Positions 1-64,000 of a DNA stretch of 64,000 nt are shown piece after piece. This DNA is from Minutocellus sp. GHC0000111 (Eukaryota). The stretch lies in NCBI GenBank assembly GCA_977018835.1, contig OZ361258.1:2790001-2854000 (forward strand), given 5' to 3'. Position numbers and translations under genes: made by a program. Below the pieces are notes generated by a model, which saw only the letters and a list, made by a program, of their open reading frames with translations, was not told where the DNA came from and made no database searches. Within the stretch, counting starts at the first letter, position 1. Every line of letters begins with the position of its first letter.

Positions 1-3000
1 GGCTCTGGCGTTGGTGGTTTTGCGGCCCTCGCATCGTCTCCAGCTCCTGCTGGTGCTGGTGCAGGGAGCAAGACATCGTCGACTGGCTTTGGTTTTGGCT
101 TTGGCGGTAGCAGTAGTAGTAGTACTAGTGGTGTCAGCGGTGTTGATTCTTCGATGGTGAAGCCATTGTTTGGATCGGTGCCTGCGGCTGCTCCTGCGCC
201 TACGTCTGAAGCCGCACCTGCTCCTGCGCCGGCTGGTGCATCTGCGACTGACAATGGTACCGACAACATTAGGGAAGACGATGTTGGAGTATCAGGAACG
301 GCGAAGCCTTTGTCGGATACTGATGAGGCGAGGACAGCCACGGCCGTCTTTGATTCTCTCGATGAGGGCAAGAAGGGCAGGGTACCGGCCTCAATGTTCG
401 AGGCGCTCACCGACGAGCTTGGCGAAGGCTTCCACGGGGACGAGTTCGACAAGCAACTTGCCATCATCGACCCTGAAGGGACGGGCTTCATCGCTCGGTC
501 CTCCTTTGCGGCATGGTACTCGGAGCTTGTCCTCGGAGGCTCTGGAGATGGCGAAGATGGTTCCGATGCTGGATCGCTCGACACTGAGGAGCGAGAAGAA
601 CGTGAGGAGGAGCGTCAGAATGCTGACGAGGCCTTTACTGCCGCGGCTGGTGAGGATGTGGACGTCCTTGCCGTGTCAGCCTTCAGTGATCTGATTGAGT
701 CTATGGGCACGACTTACTGCGAAGAGGAGCACCGACGTACCATCAAGAAAATTAGCAGCGAGGATGGCGCTACGATATCTCGTGATGCTTTCGTCGCTTG
801 GTATTTGGACTGGCTCTTTGGAGGCGATGAGTCCGATATCGAGAGCGACGAAGGTGAAGATGACGAGGATGGTGATGCCGACGGTGCTGGTGGTACTGGC
901 GGTGCATCGTCATCGGAGGGATGGGGAGGTACCTTTGGCGCTGCCGAGGAGGGTTCCTGGAAGTGCGATGCTTGTATGGTCCGGAACAAGGCTTCAGATG
1001 CCAAATGTGCTGCCTGTGAGACTGCACGCCCTGGATACGAAGCCAAGGCTGCGGAGGTATCGAGCGGCGATGGCTCGGCCACTGCGTCGTCAGCGGCGGC
1101 GTTTGCATCTGAGATAGGAACTGGTGGATTTTCATTCGGTGGCGGTGGTAGTAGCAGCAGTACCGCGGCACCTGCTCCTGCCTCATCCTCATCGATTGGA
1201 GCCGGCGGCTTCAGCTTTGGTGGCAATACTACTACTAGCAGCGCAGCGACACCAGCTCCGGCCTTTGGCGCATCATCGGCGGTCTCGTCCTCATCTTCAG
1301 GCGGAGGCTTCGCGTTTGGTGCGCCCGCCACTGCAGCACCAGCTCCACCTTCGGGAGTAGGAGGAGGAGGCTTTACGTTCGGCGTCAAGCCTGCCGTCAC
1401 ATCTGCTGCATCTGACAAAGTGAATCCTGACGCCACCGCACCCTCAGCTGCCCAACAAGAGAATCCGGCAGCGGAAAAAGAAGACGACGAGGTCTACTCA
1501 GACGACCTCATCGGCACCGCCGACACAGCACGGACGGCCTACGATGAGATCGCTGAGGGTGCAACATCTCTTCCCAGCAGCAGATTCGACGATCTGCTCG
1601 ATGTGGTCGGCGAGGGCTTCTATGGCGACGAGAAGGACGAGCAGCTTGCCATCATCGATCCGAGCAGCACCGGCACCATTACCAAGAAGGCCTTTGTTTC
1701 GTGGTACGTCAACTTCGTCACCGCTGCAGATGCCGACGATGACGAGTCGGCCTCGTTAGATACCGCCGACCGCGAAGAACGCGAGGAGGAAAGGCAGAAC
1801 GCCGACCAGGCCTTTACTGACACCGTCGGCGAGGGCATCGATGTTATTGACTCGGCCGCCTTTGGAGATCTGATTGAGTCGATGGGCACTACATACTGTG
1901 AGGAAGAGCATCGCCGCACCATCAAGAAGATTAGCGGTGCGGATGGGAAGATTTCCCGCGATGCATTCATTGCATGGTATCTTGACTGGTTGTTTGGGGG
2001 TGATGAGTCCGACATCGAGACGGATGAGGAGGACGAAGCCGGCGAAGAAGAAGAGAGACCGGCCACATCGGGTGGAGAAGGGTGGGGCAATGCATTCGGC
2101 GTCGAGGAAGGATCCTGGAAGTGCGATGCTTGCATGGTGCGTAACAAGGCCGGTGATACCAAGTGTGCTGCTTGTGAGACTGTCCGCCCTGGATACGAAG
2201 ACAAGCAAGAGGAGAGCAGCGATAGTGCTGCCGCGAGTGGGTCTGCCATCGGCGCCGGTGGTTTTAGCTTCGGCGGAGGGGCGAGTACTGCTGCTGCGGC
2301 CGCTCCTTCGATTGGATCGGGAGGATTCAGCTTTGGTGGGGCTACTACATCGGCACCAGCACCAGCACCGGCACCTGTAACTGCTGTATCGTCTGGCGGA
2401 GGCTTCAGCTTTGGTGCCAAGCCATCATCAACTGCAACCAGCTCTACTACCGGAGGATTCAGTTTTGGTGCACCGCCTGCGCCTGCGGGCAAGGTACCGG
2501 ACAAGGCCGAGAAGAAGAAAGACGAGAAGGCAGTATCATCCTCAAGTGCAAGTTTCCCCCCTCTTGCGACCAAGGCACCGACGCCCTTCTCGGCAACTGC
2601 GAAGGCGAGTGCAGCAGCTCCAGCAGCCACCGCAAAGCCCGCCGCTTCAAGTAGCGCCTTCCCACCGATGAGTACTGCAGCTCCTAAGAATCCATTCTCG
2701 GCAACTGCGAAGGCCCCTGTTGCTGCGGCTCCAGCACCAGCTCCAGCACCAGCGGCCAAGCCTGCTGCTTCGAGTAGCGCATTCCCGCCGATGAGTACTG
2801 CAGCTCCTAAGAATCCGTTCTCCGCTCCCTCGAAGCCTCCAGCACCAGCACCAGCGGCCAAGTCCGCTGCTTCGAGTAGTGCATTCCCGCCGATGAGTAC
2901 TGCAGCTCCTAAGAATCCGTTCGCGTCGGTAAAGCTGACGTCGAGCTCTGCTACAATCGGCAGCACGAGTACGAGCGGTGGCTTTTCGTTTGGCACCCCA

Positions 3001-6000
3001 AGCACTCTCGGCGGTGGCAGCGGGGCGCCGGCAACGACCAAGGGCGGCTTTTCGTTTGGATCGACGGGAAGTGCGACCTTTGGCAGTCCACCGGCCAAGT
3101 TGGAGGCCCCCAAGGCCACCGAGCAGGAGAAGTCAGCGCCGATATTTGGCTCTGGGTCGAAGGCTCCGGTCTTTGGAAGCGGCTCTGGCGTTGGTGGTTT
3201 TGCGGCCCTCGCATCGTCTCCAGCTCCTGCTGGTGCTGGTGCAGGGAGCAAGACATAGTCGACTGGCTTTGGTTTTGGCTTTGGCGGTAGCAGTAGTAGT
3301 AGTACTAGTGGTGTCAGCGGTGTTGATTCTTCGATGGTGAAGCCATTGTTTGGATCGGTGCCTGCGGCTGCTCCTGCGCCTACGTCTGAAGCCGCACCTG
3401 CTCCTGCGCCGGCTGGTGCATCTGCGACTGACAATGGTACCGACAACATTAGGGAAGACGATGTTGGAGTATCAGGAACGGCGAAGCCTTTGTCGGATAC
3501 TGATGAGGCGAGGACAGCCACGGCCGTCTTTGATTCTCTCGATGAGGGCAAGAAGGGCAGGGTACCGGCCTCAATGTTCGAGGCGCTCACCGACGAGCTT
3601 GGCGAAGGCTTCCACGGGGACGAGTTCGACAAGCAACTTGCCATCATCGACCCTGAAGGGACGGGCTTCATCGCTCGGTCCTCCTTTGCGGCATGGTACT
3701 CGGAGCTTGTCCTCGGAGGCTCTGGAGATGGCGAAGATGGTTCCGATGCTGGATCGCTCGACACTGAGGAGCGAGAAGAACGTGAGGAGGAGCGTCAGAA
3801 TGCTGACGAGGCCTTTACTGCCGCGGCTGGTGAGGATGTGGACGTCCTTGCCGTGTCAGCCTTCAGTGATCTGATTGAGTCTATGGGCACGACTTACTGC
3901 GAAGAGGAGCACCGACGTACCATCAAGAAAATTAGCAGCGAGGATGGCGCTACGATATCTCGTGATGCTTTCGTCGCTTGGTATTTGGACTGGCTCTTTG
4001 GAGGCGATGAGTCCGATATCGAGAGCGACGAAGGTGAAGATGACGAGGATGGTGATGCCGACGGTGCTGGTGGTACTGGCGGTGCATCGTCATCGGAGGG
4101 ATGGGGAGGTACCTTTGGCGCTGCCGAGGAGGGTTCCTGGAAGTGCGATGCTTGTATGGTCCGGAACAAGGCTTCAGATGCCAAATGTGCTGCCTGTGAG
4201 ACTGCACGCCCTGGATACGAAGCCAAGGCTGCGGAGGTATCGAGCGGCGATGGCTCGGCCACTGCGTCGTCAGCGGCGGCGTTTGCATCTGAGATAGGAA
4301 CTGGTGGATTTTCATTCGGTGGCGGTGGTAGTAGCAGCAGTACCGCGGCACCTGCTCCTGCCTCATCCTCATCGATTGGAGCCGGCGGCTTCAGCTTTGG
4401 TGGCAATACTACTACTAGCAGCGCAGCGACACCAGCTCCGGCCTTTGGCGCATCATCGGCGGTCTCGTCCTCATCTTCAGGCGGAGGCTTCGCGTTTGGT
4501 GCGCCCGCCACTGCAGCACCAGCTCCACCTTCGGGAGTAGGAGGAGGAGGCTTTACGTTCGGCGTCAAGCCTGCCGTCACATCTGCTGCATCTGACAAAG
4601 TGAATCCTGACGCCACCGCACCCTCAGCTGCCCAACAAGAGAATCCGGCAGCGGAAAAAGAAGACGACGAGGTCTACTCAGACGACCTCATCGGCACCGC
4701 CGACACAGCACGGACGGCCTACGATGAGATCGCTGAGGGTGCAACATCTCTTCCCAGCAGCAGATTCGACGATCTGCTCGATGTGGTCGGCGAGGGCTTC
4801 TATGGCGACGAGAAGGACGAGCAGCTTGCCATCATCGATCCGAGCAGCACCGGCACCATTACCAAGAAGGCCTTTGTTTCGTGGTACGTCAACTTCGTCA
4901 CCGCTGCAGATGCCGACGATGACGAGTCGGCCTCGTTAGATACCGCCGACCGCGAAGAACGCGAGGAGGAAAGGCAGAACGCCGACCAGGCCTTTACTGA
5001 CACCGTCGGCGAGGGCATCGATGTTATTGACTCGGCCGCCTTTGGAGATCTGATTGAGTCGATGGGCACTACATACTGTGAGGAAGAGCATCGCCGCACC
5101 ATCAAGAAGATTAGCGGTGCGGATGGGAAGATTTCCCGCGATGCATTCATTGCATGGTATCTTGACTGGTTGTTTGGGGGTGATGAGTCCGACATCGAGA
5201 CGGATGAGGAGGACGAAGCCGGCGAAGAAGAAGAGAGACCGGCCACATCGGGTGGAGAAGGGTGGGGCAATGCATTCGGCGTCGAGGAAGGATCCTGGAA
5301 GTGCGATGCTTGCATGGTGCGTAACAAGGCCGGTGATACCAAGTGTGCTGCTTGTGAGACTGTCCGCCCTGGATACGAAGACAAGCAAGAGGAGAGCAGC
5401 GATAGTGCTGCCGCGAGTGGGTCTGCCATCGGCGCCGGTGGTTTTAGCTTCGGCGGAGGGGCGAGTACTGCTGCTGCGGCCGCTCCTTCGATTGGATCGG
5501 GAGGATTCAGCTTTGGTGGGGCTACTACATCGGCACCAGCACCAGCACCGGCACCTGTAACTGCTGTATCGTCTGGCGGAGGCTTCAGCTTTGGTGCCAA
5601 GCCATCATCAACTGCAACCAGCTCTACTACCGGAGGATTCAGTTTTGGTGCACCGCCTGCGCCTGCGGGCAAGGTACCGGACAAGGCCGAGAAGAAGAAA
5701 GACGAGAAGGCAGTATCATCCTCAAGTGCAAGTTTCCCCCCTCTTGCGACCAAGGCACCGACGCCCTTCTCGGCAACTGCGAAGGCGAGTGCAGCAGCTC
5801 CAGCAGCCACCGCAAAGCCCGCCGCTTCAAGTAGCGCCTTCCCACCGATGAGTACTGCAGCTCCTAAGAATCCATTCTCGGCAACTGCGAAGGCCCCTGT
5901 TGCTGCGGCTCCAGCACCAGCTCCAGCACCAGCGGCCAAGCCTGCTGCTTCGAGTAGCGCATTCCCGCCGATGAGTACTGCAGCTCCTAAGAATCCGTTC

Positions 6001-9000
6001 TCCGCTCCCTCGAAGCCTCCAGCACCAGCACCAGCGGCCAAGCCTGCTGCTTCGAGTAGCGCATTCCCGCCGATGAGTACTGCAGCTCCTAAGAATCCGT
6101 TCTCCGCTCCCTCGAAGCCTCCAGCACCAGCACCAGCGGCCAAGTCCGCTGCTTCGAGTAGTGCATTCCCGCCGATGAGTACTGCAGCTCCTAAGAATCC
6201 GTTCGCGTCGGTAAAGCTGACGTCGAGCTCTGCTACAATCGGCAGCACGAGTACGAGCGGTGGCTTTTCGTTTGGCACCCCAAGCACTCTCGGCGGTGGC
6301 AGCGGGGCGCCGGCAACGACCAAGGGCGGCTCTTCGTTTGGATCGACGGGAAGTGCGACCTTTGGCAGTCCACCGGCCAAGTTGGAGGCCCCCAAGGCCA
6401 CCGAGCAGGAGAAGTCAGCGCCGATATTTGGCTCTGGGTCGAAGGCTCCGGTCTTTGGAAGCGGCTCTGGCGTTGGTGGTTTTGCGGCCCTCGCATCGTC
6501 TCCAGCTCCTGCTGGTGCTGGTGCAGGGAGCAAGACATCGTCGACTGGCTTTGGTTTTGGCTTTGGCGGTAGCAGTAGTAGTAGTACTAGTGGTGTCAGC
6601 GGTGTTGATTCTTCGATGGTGAAGCCATTGTTTGGATCGGTGCCTGCGGCTGCTCCTGCGCCTACGTCTGAAGCCGCACCTGCTCCTGCGCCGGCTGGTG
6701 CATCTGCGACTGACAATGGTACCGACAACATTAGGGAAGACGATGTTGGAGTATCAGGAACGGCGAAGCCTTTGTCGGATACTGATGAGGCGAGGACAGC
6801 CACGGCCGTCTTTGATTCTCTCGATGAGGGCAAGAAGGGCAGGGTACCGGCCTCAATGTTCGAGGCGCTCACCGACGAGCTTGGCGAAGGCTTCCACGGG
6901 GACGAGTTCGACAAGCAACTTGCCATCATCGACCCTGAAGGGACGGGCTTCATCGCTCGGTCCTCCTTTGCGGCATGGTACTCGGAGCTTGTCCTCGGAG
7001 GCTCTGGAGATGGCGAAGATGGTTCCGATGCTGGATCGCTCGACACTGAGGAGCGAGAAGAACGTGAGGAGGAGCGTCAGAATGCTGACGAGGCCTTTAC
7101 TGCCGCGGCTGGTGAGGATGTGGACGTCCTTGCCGTGTCAGCCTTCAGTGATCTGATTGAGTCTATGGGCACGACTTACTGCGAAGAGGAGCACCGACGT
7201 ACCATCAAGAAAATTAGCAGCGAGGATGGCGCTACGATATCTCGTGATGCTTTCGTCGCTTGGTATTTGGACTGGCTCTTTGGAGGCGATGAGTCCGATA
7301 TCGAGAGCGACGAAGGTGAAGATGACGAGGATGGTGATGCCGACGGTGCTGGTGGTACTGGCGGTGCATCGTCATCGGAGGGATGGGGAGGTACCTTTGG
7401 CGCTGCCGAGGAGGGTTCCTGGAAGTGCGATGCTTGTATGGTCCGGAACAAGGCTTCAGATGCCAAATGTGCTGCCTGTGAGACTGCACGCCCTGGATAC
7501 GAAGCCAAGGCTGCGGAGGTATCGAGCGGCGATGGCTCGGCCACTGCGTCGTCAGCGGCGGCGTTTGCATCTGAGATAGGAACTGGTGGATTTTCATTCG
7601 GTGGCGGTGGTAGTAGCAGCAGTACCGCGGCACCTGCTCCTGCCTCATCCTCATCGATTGGAGCCGGCGGCTTCAGCTTTGGTGGCAATACTACTACTAG
7701 CAGCGCAGCGACACCAGCTCCGGCCTTTGGCGCATCATCGGCGGTCTCGTCCTCATCTTCAGGCGGAGGCTTCGCGTTTGGTGCGCCCGCCACTGCAGCA
7801 CCAGCTCCACCTTCGGGAGTAGGAGGAGGAGGCTTTACGTTCGGCGTCAAGCCTGCCGTCACATCTGCTGCATCTGACAAAGTGAATCCTGACGCCACCG
7901 CACCCTCAGCTGCCCAACAAGAGAATCCGGCAGCGGAAAAAGAAGACGACGAGGTCTACTCAGACGACCTCATCGGCACCGCCGACACAGCACGGACGGC
8001 CTACGATGAGATCGCTGAGGGTGCAACATCTCTTCCCAGCAGCAGATTCGACGATCTGCTCGATGTGGTCGGCGAGGGCTTCTATGGCGACGAGAAGGAC
8101 GAGCAGCTTGCCATCATCGATCCGAGCAGCACCGGCACCATTACCAAGAAGGCCTTTGTTTCGTGGTACGTCAACTTCGTCACTGCTGCAGATGCCGACG
8201 ATGACGAGTCGGCCTCGTTAGATACCGCCGACCGCGAAGAACGCGAGGAGGAAAGGCAGAACGCCGACCAGGCCTTTACTGACACCGTCGGCGAGGGCAT
8301 CGATGTTATTGACTCGGCCGCCTTTGGAGATCTGATTGAGTCGATGGGCACTACATACTGTGAGGAAGAGCATCGCCGCACCATCAAGAAGATTAGCGGT
8401 GCGGATGGGAAGATTTCCCGCGATGCATTCATTGCATGGTATCTTGACTGGTTGTTTGGGGGTGATGAGTCCGACATCGAGACGGATGAGGAGGACGAAG
8501 CCGGCGAAGAAGAAGAGAGACCGGCCACATCGGGTGGAGAAGGGTGGGGCAATGCATTCGGCGTCGAGGAAGGATCCTGGAAGTGCGATGCTTGCATGGT
8601 GCGTAACAAGGCCGGTGATACCAAGTGTGCTGCTTGTGAGACTGTCCGCCCTGGATACGAAGACAAGCAAGAGGAGAGCAGCGATAGTGCTGCCGCGAGT
8701 GGGTCTGCCATCGGCGCCGGTGGTTTTAGCTTCGGCGGAGGGGCGAGTACTGCTGCTGCGGCCGCTCCTTCGATTGGATCGGGAGGATTCAGCTTTGGTG
8801 GGGCTACTACATCGGCACCAGCACCAGCACCGGCACCTGTAACCGCTGTATCGTCTGGCGGAGGCTTCAGCTTTGGTGCCAAGCCATCATCAACTGCAAC
8901 CAGCTCTACTACCGGAGGATTCAGTTTTGGTGCACCGCCTGCGCCTGCGGGCAAGGTACCGGACAAGGCCGAGAAGAAGAAAGACGAGAAGGCAGTATCA

Positions 9001-12000
9001 TCCTCAAGTGCAAGTTTCCCCCCTCTTGCGACCAAGGCACCGACGCCCTTCTCGGCAACTGCGAAGGCGAGTGCAGCAGCTCCAGCAGCCACCGCAAAGC
9101 CCGCCGCTTCAAGTAGCGCCTTCCCACCGATGAGTACTGCAGCTCCTAAGAATCCATTCTCGGCAACTGCGAAGGCCCCTGTTGCTGCGGCTCCAGCACC
9201 AGCTCCAGCACCAGCGGCCAAGCCTGCTGCTTCGAGTAGCGCATTCCCGCCGATGAGTACTGCAGCTCCTAAGAATCCGTTCTCCGCTCCCTCGAAGCCT
9301 CCAGCACCAGCACCAGCGGCCAAGCCTGCTGCTTCGAGTAGCGCATTCCCGCCGATGAGTACTGCAGCTCCTAAGAATCCGTTCTCCGCTCCCTCGAAGC
9401 CTCCAGCACCAGCACCAGCGGCCAAGTCCGCTGCTTCGAGTAGTGCATTCCCGCCGATGAGTACTGCAGCTCCTAAGAATCCGTTCTCCGCTCCCTCGAA
9501 GCCTCCAGCACCAGCACCAGCGGCCAAGTCCGCTGCTTCGAGTAGTGCATTCCCGCCGATGAGTACTGCAGCTCCTAAGAATCCGTTCTCCGCTCCCTCG
9601 AAGCCTCCAGCACCAGCACCAGCGGCCAAGTCCGCTGCTTCGAGTAGTGCATTCCCGCCGATGAGTACTGCAGCTCCTAAGAATCCGTTCGCGTCGGTAA
9701 AGCTGACGTCGAGCTCTGCTACAATCGGCAGCACGAGTACGAGCGGTGGCTTTTCGTTTGGCACCCCAAGCACTCTCGGCGGTGGCAGCGGGGCGCCGGC
9801 AACGACCAAGGGCGGCTTTTCGTTTGGATCGACGGGAAGTGCGACCTTTGGCAGTCCACCGGCCAAGTTGGAGGCCCCCAAGGCCACCGAGCAGGAGAAG
9901 TCAGCGCCGATATTTGGCTCTGGGTCGAAGGCTCCGGTCTTTGGAAGCGGCTCTGGCGTTGGTGGTTTTGCGGCCCTCGCATCGTCTCCAGCTCCTGCTG
10001 GTGCTGGTGCAGGGAGCAAGACATCGTCGACTGGCTTTGGTTTTGGCTTTGGCGGTAGCAGTAGTAGTAGTACTAGTGGTGTCAGCGGTGTTGATTCTTC
10101 GATGGTGAAGCCATTGTTTGGATCGGTGCCTGCGGCTGCTCCTGCGCCTACGTCTGAAGCCGCACCTGCTCCTGCGCCGGCTGGTGCATCTGCGACTGAC
10201 AATGGTACCGACAACATTAGGGAAGACGATGTTGGAGTATCAGGAACGGCGAAGCCTTTGTCGGATACTGATGAGGCGAGGACAGCCACGGCCGTCTTTG
10301 ATTCTCTCGATGAGGGCAAGAAGGGCAGGGTACCGGCCTCAATGTTCGAGGCGCTCACCGACGAGCTTGGCGAAGGCTTCCACGGGGACGAGTTCGACAA
10401 GCAACTTGCCATCATCGACCCTGAAGGGACGGGCTTCATCGCTCGGTCCTCCTTTGCGGCATGGTACTCGGAGCTTGTCCTCGGAGGCTCTGGAGATGGC
10501 GAAGATGGTTCCGATGCTGGATCGCTCGACACTGAGGAGCGAGAAGAACGTGAGGAGGAGCGTCAGAATGCTGACGAGGCCTTTACTGCCGCGGCTGGTG
10601 AGGATGTGGACGTCCTTGCCGTGTCAGCCTTCAGTGATCTGATTGAGTCTATGGGCACGACTTACTGCGAAGAGGAGCACCGACGTACCATCAAGAAAAT
10701 TAGCAGCGAGGATGGCGCTACGATATCTCGTGATGCTTTCGTCGCTTGGTATTTGGACTGGCTCTTTGGAGGCGATGAGTCCGATGTCGAGAGCGACGAA
10801 GGTGAAGATGACGAGGATGGTGATGCCGACGGTGCTGGTGGTACTGGCGGTGCATCGTCATCGGAGGGATGGGGAGGTACCTTTGGCGCTGCCGAGGAGG
10901 GTTCCTGGAAGTGCGATGCTTGTATGGTCCGGAACAAGGCTTCAGATGCCAAATGTGCTGCCTGTGAGACTGCACGCCCTGGATACGAAGCCAAGGCTGC
11001 GGAGGTATCGAGCGGCGATGGCTCGGCCACTGCGTCGTCAGCGGCGGCGTTTGCATCTGAGATAGGAACTGGTGGATTTTCATTCGGTGGCGGTGGTAGT
11101 AGCAGCAGTACCGCGGCACCTGCTCCTGCCTCATCCTCATCGATTGGAGCCGGCGGCTTCAGCTTTGGTGGCAATACTACTACTAGCAGCGCAGCGACAC
11201 CAGCTCCGGCCTTTGGCGCATCATCGGCGGTCTCGTCCTCATCTTCAGGCGGAGGCTTCGCGTTTGGTGCGCCCGCCACTGCAGCACCAGCTCCACCTTC
11301 GGGAGTAGGAGGAGGAGGCTTTACGTTCGGCGTCAAGCCTGCCGTCACATCTGCTGCATCTGACAAAGTGAATCCTGACGCCACCGCACCCTCAGCTGCC
11401 CAACAAGAGAATCCGGCAGCGGAAAAAGAAGACGACGAGGTCTACTCAGACGACCTCATCGGCACCGCCGACACAGCACGGACGGCCTACGATGAGATCG
11501 CTGAGGGTGCAACATCTCTTCCCAGCAGCAGATTCGACGATCTGCTCGATGTGGTCGGCGAGGGCTTCTATGGCGACGAGAAGGACGAGCAGCTTGCCAT
11601 CATCGATCCGAGCAGCACCGGCACCATTACCAAGAAGGCCTTTGTTTCGTGGTACGTCAACTTCGTCACCGCTGCAGATGCCGACGATGACGAGTCGGCC
11701 TCGTTAGATACCGCCGACCGCGAAGAACGCGAGGAGGAAAGGCAGAACGCCGACCAGGCCTTTACTGACACCGTCGGCGAGGGCATCGATGTTATTGACT
11801 CGGCCGCCTTTGGAGATCTGATTGAGTCGATGGGCACTACATACTGTGAGGAAGAGCATCGCCGCACCATCAAGAAGATTAGCGGTGCGGATGGGAAGAT
11901 TTCCCGCGATGCATTCATTGCATGGTATCTTGACTGGTTGTTTGGGGGTGATGAGTCCGACATCGAGACGGATGAGGAGGACGAAGCCGGCGAAGAAGAA

Positions 12001-15000
12001 GAGAGACCGGCCACATCGGGTGGAGAAGGGTGGGGCAATGCATTCGGCGTCGAGGAAGGATCCTGGAAGTGCGATGCTTGCATGGTGCGTAACAAGGCCG
12101 GTGATACCAAGTGTGCTGCTTGTGAGACTGTCCGCCCTGGATACGAAGACAAGCAAGAGGAGAGCAGCGATAGTGCTGCCGCGAGTGGGTCTGCCATCGG
12201 CGCCGGTGGTTTTAGCTTCGGCGGAGGGGCGAGTACTGCTGCTGCGGCCGCTCCTTCGATTGGATCGGGAGGATTCAGCTTTGGTGGGGCTACTACATCG
12301 GCACCAGCACCAGCACCGGCACCTGTAACTGCTGTATCGTCTGGCGGAGGCTTCAGCTTTGGTGCCAAGCCATCATCAACTGCAACCAGCTCTACTACCG
12401 GAGGATTCAGTTTTGGTGCACCGCCTGCGCCTGCGGGCAAGGTACCGGACAAGGCCGAGAAGAAGAAAGACGAGAAGGCAGTATCATCCTCAAGTGCAAG
12501 TTTCCCCCCTCTTGCGACCAAGGCACCGACGCCCTTCTCGGCAACTGCGAAGGCGAGTGCAGCAGCTCCAGCAGCCACCGCAAAGCCCGCCGCTTCAAGT
12601 AGCGCCTTCCCACCGATGAGTACTGCAGCTCCTAAGAATCCATTCTCGGCAACTGCGAAGGCCCCTGTTGCTGCGGCTCCAGCACCAGCTCCAGCACCAG
12701 CGGCCAAGCCTGCTGCTTCGAGTAGCGCATTCCCGCCGATGAGTACTGCAGCTCCTAAGAATCCGTTCTCCGCTCCCTCGAAGCCTCCAGCACCAGCACC
12801 AGCGGCCAAGCCTGCTGCTTCGAGTAGCGCATTCCCGCCGATGAGTACTGCAGCTCCTAAGAATCCGTTCTCCGCTCCCTCGAAGCCTCCAGCACCAGCA
12901 CCAGCGGCCAAGTCCGCTGCTTCGAGTAGTGCATTCCCGCCGATGAGTACTGCAGCTCCTAAGAATCCGTTCGCGTCGGTAAAGCTGACGTCGAGCTCTG
13001 CTACAATCGGCAGCACGAGTACGAGCGGTGGCTTTTCGTTTGGCACCCCAAGCACTCTCGGCGGTGGCAGCGGGGCGCCGGCAACGACCAAGGGCGGCTT
13101 TTCGTTTGGATCGACGGGAAGTGCGACCTTTGGCAGTCCACCGGCCAAGTTGGAGGCCCCCAAGGCCACCGAGCAGGAGAAGTCAGCGCCGATATTTGGC
13201 TCTGGGTCGAAGGCTCCGGTCTTTGGAAGCGGCTCTGGCGTTGGTGGTTTTGCGGCCCTCGCATCGTCTCCAGCTCCTGCTGGTGCTGGTGCAGGGAGCA
13301 AGACATCGTCGACTGGCTTTGGTTTTGGCTTTGGCGGTAGCAGTAGTAGTAGTACTAGTGGTGTCAGCGGTGTTGATTCTTCGATGGTGAAGCCATTGTT
13401 TGGATCGGTGCCTGCGGCTGCTCCTGCGCCTACGTCTGAAGCCGCACCTGCTCCTGCGCCGGCTGGTGCATCTGCGACTGACAATGGTACCGACAACATT
13501 AGGGAAGACGATGTTGGAGTATCAGGAACGGCGAAGCCTTTGTCGGATACTGATGAGGCGAGGACAGCCACGGCCGTCTTTGATTCTCTCGATGAGGGCA
13601 AGAAGGGCAGGGTACCGGCCTCAATGTTCGAGGCGCTCACCGACGAGCTTGGCGAAGGCTTCCACGGGGACGAGTTCGACAAGCAACTTGCCATCATCAA
13701 CCCTGAAGGGACGGGCTTCATCGCTCGGTCCTCCATTGCGGCATGGTACTCGGAGCTTGTCCTCGGAGGCTCTGGAGATGGCGAAGATGGTTCCGATGCT
13801 GGATCGCTCGACACTGAGGAGCGAGAAGAACGTGAGGAGGAGCGTCAGAATGCTGACGAGGCCTTTACTGCCGCGGCTGGTGAGGATGTGGACGTCCTTG
13901 CCGTGTCAGCCTTCAGTGATCTGATTGAGTCTATGGGCACGACTTACTGCGAAGAGGAGCACCGACGTACCATCAAGAAAATTAGCAGCGAGGATGGCGC
14001 TACGATATCTCGTGATGCTTTCGTCGCTTGGTATTTGGACTGGCTCTTTGGAGGCGATGAGTCCGATATCGAGAGCGACGAAGGTGAAGATGACGAGGAT
14101 GGTGATGCCGACGGTGCTGGTGGTACTGGCGGTGCATCGTCATCGGAGGGATGGGGAGGTACCTTTGGCGCTGCCGAGGAGGGTTCCTGGAAGTGCGATG
14201 CTTGTATGGTCCGGAACAAGGCTTCAGATGCCAAATGTGCTGCCTGTGAGACTGCACGCCCTGGATACGAAGCCAAGGCTGCGGAGGTATCGAGCGGCGA
14301 TGGCTCGGCCACTGCGTCGTCAGCGGCGGCGTTTGCATCTGAGATAGGAACTGGTGGATTTTCATTCGGTGGCGGTGGTAGTAGCAGCAGTACCGCGGCA
14401 CCTGCTCCTGCCTCATCCTCATCGATTGGAGCCGGCGGCTTCAGCTTTGGTGGCAATACTACTACTAGCAGCGCAGCGACACCAGCTCCGGCCTTTGGCG
14501 CATCATCGGCGGTCTCGTCCTCATCTTCAGGCGGAGGCTTCGCGTTTGGTGCGCCCGCCACTGCAGCACCAGCTCCACCTTCGGGAGTAGGAGGAGGAGG
14601 CTTTACGTTCGGCGTCAAGCCTGCCGTCACATCTGCTGCATCTGACAAAGTGAATCCTGACGCCACCGCACCCTCAGCTGCCCAACAAGAGAATCCGGCA
14701 GCGGAAAAAGAAGACGACGAGGTCTACTCAGACGACCTCATCGGCACCGCCGACACAGCACGGACGGCCTACGATGAGATCGCTGAGGGTGCAACATCTC
14801 TTCCCAGCAGCAGATTCGACGATCTGCTCGATGTGGTCGGCGAGGGCTTCTATGGCGACGAGAAGGACGAGCAGCTTGCCATCATCGATCCGAGCAGCAC
14901 CGGCACCATTACCAAGAAGGCCTTTGTTTCGTGGTACGTCAACTTCGTCACTGCTGCAGATGCCGACGATGACGAGTCGGCCTCGTTAGATACCGCCGAC

Positions 15001-18000
15001 CGCGAAGAACGCGAGGAGGAAAGGCAGAACGCCGACCAGGCCTTTACTGACACCGTCGGCGAGGGCATCGATGTTATTGACTCGGCCGCCTTTGGAGATC
15101 TGATTGAGTCGATGGGCACTACATACTGTGAGGAAGAGCATCGCCGCACCATCAAGAAGATTAGCGGTGCGGATGGGAAGATTTCCCGCGATGCATTCAT
15201 TGCATGGTATCTTGACTGGTTGTTTGGGGGTGATGAGTCCGACATCGAGACGGATGAGGAGGACGAAGCCGGCGAAGAAGAAGAGAGACCGGCCACATCG
15301 GGTGGAGAAGGGTGGGGCAATGCATTCGGCGTCGAGGAAGGATCCTGGAAGTGCGATGCTTGCATGGTGCGTAACAAGGCCGGTGATACCAAGTGTGCTG
15401 CTTGTGAGACTGTCCGCCCTGGATACGAAGACAAGCAAGAGGAGAGCAGCGATAGTGCTGCCGCGAGTGGGTCTGCCATCGGCGCCGGTGGTTTTAGCTT
15501 GGCGGAGGGGCGAGTACTGCTGCTGCGGCCGCTCCTTCGATTGGATCGGGAGGATTCAGCTTTGGTGGGGCTACTACATCGGCACCAGCACCAGCACCGG
15601 CACCTGTAACCGCTGTATCGTCTGGCGGAGGCTTCAGCTTTGGTGCCAAGCCATCATCAACTGCAACCAGCTCTACTACCGGAGGATTCAGTTTTGGTGC
15701 ACCGCCTGCGCCTGCGGGCAAGGTACCGGACAAGGCCGAGAAGAAGAAAGACGAGAAGGCAGTATCATCCTCAAGTGCAAGTTTCCCCCCTCTTGCGACC
15801 AAGGCACCGACGCCCTTCTCGGCAACTGCGAAGGCGAGTGCAGCAGCTCCAGCAGCCACCGCAAAGCCCGCCGCTTCAAGTAGCGCCTTCCCACCGATGA
15901 GTACTGCAGCTCCTAAGAATCCATTCTCGGCAACTGCGAAGGCCCCTGTTGCTGCGGCTCCAGCACCAGCTCCAGCACCAGCGGCCAAGCCTGCTGCTTC
16001 GAGTAGCGCATTCCCGCCGATGAGTACTGCAGCTCCTAAGAATCCGTTCTCCGCTCCCTCGAAGCCTCCAGCACCAGCACCAGCGGCCAAGCCTGCTGCT
16101 TCGAGTAGCGCATTCCCGCCGATGAGTACTGCAGCTCCTAAGAATCCGTTCTCCGCTCCCTCGAAGCCTCCAGCACCAGCACCAGCGGCCAAGCCTGCTG
16201 CTTCGAGTAGCGCATTCCCGCCGATGAGTACTGCAGCTCCTAAGAATCCGTTCTCCGCTCCCTCGAAGCCTCCAGCACCAGCACCAGCGGCCAAGTCCGC
16301 TGCTTCGAGTAGTGCATTCCCGCCGATGAGTACTGCAGCTCCTAAGAATCCGTTCGCGTCGGTAAAGCTGACGTCGAGCTCTGCTACAATCGGCAGCACG
16401 AGTACGAGCGGTGGCTTTTCGTTTGGCACCCCAAGCACTCTCGGCGGTGGCAGCGGGGCGCCGGCAACGACCAAGGGCGGCTCTTCGTTTGGATCGACGG
16501 GAAGTGCGACCTTTGGCAGTCCACCGGCCAAGTTGGAGGCCCCCAAGGCCACCGAGCAGGAGAAGTCAGCGCCGATATTTGGCTCTGGGTCGAAGGCTCC
16601 GGTCTTTGGAAGCGGCTCTGGCGTTGGTGGTTTTGCGGCCCTCGCATCGTCTCCAGCTCCTGCTGGTGCTGGTGCAGGGAGCAAGACATCGTCGACTGGC
16701 TTTGGTTTTGGCTTTGGCGGTAGCAGTAGTAGTAGTACTAGTGGTGTCAGCGGTGTTGATTCTTCGATGGTGAAGCCATTGTTTGGATCGGTGCCTGCGG
16801 CTGCTCCTGCGCCTACGTCTGAAGCCGCACCTGCTCCTGCGCCGGCTGGTGCATCTGCGACTGACAATGGTACCGACAACATTAGGGAAGACGATGTTGG
16901 AGTATCAGGAACGGCGAAGCCTTTGTCGGATACTGATGAGGCGAGGACAGCCACGGCCGTCTTTGATTCTCTCGATGAGGGCAAGAAGGGCAGGGTACCG
17001 GCCTCAATGTTCGAGGCGCTCACCGACGAGCTTGGCGAAGGCTTCCACGGGGACGAGTTCGACAAGCAACTTGCCATCATCGACCCTGAAGGGACGGGCT
17101 TCATCGCTCGGTCCTCCTTTGCGGCATGGTACTCGGAGCTTGTCCTCGGAGGCTCTGGAGATGGCGAAGATGGTTCCGATGCTGGATCGCTCGACACTGA
17201 GGAGCGAGAAGAACGTGAGGAGGAGCGTCAGAATGCTGACGAGGCCTTTACTGCCGCGGCTGGTGAGGATGTGGACGTCCTTGCCGTGTCAGCCTTCAGT
17301 GATCTGATTGAGTCTATGGGCACGACTTACTGCGAAGAGGAGCACCGACGTACCATCAAGAAAATTAGCAGCGAGGATGGCGCTACGATATCTCGTGATG
17401 CTTTCGTCGCTTGGTATTTGGACTGGCTCTTTGGAGGCGATGAGTCCGATATCGAGAGCGACGAAGGTGAAGATGACGAGGATGGTGATGCCGACGGTGC
17501 TGGTGGTACTGGCGGTGCATCGTCATCGGAGGGATGGGGAGGTACCTTTGGCGCTGCCGAGGAGGGTTCCTGGAAGTGCGATGCTTGTATGGTCCGGAAC
17601 AAGGCTTCAGATGCCAAATGTGCTGCCTGTGAGACTGCACGCCCTGGATACGAAGCCAAGGCTGCGGAGGTATCGAGCGGCGATGGCTCGGCCACTGCGT
17701 CGTCAGCGGCGGCGTTTGCATCTGAGATAGGAACTGGTGGATTTTCATTCGGTGGCGGTGGTAGTAGCAGCAGTACCGCGGCACCTGCTCCTGCCTCATC
17801 CTCATCGATTGGAGCCGGCGGCTTCAGCTTTGGTGGCAATACTACTACTAGCAGCGCAGCGACACCAGCTCCGGCCTTTGGCGCATCATCGGCGGTCTCG
17901 TCCTCATCTTCAGGCGGAGGCTTCGCGTTTGGTGCGCCCGCCACTGCAGCACCAGCTCCACCTTCGGGAGTAGGAGGAGGAGGCTTTACGTTCGGCGTCA

Positions 18001-21000
18001 AGCCTGCCGTCACATCTGCTGCATCTGACAAAGTGAATCCTGACGCCACCGCACCCTCAGCTGCCCAACAAGAGAATCCGGCAGCGGAAAAAGAAGACGA
18101 CGAGGTCTACTCAGACGACCTCATCGGCACCGCCGACACAGCACGGACGGCCTACGATGAGATCGCTGAGGGTGCAACATCTCTTCCCAGCAGCAGATTC
18201 GACGATCTGCTCGATGTGGTCGGCGAGGGCTTCTATGGCGACGAGAAGGACGAGCAGCTTGCCATCATCGATCCGAGCAGCACCGGCACCATTACCAAGA
18301 AGGCCTTTGTTTCGTGGTACGTCAACTTCGTCACTGCTGCAGATGCCGACGATGACGAGTCGGCCTCGTTAGATACCGCCGACCGCGAAGAACGCGAGGA
18401 GGAAAGGCAGAACGCCGACCAGGCCTTTACTGACACCGTCGGCGAGGGCATCGATGTTATTGACTCGGCCGCCTTTGGAGATCTGATTGAGTCGATGGGC
18501 ACTACATACTGTGAGGAAGAGCATCGCCGCACCATCAAGAAGATTAGCGGTGCGGATGGGAAGATTTCCCGCGATGCATTCATTGCATGGTATCTTGACT
18601 GGTTGTTTGGGGGTGATGAGTCCGACATCGAGACGGATGAGGAGGACGAAGCCGGCGAAGAAGAAGAGAGACCGGCCACATCGGGTGGAGAAGGGTGGGG
18701 CAATGCATTCGGCGTCGAGGAAGGATCCTGGAAGTGCGATGCTTGCATGGTGCGTAACAAGGCCGGTGATACCAAGTGTGCTGCTTGTGAGACTGTCCGC
18801 CCTGGATACGAAGACAAGCAAGAGGAGAGCAGCGATAGTGCTGCCGCGAGTGGGTCTGCCATCGGCGCCGGTGGTTTTAGCTTCGGCGGAGGGGCGAGTA
18901 CTGCTGCTGCGGCCGCTCCTTCGATTGGATCGGGAGGATTCAGCTTTGGTGGGGCTACTACATCGGCACCAGCACCAGCACCGGCACCTGTAACCGCTGT
19001 ATCGTCTGGCGGAGGCTTCAGCTTTGGTGCCAAGCCATCATCAACTGCAACCAGCTCTACTACCGGAGGATTCAGTTTTGGTGCACCGCCTGCGCCTGCG
19101 GGCAAGGTACCGGACAAGGCCGAGAAGAAGAAAGACGAGAAGGCAGTATCATCCTCAAGTGCAAGTTTCCCCCCTCTTGCGACCAAGGCACCGACGCCCT
19201 TCTCGGCAACTGCGAAGGCGAGTGCAGCAGCTCCAGCAGCCACCGCAAAGCCCGCCGCTTCAAGTAGCGCCTTCCCACCGATGAGTACTGCAGCTCCTAA
19301 GAATCCATTCTCGGCAACTGCGAAGGCCCCTGTTGCTGCGGCTCCAGCACCAGCTCCAGCACCAGCGGCCAAGCCTGCTGCTTCGAGTAGCGCATTCCCG
19401 CCGATGAGTACTGCAGCTCCTAAGAATCCGTTCTCCGCTCCCTCGAAGCCTCCAGCACCAGCACCAGCGGCCAAGCCTGCTGCTTCGAGTAGCGCATTCC
19501 CGCCGATGAGTACTGCAGCTCCTAAGAATCCGTTCTCCGCTCCCTCGAAGCCTCCAGCACCAGCACCAGCGGCCAAGCCTGCTGCTTCGAGTAGCGCATT
19601 CCCGCCGATGAGTACTGCAGCTCCTAAGAATCCGTTCTCCGCTCCCTCGAAGCCTCCAGCACCAGCACCAGCGGCCAAGTCCGCTGCTTCGAGTAGTGCA
19701 TTCCCGCCGATGAGTACTGCAGCTCCTAAGAATCCGTTCGCGTCGGTAAAGCTGACGTCGAGCTCTGCTACAATCGGCAGCACGAGTACGAGCGGTGGCT
19801 TTTCGTTTGGCACCCCAAGCACTCTCGGCGGTGGCAGCGGGGCGCCGGCAACGACCAAGGGCGGCTTTTCGTTTGGATCGACGGGAAGTGCGACCTTTGG
19901 CAGTCCACCGGCCAAGTTGGAGGCCCCCAAGGCCACCGAGCAGGAGAAGTCAGCGCCGATATTTGGCTCTGGGTCGAAGGCTCCGGTCTTTGGAAGCGGC
20001 TCTGGCGTTGGTGGTTTTGCGGCCCTCGCATCGTCTCCAGCTCCTGCTGGTGCTGGTGCAGGGAGCAAGACATCGTCGACTGGCTTTGGTTTTGGCTTTG
20101 GCGGTAGCAGTAGTAGTAGTACTAGTGGTGTCAGCGGTGTTGATTCTTCGATGGTGAAGCCATTGTTTGGATCGGTGCCTGCGGCTGCTCCTGCGCCTAC
20201 GTCTGAAGCCGCACCTGCTCCTGCGCCGGCTGGTGCATCTGCGACTGACAATGGTACCGACAACATTAGGGAAGACGATGTTGGAGTATCAGGAACGGCG
20301 AAGCCTTTGTCGGATACTGATGAGGCGAGGACAGCCACGGCCGTCTTTGATTCTCTCGATGAGGGCAAGAAGGGCAGGGTACCGGCCTCAATGTTCGAGG
20401 CGCTCACCGACGAGCTTGGCGAAGGCTTCCACGGGGACGAGTTCGACAAGCAACTTGCCATCATCGACCCTGAAGGGACGGGCTTCATCGCTCGGTCCTC
20501 CTTTGCGGCATGGTACTCGGAGCTTGTCCTCGGAGGCTCTGGAGATGGCGAAGATGGTTCCGATGCTGGATCGCTCGACACTGAGGAGCGAGAAGAACGT
20601 GAGGAGGAGCGTCAGAATGCTGACGAGGCCTTTACTGCCGCGGCTGGTGAGGATGTGGACGTCCTTGCCGTGTCAGCCTTCAGTGATCTGATTGAGTCTA
20701 TGGGCACGACTTACTGCGAAGAGGAGCACCGACGTACCATCAAGAAAATTAGCAGCGAGGATGGCGCTACGATATCTCGTGATGCTTTCGTCGCTTGGTA
20801 TTTGGACTGGCTCTTTGGAGGCGATGAGTCCGATATCGAGAGCGACGAAGGTGAAGATGACGAGGATGGTGATGCCGACGGTGCTGGTGGTACTGGCGGT
20901 GCATCGTCATCGGAGGGATGGGGAGGTACCTTTGGCGCTGCCGAGGAGGGTTCCTGGAAGTGCGATGCTTGTATGGTCCGGAACAAGGCTTCAGATGCCA

Positions 21001-24000
21001 AATGTGCTGCCTGTGAGACTGCACGCCCTGGATACGAAGCCAAGGCTGCGGAGGTATCGAGCGGCGATGGCTCGGCCACTGCGTCGTCAGCGGCGGCGTT
21101 TGCATCTGAGATAGGAACTGGTGGATTTTCATTCGGTGGCGGTGGTAGTAGCAGCAGTACCGCGGCACCTGCTCCTGCCTCATCCTCATCGATTGGAGCC
21201 GGCGGCTTCAGCTTTGGTGGCAATACTACTACTAGCAGCGCAGCGACACCAGCTCCGGCCTTTGGCGCATCATCGGCGGTCTCGTCCTCATCTTCAGGCG
21301 GAGGCTTCGCGTTTGGTGCGCCCGCCACTGCAGCACCAGCTCCACCTTCGGGAGTAGGAGGAGGAGGCTTTACGTTCGGCGTCAAGCCTGCCGTCACATC
21401 TGCTGCATCTGACAAAGTGAATCCTGACGCCACCGCACCCTCAGCTGCCCAACAAGAGAATCCGGCAGCGGAAAAAGAAGACGACGAGGTCTACTCAGAC
21501 GACCTCATCGGCACCGCCGACACAGCACGGACGGCCTACGATGAGATCGCTGAGGGTGCAACATCTCTTCCCAGCAGCAGATTCGACGATCTGCTCGATG
21601 TGGTCGGCGAGGGCTTCTATGGCGACGAGAAGGACGAGCAGCTTGCCATCATCGATCCGAGCAGCACCGGCACCATTACCAAGAAGGCCTTTGTTTCGTG
21701 GTACGTCAACTTCGTCACCGCTGCAGATGCCGACGATGACGAGTCGGCCTCGTTAGATACCGCCGACCGCGAAGAACGCGAGGAGGAAAGGCAGAACGCC
21801 GACCAGGCCTTTACTGACACCGTCGGCGAGGGCATCGATGTTATTGACTCGGCCGCCTTTGGAGATCTGATTGAGTCGATGGGCACTACATACTGTGAGG
21901 AAGAGCATCGCCGCACCATCAAGAAGATTAGCGGTGCGGATGGGAAGATTTCCCGCGATGCATTCATTGCATGGTATCTTGACTGGTTGTTTGGGGGTGA
22001 TGAGTCCGACATCGAGACGGATGAGGAGGACGAAGCCGGCGAAGAAGAAGAGAGACCGGCCACATCGGGTGGAGAAGGGTGGGGCAATGCATTCGGCGTC
22101 GAGGAAGGATCCTGGAAGTGCGATGCTTGCATGGTGCGTAACAAGGCCGGTGATACCAAGTGTGCTGCTTGTGAGACTGTCCGCCCTGGATACGAAGACA
22201 AGCAAGAGGAGAGCAGCGATAGTGCTGCCGCGAGTGGGTCTGCCATCGGCGCCGGTGGTTTTAGCTTCGGCGGAGGGGCGAGTACTGCTGCTGCGGCCGC
22301 TCCTTCGATTGGATCGGGAGGATTCAGCTTTGGTGGGGCTACTACATCGGCACCAGCACCAGCACCGGCACCTGTAACTGCTGTATCGTCTGGCGGAGGC
22401 TTCAGCTTTGGTGCCAAGCCATCATCAACTGCAACCAGCTCTACTACCGGAGGATTCAGTTTTGGTGCACCGCCTGCGCCTGCGGGCAAGGTACCGGACA
22501 AGGCCGAGAAGAAGAAAGACGAGAAGGCAGTATCATCCTCAAGTGCAAGTTTCCCCCCTCTTGCGACCAAGGCACCGACGCCCTTCTCGGCAACTGCGAA
22601 GGCGAGTGCAGCAGCTCCAGCAGCCACCGCAAAGCCCGCCGCTTCAAGTAGCGCCTTCCCACCGATGAGTACTGCAGCTCCTAAGAATCCATTCTCGGCA
22701 ACTGCGAAGGCCCCTGTTGCTGCGGCTCCAGCACCAGCTCCAGCACCAGCGGCCAAGCCTGCTGCTTCGAGTAGCGCATTCCCGCCGATGAGTACTGCAG
22801 CTCCTAAGAATCCGTTCTCCGCTCCCTCGAAGCCTCCAGCACCAGCACCAGCGGCCAAGCCTGCTGCTTCGAGTAGCGCATTCCCGCCGATGAGTACTGC
22901 AGCTCCTAAGAATCCGTTCTCCGCTCCCTCGAAGCCTCCAGCACCAGCACCAGCGGCCAAGCCTGCTGCTTCGAGTAGCGCATTCCCGCCGATGAGTACT
23001 GCAGCTCCTAAGAATCCGTTCTCCGCTCCCTCGAAGCCTCCAGCACCAGCACCAGCGGCCAAGTCCGCTGCTTCGAGTAGTGCATTCCCGCCGATGAGTA
23101 CTGCAGCTCCTAAGAATCCGTTCGCGTCGGTAAAGCTGACGTCGAGCTCTGCTACAATCGGCAGCACGAGTACGAGCGGTGGCTTTTCGTTTGGCACCCC
23201 AAGCACTCTCGGCGGTGGCAGCGGGGCGCCGGCAACGACCAAGGGCGGCTTTTCGTTTGGATCGACGGGAAGTGCGACCTTTGGCAGTCCACCGGCCAAG
23301 TTGGAGGCCCCCAAGGCCACCGAGCAGGAGAAGTCAGCGCCGATATTTGGCTCTGGGTCGAAGGCTCCGGTCTTTGGAAGCGGCTCTGGCGTTGGTGGTT
23401 TTGCGGCCCTCGCATCGTCTCCAGCTCCTGCTGGTGCTGGTGCAGGGAGCAAGACATCGTCGACTGGCTTTGGTTTTGGCTTTGGCGGTAGCAGTAGTAG
23501 TAGTACTAGTGGTGTCAGCGGTGTTGATTCTTCGATGGTGAAGCCATTGTTTGGATCGGTGCCTGCGGCTGCTCCTGCGCCTACGTCTGAAGCCGCACCT
23601 GCTCCTGCGCCGGCTGGTGCATCTGCGACTGACAATGGTACCGACAACATTAGGGAAGACGATGTTGGAGTATCAGGAACGGCGAAGCCTTTGTCGGATA
23701 CTGATGAGGCGAGGACAGCCACGGCCGTCTTTGATTCTCTCGATGAGGGCAAGAAGGGCAGGGTACCGGCCTCAATGTTCGAGGCGCTCACCGACGAGCT
23801 TGGCGAAGGCTTCCACGGGGACGAGTTCGACAAGCAACTTGCCATCATCGACCCTGAAGGGACGGGCTTCATCGCTCGGTCCTCCTTTGCGGCATGGTAC
23901 TCGGAGCTTGTCCTCGGAGGCTCTGGAGATGGCGAAGATGGTTCCGATGCTGGATCGCTCGACACTGAGGAGCGAGAAGAACGTGAGGAGGAGCGTCAGA

Positions 24001-27000
24001 ATGCTGACGAGGCCTTTACTGCCGCGGCTGGTGAGGATGTGGACGTCCTTGCCGTGTCAGCCTTCAGTGATCTGATTGAGTCTATGGGCACGACTTACTG
24101 CGAAGAGGAGCACCGACGTACCATCAAGAAAATTAGCAGCGAGGATGGCGCTACGATATCTCGTGATGCTTTCGTCGCTTGGTATTTGGACTGGCTCTTT
24201 GGAGGCGATGAGTCCGATATCGAGAGCGACGAAGGTGAAGATGACGAGGATGGTGATGCCGACGGTGCTGGTGGTACTGGCGGTGCATCGTCATCGGAGG
24301 GATGGGGAGGTACCTTTGGCGCTGCCGAGGAGGGTTCCTGGAAGTGCGATGCTTGTATGGTCCGGAACAAGGCTTCAGATGCCAAATGTGCTGCCTGTGA
24401 GACTGCACGCCCTGGATACGAAGCCAAGGCTGCGGAGGTATCGAGCGGCGATGGCTCGGCCACTGCGTCGTCAGCGGCGGCGTTTGCATCTGAGATAGGA
24501 ACTGGTGGATTTTCATTCGGTGGCGGTGGTAGTAGCAGCAGTACCGCGGCACCTGCTCCTGCCTCATCCTCATCGATTGGAGCCGGCGGCTTCAGCTTTG
24601 GTGGCAATACTACTACTAGCAGCGCAGCGACACCAGCTCCGGCCTTTGGCGCATCATCGGCGGTCTCGTCCTCATCTTCAGGCGGAGGCTTCGCGTTTGG
24701 TGCGCCCGCCACTGCAGCACCAGCTCCACCTTCGGGAGTAGGAGGAGGAGGCTTTACGTTCGGCGTCAAGCCTGCCGTCACATCTGCTGCATCTGACAAA
24801 GTGAATCCTGACGCCACCGCACCCTCAGCTGCCCAACAAGAGAATCCGGCAGCGGAAAAAGAAGACGACGAGGTCTACTCAGACGACCTCATCGGCACCG
24901 CCGACACAGCACGGACGGCCTACGATGAGATCGCTGAGGGTGCAACATCTCTTCCCAGCAGCAGATTCGACGATCTGCTCGATGTGGTCGGCGAGGGCTT
25001 CTATGGCGACGAGAAGGACGAGCAGCTTGCCATCATCGATCCGAGCAGCACCGGCACCATTACCAAGAAGGCCTTTGTTTCGTGGTACGTCAACTTCGTC
25101 ACCGCTGCAGATGCCGACGATGACGAGTCGGCCTCGTTAGACACCGCCGACCGCGAAGAACGCGAGGAGGAAAGGCAGAACGCCGACCAGGCCTTTACTG
25201 ACACCGTCGGCGAGGGCATCGATGTTATTGACTCGGCCGCCTTTGGAGATCTGATTGAGTCGATGGGCACTACATACTGTGAGGAAGAGCATCGCCGCAC
25301 CATCAAGAAGATTAGCGGTGCGGATGGGAAGATTTCCCGCGATGCATTCATTGCATGGTATCTTGACTGGTTGTTTGGGGGTGATGAGTCCGACATCGAG
25401 ACGGATGAGGAGGACGAAGCCGGCGAAGAAGAAGAGAGACCGGCCACATCGGGTGGAGAAGGGTGGGGCAATGCATTCGGCGTCGAGGAAGGATCCTGGA
25501 AGTGCGATGCTTGCATGGTGCGTAACAAGGCCGGTGATACCAAGTGTGCTGCTTGTGAGACTGTCCGCCCTGGATACGAAGACAAGCAAGAGGAGAGCAG
25601 CGATAGTGCTGCCGCGAGTGGGTCTGCCATCGGCGCCGGTGGTTTTAGCTTCGGCGGAGGGGCGAGTACTGCTGCTGCGGCCGCTCCTTCGATTGGATCG
25701 GGAGGATTCAGCTTTGGTGGGGCTACTACATCGGCACCAGCACCAGCACCGGCACCTGTAACTGCTGTATCGTCTGGCGGAGGCTTCAGCTTTGGTGCCA
25801 AGCCATCATCAACTGCAACCAGCTCTACTACCGGAGGATTCAGTTTTGGTGCACCGCCTGCGCCTGCGGGCAAGGTACCGGACAAGGCCGAGAAGAAGAA
25901 AGACGAGAAGGCAGTATCATCCTCAAGTGCAAGTTTCCCCCCTCTTGCGACCAAGGCACCGACGCCCTTCTCGGCAACTGCGAAGGCGAGTGCAGCAGCT
26001 CCAGCAGCCACCGCAAAGCCCGCCGCTTCAAGTAGCGCCTTCCCACCGATGAGTACTGCAGCTCCTAAGAATCCATTCTCGGCAACTGCGAAGGCCCCTG
26101 TTGCTGCGGCTCCAGCACCAGCTCCAGCACCAGCGGCCAAGCCTGCTGCTTCGAGTAGCGCATTCCCGCCGATGAGTACTGCAGCTCCTAAGAATCCGTT
26201 CTCCGCTCCCTCGAAGCCTCCAGCACCAGCACCAGCGGCCAAGCCTGCTGCTTCGAGTAGCGCATTCCCGCCGATGAGTACTGCAGCTCCTAAGAATCCG
26301 TTCTCCGCTCCCTCGAAGCCTCCAGCACCAGCACCAGCGGCCAAGCCTGCTGCTTCGAGTAGCGCATTCCCGCCGATGAGTACTGCAGCTCCTAAGAATC
26401 CGTTCTCCGCTCCCTCGAAGCCTCCAGCACCAGCACCAGCGGCCAAGTCCGCTGCTTCGAGTAGTGCATTCCCGCCGATGAGTACTGCAGCTCCTAAGAA
26501 TCCGTTCTCCGCTCCCTCGAAGCCTCCAGCACCAGCACCAGCGGCCAAGTCCGCTGCTTCGAGTAGTGCATTCCCGCCGATGAGTACTGCAGCTCCTAAG
26601 AATCCGTTCGCGTCGGTAAAGCTGACGTCGAGCTCTGCTACAATCGGCAGCACGAGTACGAGCGGTGGCTTTTCGTTTGGCACCCCAAGCACTCTCGGCG
26701 GTGGCAGCGGGGCGCCGGCAACGACCAAGGGCGGCTTTTCGTTTGGATCGACGGGAAGTGCGACCTTTGGCAGTCCACCGGCCAAGTTGGAGGCCCCCAA
26801 GGCCACCGAGCAGGAGAAGTCAGCGCCGATATTTGGCTCTGGGTCGAAGGCTCCGGTCTTTGGAAGCGGCTCTGGCGTTGGTGGTTTTGCGGCCCTCGCA
26901 TCGTCTCCAGCTCCTGCTGGTGCTGGTGCAGGGAGCAAGACATCGTCGACTGGCTTTGGTTTTGGCTTTGGCGGTAGCAGTAGTAGTAGTACTAGTGGTG

Positions 27001-30000
27001 TCAGCGGTGTTGATTCTTCGATGGTGAAGCCATTGTTTGGATCGGTGCCTGCGGCTGCTCCTGCGCCTACGTCTGAAGCCGCACCTGCTCCTGCGCCGGC
27101 TGGTGCATCTGCGACTGACAATGGTACCGACAACATTAGGGAAGACGATGTTGGAGTGTCAGGAACGGCGAAGCCTTTGTCGGATACTGATGAGGCGAGG
27201 ACAGCCACGGCCGTCTTTGATTCTCTCGATGAGGGCAAGAAGGGCAGGGTACCGGCCTCAATGTTCGAGGCGCTCACCGACGAGCTTGGCGAAGGCTTCC
27301 ACGGGGACGAGTTCGACAAGCAACTTGCCATCATCGACCCTGAAGGGACGGGCTTCATCGCTCGGTCCTCCTTTGCGGCATGGTACTCGGAGCTTGTCCT
27401 CGGAGGCTCTGGAGATGGCGAAGATGGTTCCGATGCTGGATCGCTCGACACTGAGGAGCGAGAAGAACGTGAGGAGGAGCGTCAGAATGCTGACGAGGCC
27501 TTTACTGCCGCGGCTGGTGAGGATGTGGACGTCCTTGCCGTGTCAGCCTTCAGTGATCTGATTGAGTCTATGGGCACGACTTACTGCGAAGAGGAGCACC
27601 GACGTACCATCAAGAAAATTAGCAGCGAGGATGGCGCTACGATATCTCGTGATGCTTTCGTCGCTTGGTATTTGGACTGGCTCTTTGGAGGCGATGAGTC
27701 CGATATCGAGAGCGACGAAGGTGAAGATGACGAGGATGGTGATGCCGACGGTGCTGGTGGTACTGGCGGTGCATCGTCATCGGAGGGATGGGGAGGTACC
27801 TTTGGCGCTGCCGAGGAGGGTTCCTGGAAGTGCGATGCTTGTATGGTCCGGAACAAGGCTTCAGATGCCAAATGTGCTGCCTGTGAGACTGCACGCCCTG
27901 GATACGAAGCCAAGGCTGCGGAGGTATCGAGCGGCGATGGCTCGGCCACTGCGTCGTCAGCGGCGGCGTTTGCATCTGAGATAGGAACTGGTGGATTTTC
28001 ATTCGGTGGCGGTGGTAGTAGCAGCAGTACCGCGGCACCTGCTCCTGCCTCATCCTCATCGATTGGAGCCGGCGGCTTCAGCTTTGGTGGCAATACTACT
28101 ACTAGCAGCGCAGCGACACCAGCTCCGGCCTTTGGCGCATCATCGGCGGTCTCGTCCTCATCTTCAGGCGGAGGCTTCGCGTTTGGTGCGCCCGCCACTG
28201 CAGCACCAGCTCCACCTTCGGGAGTAGGAGGAGGAGGCTTTACGTTCGGCGTCAAGCCTGCCGTCACATCTGCTGCATCTGACAAAGTGAATCCTGACGC
28301 CACCGCACCCTCAGCTGCCCAACAAGAGAATCCGGCAGCGGAAAAAGAAGACGACGAGGTCTACTCAGACGACCTCATCGGCACCGCCGACACAGCACGG
28401 ACGGCCTACGATGAGATCGCTGAGGGTGCAACATCTCTTCCCAGCAGCAGATTCGACGATCTGCTCGATGTGGTCGGCGAGGGCTTCTATGGCGACGAGA
28501 AGGACGAGCAGCTTGCCATCATCGATCCGAGCAGCACCGGCACCATTACCAAGAAGGCCTTTGTTTCGTGGTACGTCAACTTCGTCACCGCTGCAGATGC
28601 CGACGATGACGAGTCGGCCTCGTTAGACACCGCCGACCGCGAAGAACGCGAGGAGGAAAGGCAGAACGCCGACCAGGCCTTTACTGACACCGTCGGCGAG
28701 GGCATCGATGTTATTGACTCGGCCGCCTTTGGAGATCTGATTGAGTCGATGGGCACTACATACTGTGAGGAAGAGCATCGCCGCACCATCAAGAAGATTA
28801 GCGGTGCGGATGGGAAGATTTCCCGCGATGCATTCATTGCATGGTATCTTGACTGGTTGTTTGGGGGTGATGAGTCCGACATCGAGACGGATGAGGAGGA
28901 CGAAGCCGGCGAAGAAGAAGAGAGACCGGCCACATCGGGTGGAGAAGGGTGGGGCAATGCATTCGGCGTCGAGGAAGGATCCTGGAAGTGCGATGCTTGC
29001 ATGGTGCGTAACAAGGCCGGTGATACCAAGTGTGCTGCTTGTGAGACTGTCCGCCCTGGATACGAAGACAAGCAAGAGGAGAGCAGCGATAGTGCTGCCG
29101 CGAGTGGGTCTGCCATCGGCGCCGGTGGTTTTAGCTTCGGCGGAGGGGCGAGTACTGCTGCTGCGGCCGCTCCTTCGATTGGATCGGGAGGATTCAGCTT
29201 TGGTGGGGCTACTACATCGGCACCAGCACCAGCACCGGCACCTGTAACTGCTGTATCGTCTGGCGGAGGCTTCAGCTTTGGTGCCAAGCCATCATCAACT
29301 GCAACCAGCTCTACTACCGGAGGATTCAGTTTTGGTGCACCGCCTGCGCCTGCGGGCAAGGTACCGGACAAGGCCGAGAAGAAGAAAGACGAGAAGGCAG
29401 TATCATCCTCAAGTGCAAGTTTCCCCCCTCTTGCGACCAAGGCACCGACGCCCTTCTCGGCAACTGCGAAGGCGAGTGCAGCAGCTCCAGCAGCCACCGC
29501 AAAGCCCGCCGCTTCAAGTAGCGCCTTCCCACCGATGAGTACTGCAGCTCCTAAGAATCCATTCTCGGCAACTGCGAAGGCCCCTGTTGCTGCGGCTCCA
29601 GCACCAGCTCCAGCACCAGCGGCCAAGCCTGCTGCTTCGAGTAGCGCATTCCCGCCGATGAGTACTGCAGCTCCTAAGAATCCGTTCTCCGCTCCCTCGA
29701 AGCCTCCAGCACCAGCACCAGCGGCCAAGCCTGCTGCTTCGAGTAGCGCATTCCCGCCGATGAGTACTGCAGCTCCTAAGAATCCGTTCTCCGCTCCCTC
29801 GAAGCCTCCAGCACCAGCACCAGCGGCCAAGCCTGCTGCTTCGAGTAGCGCATTCCCGCCGATGAGTACTGCAGCTCCTAAGAATCCGTTCTCCGCTCCC
29901 TCGAAGCCTCCAGCACCAGCACCAGCGGCCAAGTCCGCTGCTTCGAGTAGTGCATTCCCGCCGATGAGTACTGCAGCTCCTAAGAATCCGTTCGCGTCGG

Positions 30001-33000
30001 TAAAGCTGACGTCGAGCTCTGCTACAATCGGCAGCACGAGTACGAGCGGTGGCTTTTCGTTTGGCACCCCAAGCACTCTCGGCGGTGGCAGCGGGGCGCC
30101 GGCAACGACCAAGGGCGGCTTTTCGTTTGGATCGACGGGAAGTGCGACCTTTGGCAGTCCACCGGCCAAGTTGGAGGCCCCCAAGGCCACCGAGCAGGAG
30201 AAGTCAGCGCCGATATTTGGCTCTGGGTCGAAGGCTCCGGTCTTTGGAAGCGGCTCTGGCGTTGGTGGTTTTGCGGCCCTCGCATCGTCTCCAGCTCCTG
30301 CTGGTGCTGGTGCAGGGAGCAAGACATCGTCGACTGGCTTTGGTTTTGGCTTTGGCGGTAGCAGTAGTAGTAGTACTAGTGGTGTCAGCGGTGTTGATTC
30401 TTCGATGGTGAAGCCATTGTTTGGATCGGTGCCTGCGGCTGCTCCTGCGCCTACGTCTGAAGCCGCACCTGCTCCTGCGCCGGCTGGTGCATCTGCGACT
30501 GACAATGGTACCGACAACATTAGGGAAGACGATGTTGGAGTATCAGGAACGGCGAAGCCTTTGTCGGATACTGATGAGGCGAGGACAGCCACGGCCGTCT
30601 TTGATTCTCTCGATGAGGGCAAGAAGGGCAGGGTACCGGCCTCAATGTTCGAGGCGCTCACCGACGAGCTTGGCGAAGGCTTCCACGGGGACGAGTTCGA
30701 CAAGCAACTTGCCATCATCGACCCTGAAGGGACGGGCTTCATCGCTCGGTCCTCCTTTGCGGCATGGTACTCGGAGCTTGTCCTCGGAGGCTCTGGAGAT
30801 GGCGAAGATGGTTCCGATGCTGGATCGCTCGACACTGAGGAGCGAGAAGAACGTGAGGAGGAGCGTCAGAATGCTGACGAGGCCTTTACTGCCGCGGCTG
30901 GTGAGGATGTGGACGTCCTTGCCGTGTCAGCCTTCAGTGATCTGATTGAGTCTATGGGCACGACTTACTGCGAAGAGGAGCACCGACGTACCATCAAGAA
31001 AATTAGCAGCGAGGATGGCGCTACGATATCTCGTGATGCTTTCGTCGCTTGGTATTTGGACTGGCTCTTTGGAGGCGATGAGTCCGATATCGAGAGCGAC
31101 GAAGGTGAAGATGACGAGGATGGTGATGCCGACGGTGCTGGTGGTACTGGCGGTGCATCGTCATCGGAGGGATGGGGAGGTACCTTTGGCGCTGCCGAGG
31201 AGGGTTCCTGGAAGTGCGATGCTTGTATGGTCCGGAACAAGGCTTCAGATGCCAAGTGTGCTGCCTGTGAGACTGCACGCCCTGGATACGAAGCCAAGGC
31301 TGCGGAGGTATCGAGCGGCGATGGCTCGGCCACTGCGTCGTCAGCGGCGGCGTTTGCATCTGAGATAGGAACTGGTGGATTTTCATTCGGTGGCGGTGGT
31401 AGTAGCAGCAGTACCGCGGCACCTGCTCCTGCCTCATCCTCATCGATTGGAGCCGGCGGCTTCAGCTTTGGTGGCAATACTACTACTAGCAGCGCAGCGA
31501 CACCAGCTCCGGCCTTTGGCGCATCATCGGCGGTCTCGTCCTCATCTTCAGGCGGAGGCTTCGCGTTTGGTGCGCCCGCCACTGCAGCACCAGCTCCACC
31601 TTCGGGAGTAGGAGGAGGAGGCTTTACGTTCGGCGTCAAGCCTGCCGTCACATCTGCTGCATCTGACAAAGTGAATCCTGACGCCACCGCACCCTCAGCT
31701 GCCCAACAAGAGAATCCGGCAGCGGAAAAAGAAGACGACGAGGTCTACTCAGACGACCTCATCGGCACCGCCGACACAGCACGGACGGCCTACGATGAGA
31801 TCGCTGAGGGTGCAACATCTCTTCCCAGCAGCAGATTCGACGATCTGCTCGATGTGGTCGGCGAGGGCTTCTATGGCGACGAGAAGGACGAGCAGCTTGC
31901 CATCATCGATCCGAGCAGCACCGGCACCATTACCAAGAAGGCCTTTGTTTCGTGGTACGTCAACTTCGTCACCGCTGCAGATGCCGACGATGACGAGTCG
32001 GCCTCGTTAGACACCGCCGACCGCGAAGAACGCGAGGAGGAAAGGCAGAACGCCGACCAGGCCTTTACTGACACCGTCGGCGAGGGCATCGATGTTATTG
32101 ACTCGGCCGCCTTTGGAGATCTGATTGAGTCGATGGGCACTACATACTGTGAGGAAGAGCATCGCCGCACCATCAAGAAGATTAGCGGTGCGGATGGGAA
32201 GATTTCCCGCGATGCATTCATTGCATGGTATCTTGACTGGTTGTTTGGGGGTGATGAGTCCGACATCGAGACGGATGAGGAGGACGAAGCCGGCGAAGAA
32301 GAAGAGAGACCGGCCACATCGGGTGGAGAAGGGTGGGGCAATGCATTCGGCGTCGAGGAAGGATCCTGGAAGTGCGATGCTTGCATGGTGCGTAACAAGG
32401 CCGGTGATACCAAGTGTGCTGCTTGTGAGACTGTCCGCCCTGGATACGAAGACAAGCAAGAGGAGAGCAGCGATAGTGCTGCCGCGAGTGGGTCTGCCAT
32501 CGGCGCCGGTGGTTTTAGCTTCGGCGGAGGGGCGAGTACTGCTGCTGCGGCCGCTCCTTCGATTGGATCGGGAGGATTCAGCTTTGGTGGGGCTACTACA
32601 TCGGCACCAGCACCAGCACCGGCACCTGTAACTGCTGTATCGTCTGGCGGAGGCTTCAGCTTTGGTGCCAAGCCATCATCAACTGCAACCAGCTCTACTA
32701 CCGGAGGATTCAGTTTTGGTGCACCGCCTGCGCCTGCGGGCAAGGTACCGGACAAGGCCGAGAAGAAGAAAGACGAGAAGGCAGTATCATCCTCAAGTGC
32801 AAGTTTCCCCCCTCTTGCGACCAAGGCACCGACGCCCTTCTCGGCAACTGCGAAGGCGAGTGCAGCAGCTCCAGCAGCCACCGCAAAGCCCGCCGCTTCA
32901 AGTAGCGCCTTCCCACCGATGAGTACTGCAGCTCCTAAGAATCCATTCTCGGCAACTGCGAAGGCCCCTGTTGCTGCGGCTCCAGCACCAGCTCCAGCAC

Positions 33001-36000
33001 CAGCGGCCAAGCCTGCTGCTTCGAGTAGCGCATTCCCGCCGATGAGTACTGCAGCTCCTAAGAATCCGTTCTCCGCTCCCTCGAAGCCTCCAGCACCAGC
33101 ACCAGCGGCCAAGCCTGCTGCTTCGAGTAGCGCATTCCCGCCGATGAGTACTGCAGCTCCTAAGAATCCGTTCTCCGCTCCCTCGAAGCCTCCAGCACCA
33201 GCACCAGCGGCCAAGCCTGCTGCTTCGAGTAGCGCATTCCCGCCGATGAGTACTGCAGCTCCTAAGAATCCGTTCTCCGCTCCCTCGAAGCCTCCAGCAC
33301 CAGCACCAGCGGCCAAGTCCGCTGCTTCGAGTAGTGCATTCCCGCCGATGAGTACTGCAGCTCCTAAGAATCCGTTCGCGTCGGTAAAGCTGACGTCGAG
33401 CTCTGCTACAATCGGCAGCACGAGTACGAGCGGTGGCTTTTCGTTTGGCACCCCAAGCACTCTCGGCGGTGGCAGCGGGGCGCCGGCAACGACCAAGGGC
33501 GGCTTTTCGTTTGGATCGACGGGAAGTGCGACCTTTGGCAGTCCACCGGCCAAGTTGGAGGCCCCCAAGGCCACCGAGCAGGAGAAGTCAGCGCCGATAT
33601 TTGGCTCTGGGTCGAAGGCTCCGGTCTTTGGAAGCGGCTCTGGCGTTGGTGGTTTTGCGGCCCTCGCATCGTCTCCAGCTCCTGCTGGTGCTGGTGCAGG
33701 GAGCAAGACATCGTCGACTGGCTTTGGTTTTGGCTTTGGCGGTAGCAGTAGTAGTAGTACTAGTGGTGTCAGCGGTGTTGATTCTTCGATGGTGAAGCCA
33801 TTGTTTGGATCGGTGCCTGCGGCTGCTCCTGCGCCTACGTCTGAAGCCGCACCTGCTCCTGCGCCGGCTGGTGCATCTGCGACTGACAATGGTACCGACA
33901 ACATTAGGGAAGACGATGTTGGAGTGTCAGGAACGGCGAAGCCTTTGTCGGATACTGATGAGGCGAGGACAGCCACGGCCGTCTTTGATTCTCTCGATGA
34001 GGGCAAGAAGGGCAGGGTACCGGCCTCAATGTTCGAGGCGCTCACCGACGAGCTTGGCGAAGGCTTCCACGGGGACGAGTTCGACAAGCAACTTGCCATC
34101 ATCGACCCTGAAGGGACGGGCTTCATCGCTCGGTCCTCCTTTGCGGCATGGTACTCGGAGCTTGTCCTCGGAGGCTCTGGAGATGGCGAAGATGGTTCCG
34201 ATGCTGGATCGCTCGACACTGAGGAGCGAGAAGAACGTGAGGAGGAGCGTCAGAATGCTGACGAGGCCTTTACTGCCGCGGCTGGTGAGGATGTGGACGT
34301 CCTTGCCGTGTCAGCCTTCAGTGATCTGATTGAGTCTATGGGCACGACTTACTGCGAAGAGGAGCACCGACGTACCATCAAGAAAATTAGCAGCGAGGAT
34401 GGCGCTACGATATCTCGTGATGCTTTCGTCGCTTGGTATTTGGACTGGCTCTTTGGAGGCGATGAGTCCGATATCGAGAGCGACGAAGGTGAAGATGACG
34501 AGGATGGTGATGCCGACGGTGCTGGTGGTACTGGCGGTGCATCGTCATCGGAGGGATGGGGAGGTACCTTTGGCGCTGCCGAGGAGGGTTCCTGGAAGTG
34601 CGATGCTTGTATGGTCCGGAACAAGGCTTCAGATGCCAAGTGTGCTGCCTGTGAGACTGCACGCCCTGGATACGAAGCCAAGGCTGCGGAGGTATCGAGC
34701 GGCGATGGCTCGGCCACTGCGTCGTCAGCGGCGGCGTTTGCATCTGAGATAGGAACTGGTGGATTTTCATTCGGTGGCGGTGGTAGTAGCAGCAGTACCG
34801 CGGCACCTGCTCCTGCCTCATCCTCATCGATTGGAGCCGGCGGCTTCAGCTTTGGTGGCAATACTACTACTAGCAGCGCAGCGACACCAGCTCCGGCCTT
34901 TGGCGCATCATCGGCGGTCTCGTCCTCATCTTCAGGCGGAGGCTTCGCGTTTGGTGCGCCCGCCACTGCAGCACCAGCTCCACCTTCGGGAGTAGGAGGA
35001 GGAGGCTTTACGTTCGGCGTCAAGCCTGCCGTCACATCTGCTGCATCTGACAAAGTGAATCCTGACGCCACCGCACCCTCAGCTGCCCAACAAGAGAATC
35101 CGGCAGCGGAAAAAGAAGACGACGAGGTCTACTCAGACGACCTCATCGGCACCGCCGACACAGCACGGACGGCCTACGATGAGATCGCTGAGGGTGCAAC
35201 ATCTCTTCCCAGCAGCAGATTCGACGATCTGCTCGATGTGGTCGGCGAGGGCTTCTATGGCGACGAGAAGGACGAGCAGCTTGCCATCATCGATCCGAGC
35301 AGCACCGGCACCATTACCAAGAAGGCCTTTGTTTCGTGGTACGTCAACTTCGTCACCGCTGCAGATGCCGACGATGACGAGTCGGCCTCGTTAGACACCG
35401 CCGACCGCGAAGAACGCGAGGAGGAAAGGCAGAACGCCGACCAGGCCTTTACTGACACCGTCGGCGAGGGCATCGATGTTATTGACTCGGCCGCCTTTGG
35501 AGATCTGATTGAGTCGATGGGCACTACATACTGTGAGGAAGAGCATCGCCGCACCATCAAGAAGATTAGCGGTGCGGATGGGAAGATTTCCCGCGATGCA
35601 TTCATTGCATGGTATCTTGACTGGTTGTTTGGGGGTGATGAGTCCGACATCGAGACGGATGAGGAGGACGAAGCCGGCGAAGAAGAAGAGAGACCGGCCA
35701 CATCGGGTGGAGAAGGGTGGGGCAATGCATTCGGCGTCGAGGAAGGATCCTGGAAGTGCGATGCTTGCATGGTGCGTAACAAGGCCGGTGATACCAAGTG
35801 TGCTGCTTGTGAGACTGTCCGCCCTGGATACGAAGACAAGCAAGAGGAGAGCAGCGATAGTGCTGCCGCGAGTGGGTCTGCCATCGGCGCCGGTGGTTTT
35901 AGCTTCGGCGGAGGGGCGAGTACTGCTGCTGCGGCCGCTCCTTCGATTGGATCGGGAGGATTCAGCTTTGGTGGGGCTACTACATCGGCACCAGCACCAG

Positions 36001-39000
36001 CACCGGCACCTGTAACTGCTGTATCGTCTGGCGGAGGCTTCAGCTTTGGTGCCAAGCCATCATCAACTGCAACCAGCTCTACTACCGGAGGATTCAGTTT
36101 TGGTGCACCGCCTGCGCCTGCGGGCAAGGTACCGGACAAGGCCGAGAAGAAGAAAGACGAGAAGGCAGTATCATCCTCAAGTGCAAGTTTCCCCCCTCTT
36201 GCGACCAAGGCACCGACGCCCTTCTCGGCAACTGCGAAGGCGAGTGCAGCAGCTCCAGCAGCCACCGCAAAGCCCGCCGCTTCAAGTAGCGCCTTCCCAC
36301 CGATGAGTACTGCAGCTCCTAAGAATCCATTCTCGGCAACTGCGAAGGCCCCTGTTGCTGCGGCTCCAGCACCAGCTCCAGCACCAGCGGCCAAGCCTGC
36401 TGCTTCGAGTAGCGCATTCCCGCCGATGAGTACTGCAGCTCCTAAGAATCCGTTCTCCGCTCCCTCGAAGCCTCCAGCACCAGCACCAGCGGCCAAGCCT
36501 GCTGCTTCGAGTAGCGCATTCCCGCCGATGAGTACTGCAGCTCCTAAGAATCCGTTCTCCGCTCCCTCGAAGCCTCCAGCACCAGCACCAGCGGCCAAGC
36601 CTGCTGCTTCGAGTAGCGCATTCCCGCCGATGAGTACTGCAGCTCCTAAGAATCCGTTCTCCGCTCCCTCGAAGCCTCCAGCACCAGCACCAGCGGCCAA
36701 GTCCGCTGCTTCGAGTAGTGCATTCCCGCCGATGAGTACTGCAGCTCCTAAGAATCCGTTCGCGTCGGTAAAGCTGACGTCGAGCTCTGCTACAATCGGC
36801 AGCACGAGTACGAGCGGTGGCTTTTCGTTTGGCACCCCAAGCACTCTCGGCGGTGGCAGCGGGGCGCCGGCAACGACCAAGGGCGGCTTTTCGTTTGGAT
36901 CGACGGGAAGTGCGACCTTTGGCAGTCCACCGGCCAAGTTGGAGGCCCCCAAGGCCACCGAGCAGGAGAAGTCAGCGCCGATATTTGGCTCTGGGTCGAA
37001 GGCTCCGGTCTTTGGAAGCGGCTCTGGCGTTGGTGGTTTTGCGGCCCTCGCATCGTCTCCAGCTCCTGCTGGTGCTGGTGCAGGGAGCAAGACATCGTCG
37101 ACTGGCTTTGGTTTTGGCTTTGGCGGTAGCAGTAGTAGTAGTACTAGTGGTGTCAGCGGTGTTGATTCTTCGATGGTGAAGCCATTGTTTGGATCGGTGC
37201 CTGCGGCTGCTCCTGCGCCTACGTCTGAAGCCGCACCTGCTCCTGCGCCGGCTGGTGCATCTGCGACTGACAATGGTACCGACAACATTAGGGAAGACGA
37301 TGTTGGAGTATCAGGAACGGCGAAGCCTTTGTCGGATACTGATGAGGCGAGGACAGCCACGGCCGTCTTTGATTCTCTCGATGAGGGCAAGAAGGGCAGG
37401 GTACCGGCCTCAATGTTCGAGGCGCTCACCGACGAGCTTGGCGAAGGCTTCCACGGGGACGAGTTCGACAAGCAACTTGCCATCATCGACCCTGAAGGGA
37501 CGGGCTTCATCGCTCGGTCCTCCTTTGCGGCATGGTACTCGGAGCTTGTCCTCGGAGGCTCTGGAGATGGCGAAGATGGTTCCGATGCTGGATCGCTCGA
37601 CACTGAGGAGCGAGAAGAACGTGAGGAGGAGCGTCAGAATGCTGACGAGGCCTTTACTGCCGCGGCTGGTGAGGATGTGGACGTCCTTGCCGTGTCAGCC
37701 TTCAGTGATCTGATTGAGTCTATGGGCACGACTTACTGCGAAGAGGAGCACCGACGTACCATCAAGAAAATTAGCAGCGAGGATGGCGCTACGATATCTC
37801 GTGATGCTTTCGTCGCTTGGTATTTGGACTGGCTCTTTGGAGGCGATGAGTCCGATATCGAGAGCGACGAAGGTGAAGATGACGAGGATGGTGATGCCGA
37901 CGGTGCTGGTGGTACTGGCGGTGCATCGTCATCGGAGGGATGGGGAGGTACCTTTGGCGCTGCCGAGGAGGGTTCCTGGAAGTGCGATGCTTGTATGGTC
38001 CGGAACAAGGCTTCAGATGCCAAGTGTGCTGCCTGTGAGACTGCACGCCCTGGATACGAAGCCAAGGCTGCGGAGGTATCGAGCGGCGATGGCTCGGCCA
38101 CTGCGTCGTCAGCGGCGGCGTTTGCATCTGAGATAGGAACTGGTGGATTTTCATTCGGTGGCGGTGGTAGTAGCAGCAGTACCGCGGCACCTGCTCCTGC
38201 CTCATCCTCATCGATTGGAGCCGGCGGCTTCAGCTTTGGTGGCAATACTACTACTAGCAGCGCAGCGACACCAGCTCCGGCCTTTGGCGCATCATCGGCG
38301 GTCTCGTCCTCATCTTCAGGCGGAGGCTTCGCGTTTGGTGCGCCCGCCACTGCAGCACCAGCTCCACCTTCGGGAGTAGGAGGAGGAGGCTTTACGTTCG
38401 GCGTCAAGCCTGCCGTCACATCTGCTGCATCTGACAAAGTGAATCCTGACGCCACCGCACCCTCAGCTGCCCAACAAGAGAATCCGGCAGCGGAAAAAGA
38501 AGACGACGAGGTCTACTCAGACGACCTCATCGGCACCGCCGACACAGCACGGACGGCCTACGATGAGATCGCTGAGGGTGCAACATCTCTTCCCAGCAGC
38601 AGATTCGACGATCTGCTCGATGTGGTCGGCGAGGGCTTCTATGGCGACGAGAAGGACGAGCAGCTTGCCATCATCGATCCGAGCAGCACCGGCACCATTA
38701 CCAAGAAGGCCTTTGTTTCGTGGTACGTCAACTTCGTCACCGCTGCAGATGCCGACGATGACGAGTCGGCCTCGTTAGACACCGCCGACCGCGAAGAACG
38801 CGAGGAGGAAAGGCAGAACGCCGACCAGGCCTTTACTGACACCGTCGGCGAGGGCATCGATGTTATTGACTCGGCCGCCTTTGGAGATCTGATTGAGTCG
38901 ATGGGCACTACATACTGTGAGGAAGAGCATCGCCGCACCATCAAGAAGATTAGCGGTGCGGATGGGAAGATTTCCCGCGATGCATTCATTGCATGGTATC

Positions 39001-42000
39001 TTGACTGGTTGTTTGGGGGTGATGAGTCCGACATCGAGACGGATGAGGAGGACGAAGCCGGCGAAGAAGAAGAGAGACCGGCCACATCGGGTGGAGAAGG
39101 GTGGGGCAATGCATTCGGCGTCGAGGAAGGATCCTGGAAGTGCGATGCTTGCATGGTGCGTAACAAGGCCGGTGATACCAAGTGTGCTGCTTGTGAGACT
39201 GTCCGCCCTGGATACGAAGACAAGCAAGAGGAGAGCAGCGATAGTGCTGCCGCGAGTGGGTCTGCCATCGGCGCCGGTGGTTTTAGCTTCGGCGGAGGGG
39301 CGAGTACTGCTGCTGCGGCCGCTCCTTCGATTGGATCGGGAGGATTCAGCTTTGGTGGGGCTACTACATCGGCACCAGCACCAGCACCGGCACCTGTAAC
39401 TGCTGTATCGTCTGGCGGAGGCTTCAGCTTTGGTGCCAAGCCATCATCAACTGCAACCAGCTCTACTACCGGAGGATTCAGTTTTGGTGCACCGCCTGCG
39501 CCTGCGGGCAAGGTACCGGACAAGGCCGAGAAGAAGAAAGACGAGAAGGCAGTATCATCCTCAAGTGCAAGTTTCCCCCCTCTTGCGACCAAGGCACCGA
39601 CGCCCTTCTCGGCAACTGCGAAGGCGAGTGCAGCAGCTCCAGCAGCCACCGCAAAGCCCGCCGCTTCAAGTAGCGCCTTCCCACCGATGAGTACTGCAGC
39701 TCCTAAGAATCCATTCTCGGCAACTGCGAAGGCCCCTGTTGCTGCGGCTCCAGCACCAGCTCCAGCACCAGCGGCCAAGCCTGCTGCTTCGAGTAGCGCA
39801 TTCCCGCCGATGAGTACTGCAGCTCCTAAGAATCCGTTCTCCGCTCCCTCGAAGCCTCCAGCACCAGCACCAGCGGCCAAGCCTGCTGCTTCGAGTAGCG
39901 CATTCCCGCCGATGAGTACTGCAGCTCCTAAGAATCCGTTCTCCGCTCCCTCGAAGCCTCCAGCACCAGCACCAGCGGCCAAGCCTGCTGCTTCGAGTAG
40001 CGCATTCCCGCCGATGAGTACTGCAGCTCCTAAGAATCCGTTCTCCGCTCCCTCGAAGCCTCCAGCACCAGCACCAGCGGCCAAGTCCGCTGCTTCGAGT
40101 AGTGCATTCCCGCCGATGAGTACTGCAGCTCCTAAGAATCCGTTCGCGTCGGTAAAGCTGACGTCGAGCTCTGCTACAATCGGCAGCACGAGTACGAGCG
40201 GTGGCTTTTCGTTTGGCACCCCAAGCACTCTCGGCGGTGGCAGCGGGGCGCCGGCAACGACCAAGGGCGGCTTTTCGTTTGGATCGACGGGAAGTGCGAC
40301 CTTTGGCAGTCCACCGGCCAAGTTGGAGGCCCCCAAGGCCACCGAGCAGGAGAAGTCAGCGCCGATATTTGGCTCTGGGTCGAAGGCTCCGGTCTTTGGA
40401 AGCGGCTCTGGCGTTGGTGGTTTTGCGGCCCTCGCATCGTCTCCAGCTCCTGCTGGTGCTGGTGCAGGGAGCAAGACATCGTCGACTGGCTTTGGTTTTG
40501 GCTTTGGCGGTAGCAGTAGTAGTAGTACTAGTGGTGTCAGCGGTGTTGATTCTTCGATGGTGAAGCCATTGTTTGGATCGGTGCCTGCGGCTGCTCCTGC
40601 GCCTACGTCTGAAGCCGCACCTGCTCCTGCGCCGGCTGGTGCATCTGCGACTGACAATGGTACCGACAACATTAGGGAAGACGATGTTGGAGTGTCAGGA
40701 ACGGCGAAGCCTTTGTCGGATACTGATGAGGCGAGGACAGCCACGGCCGTCTTTGATTCTCTCGATGAGGGCAAGAAGGGCAGGGTACCGGCCTCAATGT
40801 TCGAGGCGCTCACCGACGAGCTTGGCGAAGGCTTCCACGGGGACGAGTTCGACAAGCAACTTGCCATCATCGACCCTGAAGGGACGGGCTTCATCGCTCG
40901 GTCCTCCTTTGCGGCATGGTACTCGGAGCTTGTCCTCGGAGGCTCTGGAGATGGCGAAGATGGTTCCGATGCTGGATCGCTCGACACTGAGGAGCGAGAA
41001 GAACGTGAGGAGGAGCGTCAGAATGCTGACGAGGCCTTTACTGCCGCGGCTGGTGAGGATGTGGACGTCCTTGCCGTGTCAGCCTTCAGTGATCTGATTG
41101 AGTCTATGGGCACGACTTACTGCGAAGAGGAGCACCGACGTACCATCAAGAAAATTAGCAGCGAGGATGGCGCTACGATATCTCGTGATGCTTTCGTCGC
41201 TTGGTATTTGGACTGGCTCTTTGGAGGCGATGAGTCCGATATCGAGAGCGACGAAGGTGAAGATGACGAGGATGGTGATGCCGACGGTGCTGGTGGTACT
41301 GGCGGTGCATCGTCATCGGAGGGATGGGGAGGTACCTTTGGCGCTGCCGAGGAGGGTTCCTGGAAGTGCGATGCTTGTATGGTCCGGAACAAGGCTTCAG
41401 ATGCCAAATGTGCTGCCTGTGAGACTGCACGCCCTGGATACGAAGCCAAGGCTGCGGAGGTATCGAGCGGCGATGGCTCGGCCACTGCGTCGTCAGCGGC
41501 GGCGTTTGCATCTGAGATAGGAACTGGTGGATTTTCATTCGGTGGCGGTGGTAGTAGCAGCAGTACCGCGGCACCTGCTCCTGCCTCATCCTCATCGATT
41601 GGAGCCGGCGGCTTCAGCTTTGGTGGCAATACTACTACTAGCAGCGCAGCGACACCAGCTCCGGCCTTTGGCGCATCATCGGCGGTCTCGTCCTCATCTT
41701 CAGGCGGAGGCTTCGCGTTTGGTGCGCCCGCCACTGCAGCACCAGCTCCACCTTCGGGAGTAGGAGGAGGAGGCTTTACGTTCGGCGTCAAGCCTGCCGT
41801 CACATCTGCTGCATCTGACAAAGTGAATCCTGACGCCACCGCACCCTCAGCTGCCCAACAAGAGAATCCGGCAGCGGAAAAAGAAGACGACGAGGTCTAC
41901 TCAGACGACCTCATCGGCACCGCCGACACAGCACGGACGGCCTACGATGAGATCGCTGAGGGTGCAACATCTCTTCCCAGCAGCAGATTCGACGATCTGC

Positions 42001-45000
42001 TCGATGTGGTCGGCGAGGGCTTCTATGGCGACGAGAAGGACGAGCAGCTTGCCATCATCGATCCGAGCAGCACCGGCACCATTACCAAGAAGGCCTTTGT
42101 TTCGTGGTACGTCAACTTCGTCACCGCTGCAGATGCCGACGATGACGAGTCGGCCTCGTTAGACACCGCCGACCGCGAAGAACGCGAGGAGGAAAGGCAG
42201 AACGCCGACCAGGCCTTTACTGACACCGTCGGCGAGGGCATCGATGTTATTGACTCGGCCGCCTTTGGAGATCTGATTGAGTCGATGGGCACTACATACT
42301 GTGAGGAAGAGCATCGCCGCACCATCAAGAAGATTAGCGGTGCGGATGGGAAGATTTCCCGCGATGCATTCATTGCATGGTATCTTGACTGGTTGTTTGG
42401 GGGTGATGAGTCCGACATCGAGACGGATGAGGAGGACGAAGCCGGCGAAGAAGAAGAGAGACCGGCCACATCGGGTGGAGAAGGGTGGGGCAATGCATTC
42501 GGCGTCGAGGAAGGATCCTGGAAGTGCGATGCTTGCATGGTGCGTAACAAGGCCGGTGATACCAAGTGTGCTGCTTGTGAGACTGTCCGCCCTGGATACG
42601 AAGACAAGCAAGAGGAGAGCAGCGATAGTGCTGCCGCGAGTGGGTCTGCCATCGGCGCCGGTGGTTTTAGCTTCGGCGGAGGGGCGAGTACTGCTGCTGC
42701 GGCCGCTCCTTCGATTGGATCGGGAGGATTCAGCTTTGGTGGGGCTACTACATCGGCACCAGCACCAGCACCGGCACCTGTAACTGCTGTATCGTCTGGC
42801 GGAGGCTTCAGCTTTGGTGCCAAGCCATCATCAACTGCAACCAGCTCTACTACCGGAGGATTCAGTTTTGGTGCACCGCCTGCGCCTGCGGGCAAGGTAC
42901 CGGACAAGGCCGAGAAGAAGAAAGACGAGAAGGCAGTATCATCCTCAAGTGCAAGTTTCCCCCCTCTTGCGACCAAGGCACCGACGCCCTTCTCGGCAAC
43001 TGCGAAGGCGAGTGCAGCAGCTCCAGCAGCCACCGCAAAGCCCGCCGCTTCAAGTAGCGCCTTCCCACCGATGAGTACTGCAGCTCCTAAGAATCCATTC
43101 TCGGCAACTGCGAAGGCCCCTGTTGCTGTGGCTCCAGCACCAGCTCCAGCACCAGCGGCCAAGCCTGCTGCTTCGAGTAGCGCATTCCCGCCGATGAGTA
43201 CTGCAGCTCCTAAGAATCCGTTCTCCGCTCCCTCGAAGCCTCCAGCACCAGCACCAGCGGCCAAGCCTGCTGCTTCGAGTAGCGCATTCCCGCCGATGAG
43301 TACTGCAGCTCCTAAGAATCCGTTCTCCGCTCCCTCGAAGCCTCCAGCACCAGCACCAGCGGCCAAGTCCGCTGCTTCGAGTAGTGCATTCCCGCCGATG
43401 AGTACTGCAGCTCCTAAGAATCCGTTCGCGTCGGTAAAGCTGACGTCGAGCTCTGCTACAATCGGCAGCACGAGTACGAGCGGTGGCTTTTCGTTTGGCA
43501 CCCCAAGCACTCTCGGCGGTGGCAGCGGGGCGCCGGCAACGACCAAGGGCGGCTTTTCGTTTGGATCGACGGGAAGTGCGACCTTTGGCAGTCCACCGGC
43601 CAAGTTGGAGGCCCCCAAGGCCACCGAGCAGGAGAAGTCAGCGCCGATATTTGGCTCTGGGTCGAAGGCTCCGGTCTTTGGAAGCGGCTCTGGCGTTGGT
43701 GGTTTTGCGGCCCTCGCATCGTCTCCAGCTCCTGCTGGTGCTGGTGCAGGGAGCAAGACATCGTCGACTGGCTTTGGTTTTGGCTTTGGCGGTAGCAGTA
43801 GTAGTAGTACTAGTGGTGTCAGCGGTGTTGATTCTTCGATGGTGAAGCCATTGTTTGGATCGGTGCCTGCGGCTGCTCCTGCGCCTACGTCTGAAGCCGC
43901 ACCTGCTCCTGCGCCGGCTGGTGCATCTGCGACTGACAATGGTACCGACAACATTAGGGAAGACGATGTTGGAGTATCAGGAACGGCGAAGCCTTTGTCG
44001 GATACTGATGAGGCGAGGACAGCCACGGCCGTCTTTGATTCTCTCGATGAGGGCAAGAAGGGCAGGGTACCGGCCTCAATGTTCGAGGCGCTCACCGACG
44101 AGCTTGGCGAAGGCTTCCACGGGGACGAGTTCGACAAGCAACTTGCCATCATCGACCCTGAAGGGACGGGCTTCATCGCTCGGTCCTCCTTTGCGGCATG
44201 GTACTCGGAGCTTGTCCTCGGAGGCTCTGGAGATGGCGAAGATGGTTCCGATGCTGGATCGCTCGACACTGAGGAGCGAGAAGAACGTGAGGAGGAGCGT
44301 CAGAATGCTGACGAGGCCTTTACTGCCGCGGCTGGTGAGGATGTGGACGTCCTTGCCGTGTCAGCCTTCAGTGATCTGATTGAGTCTATGGGCACGACTT
44401 ACTGCGAAGAGGAGCACCGACGTACCATCAAGAAAATTAGCAGCGAGGATGGCGCTACGATATCTCGTGATGCTTTCGTCGCTTGGTATTTGGACTGGCT
44501 CTTTGGAGGCGATGAGTCCGATATCGAGAGCGACGAAGGTGAAGATGACGAGGATGGTGATGCCGACGGTGCTGGTGGTACTGGCGGTGCATCGTCATCG
44601 GAGGGATGGGGAGGTACCTTTGGCGCTGCCGAGGAGGGTTCCTGGAAGTGCGATGCTTGTATGGTCCGGAACAAGGCTTCAGATGCCAAATGTGCTGCCT
44701 GTGAGACTGCACGCCCTGGATACGAAGCCAAGGCTGCGGAGGTATCGAGCGGCGATGGCTCGGCCACTGCGTCGTCAGCGGCGGCGTTTGCATCTGAGAT
44801 AGGAACTGGTGGATTTTCATTCGGTGGCGGTGGTAGTAGCAGCAGTACCGCGGCACCTGCTCCTGCCTCATCCTCATCGATTGGAGCCGGCGGCTTCAGC
44901 TTTGGTGGCAATACTACTACTAGCAGCGCAGCGACACCAGCTCCGGCCTTTGGCGCATCATCGGCGGTCTCGTCCTCATCTTCAGGCGGAGGCTTCGCGT

Positions 45001-46129: not shown

Positions 46130-49100
46130 TGCGAGAGAGACAGTCGCATTGGATGCGTCCCAAGAGGCAATGGCAATAAGTGTCACATTACCTGGCCTCA
46201 CATAAGCTGTTGCAAGAATTTTCTCCGATAATTGGTCGCCATGTCCATCAAAGACCTTGACTGGATTGGATTTGTTCCACCACCCATACATTGAGGCTTC
46301 TTCGATGGCAACTTCATCCCAGACCTTCCACAGATGCACGTTATCATTTGGATCTTTCCCATTCCAGCCCGCACGGTTTGACATACCAAAGAGCATGCCT
46401 CTCCAACGGTTGGCACAGCTCTCCCCACAGAAGTTCCCGTTAATGGGTGGAGAATAATCTCCTCCCAGCATTTCTCCAAATGAGCCGAAAGGAAGCGCAG
46501 ATATCGATACGAGCCAGTAAGCAGCATTCTTGGTAAAGTCAATACCTTCAGCAGTCCACATTGAATCAACGTACGGTAACAGTTCCGTGTACTCGAATGG
46601 CCTGCCATGTACATCAAATCGCACCACCGACTCTATCGATGGTGACTCACTCATTTTTCGTATCCTTTTCTGAACTCTTCGCTCTCCGTTGAAACCATCA
46701 TAATACAGACCTGCAAGGCCAATATGATCATAGAGATATTTTTGGCCAGAGATGTAGTAGTTGAGAAACCGAGAAGTCACATTGTCAAAGATCGCTGCGT
46801 CCTCATCTCCGCCAGGATTCGAGGTGTACCATGCCCCCTCATATCTAGTAACGAGATGCTCAAGTAGCCATTCACTCCCCTTCAAATCTCCTCCTTGGCC
46901 CAAATTGCGATGTCTCAATCTGCTTAAGCTTGCTCTGTCGATCATCTCTTCTCTGAACGACGAGCCTGGGCCAGGAACTGGTGGCACGTCACCCTTTCGA
47001 GAAAGGAACACTTCACCATTCATTGACAGGAATGCAAACAACTCCACACAATGATTTGTCAGCTCGTGAACTGTGTAGTAAATCTTCACTGCAACGCCAC
47101 ATTTATTTGCTCTTACCACATATTTTGCTAATTCTGGCTCTACATCGGGATGAAATGGCCAATTGATGTATGGATTTAGGCGATTTGATTGATGAAGAAT
47201 AAGTGTTGTTGGATGAGGTAAATTCAGCGAAGTGTTGAATATATTACAAGGATCCGGAGGTATCCACTTTCCGTACGGGACGTGGTAGTGTCGACTTAAT
47301 TGATAGTGCTCTCGCTTCCCCTCTTGTGAATGAGTGTAGTCGCCCTTTGTGGGAGTCGCCACTAAAGAGAAATTAAATTGCAATGGCAAGGTCTGCGATC
47401 GAACAGGGCCGGTAAACGCGGAAAGCAAAATGCTTTCCGGTGCATTGTCTGCAACATCAACTCGAATGCCACCACTGTAACCATTCAATCCAGCCCACGA
47501 GCGTGGCAACGGAGCTTCTGTTGGATTGGCAGAATTCCACTCATCTTCTTCTCCTTTGAGCTTCAAATAAAGTCCAGCATCAACGTCACCGACCCAAATA
47601 CGCCACCCCTGCGCATCGCTTTCACCCCAAGACCAGTTGAGGAGGCTTGCATTTTTCTTGGGAAACCAATTACCGTCACCACCGAAACCACCACCAACAG
47701 CGAAGCGGGCAATGTCTTGGTCCAGAGGAAAGGTCATTAAGACATCATCAAGTTCAATGTCATTCCCAGATAGAAAAATGGCATAGTCAAGGTGACCATC
47801 GTATTCCATAGTGCATTTGATATCAACAAACAACTTTTCTTCTTGACTGCCGAGCCGAACATTCCAAGTCGCCGACGCATTGTTCGGTCCGAATTGAATC
47901 GATGATTTACCCCTTGGCTGCAATTTTATTGAGTTTGATACGGATACGAGTCTGAATGTCACCGGAGAAGACAAAATAGCTCGGCCATTTGATATCATGT
48001 GTACTGGTAGACCCGTTTTGGAGCAAATTGTGACGGTTCTCCCCCGGCAGGAAAGAATCCATATGTCTTTCCCGGATTGAAAACGAATGGGTGTGTATGG
48101 ACGCGTTATGGTTCCTTCATCTAGTCCTGTCTAGCTATTGAGCCACGCAAGCCGCGATAATCTCCAAACATCCGACGAATCAGATCGCTCTCTAGCGGAA
48201 CGATGAGAAATGATCAGACGAATCTCTAGGGTCATTGAAGGCAGATCTTTTGGAGTGATACGGACAATTCTCGTCTGATTCATAATGGAATTTTTGTAAC
48301 CAGGCATTCGTTCAACAAGGAAAAGAAGTGCACCGACTTCTCCGACATCTAGATTCACTCTAGGTGGAGTCATTTCTTCTCCACGATAATTGACTCCCGA
48401 AGTCTGAAGGCAAGTGATGACGACACCTTGGTCTTTATCAAAATTTTTTAATGCCGAGAGAATATCGACGGTAACACCTCGGATTGGAGCTCGAGCCGCA
48501 TACAGAATCACCTGCACAACCCGAGCGTCAGCACTCATGTCAATGGGAACTTGCACAGTTTGATTAGGCTTCGACTGTACAATCTCGAGGGGCAAGTCTG
48601 ATGTCATCCTTACAGATTGGTCTGTTGTATTGTTTATCAAGGAGGCCCAAGCAAAATAGGACTTCTCGGGATACAGACTCAAAAGACTCTCGACCTCAAC
48701 ATCAGATGCGGCGAATTCCATTGCGGAGCGCACATCATGAGAGGAGAAGGACTCAAAACAAACAAATTCTGCTGATACGATGGATCGACCTCGTTGATGG
48801 ATCAACCCCTTTGGCAGTGAGTTCCCACACTCGGCATGAGTGAGGAAGTGTGAATGGTAACTTCCAGTACCAAGGTCGACAGCGTATGCTATTGGCAAGT
48901 AGTAAACTGCATACGACTTGACGCCCGGCACCACCTCGAAGCATACCCCTCCCTCTATTCTATCTCCCGACTTGATTGCTGAAGTGAAGTTACCCTCAAA
49001 TTGTGTGGTAACAAAAACACCAATCGATGAGGACCTTGGAATATCCCGACGAAGTCGCCATGGAATTGGCGCACATGCAATGTATGTCGTTCCATCACGA

Positions 49101-49330
49101 GTGCCATTCAAGTCAGGCACGTTCACAATGGCCCGCTGCCGACCAAGAGAGCGACAGAACTGGGTTTCGTTTGTCCAGGGGTAGCGAATGGGACATGAAC
49201 GCGAGCCGATATTCGTTGGTCCCCAGGGAAAAGATTCGAGATCGGCAGTTGAACTGGAGGCCGATGTCGTTCCAGATTTCGCAAAATGAAGCAATAACAA
49301 GAGAACAGCGTTCCAATGGGTATCACCCAT
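46112..49330 (-). pseudogene. DUF6067/GH123-like glycoside hydrolase-related protein with signal peptide; in-frame TAG at 48131-48133 and 3' end truncated at the array
   Basis: ORFs 48131..49465 and 46112..47998 are in the same frame, joined by 44 sense codons (WLNS*TGLDEGTITRPYTPI...). Motifs LSRLAWLNS, HQSNRLNPYINWPF, KIYYTVHELTNH, GLYYDG, PFGSFGEML, NRWRGMLFGM and IAIASW recall bacterial DUF6067 proteins. Probable ATG at 49330 (MGDTHWNAVLLLLLHFA). Confidence 0.65.
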
Positions 49331-49627
49331 GGTTGACCAGGCAGATATGTTGACGATCTTGACTTGCTTTGCTTGGGATTGACCAGGCAGATATCGTGCA
49401 TGTTGACTTGCTTTGCTGCTGACTTGGGACGGGGCCCGGTGGTGGTATCTTGTGTCAGATTGCAAGATGGCGTGACATAAAAAAGAAGGTCAATCTTTGT
49501 TAGCAAATTGCACGCGTAAAATCATGTGACACTTTCGTGCGCACGTGACCATGCGAACGCAAACACAATTCGACATTTCGAACTTCTCGACTGCTCCAAC
49601 CTTTCCTTCAGCTCGCCCTTCAAGAGA

Positions 49628-50440
49628 ATGAATGCCCTACGAGCCCTACCGAGATCACTGATGATCAGTGCGTTCGGAGGCGCAGGCGCGACCAAGGTGA
49701 AGAAGTTGGATGCTTGAAAAATCTCTGTAGGAAAGATATTCGCGCGACATCTCACACCAAAAATTGTTTCTCTCGTGTTCTTTTCATTCTCCATAATGAT
49801 GTATATGTAGTCGTTCGCATCAAAGGTTTACTTTAGCTCGGGCTCACACGATAAGGCATATCTCATCGTCAACTCGCTGGGCATCGATCGAACTGGTATC
49901 GTCAGCGAACTAAGCAAGGTGGTCAGCGATGCGGGTGGGAATGTTGGAGAGAGTCAAGCTGCCAAGGTGGGCAATCACTTCTCACTCACAATGTTGGTCA
50001 GTGTTCCTTCTGACAAATCCAAAAGTCTTCAATCTCAACTACAAAATCTCAGCGGAATGAACACTCACTGCATTGAAACTGACGGCGACCCGAACGCAGT
50101 ACAAGTGCGCCCCAGCATTGCCTACAGTGGAAGATTTGTTCTGGAGGGAGCCGATGATCCTGGTCTCGTTCACAAGGTGACCAGTGTCCTTGCCAAGCAC
50201 AATCTGAGCATCGATACGATGGAAACTGCCGACGAAATCGCGCCTCACGGCGCGGCCCAGCTCTTCAAGATTGATGGAATTTGCACAGCTCTTGCGCCTT
50301 TGCCAAAGAGCTTTGATTCCGATGTGATCCGAGAGGAGCTATTTGAACTTAGCAACAGTCTTAATTGTGACATTACGCTCGAGGACAATGTTACCCGAAA
50401 GAAGCGTGGCAATTGGATATGGACCGTGGAGGCAGCTTAG
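49628..50440 (+). CDS. Tandem-ACT-domain protein, glycine cleavage repressor (GcvR)-like, with probable mitochondrial presequence; 2 exons (49628-49696, 49811-50440)
   Basis: ACT motifs LIVNSLGIDRTGIVSELSKVV and LEGADDPGLVHKVTSVLAKHNLSI. A 114-nt GTGAAG...TAG intron with a CTCAC branch-like motif joins the exons in frame. N-terminus MNALRALPRSLMISAF is Arg/Ser-rich and lacks acidic residues. Confidence 0.8.
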
Positions 50441-50792
50441 AGGGATGGAGAAGAAAGAGAGAGAGATTTAATAGATCTAATGTTAGAGCATCTAGGAGAA
50501 AAGCGACATTAGAACATGCATTGTTGATGAGTGAAGGGTGACAGTCCAATTCAAGCTTAGGTTCCTACATAGATGCATAATTAGACAAATCAAAGCAACA
50601 CATACGCGTTAGAGATTGGCTCTATTACTAGTACCGGTACGACAGATCGATACGAAGATTCGATTCGCTCGACTGTTTCTGACATTTGGTAGTCCCGGCA
50701 GGTTTGGTCCCGCAAGATCTGCTTTTGACAAGGCAGGCAGAGCGCGCCAAGCCAGAACATGCTTGCAACATCTCGCTCATGTTCATTAGGGA

Positions 50793-50891
50793 TACTTATT
50801 GACCTTCGCAATGGCGATTATTCTAGCTACGTAGTAGATCTACCTGGAGCTGCCTACACCAAATATAATTACTTATTGACCTTCGCAATGG
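50793..50891 (+). repeat. 22-bp exact direct repeat TACTTATTGACCTTCGCAATGG flanking a 55-bp segment
   Basis: Copies at 50793-50814 and 50870-50891; the second includes the ATG at 50888. Confidence 0.85.
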
Positions 50892-53800
50892 AGTTCGTCG
50901 TCCCCGAAGACAGCGGCAAGAAGGACAACGATGCCGTATGGAAGGTGCTCAGCGACTTGGGTGTCGCCGACGTTGACACTTACGAGTTCGTATACGTCGG
51001 AAGAACCCTTTGGGATGACCAATGGTCGAGCCATCGCAAGATGGCTGTCAAAGTACCGCTGGTACTATCCTGCAGGTGGATCTGATAGTGGTAGCGCCAC
51101 AAGTGGCACTGCCACCGCGGACGAAAGCACCGGTCTTCTCAAAAAGAAGCAGCCACCCAAGGCCAATCTTGACGTCGCATGGCACTACTTTGAGCATTTC
51201 GTTCTTCCCCGTCGCTTCTGCAAGGAGGATGGGGGACGCATTACAAGTTCCGTAGACTGTGTCAAGGCACCAGCGGAAGAAGCTGGTCGCCCAACGAGAC
51301 TGTATTCTCCCCTTCATACTACGATGCACGAGCTCAGCGACTTTGGAATTGGTATTGGCCTCTATTTCTCACTCCTCCGAGGCATTGCCATCATCATGAT
51401 GATTACCGCCCTCATTCACATCCCCAACTTTCTGTACTATTCATCATCGGATTATTCGAGCAACGGCCAGTCGGCTGTCAAGACTTTGCTTCGCGGTTCA
51501 GCCATCTGCACGGACAACGAGTGGGTTCCCTGCCCCTCATGCAATCTCGTTGACGAGAACGGTAATGATAATGGGTTCGACCTGAGTGATATTACCAGTG
51601 ACATTTCCACGCGTTGGAAGGGAGAAATGTGGGATCAGAATCGACTGGTGGAATCCAATGAGGGACTGGTATTTGGATTGAAGAATGCCTGTGCAGAGGG
51701 CGACGATGACTATTTGTACGCGAGAGGCATTGTGAGCTGGGTGGGTACGATATTTATCGTCATTGCCCTGCTCGGATTTGGGGAGTATCAGCGCAAGCTG
51801 GCCGTGGAGTTTGACGAAAGAAATGTAACTGCGACTGACTTTTCAATCGAACTGAAGAATCCTCCAAAAGATGCCGTCGACGCCGATGAGTGGAAGGCAT
51901 ACCTAGAAAAGGTCGCAGCTATTTATCTGAAAAAGAATGGAACCGATGCTCTCGGTGGCAATGGTGTTGCTCCAAGCCCTCGTGATACTCACATCACAGC
52001 CATTACCGTTGCACTGAATAATCATGAGCTCACCGACGCACTCATTGCTCGACGCAAATTGAAGAAAAGTATTATGAATGCAATGGATATTGATGAGGAT
52101 GGTTTTGACAAAGCCTGTGCTGCCGCCAAAGCAGATGAAGCTTCCAACTTGGAAGGAAGTGCCAAGAAGAAGATGGCAATAATTGTAAAGCTTGATGAGA
52201 AGATTGGAGAGCTCCAGAAGCGCATGTATCATGCGACGAGGATTTTTGTTTCATGCGAAACCGAAATTTGCCAGAGAGCAATTCTCACGGCCCTTTCTGT
52301 AAGCAAAATCGCCCTATCGAAGAACAAGGCGTCTGCCCTGGATGATGAAGCCTACCTCTTCCGTGGGAGCCGTGTAATGGATGCCGAAGAGCCGCCCGAA
52401 CCACTGACTGTACGGTTCCACGACTTGGGCATCCCCAAGCGCGAAAAGAAGATCAAGAGATTTTCAACGATGCTTATTTCTCTGCTTATTGTTATCGGCG
52501 CCTTCCTCCTTGTTCGTCATGTCTTCTTGACGTATGGTGCGGGACTCTCGGCACTTTTCATTGCTATTCTCAACATCCTGACCCCACCAGTGTGCCGTGC
52601 AGTTACCAACATTGAAATTCATTCTGACGATGGCGGGCGTCAGGCATCCCACAGTGTTAAGGTGCTCGGACTTCGATGCGTCAACAGTGCCGTCATTATT
52701 CACCTTGTCACTCCTTTCACGATGAGCCTAGCAAATGGTGAGCACCTCATCAAGGCCGTCGCGGCTATTTTCATCGCCGAAATGTTTACAGCACCGATTG
52801 TCCAAGCCCTATTCATCCCCGGTATAATCAAAATGCATATCGTTGCACCGCGTTGTAAGGACCAAGATAGCATGAATCAGTGCTTTGAAGGAATGCCATG
52901 GGAATTGGGTGAAAGATACACGGTGAGTGCCTTGATTTCCCCTCTCTTTGTTACTAGTATACGATTTCTAATAATCCAGATGTCTCATATGTTTATCTTT
53001 CCCTCTGTTTTACATATCAATCCTCTCCAGAACATTATGAAAGTATTGTTTCTTTGTTTCTTCTTTTCCGCCATATTCCCTGGCTCATTCGCTCTGTCAG
53101 CGGTCCTGCTCTTCATTCACTACGAATTTGATAAGTTCTGCTTGATGCGTGTGTGGGCTCGGACTGGATCCATCGGCGGTGATGTAGCTGAGCAGAACAG
53201 GAGCTACATCGTCCCCGGTCTACTTGTCCTTCTGGCCTGTATGAACGCATACCACTATTCTGCCTTTCCGATGGATGATATGTGCCTATCAGATGATTCT
53301 ACGGTCCCTGACAAATACCTCGGTGATCACACTCTTACGCTCGAAGACGAAACTGTTTCGGTCCAAGTGTCGTCTAGTGACAGCGTCTACTATGCGTGCG
53401 ATCAAGATTTCCTCAACTTCCCGATTCAGTTCCCTCCCCTGCCAATCTTTCAGGGCTCTGATCACTGGATGAGTGAAAGTCAAGAAGCTATTGTTCGTCT
53501 CCACTGCTGGACGAGCGTGGTTGTCATTGGCATTGCTATCTTTTATGTCTTCTTCCTTTCCAACCTCGCGGAACGGATCCAATCCATTTTCACTGGAACG
53601 TATGAGCCTAGTGGCGAGATTGATGGTACCGACTTTAGCGATGTTCCCGGAGAGATCTTCGAGGCCTACGTCCCGCAGTTGAAAGTGAAGGGCTTCAACT
53701 TTCCACTCATCGCTTGTGATATTTCCTCCATTGATCCCAAGTTTATTTGGTGGAAGGACGAAGACGGTGACCACTCGGAGCATGTTCTATTTACAGATTT

Positions 53801-53909
53801 GCCCCCCGAGGTTACTGGCAACAAGAACAAACCAATCTTTAGCATTATGAAGCACTGGAAGCCACCTACCAGTACTCAAACCAATTATGCCGACGGTATT
53901 GGTCGCTAA
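50888..53909 (+). CDS. OSCA/TMEM63 (CSC1)-like multi-pass membrane channel; intron 52923-53030; start uncertain (50888 with frameshift, 50931 or 51015)
   Basis: Motifs GIGIGLYF, TATDFSIELKNPP, IFVSCETE, EEPPEPLTVRFHDL, ERYT/NIMKVLFL...FFSAIFP and YEFDKFCLMRVW, plus multiple hydrophobic helices. GTGAGT...CTCCAG intron. Confidence 0.7.
52923..53030 (+). other. 108-nt spliceosomal intron (in-frame, stop-free)
   Basis: GTGAGT donor, T/C-rich body and TCCTCTCCAG acceptor. Removal yields ERYT-NIMKVLFL. Confidence 0.88.
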
Positions 53910-54121
53910 TGTGTTGGTGTTACAGCGTGTGTTAATGTCACAGTGATTAGATGTCTATCCCCACGAAGAATAAGTAACTTCGCCTCTTTGTTCCGTAGGA
54001 ATCTAAGTAATAGATCTGTAGTACTTGTCATTAAGTTAATTACTTCTATGATTGCATCTATTTAGCGATTTGCAGATTATGTTTGCGTCGGTGTATTCGT
54101 CAGCCAACCAATGCTTATCGT

Positions 54122-55278
54122 TTATTTCCTGCCCTCGGTGGCACTTCGAGGTGTATTAGTGGTGCTACTGCTACCATCCATTCCAAAGGCAGCCGACAGA
54201 CCAGGAAAAGCATCCCTCAAAAACATCTTCATCCGTTCGATGGCGGCATCTGGACCATCCAAAGCAGGGCGGACATCAATGTACATGGACGGAGGACGAG
54301 GAGGAGCTCCGGCATTGGCATTGGCACCCGCAGAGGAGGACGACGACGGAGACGCAAATCCAGCATCGTCGCCGGAATAAAAGTCAATGACGTATCTTCG
54401 AGGCTCCTCTTTGCGCTTGACATCGTTCTCACCACCACCACCAGCAGCAGCAGCAGCAGCATTGGTGGCAGCAGTATCCTCTCCACCATCGACGTACCAA
54501 TCGTGCCGATCAAACGGTTCATGGTACCAAAGGATGCGGCTGTTGAACCAGGCGCGGGGGCTCAAATCCTTGGGCCGGCCCATGAAGCGGACGAGGCGGG
54601 GGGAGTTGTTGCCCCGCATGGCCTCCCACTTGCGCACCTCGGACCAGCCCCGCTCGTTGACGGCGTTGTGAATCCGCACGACGTCGGGTATGGTCGACTC
54701 TTCCGGCTGCCACCCCTTGCGACGGAGGGCGTTGTAGAATTGCTGTTCCGACGGGTAGACCCACTTTGTGTGTTCGGGTGGCTGATGGGGGGCGCACGTG
54801 GACTCCTTGTTATCGTTAGCAGCGTTGGAATCCGCGTTGGCATTGGCGTTGGCATTGGCCGGACGGTTCTCGAGGGGATCCCGCAGCTCGTCGGCCCGAG
54901 GGATCGTCGACACCACCCGTCTTGTCGAAAGGGGTATGCGCTGGTCGGGACGGGGCATTTGCGGATGCGAAGCGGCCTCCTCGATCGAGGCGGGAACTGC
55001 TCCTGCACCAAGAAAGGGCATGGGACCACCGCCTCCGTCATGTTTTACTGGACAGCCTCCACCACTTGTGGAGGAGGTCTGCTGAGGTGGTGCTGCCGAA
55101 GCTGCTGCCGCATTGCCGGTGCTGGTGCTGGTCGTGCCGCTGCTGCGAGAAAACCAGGACGACCAGCCGCCCCCTCCTGACGAAGCGTCACCGCCACCAT
55201 GTTTCACGGGACATCCTCCGCCGGTGCTGGTAGAGACCGGCGGGGGCTACTGCCACTGCTGTCGGACGTGCTCGCCAT
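54122..55278 (-). CDS. HCCS: Holocytochrome c synthase (cytochrome c/c1 heme lyase); apparent 1-bp frameshift in the 5-G run at 55242-55246
   Basis: Motifs WVYPSEQQFYNALRRKGW, IHNAVNERGW, PFDRHDWYV, RYVIDFY and IDVRPALD, plus two GCPVKH heme-regulatory CP motifs. The ATG at 55278 (MASTSDSSGSS) is one base out of frame with the main ORF. Confidence 0.93.
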
Positions 55279-55402
55279 CTTTGGTTGAGATGTTGAGATT
55301 GCAGAATGAGTGGCCCTCATTTTTTCGGAAAAACACTAAATCTCAGATGAAAATTTGAGAAGCACTAAACCGTATCCAAACATCTCGATCGCCGAGAGGG
55401 AG

Positions 55403-56752
55403 ATGGGTAGAGCAGAGTCGAGTAGAGCTCCATTCCTTCAAAGGCAGGATGCCCCCCATCGCCTCGTTCAAACGATCCGCCTCGGATGCCGGCTGGGCGG
55501 TACGGCCGGTGACGCTGTTGACGCCAAGAGACTCAAACCGGATCCCTCAAACGGCAGCAAGGCCTTTACCCATGTCTACCTGTGCATCGATCGGAGCGGC
55601 TCCATGAACAGTATGGACGTTGCAGCTTCTGGCGCTGGTGCTGACAATGGAGCTGCCAACAACAATAATGGGCCAGCAGCGCCAGTAGCTATGATGATGA
55701 CCCGGTACGATGCGGTATTTTCCGCCGCCGCTCATCTCGTCGAACTGCAAAAGGGCAAGGGGATTGACTTCTCTCTCATCCTATGGAACGACGAGGCCGA
55801 GTGGATATTTCGCAATCGCACCGCCGACGAGAGTTTGGCCCTCCTCGCCGAGGCCAAGACGTCCAACCCTCCTCGACTGGGGACAAACTTCAGCAACTGC
55901 TTCAAGTTGCTGCGGGAGTGCATTGTGGGCAGCAACAACTCTTCGCAATCGTCGGTGGTGATCTTCCTGTCGGATGGCCGACCAGGAGATCTTCGCTGCC
56001 ACCCACCCAACCAAGGCGAACAGATCCAGCCCACGTACCGAAGGAACAAGCAGACGTACGATTCCGTCGGTGGTCATTTGGGTGCCCTGGAGCCGTATCT
56101 GCCACCTGGCACGCTCCATTTTGTCGGCATACACGAGAGTGGCTATCCCTGGCTCCAGTGCCTGGCCGAGAGGTACAACGGTACCTTTCATATGTCGACG
56201 CTTCACTTTGGCCAAGGGAACAATGGTGGCGATGGTGGTGGTGGAGGAGATGGAGGAGAAGATGGGGCACCACCAGCAGGCGATGCCATGAACAATGCTA
56301 TCAATGGTGGTGCTGATGAAAATGAGCCTGGCAACCAACCAGCTGCCGCCGCTGCCGCTGCTGCAGGTAATGCCAACCAGGAAGATGAAGGCAACGCTGG
56401 CGATAGCGGTAACGGTGGTAATGAAGATGGTGACGAGGTGGAAGCACCCTTTGATCCGAATGTCGCGGTTGGTAACAAGAAGGGCAATGCTGATGAGGAC
56501 GAGGATGACGACGACGACAACGACGATGACCTGGAATTCATCGAGGAAGTGAGCGTGAACGAGAGGATCCGCAGGAACATTGCCAACGGCGAGGTCATCA
56601 CCATTGCCTCTCAGTCGCAGTCCCAATCGATCATGGATACCTTCTCTTCTCTTTCTCAGTCCATCTCTCAATACCACGAGAGTCAGCAGCACTCGGAGGA
56701 TAGCGATGATTATTATGACGACGACGAAGATCCTTACGCAGACGATCTTTGA
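55403..56752 (+). CDS. von Willebrand factor A (vWA) domain protein with acidic low-complexity C-terminal tail
   Basis: MIDAS elements VYLCIDRSGSM, GTNFS and VIFLSDGRP; D/E/N/G-rich tail. First ATG at 55403. Confidence 0.8.
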   Translation: MGRAESSRAPFLQRQDAPHRLVQTIRLGCRLGGTAGDAVDAKRLKPDPSNGSKAFTHVYLCIDRSGSMNSMDVAASGAGADNGAANNNNGPAAPVAMMMTRYDAVFSAAAHLVELQKGKGIDFSLILWNDEAEWIFRNRTADESLALLAEAKTSNPPRLGTNFSNCFKLLRECIVGSNNSSQSSVVIFLSDGRPGDLRCHPPNQGEQIQPTYRRNKQTYDSVGGHLGALEPYLPPGTLHFVGIHESGYPWLQCLAERYNGTFHMSTLHFGQGNNGGDGGGGGDGGEDGAPPAGDAMNNAINGGADENEPGNQPAAAAAAAAGNANQEDEGNAGDSGNGGNEDGDEVEAPFDPNVAVGNKKGNADEDEDDDDDNDDDLEFIEEVSVNERIRRNIANGEVITIASQSQSQSIMDTFSSLSQSISQYHESQQHSEDSDDYYDDDEDPYADDL

Positions 56753-56903
56753 TGACACAAACATCGGCATTCCTACATAAAATTACTCTAGAAAATATGC
56801 AACAATGCCCAGCATAGCATGTATGGAACAACCGCGGAGGAGTACATGTATTTCATCATTATCACTGCTGCCGAGGTTGTTGGAGGATTCACCTCCTCGT
56901 CAT

Positions 56904-58538
56904 CTACCGCAGGAGCGCTCGTGGGTACTTCGCTTCCACCAATTGCTGTTTGGTTTGTCCCGTTGGCACAATTGTCTCAACACCAGCATCTGTGTCACCA
57001 CCAGCGAAGCCTTTCCCCTCTGGGCATATTGTCCATTTGAAGACCTCTGCGCTCAGCGGAGTGGGTCGAATCCTACCCTGAAAACCTTTCCAATCACCAG
57101 TACCTCCAACGACGACATCTGGATAAGCCCCCTCTCCAAAGCCAAGATTACCCGTAAGCCAACCAGACGTCACCTCATCATTATCATCTTTGCCAAAGAA
57201 ATGAAAATTCCATTGACCGGTCGCAGCGCCTCGTTCATTCAAAAAGTAGTGGCCCATAATACGACCCGCAACCGTGGTATTCTCTACATCAGAAGACAAG
57301 AAAAAGGGAGTATTGAAAATACCCAGATGGTCATTTTCTCCAACCAGCTCGCTGCCGCTAAAATTGTATCCACCGACAGTGAACGATTCTGGCTTGGACC
57401 ATTCATAAATTACAGTGCAGTCTTGCTCGACGATTGGATTCGGAAATGGATCGTCATCTGAGCATATTTTGTAGTAATTTACCTCAGCAAATTCTCCCTC
57501 CGGTACAGGGGGAAATTCTTCTACTGTGTCTTCGATCGTACCGACGATGCCTGAGTACTTGCCGCTGCCTCCGATGATGACATTGGGCTGTTCGTCGTTA
57601 GTAAAGGTGCCCAAGGGAGTTTCGAACGAAAAGCCAAAGCTGGTTGCAATCCAATCAACCTCGCCGTCGTCACCGTCGTCGCCACCATCATCGCCAGCGG
57701 TGACGGAAGAGTCGTCAAAGAATTCAAAGTTGAACAACGCCGTTGAAGTCTGCAACGAGTTGGGAAAGTAAACACCAATATTTCGTCCAACCACGTCCTC
57801 ATCCACATTTTGTCCCTGCGCTGCTTCCAGCGAAAGAAAGGTGGGATTATCCTGCACACCCACGTGACTATCATCTCCACGGAATACATCGCCAGAAAAG
57901 CTGCGATTTCCGATAACGCTAGGCTGAGATGAATCCCAAGTGAAGACGTCGACGCACTCTGTCTCGATTTCCATCACCGAGAATGGCGAGGGGGGACAAA
58001 TCGTGTATTCGATGGTGAACGGATTGCTATTGACAACATTGTGCTCAACCGTTCCAATGTATCCCGAGTATTCTCCTGTACCACCTATAACGACATTGGG
58101 AGTGCCGACTGAACTGTTATTGGGACCGAATCCCAGGCTCGCCGAGATCCACCCGCCACTCTCAAAGAAGTTGAAGTTCCACAGTCCACTGTGTAGAGCT
58201 TGCTGTGCGGCGGCTTCATCTCCCACTTCGGTTTCGGCAACGTGAGGCCAAAAGGATCCCATGAGCCGGCCAACTAGCGTTGCCTCAGCAATGTTTGCAT
58301 CATTATAGAGCGGCGTATCGAATACCCCAACGTGCGGTGCTGAAGATCCACCACCATGTTCGACGACACCGGCAAACTCGATGCCCTCGATGGTTGTCAG
58401 GGAAGATATCGCGTGTTCGTAGAAGGTGGAGCAGTGCCTTCGGTTTAGACGAGGATCTGGCGCGTTGGCGGCGGTCGTTGCTACCACGAGAGGAAATATC
58501 AGCGGGAGAAGGCCAAGTAGGTCGGTGCGGTCCTTCAT
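56904..58538 (-). CDS. Secreted protein with three tandem dirigent/allene oxide cyclase-like beta-barrel repeats
   Basis: Signal-like MKDRTDLLGLLPLIFPLVVATTAA. Three ~150-aa repeats each contain H(V/L)G-x-(F/Q)-x-x-P, V(V/A)GR-x-x-G, (W/F)NF-x-FF, W(I/L)-x-x-x-(L/F)GF and P(N/D)V(V/I)(I/V)GG(T/S)G-x-(Y/W)-x-G-x-x-G. Confidence 0.65.
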   Translation of the reverse strand: MKDRTDLLGLLPLIFPLVVATTAANAPDPRLNRRHCSTFYEHAISSLTTIEGIEFAGVVEHGGGSSAPHVGVFDTPLYNDANIAEATLVGRLMGSFWPHVAETEVGDEAAAQQALHSGLWNFNFFESGGWISASLGFGPNNSSVGTPNVVIGGTGEYSGYIGTVEHNVVNSNPFTIEYTICPPSPFSVMEIETECVDVFTWDSSQPSVIGNRSFSGDVFRGDDSHVGVQDNPTFLSLEAAQGQNVDEDVVGRNIGVYFPNSLQTSTALFNFEFFDDSSVTAGDDGGDDGDDGEVDWIATSFGFSFETPLGTFTNDEQPNVIIGGSGKYSGIVGTIEDTVEEFPPVPEGEFAEVNYYKICSDDDPFPNPIVEQDCTVIYEWSKPESFTVGGYNFSGSELVGENDHLGIFNTPFFLSSDVENTTVAGRIMGHYFLNERGAATGQWNFHFFGKDDNDEVTSGWLTGNLGFGEGAYPDVVVGGTGDWKGFQGRIRPTPLSAEVFKWTICPEGKGFAGGDTDAGVETIVPTGQTKQQLVEAKYPRALLR

Positions 58539-58659
58539 GTTTGTTGACGATGGATATCTTTTGCCGATGGCTGACCGCCGAGGGCGGAAAAATCGCGCGC
58601 CACACAAGTCAAGTCAGACGCCGGACAGACCGGCCAAGATGAAACAGTCACGTTGCAAC

Positions 58660-59156
58660 CAGGGTTGTCCACCCGAGGAGATACCCACACCCGAATGGGT
58701 GTCGGGTGCCGGTTTTTGCCGGGTGGGTGGGTAGATATTCTACCCACCCGACCAAGGCATGGCGGTGGGTGTCACCCACCCGACACCCATCGTTACAGAC
58801 GTGTGGATGGGTGGCTAGATGGGTGTGAAAATTGCCTCATCTCGAGGCCAAATTTGCATAATTTTGCACAACAGCCACCACGAACCATGCCAAAATCCTC
58901 CAAAAGTGGCCTCCAAGAGCTCAAGTGCCCACCATGGTGAACTTTTAGCAGAAGAACTCGGCTTTGCCGAAGAAAATTCTGAGTTTGAGCCTCTTATGCA
59001 CCCAAAATCAGATACCCATTGCCCACACCCGATACCCGCCACTTCAAGCATGCAAATGGGTGCCTACCCGTCTACCCACACCCATCCAGAATTCTCCTCG
59101 GGTAACACCCGACACCCACCCACCCATGACAAAATGTGGTCGGGTAGACAACCCTG
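58660..59156. mobile_element. Non-autonomous hAT-type DNA transposon (MITE), 497 bp
   Basis: 17-bp TIRs CAGGGTTGTCCACCCGA (58660-58676) and TCGGGTAGACAACCCTG (59140-59156) with one mismatch. Flanking 8-bp duplication GTTGCAAC at 58652-58659 and 59157-59164. Many subterminal ACCCA/ACCCG motifs; no transposase. Confidence 0.9.
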
Positions 59157-59332
59157 GTTGCAACCAAACCGTGCAACGTGGCGATGGCATCGGCATGCAT
59201 GTCATACGCCACGGCATTGCTGGCGCTGCGGCCTGCTGCCTTGGACCAGCTATTGGACCGAGCGTGCGGACGAGCAGATCGCGCATACCTTAGTGATCAG
59301 TACCATTTGCCATTTCTTGTTGTTGCGTTGGC

Positions 59333-61939
59333 ATGACGAGCACCACCGATACTGCGGCAGCAATGACGCCGCCGGCATCCAAGAGGCTCAAAGTTGAAGT
59401 GCCGCCGACAGGCGAGCAGCCCAAGGAGGCAGATATTCCTGCAGTTCCACCCGTGCTGTCAGCAGCTGACGCGCGGCCGTTGCTGCAATGTCTGCCCCTT
59501 CTTTTGAATGCGGCCGGTCCCACCGCCGGCAGTAATGTGCCGGTGTCCGCCTCGGGCCCAATCGGCAACAGCATTGCGAAAATGAGAGAGCTGTTCGACG
59601 CCCATGGGTTCCGAACGTCATTGGTCACTGCACCCCGCGAAGGATTATCCATTTTTCTGGACTCGGTGGGAACTATCGCCAACAACTCCCAAGACGAGCG
59701 AAACACTCAAGCAGACAAAATGTCGTCGTATCTCATGGCATTGCTCGGCCTTCATCCGGATCAGAATGCAATTGAGAAATGTTATTCCACCACAGTTCGA
59801 GAGGTGTACTGTATGAAGCTCTTTTGTCAGCATGTTCGGTCGGCATTGGGTGGCAGCGACTGTAGCAGCTCCAATGAAAAAATTGACAAGCTCTTGGCGG
59901 CATTGGAAGGGGAAATCGACACCTCGATTCCAATTACCAATGCTGATATCACTGCCAATTTGGTCTTGGCATATGGAGCTGGCACTGACTCTCCCAATTC
60001 CGTGGCTTCATCACTCTTGGCAACAATGAACAATTTGCAGCGACTAGCCTCGTCGGCATCAAAGACCATGTCGTCGCTCATCCCTGACCTCAGTGAAGCC
60101 GAGCACAATCTTAGACCGGATCAGCTGCAGAGAGAGTACGACAGTATACGATCGCACAATTCAACCTATGCCAACGCCCTTATGCAATTGTTTCTCGAGA
60201 CTCATCGATGCAGCATCAAAGAGATTCAGTTGCGGCGGAGTCACCTGCCAAAGTATGAGCGACTTACAATCTTTCTGTATGATCCAAATATCGATGAAAT
60301 GAAACCGCCCAAATTCACCTTCCTTCCGAGCCTTCGCCGAATAATTCAGGAAGGTGTCGAGACAGTTGTTGATCAAATGGTGGAGTCCTTCTGGAACCGC
60401 TTGGTTCTCCTTGGATACTTTGCTACTTCAGACTTGAAGCATGGTGTTTCATCAGAACTTCGGCAGTATCTCCTTCTGGGTCTGGCGAAAGATTCGTCAT
60501 TACCCTTCCTCTTGAATGCCAACTTCACGCCGCGGTATCCATTATCATTGTACTTACATGGCAAGGCAGGGGTTGGCAAGTCGTCGTTCGTTCGCTTTTT
60601 TGCGCCCGCTTTGGAGGAAGTCATTGAACAGTTTTGTGATCCAGATATTGCGTGCAGATTTGTGAAGCAAAATCTCAATAAGCAATCAAAAACTTTGGAG
60701 CGAGAGCTGGAGCTGAGGCCCAATAATAATGATATGTCGATCATGTCGATCATTCAGGGACGAAGGATGACGCTGGCGCAGCAAAAACCTGGGCTAGTAG
60801 TTGTGGGGTTGGAAGAAGTAGCGTCGGATGAAGCCGAAGCCGATCCCAATCAGACAAATACTTGTCAGCTCCTTAGCCAGAGATTCTCAGGACGAAACAG
60901 TAACTACCGAGAGAACGAAGGTGCAGCACAGCCTAGGAATGCTGGTAAGCGTGGCATCAGTGGCGATTCCAATCAAATTGTCATCTTTACATCCAATTAT
61001 GATCTCTCGGAGTCTGCTCAAGATGCTCTCTCCAAGCTGCAAATGTTCCAGAATTTGAAGGTGTACGAGGCTACGCCATTGTCTGGAGATGAACGAGCCG
61101 AATTTGCAAAGGCCTTTATTCAGCAGCGCATCTTCAACAGACTCGGTTGGGACGACAAGTATGGCACAACTTTTGATATTGAGTTAAGCATACCAGTTGG
61201 ACAGGGAGACATAAGAACTCTTGTCCGAGAGTTGCGAATATTGTCGCTCTTTGCCGGCAAATTGCTTTCGGAGACTGGGATGCACACTGCCACATCACCA
61301 CGCACCGTAAAGATTGCTTTCGACGCTGAAAGTGCGTTGACTACTATTGCTGTAGGAAGGCAAGTACTACATTTACAAAGAGAATCAATGGACAACAATC
61401 TCTTCCCAACTGTTGATGACGAAAGAGCGCCTCTCTACTTCGACAAAAGGACTGGCCCGACAATGGCAGAGTTTCAGAAGTTGAGACAATCCGTTGAGCC
61501 GTTCGCTTGCATTTCTGAGCTTGGTCACATATTTGATTACTATTATGCGAGGGCGCTTACACCGGCTGTTGTGGTGAGTAACAATGCAAGAGTAATCAAA
61601 GATATCGTCGGAGCTTTTGACATCCAAAATGTGAATGTGATTTCAGATGTTAATCCTGAGAAGTATAAGATGATGAGGAGTTTATACGATCCTGCCGGCA
61701 CACAGAATCTGCGCGACGACATCCTCAAGTTTGGGAGAGGATCATTCGTTGTTGTAGAGATGACATGCAAATCCATGGATGCGCAGCTTTTGATTCGCGA
61801 AATGATTGAAGATACACCATCTCGGTCGGCTTTTTCATCCAACAAGTCTGCTCTGGCAAAAGATGGTCTCTTATTTGCTGTGCACGTCGAAGGCGAACTG
61901 ACCCCAGAGATCCGTTCACGAGCCTCAATCATCTTGTAG
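59333..61939 (+). CDS. Uncharacterised P-loop NTPase (AAA+/SF3-like core)
   Basis: 868-aa intronless ORF with Walker A LYLHGKAGVGKS, Walker B-like LVVVGLEEV and sensor-1-like IVIFTSN; basic PASKRLK near the N-terminus. Confidence 0.75.
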   Translation: MTSTTDTAAAMTPPASKRLKVEVPPTGEQPKEADIPAVPPVLSAADARPLLQCLPLLLNAAGPTAGSNVPVSASGPIGNSIAKMRELFDAHGFRTSLVTAPREGLSIFLDSVGTIANNSQDERNTQADKMSSYLMALLGLHPDQNAIEKCYSTTVREVYCMKLFCQHVRSALGGSDCSSSNEKIDKLLAALEGEIDTSIPITNADITANLVLAYGAGTDSPNSVASSLLATMNNLQRLASSASKTMSSLIPDLSEAEHNLRPDQLQREYDSIRSHNSTYANALMQLFLETHRCSIKEIQLRRSHLPKYERLTIFLYDPNIDEMKPPKFTFLPSLRRIIQEGVETVVDQMVESFWNRLVLLGYFATSDLKHGVSSELRQYLLLGLAKDSSLPFLLNANFTPRYPLSLYLHGKAGVGKSSFVRFFAPALEEVIEQFCDPDIACRFVKQNLNKQSKTLERELELRPNNNDMSIMSIIQGRRMTLAQQKPGLVVVGLEEVASDEAEADPNQTNTCQLLSQRFSGRNSNYRENEGAAQPRNAGKRGISGDSNQIVIFTSNYDLSESAQDALSKLQMFQNLKVYEATPLSGDERAEFAKAFIQQRIFNRLGWDDKYGTTFDIELSIPVGQGDIRTLVRELRILSLFAGKLLSETGMHTATSPRTVKIAFDAESALTTIAVGRQVLHLQRESMDNNLFPTVDDERAPLYFDKRTGPTMAEFQKLRQSVEPFACISELGHIFDYYYARALTPAVVVSNNARVIKDIVGAFDIQNVNVISDVNPEKYKMMRSLYDPAGTQNLRDDILKFGRGSFVVVEMTCKSMDAQLLIREMIEDTPSRSAFSSNKSALAKDGLLFAVHVEGELTPEIRSRASIIL

Positions 61940-62091
61940 GTAGGCTAAGCCGAGAAAGCTTTTCTTCTCGGATGGTAATGTTAAAATAATGATATCAAAC
62001 TACTAATCTAAAATAAATGAATACGGGCAGCATTGGAAGTGCAAACACTGCTCAAGCTAATTCGCTCCGTGGTGTCCAGGTACGGCTGGAA

Positions 62092-63989
62092 TCAGACTCC
62101 GTTATCAGCATCTTTCCGAGTCGAAGTGGGTCCACTCTGGACATATTGCAGTATCGATCCAAATCGATCGGCTTGGAGGGCAGTATCAAAGCGCCACCGA
62201 TGTAGGAACTCTCGTGCCACAAACTCCCACGTTCGACGTTTCTGTACCTCCTTGGGCTCTACAGTGTTCGTAGGCGTCTGAAAATCTTGAAAAAGGCTCT
62301 GTAATTCGGCATCAAATGATTTACCAATGTGCTCACCAAGGCAAGGACTGAGATTGTACCTCTTGACTTGGGTGATGTACAATCGAAATAGAGATGTGAG
62401 GAGGGATAGCACCAATGAACCAATGGCAAGAGAAAATGGAATCTTTGGCGCAAAGTAGTCCGTCAAGTCTTGGCGCATGGCCAAATCAAAGGGTAGGGCA
62501 ATAGCCGCTGCGAGACTGGCAATCAGTTGGACCACAGCAGCAATCTGTTCACTGCGACATATTCCTCTGACAGACTTGATTGTCTTCGTTTCTTCCGATG
62601 AATTGGCGGCATCGGTCATAATCTTTCCTAGTCGAACATTGAGCTTGACCAAGTGCATTTCCTTCCGAGCGAGGTAAACGATGGCCAGCACGGCAGAAAT
62701 GGGCGTCAAGAGACCAAAGGTGTAGGCGGATATCATCGCAATGAATTCAAACCCGCGATTTCCAGGAGCGGCGGCTCGACCGATGTTTCCAATCGTTGCC
62801 AAAATGGCAGCAATGAAAGAGATCCAGGCGGATACAATAATGAAACTTGTCACCAAACTTTCCTTGGTGGCGTGATACAACACACGAAATTCTTGCGCCC
62901 GACGACGGAGGGCATGCTGGTGTTCACTGTTCGCATTAGACAGCTGATCCAGCTGGTTTTTAAGATAGAGGGTGCGGATCGAGATCGGACACATGCACGA
63001 TGATACAAATCCCGTAGACTTTTCAAGACAGAAGAGAAGGCAAATCTTTTCGTAAAAGTATGCAAGGATTGCTGGAATGTGATGATGACGCCAAGCCCGT
63101 TCCTTGTAGAATCCGTATTTGATTACTCCCCGTTGAAGAGATCCTTCGAATGTGGGTCGGAAATTCAAGAGTTCTTCATAAAGTTTCAGCGCTGAAGACG
63201 CATCAGAAGTGTTGATGCTTGTGGAGTCACGCATGCCGCAGCAAGAGTTGCGACCAAAGTCAAAGTATCAGTGAAGTTCTGAGCCTCTACGGCAAAGTCG
63301 TCGATGATCCAATCGACGGGCTTTGGCTGATTGAAGAGCTCTCCAGAAAAGCGCTCGTTACGTTCGTGGGCACCCTGAGAGTAAGAAATGATGTCTTCCA
63401 GTAACTTTTCTAAAGCCTCGGCGACTCCCATATGATCCGAGAAGGATGACATGACATCGTCATCAAGCTTCAGCTTATGATGTCCATCGGCCATATCTTT
63501 GAATCCGCGCCAAAAGGCACCGGAGTCTTCAATAGCTTGGTTCTCGCCCTTGACACTAGATGCAATCTGCATCATTTGTGTACGGAAGGGCTCAGCCGTT
63601 GGGGATTGCTTGTAATTTTCGTCCTCTTCCATAATGTCAATCAACTGAACAACGATTTCACTCCTCAATTCCTTTCGAAGCTGCTGGATGAAGGCGAGGT
63701 TATCCTCAAAGCCACGTGGAACAATAGCGGCAGCAAACTTGATTTTCCAATCGCGGGAAAGCTCAGGTGTCTGTTCCAAGTCTTGATGTTCATGGACCTT
63801 GGCCCGTAGATACTCGAGCATGTGGCGGTAGCGAAGTCCCGGTCGAAGGAAACCGTCTTCTCCATAGTTGCTGCCAGTTCCACGCTGCACCACCTCACCA
63901 TTGGTCCAGTTGGTCTCAGCAGAATACTGACGGATGCGATCGGCAAAGGGCTTTGAGGTCAAGGCGGGGTCCAAGAAGAAAGTCGAATG
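62092..63989 (-). CDS. Uncharacterised membrane protein, last exon(s); 5'-partial; apparent frameshift between 63186 and 63267
   Basis: Overlapping ORFs 63186..63974 and 62092..63234 lie in different frames. About four C-terminal hydrophobic helices. A probable splice acceptor TAG at 63990-63992 suggests upstream exons lie beyond the window. Confidence 0.6.
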
Positions 63990-64000
63990 CTAGCAATTTT

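Follow-up and report, generated by a model that had tools for sequence, protein, structure and literature searches.

The question raised by this locus is whether a kilobase-scale tandem array that reads as nucleoporin sequence encodes one very large protein, or whether part of a nucleoporin gene has become a satellite. The window (the whole stretch of DNA that was analysed, 64,000 nucleotides) contains a coding macrosatellite of 13 full units and one truncated unit at 1..46127 on the plus strand, which starts upstream of the window. Anchor matches placed the 14 unit starts at 121, 3301, 6583, 10069, 13351, 16734, 20118, 23502, 26988, 30372, 33756, 37140, 40524 and 43806. The 13 full units are 3,180-3,486 bp in size, the 14th ends at 46127, and the arrangement is head-to-tail with no spacers, which confirmed the 14 near-identical, directly joined units reported in the earlier note, the last one being truncated. 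Pairs of full units differ at 0-8 of 3,176 non-VNTR columns (<0.3%), a similarity far above chance. The spread in unit length comes from an inner 102-bp (34-aa) PPMS VNTR present at 1.8-4.8 copies per unit (for example 15966..16355, plus strand). After frame correction the array amounts to 15,376 codons with 28 RanBP2-type fingers, 28 EF modules, 315 FG and 162 FxFG motifs, in agreement with the earlier figures of about 15,370 codons, 28 fingers and more than 100 FG motifs. FG repeats of the kind that characterizes Nup214/Nup159 are present in each unit (23 FG, 12 FxFG), including the representative unit at 16734..20117 (plus strand; 1,128 aa, 111 kDa). Within a unit the order is FG, module A, FG, module B, FG, PPMS VNTR and FG, each module consisting of four EF-hands and a finger; an NCBIfam search of the unit found nothing further. 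Long antisense ORFs of up to 826 aa were read as shadows of the coding frame.

Each finger is preceded by a four-EF-hand body, a feature absent from the earlier description of the window. In module A (unit 2, 3481..4230, plus strand), a two-lobed EF-hand body that resembles calmodulin/centrin but has non-canonical loops is connected by an acidic linker to a RanBP2-type finger. Module B (unit 1, 1516..2196, plus strand) has the same design and is 91% identical to the module of P0024, a beta-propeller protein of the Nup214 type. A structure model of the module, built from a 50-row alignment, had a pLDDT of 82.5; the top Foldseek matches of the modelled EF body were centrin, troponin C and calmodulin, and its VIA match had a Z of 11.6 and an rmsd of 1.7 over 71 residues. 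In the model, a two-lobed four-EF-hand fold like that of calmodulin/centrin sensors is present. The EF loops are without the Glu/Asp at position 12 of a canonical 12-residue Ca2+ loop, which makes calcium binding by the EF bodies appear unlikely; an EF-loop pattern, applied without a positive control, gave 0 sites in the unit and likewise in 10 of 10 homologs. The zinc finger (PF00641; 2071..2202, plus strand, with its N-terminal extension) has a Phe seven residues ahead of its Trp, in register with the Phe of the Nup358/Nup153 fingers. Compared with PDB sequences, the best 15 matches of the finger were all Nup358/Nup153 and ubiquitin-binding NZFs came at E 0.002 or worse, which supports the earlier assignment to nucleoporin-like, Ran-type fingers rather than NZFs. 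In the human fingers the equivalent residue of the extension fills a pocket on Ran (10.1101/2021.10.26.465790). As judged from the alignments, tandem Ran-type C4 fingers with a Phe/Leu N-terminal extension, a mark of Nup358, are present, and Ran binding is predicted.

The claim that the units are fused in one frame was not borne out. The plus-strand ORFs of the array (1,085, 4,116, 9,981 and 295 aa) are spread over three frames, and three breaks were located on that strand: an in-frame stop private to unit 1 (3256..3258), a one-base deletion private to unit 5 and outside any homopolymer (~15500, 15499..15501) and a one-base deletion within a short T run in unit 14 (~45377, 45376..45378). The longest open stretch (15498..45443, plus strand) has 9,981 codons and gives, from its first Met, the previously reported 9,848 aa (0.97 MDa). 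An out-of-frame terminal fragment follows (45378..46129, plus strand), which carries six substitutions absent from units 1-13 and is identical to P0206; the frameshifted array ending recurs in P0061, from a 426,212-bp ENA contig. As assembled, the window's allele is damaged by the stop, the two frameshifts and a lost C-terminus, and would yield a truncated product if the breaks are real; all runs are collapsed contigs, so the breaks are not resolved copy by copy. No assembly of the gene has a clean giant ORF ending in a natural stop. With three breaks and 14 copies that are unconfirmed independently, the single protein of more than 1.5 MDa that had been proposed is unsupported by the window sequence.

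The start of the gene was recovered from other assemblies. In a homolog search among proteins of 1,975-5,000 aa (7,987 candidates scored, 59 matches), the top match, P0001, was 100% identical to the query, and the named homologs were from diatoms at 45-49% and from an oomycete at 34%. P0001 and its cluster mate P0060 begin with the same 850-aa leader (one difference). It combines FG-bearing low-complexity sequence, a helical domain of small size (HNPxK) that Pfam does not match, and a cyclophilin. The gene layout is leader, then module B, PPMS VNTR, FG and module A, repeated. P0060, on an ENA contig of 1,176,857 bp, consists of a single ORF of 7,717 aa from Met1 (0.765 MDa) with the cyclophilin and 13 modules, or 6.5 units as a lower bound, and terminates in a frameshift, beyond which the sequence is scrambled (P0109). 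P0001, P0061, P0206 and the flank protein P0062 are all on the 426,212-bp contig, and the last three are identical in sequence to parts of the window, down to the frameshift at the end and the private changes. Since P0061 starts in the window's long ORF at the place where P0001 slips frame, this contig would represent the same allele, assembled separately and collapsed; taken together, P0001 and P0061 indicate that it probably holds about 2.7 units. By exact look-up, four of five window proteins were absent from the protein collection, which may reflect the choice of start.

The earlier note had suggested looking upstream for a Nup214 propeller or a Nup358/Nup153 N-terminus; the leader proved to be neither. 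The propellers of P0006 and P0024 had no match in the window or P0060, where the leader starts at Met1 without a propeller, and no match to the Nup214-type coiled coil that serves the Nup88/Nup62 hub was found within either sequence. Pfam analysis of P0001 gave no TPR/alpha-helical N-terminal domain with an oligomerisation element and no Nup153 nuclear-basket N-terminus. Neither the four RanBD domains nor the SUMO E3 region (IR1-M-IR2) were found in the window, P0001 or P0060, and the 1.2-kb end of the other allele, described below, is too short to leave room for them there. A RanBP2 protein (P0033) aligned to P0060 at the fingers and cyclophilin only. In the cyclophilin of P0001 (PF00160, E 6e-42, residues 396-582) the active-site residues R55, F60, Q63, A101, F113, L122 and H126 (CypA numbering) were all aligned; W121 is replaced by His, which cyclophilin 40 and the RanBP2 rows also have there, and M61 by Val. 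By alignment the PPIase active-site set is present in the leader cyclophilin, and activity is predicted.

How many units a real allele holds bears on the possibility that the assembly is inflated, such that real alleles have ~6-7 units (~0.8 MDa), the window joins or over-expands two of them, and the internal breaks are consensus errors. We regard this as a serious possibility, if short of a probable one; it is compatible with the Nup358-like function proposed below. Part of the stretch is contained in 20 of 21 listed runs, and the eight that were analysed were all available as contigs, the depth of which gives no true copy number. Three runs from two studies (X1, X8 and X9) showed no spliced joints and behaved as DNA; their median unit/flank depth was 7.0, 6.0 and 6.2, respectively, which speaks for inflation, as do the 6.5 units of P0060 and the disagreement of three assemblies on length, but these runs hold another allele, with a different array end and many SNPs. 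The reduction to one or two copies that the earlier note had named as a possible outcome of a depth check was refuted (6-7x, in that other allele), but 14 copies were unmatched by any DNA depth. The repeat is truly multi-copy. The several copy estimates (14 or more in the window, at least 6.5 in P0060, about 2.7 on the 426,212-bp contig, 6-7 from depth) mix biology and assembly error. In diverged relatives the unit/flank depth was 3.5 (X15) and 2.6 (X17, based on short, low-depth, diverged contigs), and X14 was too patchy for a ratio, with depth in 20 of 30 bins and values of 3.5-33x depending on the flank. In X3, an RNA run that matches the window's allele, the units were covered 13x as deeply as the contig at the terminal junction (483 vs 36.6), and in X2 7-8x as deeply as the equivalent contig; these ratios are a weak hint at copy number, in X3 against inflation.

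The units themselves also speak against inflation: 12 of the 13 full units are distinct, neighbouring units are more similar (Mantel rho 0.44, p 0.003), and all four gametes occur at three site pairs, as in real turnover. Variants of the P0060 units likewise lie in their own blocks (a 2-aa deletion in three units, I573V in two). Site 1641 separates units 1-7 from units 8-13, a split that would also be expected from two joined 7-unit alleles. The tandem kilobase-scale units of a coding macrosatellite are present, and alleles differ in unit variants and in array end.

The array stops mid-unit and directly abuts the cut 3' end of a GH123-like glycoside hydrolase gene (46128..49330, minus strand), at a derived fusion junction (46127..46128, no strand); the GH123 Pfam match reaches only position 922 of 969. 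In the other allele, a contig (X1, X8) has 1,216 different letters before 46128, joined to a unit at the place matching 43915, and in X9 the letters adjoining 46128 carry on the GH123 frame. The window's end is therefore a derived deletion, which removed the natural C-terminus of the array gene and the end of GH123. No long repeat that could explain the deletion was found at the junction, and JGI metagenomes, scanned with the flank of the junction, contained 0 exact matches. A stop at 48131-48133 splits the GH123 gene; 7 of the 7 runs with listed coverage of the site have a different reading there, among them X2 and X3, which differ from the window by only one letter in 2.7 kb. The window consensus may therefore contain errors, a further point for an inflated assembly.

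X2 and X3, from two studies, were recognized as RNA by spliced flank introns and nearly empty flank stretches, and both match the window's allele. An RNA contig of X3 bridges the join of module A to module B, a join found solely between repeats, and one of X2 connects leader letters with module B. Transcription over repeat junctions, which the earlier note had made a point to check, is thus borne out by RNA contigs from two studies, contigs that cannot show one full-length mRNA and whose depth cannot rank expression. A GT..AG intron on the array's strand (46571..46708, plus strand; one 30-letter side at the joint) was spliced in both runs; it lies past the array end, so transcripts run off the array, antisense to GH123. 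At the junction itself, an X3 contig reaches 30 letters into the array, one fewer than the bridging threshold requires.

Substitutions shared between units were synonymous in 5 of 6 cases (expected share 0.25-0.33, p 0.005-0.017), a bias based on small numbers (six sites, two with identical pattern) and on a count that leaves out three alignment columns inside the VNTR. Private substitutions were synonymous in 2 of 11 cases and non-synonymous in the other 9 (shared vs private, Fisher p 0.03). This suggests that the frame and the protein were preserved as the variants spread, with recent damage or errors added later; a young array has almost no lesions whether or not it is under selection. The same data bear on the alternative of a decaying satellite, in which the middle of a dispensable cyclophilin-FG paralog would have expanded without benefit and, while transcribed, would be losing its frame, with the Nup214-type paralog serving the pore. 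The 9 of 11 private changes fit such decay, as do the three breaks, lost C-terminus and broken neighbour of the window's allele, loose contig ends in X1, X8 and X9 that point to scattered partial unit copies, and relatives with just 1-3 modules. We nevertheless consider decay unlikely, in view of the mostly synonymous shared variants, of the P0060 units, which differ from window unit 8 only by one substitution type and in-frame indels, of the raised unit depth in diverged relatives, and of the age of the gene family.

That family was delimited by a search with the EF body, in which 254 representatives reached E 0.001 or better; among the best 150 of the 254, the longest has 3,343 aa. Among 187 stored proteins with a module match, none besides this gene has more than four full modules; P0005 has 8 half modules. 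Most long module proteins consist of propeller, module, PPMS and coiled coil, and P0025 carries the Nup159/214 propeller family PF16755. These homologs would favour the reading that the gene is the organism's own Nup214/Nup159 ortholog in expanded form, a reading that we hold to be very improbable and largely refuted, since the leader has a cyclophilin and no propeller and the propeller protein P0024, with its 91% identical module, exists separately. The combination of cyclophilin, module and FG was found in seven other clusters (P0085-P0089, P0118, P0140, P0151, P0159, P0162 and P0221), of which P0162 is from the brown alga Sphacelaria; P0090-92 have HNPxK, cyclophilin and FG without the module. 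A scan for related loci gave at least five, three of them with propeller matches, with at most two modules and none with a cyclophilin among the matches listed. A giant FG/Ran-binding protein could also act elsewhere than at the pore, for instance in the cytoplasm or in mitosis, as a scaffold or condensate for Ran and karyopherins. No anchoring propeller, TPR region or coiled coil was found in the window, P0001 or P0060, and the family member P0221 bears leucine-rich repeats, both of which would suit such a role, but FxFG, PPMS repeats, module and HNPxK are all common to the Nup214-type protein of the same lineages, and we rate an off-pore role as quite improbable.

In a module tree of 76 rows, the 11 modules found in cyclophilin proteins needed 9 changes and formed one group in 0% of 200 bootstrap trees. 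Their placement in a single clade was rejected by an AU test (p 8e-5) on 38 rows, a set that excludes the long row P0221 and loosely labelled rows. Labels in both analyses were assigned by motif. Module B grouped with the 91% identical module of the propeller protein P0024 with support 100/100. In a 23-row cyclophilin tree the 8 diatom-like domains grouped with an SH-aLRT of 91 and all 10 weakly (42), and the 8 RanBP2 cyclophilins formed their own clade (99) apart from the leader-type cyclophilins; in position and in clade, the leader domain is not a C-terminal cyclophilin of RanBP2 descent. Ochrophyte cyclophilin-type proteins (1-3 modules) appear to take modules from Nup214-type paralogs, and we infer that a cyclophilin-FG gene of old ochrophyte origin has repeatedly exchanged modules with Nup214 and converged on the Nup358 design. 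Judged by sequence-based membership tests, the gene belongs to neither the Nup358 nor the Nup214 family.

Among known systems, Nup358/RanBP2 of metazoa (10.1101/2021.10.26.465790) is similar in that it is an FG protein of very large size in which a cyclophilin accompanies many C4 fingers of the Ran type, each with a hydrophobic N-terminal extension. Unlike Nup358, the gene is non-metazoan and has no TPR/helical N-terminus, RanBD or SUMO E3 region, its cyclophilin lies near the N-terminus and outside the RanBP2 clade, and it has 13-28 or more fingers, spaced by EF-hand bodies, against 8. Nup153, also of metazoa, shares Ran-type fingers and FxFG repeats; it differs in having four fingers in one block on the nuclear side and no cyclophilin or EF bodies (10.1101/2021.10.26.465790). 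Stramenopile Nup214/Nup159-type proteins (P0002, P0004, P0006, P0024, P0025), some of which are auto-labelled 'Nup153' in UniRef, share the four EF-hands with finger, FxFG, PPMS and HNPxK, but have a beta-propeller start, a coiled coil and 1-4 full modules, whereas this gene has a cyclophilin leader and 13-28 or more. The ochrophyte cyclophilin, EF/finger and FG proteins have the same domain set, and the diatom-like cyclophilins share an insertion; these proteins, for which no family name was found, differ in being 786-2,210 aa long with 1-3 modules and no kilobase-scale array. In D4Z4 and TAF11-like macrosatellites each unit is a gene or ORF of its own, whereas the window's units lie in a common frame within a single gene, an arrangement closer to that of filaggrin or Olduvai arrays. 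The coding macrosatellites D4Z4 and TAF11-like consist of kilobase-sized units that vary in number (PMC3018141). A further lineage-specific, mostly disordered FG nucleoporin with zinc fingers, trypanosome NUP149, is placed on the cytoplasmic side by PMC11825100; it is far smaller and has four fingers with no clear homology to those of Nup358. A search of the open-access literature found no description of a stramenopile cyclophilin/EF-hand/finger nucleoporin or of a nucleoporin macrosatellite.

On balance we think it somewhat probable that an intact allele encodes a mostly disordered chain of Ran fingers, FxFG repeats and rigid EF bodies of at least 0.8 MDa behind a cyclophilin, Nup358-like at the pore. 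Pore location and full-length translation are predicted from the sequences. The array would have arisen recently, when the middle part of a gene that is likely from a diatom and starts with a cyclophilin domain expanded in frame. Unequal crossing-over between the gene's own modules would have made it and probably still reshuffles it, and the module would have been taken from the Nup214-type paralog repeatedly, in different lineages. The fingers with their Phe extension would bind Ran(GDP) and the FxFG stretches karyopherins, the EF bodies would be structural and probably calcium-insensitive, the cyclophilin may act on cargo or nucleoporins, and the valence of Ran binding would depend on the number of copies, about 6-7 in one allele and up to 14 or more in the window. 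More tentatively, and with some doubt, the gene may be the ochrophytes' own Nup358, borrowing Nup214 modules and here length-polymorphic at 0.8-1.6 MDa, with a Ran valence set by the repeats.

The locus is a rare case of a 3.3-kb multi-domain block expanded in frame within a pore gene and a caution for assembly, three assemblies of it having three lengths. A filament of 0.8-1.6 MDa, if true, would exceed human Nup358 several-fold in size. According to 10.1101/2021.10.26.465790, Nup358 is confined to metazoa; an algal protein assembled separately from cyclophilin, Ran fingers and FG, if true, would mean two origins of one design, a convergence that can be tested in ordinary diatom cultures through the orthologs with one to three modules. 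The same source (10.1101/2021.10.26.465790) also holds the idea that additional Ran sites at the pore increase the local Ran concentration, and an allele series that ranges from ~13 fingers to 28 or more would amount to a natural experiment on it.

The GH123-like gene next to the array (window 46128–49330, minus strand) is cut off at its 3' end in the window's allele; its stop at 48131–48133 was absent from every sequencing run compared, and the gene is overlapped by spliced antisense read-through out of the array. Beyond it lie a double ACT-domain gene (49586–50440, +) resembling bacterial GcvR at E 1e-13, below the cutoff, with a spliced intron near 49695–49809, and a long ORF for a membrane protein (50880–53909, +), to which Pfam gave no clear match and from which a 108-bp in-frame intron near 52922–53030 is spliced out in RNA. 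These are followed by genes for a cytochrome c heme lyase (54122–55246, -), a VWA protein (55340–56752, +), a protein with repeated dirigent-like domains (56904–58538, -), an AAA-like protein (59297–61939, +) and a membrane protein (62092–63989, -).

Loose contig ends at window 43791, 43980, 44569, 44773 and 46057, in DNA-like runs of the other allele (X1, X8, X9), RNA (X3) or a diverged relative (X17), suggest partial unit copies at other genomic places, which may contribute to the unit/flank depth ratio.

The module has also expanded separately, on a smaller scale, in homologs P0005 and P0008, which carry eight and six half modules (two EF-hands and a finger), respectively. A propeller-type gene at related locus L002 (10001–12859) carries two near-identical modules at a distance of 2,157 bp; the internal duplications of L003 and L004 are smaller.

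The HNPxK domain, a helical candidate anchor of ~45 residues in one to six copies per protein, was located at residues 323–370 of P0001 (the same-gene protein from another assembly) and in the C-terminal parts of the Nup214/Nup159-type proteins P0002, P0004, P0006 and P0025; Pfam at E 0.05 returned nothing matching it. It is combined with cyclophilin, EF/finger modules and FG repeats in the ochrophyte proteins P0085–P0089, P0118, P0140, P0151 (cyclophilin C-terminal), P0159, P0162 and P0221, a family that apparently has no name; the additional leucine-rich repeats of P0221 may be RanGAP-like.

Follow-up and report, generated by a model that had tools for sequence, protein, structure and literature searches.

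A putative EF-hand and zinc-finger cassette of stramenopile Nup214-family nucleoporins, amplified in tandem in a Minutocellus paralog

The main result of our analysis of the window, the whole 64,000-nucleotide stretch of Minutocellus sp. contig OZ361258.1 considered here, is a repeated protein cassette that we read, with a probability of roughly 0.7, as belonging to a stramenopile Nup214-family nucleoporin. On this reading, each cassette would comprise two closed EF-hand lobes, likely free of calcium, and a likely Ran-binding zinc finger, and amplification would have left 28 copies of it in a paralog without the coiled coil. The segment 319-2190, in which an earlier note had described two modules of EF-hand pairs, charged helix, acidic tract, GWG motif, zinc finger and FxFG, is unit 1 of an array of near-identical units (>99% identity, 3.3 kb each, 46 kb in total), and both modules are present as claimed in its frame +1 translation. 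The features of this unit are the following:

319..534, plus strand: module A lobe 1, a degenerate EF-hand pair (AlphaFold2 helices 2-14, 24-34, 40-50 and 60-72; Pfam EF-hand_7 E 2.5e-4, below cut-off; conservation)
541..579, plus strand: acidic disordered inter-lobe linker ahead of the charged helix (pLDDT <50 at residues 75-87)
583..819, plus strand: module A lobe 2, a long charged entering helix and a degenerate EF-hand pair (AlphaFold2, Foldseek, oomycete alignment)
919..936, plus strand: aromatic extension GWG-x-x-F ahead of finger A (phmmer alignment with the N-terminal extension of Nup358 (RanBP2) fingers)
949..1035, plus strand: RanBP2-type zinc finger A (Pfam PF00641, 36.7 bits against a cut-off of 27)
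1120..1390, plus strand: FxFG-rich disordered spacer (translation)
1516..2010, plus strand: module B, two degenerate EF-hand lobes with 65% identity to module A
2080..2193, plus strand: aromatic extension and RanBP2-type zinc finger B (Pfam PF00641, 36.7 bits against a cut-off of 27)
2550..2922, plus strand: proline-rich FPP(M/L)-x-x-x-AP-x-x-PF repeats, on a 102-bp subrepeat whose copy number differs among units

The assignment of the lobes to the EF-hand superfamily rests on AlphaFold2, Foldseek and profile matches, because the Pfam EF-hand_7 model detects no more than one pair, the first of module A, and that below threshold (21.8 bits against a cut-off of 30). The AlphaFold2 model of 319-834, built from 42 sequences, contains the two helix-loop-helix pairs that had been proposed (mean pLDDT 85.9, pTM 0.49), and its best Foldseek matches are centrin and calmodulin (E ~1e-5), the same families that the EF region matches in sequence-profile searches; the ESM Atlas returns generic EF-hand clusters at 0.92-0.93, with few features in common, which is a lead at most. 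In the predicted models the lobes are paired helix-loop-helix units joined by a short two-stranded sheet, as in the calmodulin/centrin superfamily. Lobe 1 of module A is marked by an inter-EF linker GEGFHGDE and an F-x-x-W-Y exit helix, and lobe 2, the lobe held in common with oomycete relatives in our alignment, by a GTTYCEEEH linker and a WY-x-x-W-x-FG exit. The charged helix of the earlier description is real, but it is not a separate linker helix: in the model it lengthens, on the N-terminal side, the entering helix of EF-hand 3 (residues 89-110). In module B this helix begins with DTADR in the translation, and not with DTEER as had been written. The unit as a whole contains 23 FG dipeptides. 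With calmodulin and centrin (Cdc31 in TREX-2) the cassette would share a two-lobed fold of four EF-hands, from which it differs in that the lobes are built into a nucleoporin, have degenerate loops and are modelled closed, and in that a long acidic linker takes the place of the central helix; oomycete relatives, moreover, use single lobes. These degenerate lobes represent a conserved domain that falls mostly below the Pfam cut-offs.

Two other identities for the lobes were considered and set aside. In the EH domain, an EF pair that binds NPF motifs, a tryptophan of helix 3 lines the NPF pocket; the lobes have leucine or a similar residue at this place, no EH match appears in our Pfam and Foldseek listings, and NPF is not conserved in the repeats of the relatives. 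A Cys/His metal site in GTTYCEEEH was likewise rejected: its cysteine is invariant in 39/39 modules, yet it is substituted in most single-lobe relatives.

A canonical calcium-binding loop has 12 residues, with aspartate at position 1 and glutamate or aspartate at position 12. Judged against this consensus, none of the 8 loops in the two modules of unit 1 is canonical, and the same holds for all but one of 155 loops in 39 modules and all but one of 296 lobes. The three loops that the earlier note had quoted as lacking the glutamate have methionine, serine and alanine at that position, and its suggestion that the modules have lost their calcium loops and are probably calcium-independent agrees well with these counts. 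We therefore consider it likely, from sequence, that the lobes of the cassette bind no calcium. That they should instead be working calcium sensors tuning traffic through the pore seems most improbable: EF2 does retain aspartate at position 1 in 37 of the 39 modules, and acidic tracts flank the lobes, but position 12 of EF2 is alanine or serine in 33 of 39, EF3 and EF4 mostly lack even the first aspartate, and canonical loops are as rare as stated.

The proteins in which relatives of the cassette reside point to Nup214 as the host. A search with the EF region of 2974 longer candidates recovered 36 proteins, and one of 240 shorter candidates a further 16, the named matches coming from diatoms, from Aureococcus and, in one instance (P0037), from an Alexandrium data set, this last being treated as a probable contamination. 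Of the 150 representatives listed by a profile search, 122 were new; the lobe was present in 109, and 33 of these exceed 1500 aa. Among these 33 long relatives a finger was found in 32, a propeller in 23, a coiled-coil block in 27, and propeller and coiled-coil block together in 22, the HMMs having been built here from the longer proteins of the EF-region search. Relatives with both elements, in diatoms as well as oomycetes, carry between one and four cassettes between them. The propeller itself matches the human Nup214 N-terminal domain over its full length in a profile of 23 relatives (E ~1e-23), and exceeds the cut-off for Pfam PF16755 (Nup159/214 propeller) in 7 of 19 long relatives and 2 of 36 relatives. 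The coiled-coil block, a conserved helical segment in 27 of the 33 long relatives, has no sequence match to the solved coiled coils of Nup214 or Nup159. Ten proteins were looked up; the oomycetes Peronosclerospora, Phytophthora, Lagenidium and Aphanomyces account for five of them and the diatom Epithemia for one, and the name Nup214 is attached to none of the ten.

On these grounds the cassette is, as far as sequence can tell, a regular part of the middle region of stramenopile Nup214. The proposal of an FG-nucleoporin host is borne out, with FG repeats present and a Nup214-type propeller in the relatives, and the co-occurrence of EF-hands, RanBP2-type fingers and FG repeats in stramenopiles is found in diatoms and oomycetes. 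The architecture, which had been called unusual, is so with respect to animals and fungi, but it is regular in these two groups. An identity with Nup153 or another basket protein is ruled out by the propeller. The relatives share the N-terminal propeller and the FG repeats with human Nup214 (CAN) and yeast Nup159, and carry a putatively equivalent coiled-coil block. They differ in that the stramenopile members insert cassettes of EF lobes and zinc fingers together with proline-rich repeats, mostly ahead of the coiled coil, and have a small repeated helical domain at their C-terminal end; the copy in the window differs further, with 28 cassettes (by module counts) and no coiled coil. Oomycete proteins have a single lobe per cassette, corresponding to lobe 2, which makes it probable that the doubling of the lobe came later.

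Several features accompany the cassette in its hosts. Proline-rich repeats of the form aromatic-P-P ... P-x-x-F lie between cassettes and coiled coil in both diatoms and oomycetes (window 2550-2922, P0077, P0081, P0085), and the YPPDT repeats of oomycete relatives are related to those of the window. The C-terminal repeated helical domain (Y-x-x-H/Y-N-P-x-K) occurs in 27 of the 33 long relatives (e.g. P0014, P0016, P0018, P0020, P0023) and has no Pfam match in the proteins scanned. The cassette has also been multiplied in other lineages, reaching 9, 6 and 4 copies in P0056, P0058 and P0057, and P0004 carries a near-identical duplication. In P0015 (Chaetoceros), possibly a chimeric transcript, a match to the Nup98 GLEBS stands ahead of the cassette.

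The cassette of stramenopile Nup214 is apparently undescribed. Titles and abstract openings yielded no account of EF-hand or zinc-finger cassettes in this protein, and in the main text of a survey of diatom and oomycete nucleoporins (PMC2951903) neither "EF-hand" nor "zinc finger" occurs. Lineage-specific variation of comparable kinds is on record: passages of PMC11825100 describe trypanosome NUP149 as a zinc-finger nucleoporin of the cytoplasmic face, which resembles our case as a lineage-specific protein of that face with repeated fingers and differs from it in that its fingers are reported there to be unlike those of Nup358. Tetrahymena has paralogs of Nup214 (Mac/MicNup214), one of which is missing a standard domain according to PMC5450191, a likeness to the copy in the window; in the text available from that source "EF-hand" occurs 0 times.

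Zinc finger A finds its best PDB matches in the fingers of Nup358 and Nup153. Leucine or methionine followed by valine at positions 13-14, and not Thr-Phe, is what we take to be the mark of Ran-binding RanBP2-type fingers, and among the relatives 121 of 179 fingers have methionine, serine or leucine followed by valine there, Thr-Phe being absent from the 15 commonest pairs, which span 170 of the 179. The aromatic extension precedes the finger in 142 of 179. In Nup358-type fingers a phenylalanine or leucine of this extension enters a pocket of Ran, and the fingers prefer Ran-GDP, according to parts of a preprint (Bley, bioRxiv 10.1101/2021.10.26.465790). It is hence likely, on sequence likeness, that the fingers of the cassette bind Ran, and, because they resemble the Ran-binding fingers of Nup358 and Nup153, that stramenopile Nup214 takes over part of the job of Nup358, which passages of PMC11825100 present as metazoan-specific. 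The likeness to Nup358/RanBP2 and Nup153 lies in RanBP2-type fingers with an aromatic N-terminal extension set among FG repeats. A cyclophilin domain, also a trait of Nup358, lies before or after the cassette in 5 of 36 and 7 of 109 relatives (P0020, P0026, P0027, P0029, P0035, P0119). The differences are that neither a RanBP1-type Ran-binding domain nor the helical N-terminal domain of Nup358 is listed in Pfam scans of the unit and of 36 and 19 relatives, that EF lobes lie between the fingers, and that the host has a Nup214 propeller. The host is not Nup358, even if it would in part be Nup358-like in function.

How the lobes themselves might act is best approached through lobe 2, which was folded on its own with AlphaFold2 (pLDDT 88.2, pTM 0.77). 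In Foldseek this model superposes on closed EF lobes with an rmsd of 1.6-1.8 A and on calcium-open calmodulin with 4.3-4.6 A, all single-lobe E-values being above 0.01; the closed lobes it matches, at that same level, are Mg-bound and apo calmodulin N-lobes and the EF-hand of MINDY3. The closed state is a property of the AlphaFold2 model of one lobe, and such a model is no proof that the lobe never opens. According to passages of PMC2726291, Cdc31 grips Sac3 through an open C-lobe with no effect of Ca2+, and a preprint (bioRxiv 10.1101/2025.07.16.665128) describes the MINDY3 EF-hand, in the part available, as closed, calcium-independent and binding ubiquitin and the RAD23 UBL by its surface. 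Because lobe 2 is modelled closed, because Cdc31 uses its open lobe for Sac3 and because the closed MINDY3 lobe binds on its surface, we favour constitutive rigid binding or spacing through the outer surface as the likely role of these lobes over an open, centrin-like pocket.

The centrin-like helix binding put forward in the earlier note therefore finds no support in the lobe-2 model, which fits closed lobes better than calcium-open calmodulin, and neither does the analogy with TREX-2, a Nup214-type host belonging to the cytoplasmic face whereas TREX-2 sits at the basket (PMC11825100, in part). That the lobes nonetheless open to grip an amphipathic or proline-rich helix, possibly their own FPPMS-type repeats, is unlikely in our estimation. 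The top two-lobe matches are indeed centrin and calmodulin, Cdc31 shows that such binding may proceed independently of calcium, and proline-rich repeats accompany the cassette in diatoms and oomycetes, but the closed model and the open C-lobe of Cdc31 speak against the idea, as does the F-x-x-W-Y motif, which 276 of 296 lobes carry on their exit helix. At this place of the exit helix calmodulin has its pocket methionines. A different suggestion, that ubiquitin-like folds (ubiquitin, SUMO or UBL) are the ligands of the closed lobes, which would so recruit a modified partner such as RanGAP beside the Ran-binding fingers, strikes us as quite doubtful. It draws on the MINDY3 EF-hand being among the nearest single-lobe matches (TM 0.84 by target, rmsd 1.6 A), on the binding properties of that domain, and on animal Nup358 holding SUMO-RanGAP1, as stated in passages of PMC11825100; against it, the MINDY3 match has an E of 0.058 with 17% identity, and apo-calmodulin lobes fit equally well. 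What the cassette would share with the MINDY3 insertion is a closed, calcium-free EF pair within a larger protein, a weak structural match only, and ubiquitin-like binding, known for MINDY3, is putative here.

The gene in the window is a Nup214-derived paralog and not a full member of the family. Coiled coil, propeller, C-terminal repeat and cyclophilin have no HMM match in any of its six frames, the 5' end of the gene lying before base 1, and in run X1 at most 1186 letters separate the exit of the array from the next gene. Protein P0013 tracks the unit closely and then continues into a different C-terminus with two Cys-x2-Cys pairs (P0013 852-979, P0005 445-549), which is common, whole or in part, to P0005, to P0006 and to L001, a locus of a related species, while in P0012 the same B cassette leads on to the coiled coil. 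A search for relatives of this C-terminal domain returned only the query (1 match among 75 candidates, proteins of 301-961 aa). A second copy, about 87-90% alike and at about single-copy depth, is present in 8/8 runs and is probably the parent gene. In comparison with L001, at a dS of 0.8-1.0, module A has a dN/dS of 0.097 (242 codons), module B one of 0.107 (120 codons) and an FG linker one of 0.169.

The array and its breaks are laid out as follows:

1..46127, plus strand: tandem array of no fewer than 14 units, each in frame and 3180-3486 bp long, beginning before the window (unit starts and differences, module counts)
3256..3258, plus strand: in-frame stop in unit 2, a single substitution, as assembled
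15498..45443, plus strand: open frame of 9981 codons in units 5-14, with a one-base deletion at either end, near 15500 (unit 5) and 45377 (unit 14)
46127..46128, no strand: junction left by a deletion, at which unit 14 meets the truncated 3' end of an opposite-strand GH123 gene and the paralog's own C-terminus is lost
46112-49489, minus strand: GH123 glycoside hydrolase gene (Pfam match; intron ~46571-46708)

In four runs not recorded as RNA, from two studies, contigs of the array are about 4-10x deeper than the flank (X1, 907 against 99-135; X8, 66 against 10-15; X9, 1510 against 155-255; X14, 74 against 17-20), depths that are no copy number and are read here only as "several copies". They support the reality of a multi-copy array. 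With the 102-bp subrepeat excluded, the units differ at 17 sites; variants carried by at least three units are synonymous in 5 of 5 cases, two of which travel together, against 2 of the 12 rarer ones (Fisher p ~0.003, by hand), the synonymous fraction of sites being 25%, and all but two of the length changes between units are multiples of 3. That the array is an assembly artefact, with one or two units written many times, is very unlikely: the unit identity above 99%, the single B cassette of P0013 and the resemblance of the frame breaks to consensus errors would be expected of it, but it accords poorly with the depth of the unit contigs in X1, X9, X8 and X14 and with the differences among units in blocks of shared variants and in subrepeat number. 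P0007, a 99% match to the window in scrambled pieces, was left out as a gene model.

The 3' end varies among samples. The junction of the window is present in contigs of 4/8 runs (X2, X4, X6, X12), with 30 array letters, one below the bridging bar, and a different sequence precedes 46128 in 3/8 (X1, X8, X9), X14 having no cover there. In X1 and X8 the alternative sequence meets the array where P0013's own C-terminus starts, and in X9 it leaves the GH123 frame open over the ten codons shown (read by hand). Because of these other sequences, the haplotype in the window likely carries a deletion that cuts both the paralog and the GH123 gene. It is damaged at this end and may be damaged internally as well. 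The one-base deletion at 45377 is missing from the majority contigs of 8/8 runs, contigs being assemblies that drop rare variants, and the private changes of unit 14 comprise 4 nonsynonymous and 2 synonymous ones. RNA runs cover the unit, and in X12 a spliced GH123 contig extends into the array at similar depth (25.5 vs 19.9), so that this cover may be antisense read-through from GH123.

Such observations bear on a reading in which the cassette works in a single-copy parent Nup214 and the array is a decaying, untranslated amplification, a coding satellite or pseudogene. We regard this as possible but somewhat unlikely. It would account for the stop at 3256, the frameshifts near 15500 and 45377 and the 3' deletion, for the private changes in unit 14, for depth ratios that vary among samples, for the lack of a coiled coil and for RNA cover that may be antisense. 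It sits less well with a dN/dS of 0.09-0.11 against L001, a relative at dS 0.8-1.0 that has the paralog's C-terminus, with shared variants that are all synonymous and length changes that are multiples of 3 save two, and with the different, apparently intact 3' end of 3/8 runs.

Returning to the amplified Nup214-family cassette, the reading we prefer, its context is that of human and yeast Nup214/Nup159, whose propeller recruits the DDX19/Dbp5 helicase and whose coiled coil, paired with Nup88/Nup62, anchors the protein at the pore's cytoplasmic face, the part most variable between lineages. The ordinary stramenopile gene would consist of propeller, FG repeats, one to four cassettes, proline-rich repeats and coiled coil, and its product, by analogy with human and yeast, would recruit the helicase and be anchored in the same manner. 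The fingers and their aromatic extension would hold Ran-GDP at the cytoplasmic face, the task of Nup358 in animals, and the lobes would act as rigid, constitutive binders or spacers through their outer surface and not through an open pocket. The copy in the window probably arose by duplication, acquired a different C-terminus, stayed under purifying selection and then grew in number of units through unequal crossing-over; any protein translated from it would be a long multivalent chain that binds Ran and transport receptors without the usual anchor. A bolder proposal, which we regard as doubtful, is that stramenopile Nup214 became a Nup358-like Ran platform independently of animals and that its unanchored paralog is translated as a polymer of more than 10,000 residues with at least 28 Ran-binding cassettes, its strain-variable length tuning the availability of Ran and transport receptors. 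A Nup214 with Ran-type fingers of its own, and with cyclophilin in some species, would constitute a convergent solution across diatoms and oomycetes. The array, for its part, would show to an extreme degree how domains can be amplified in a gene derived from a nucleoporin, its length and 3' end varying among natural strains.

Beyond the junction, the GH123 gene has had its 3' end cut by the array deletion, and its frame terminates within the array. The frames at 50880-53909, 62092-63267 and 63186-63989 have no Pfam match at E 0.001, and the neighbours at 49811-63989 comprise an ACT-domain protein, a cytochrome c heme lyase and VWA, dirigent-like and AAA-like frames.
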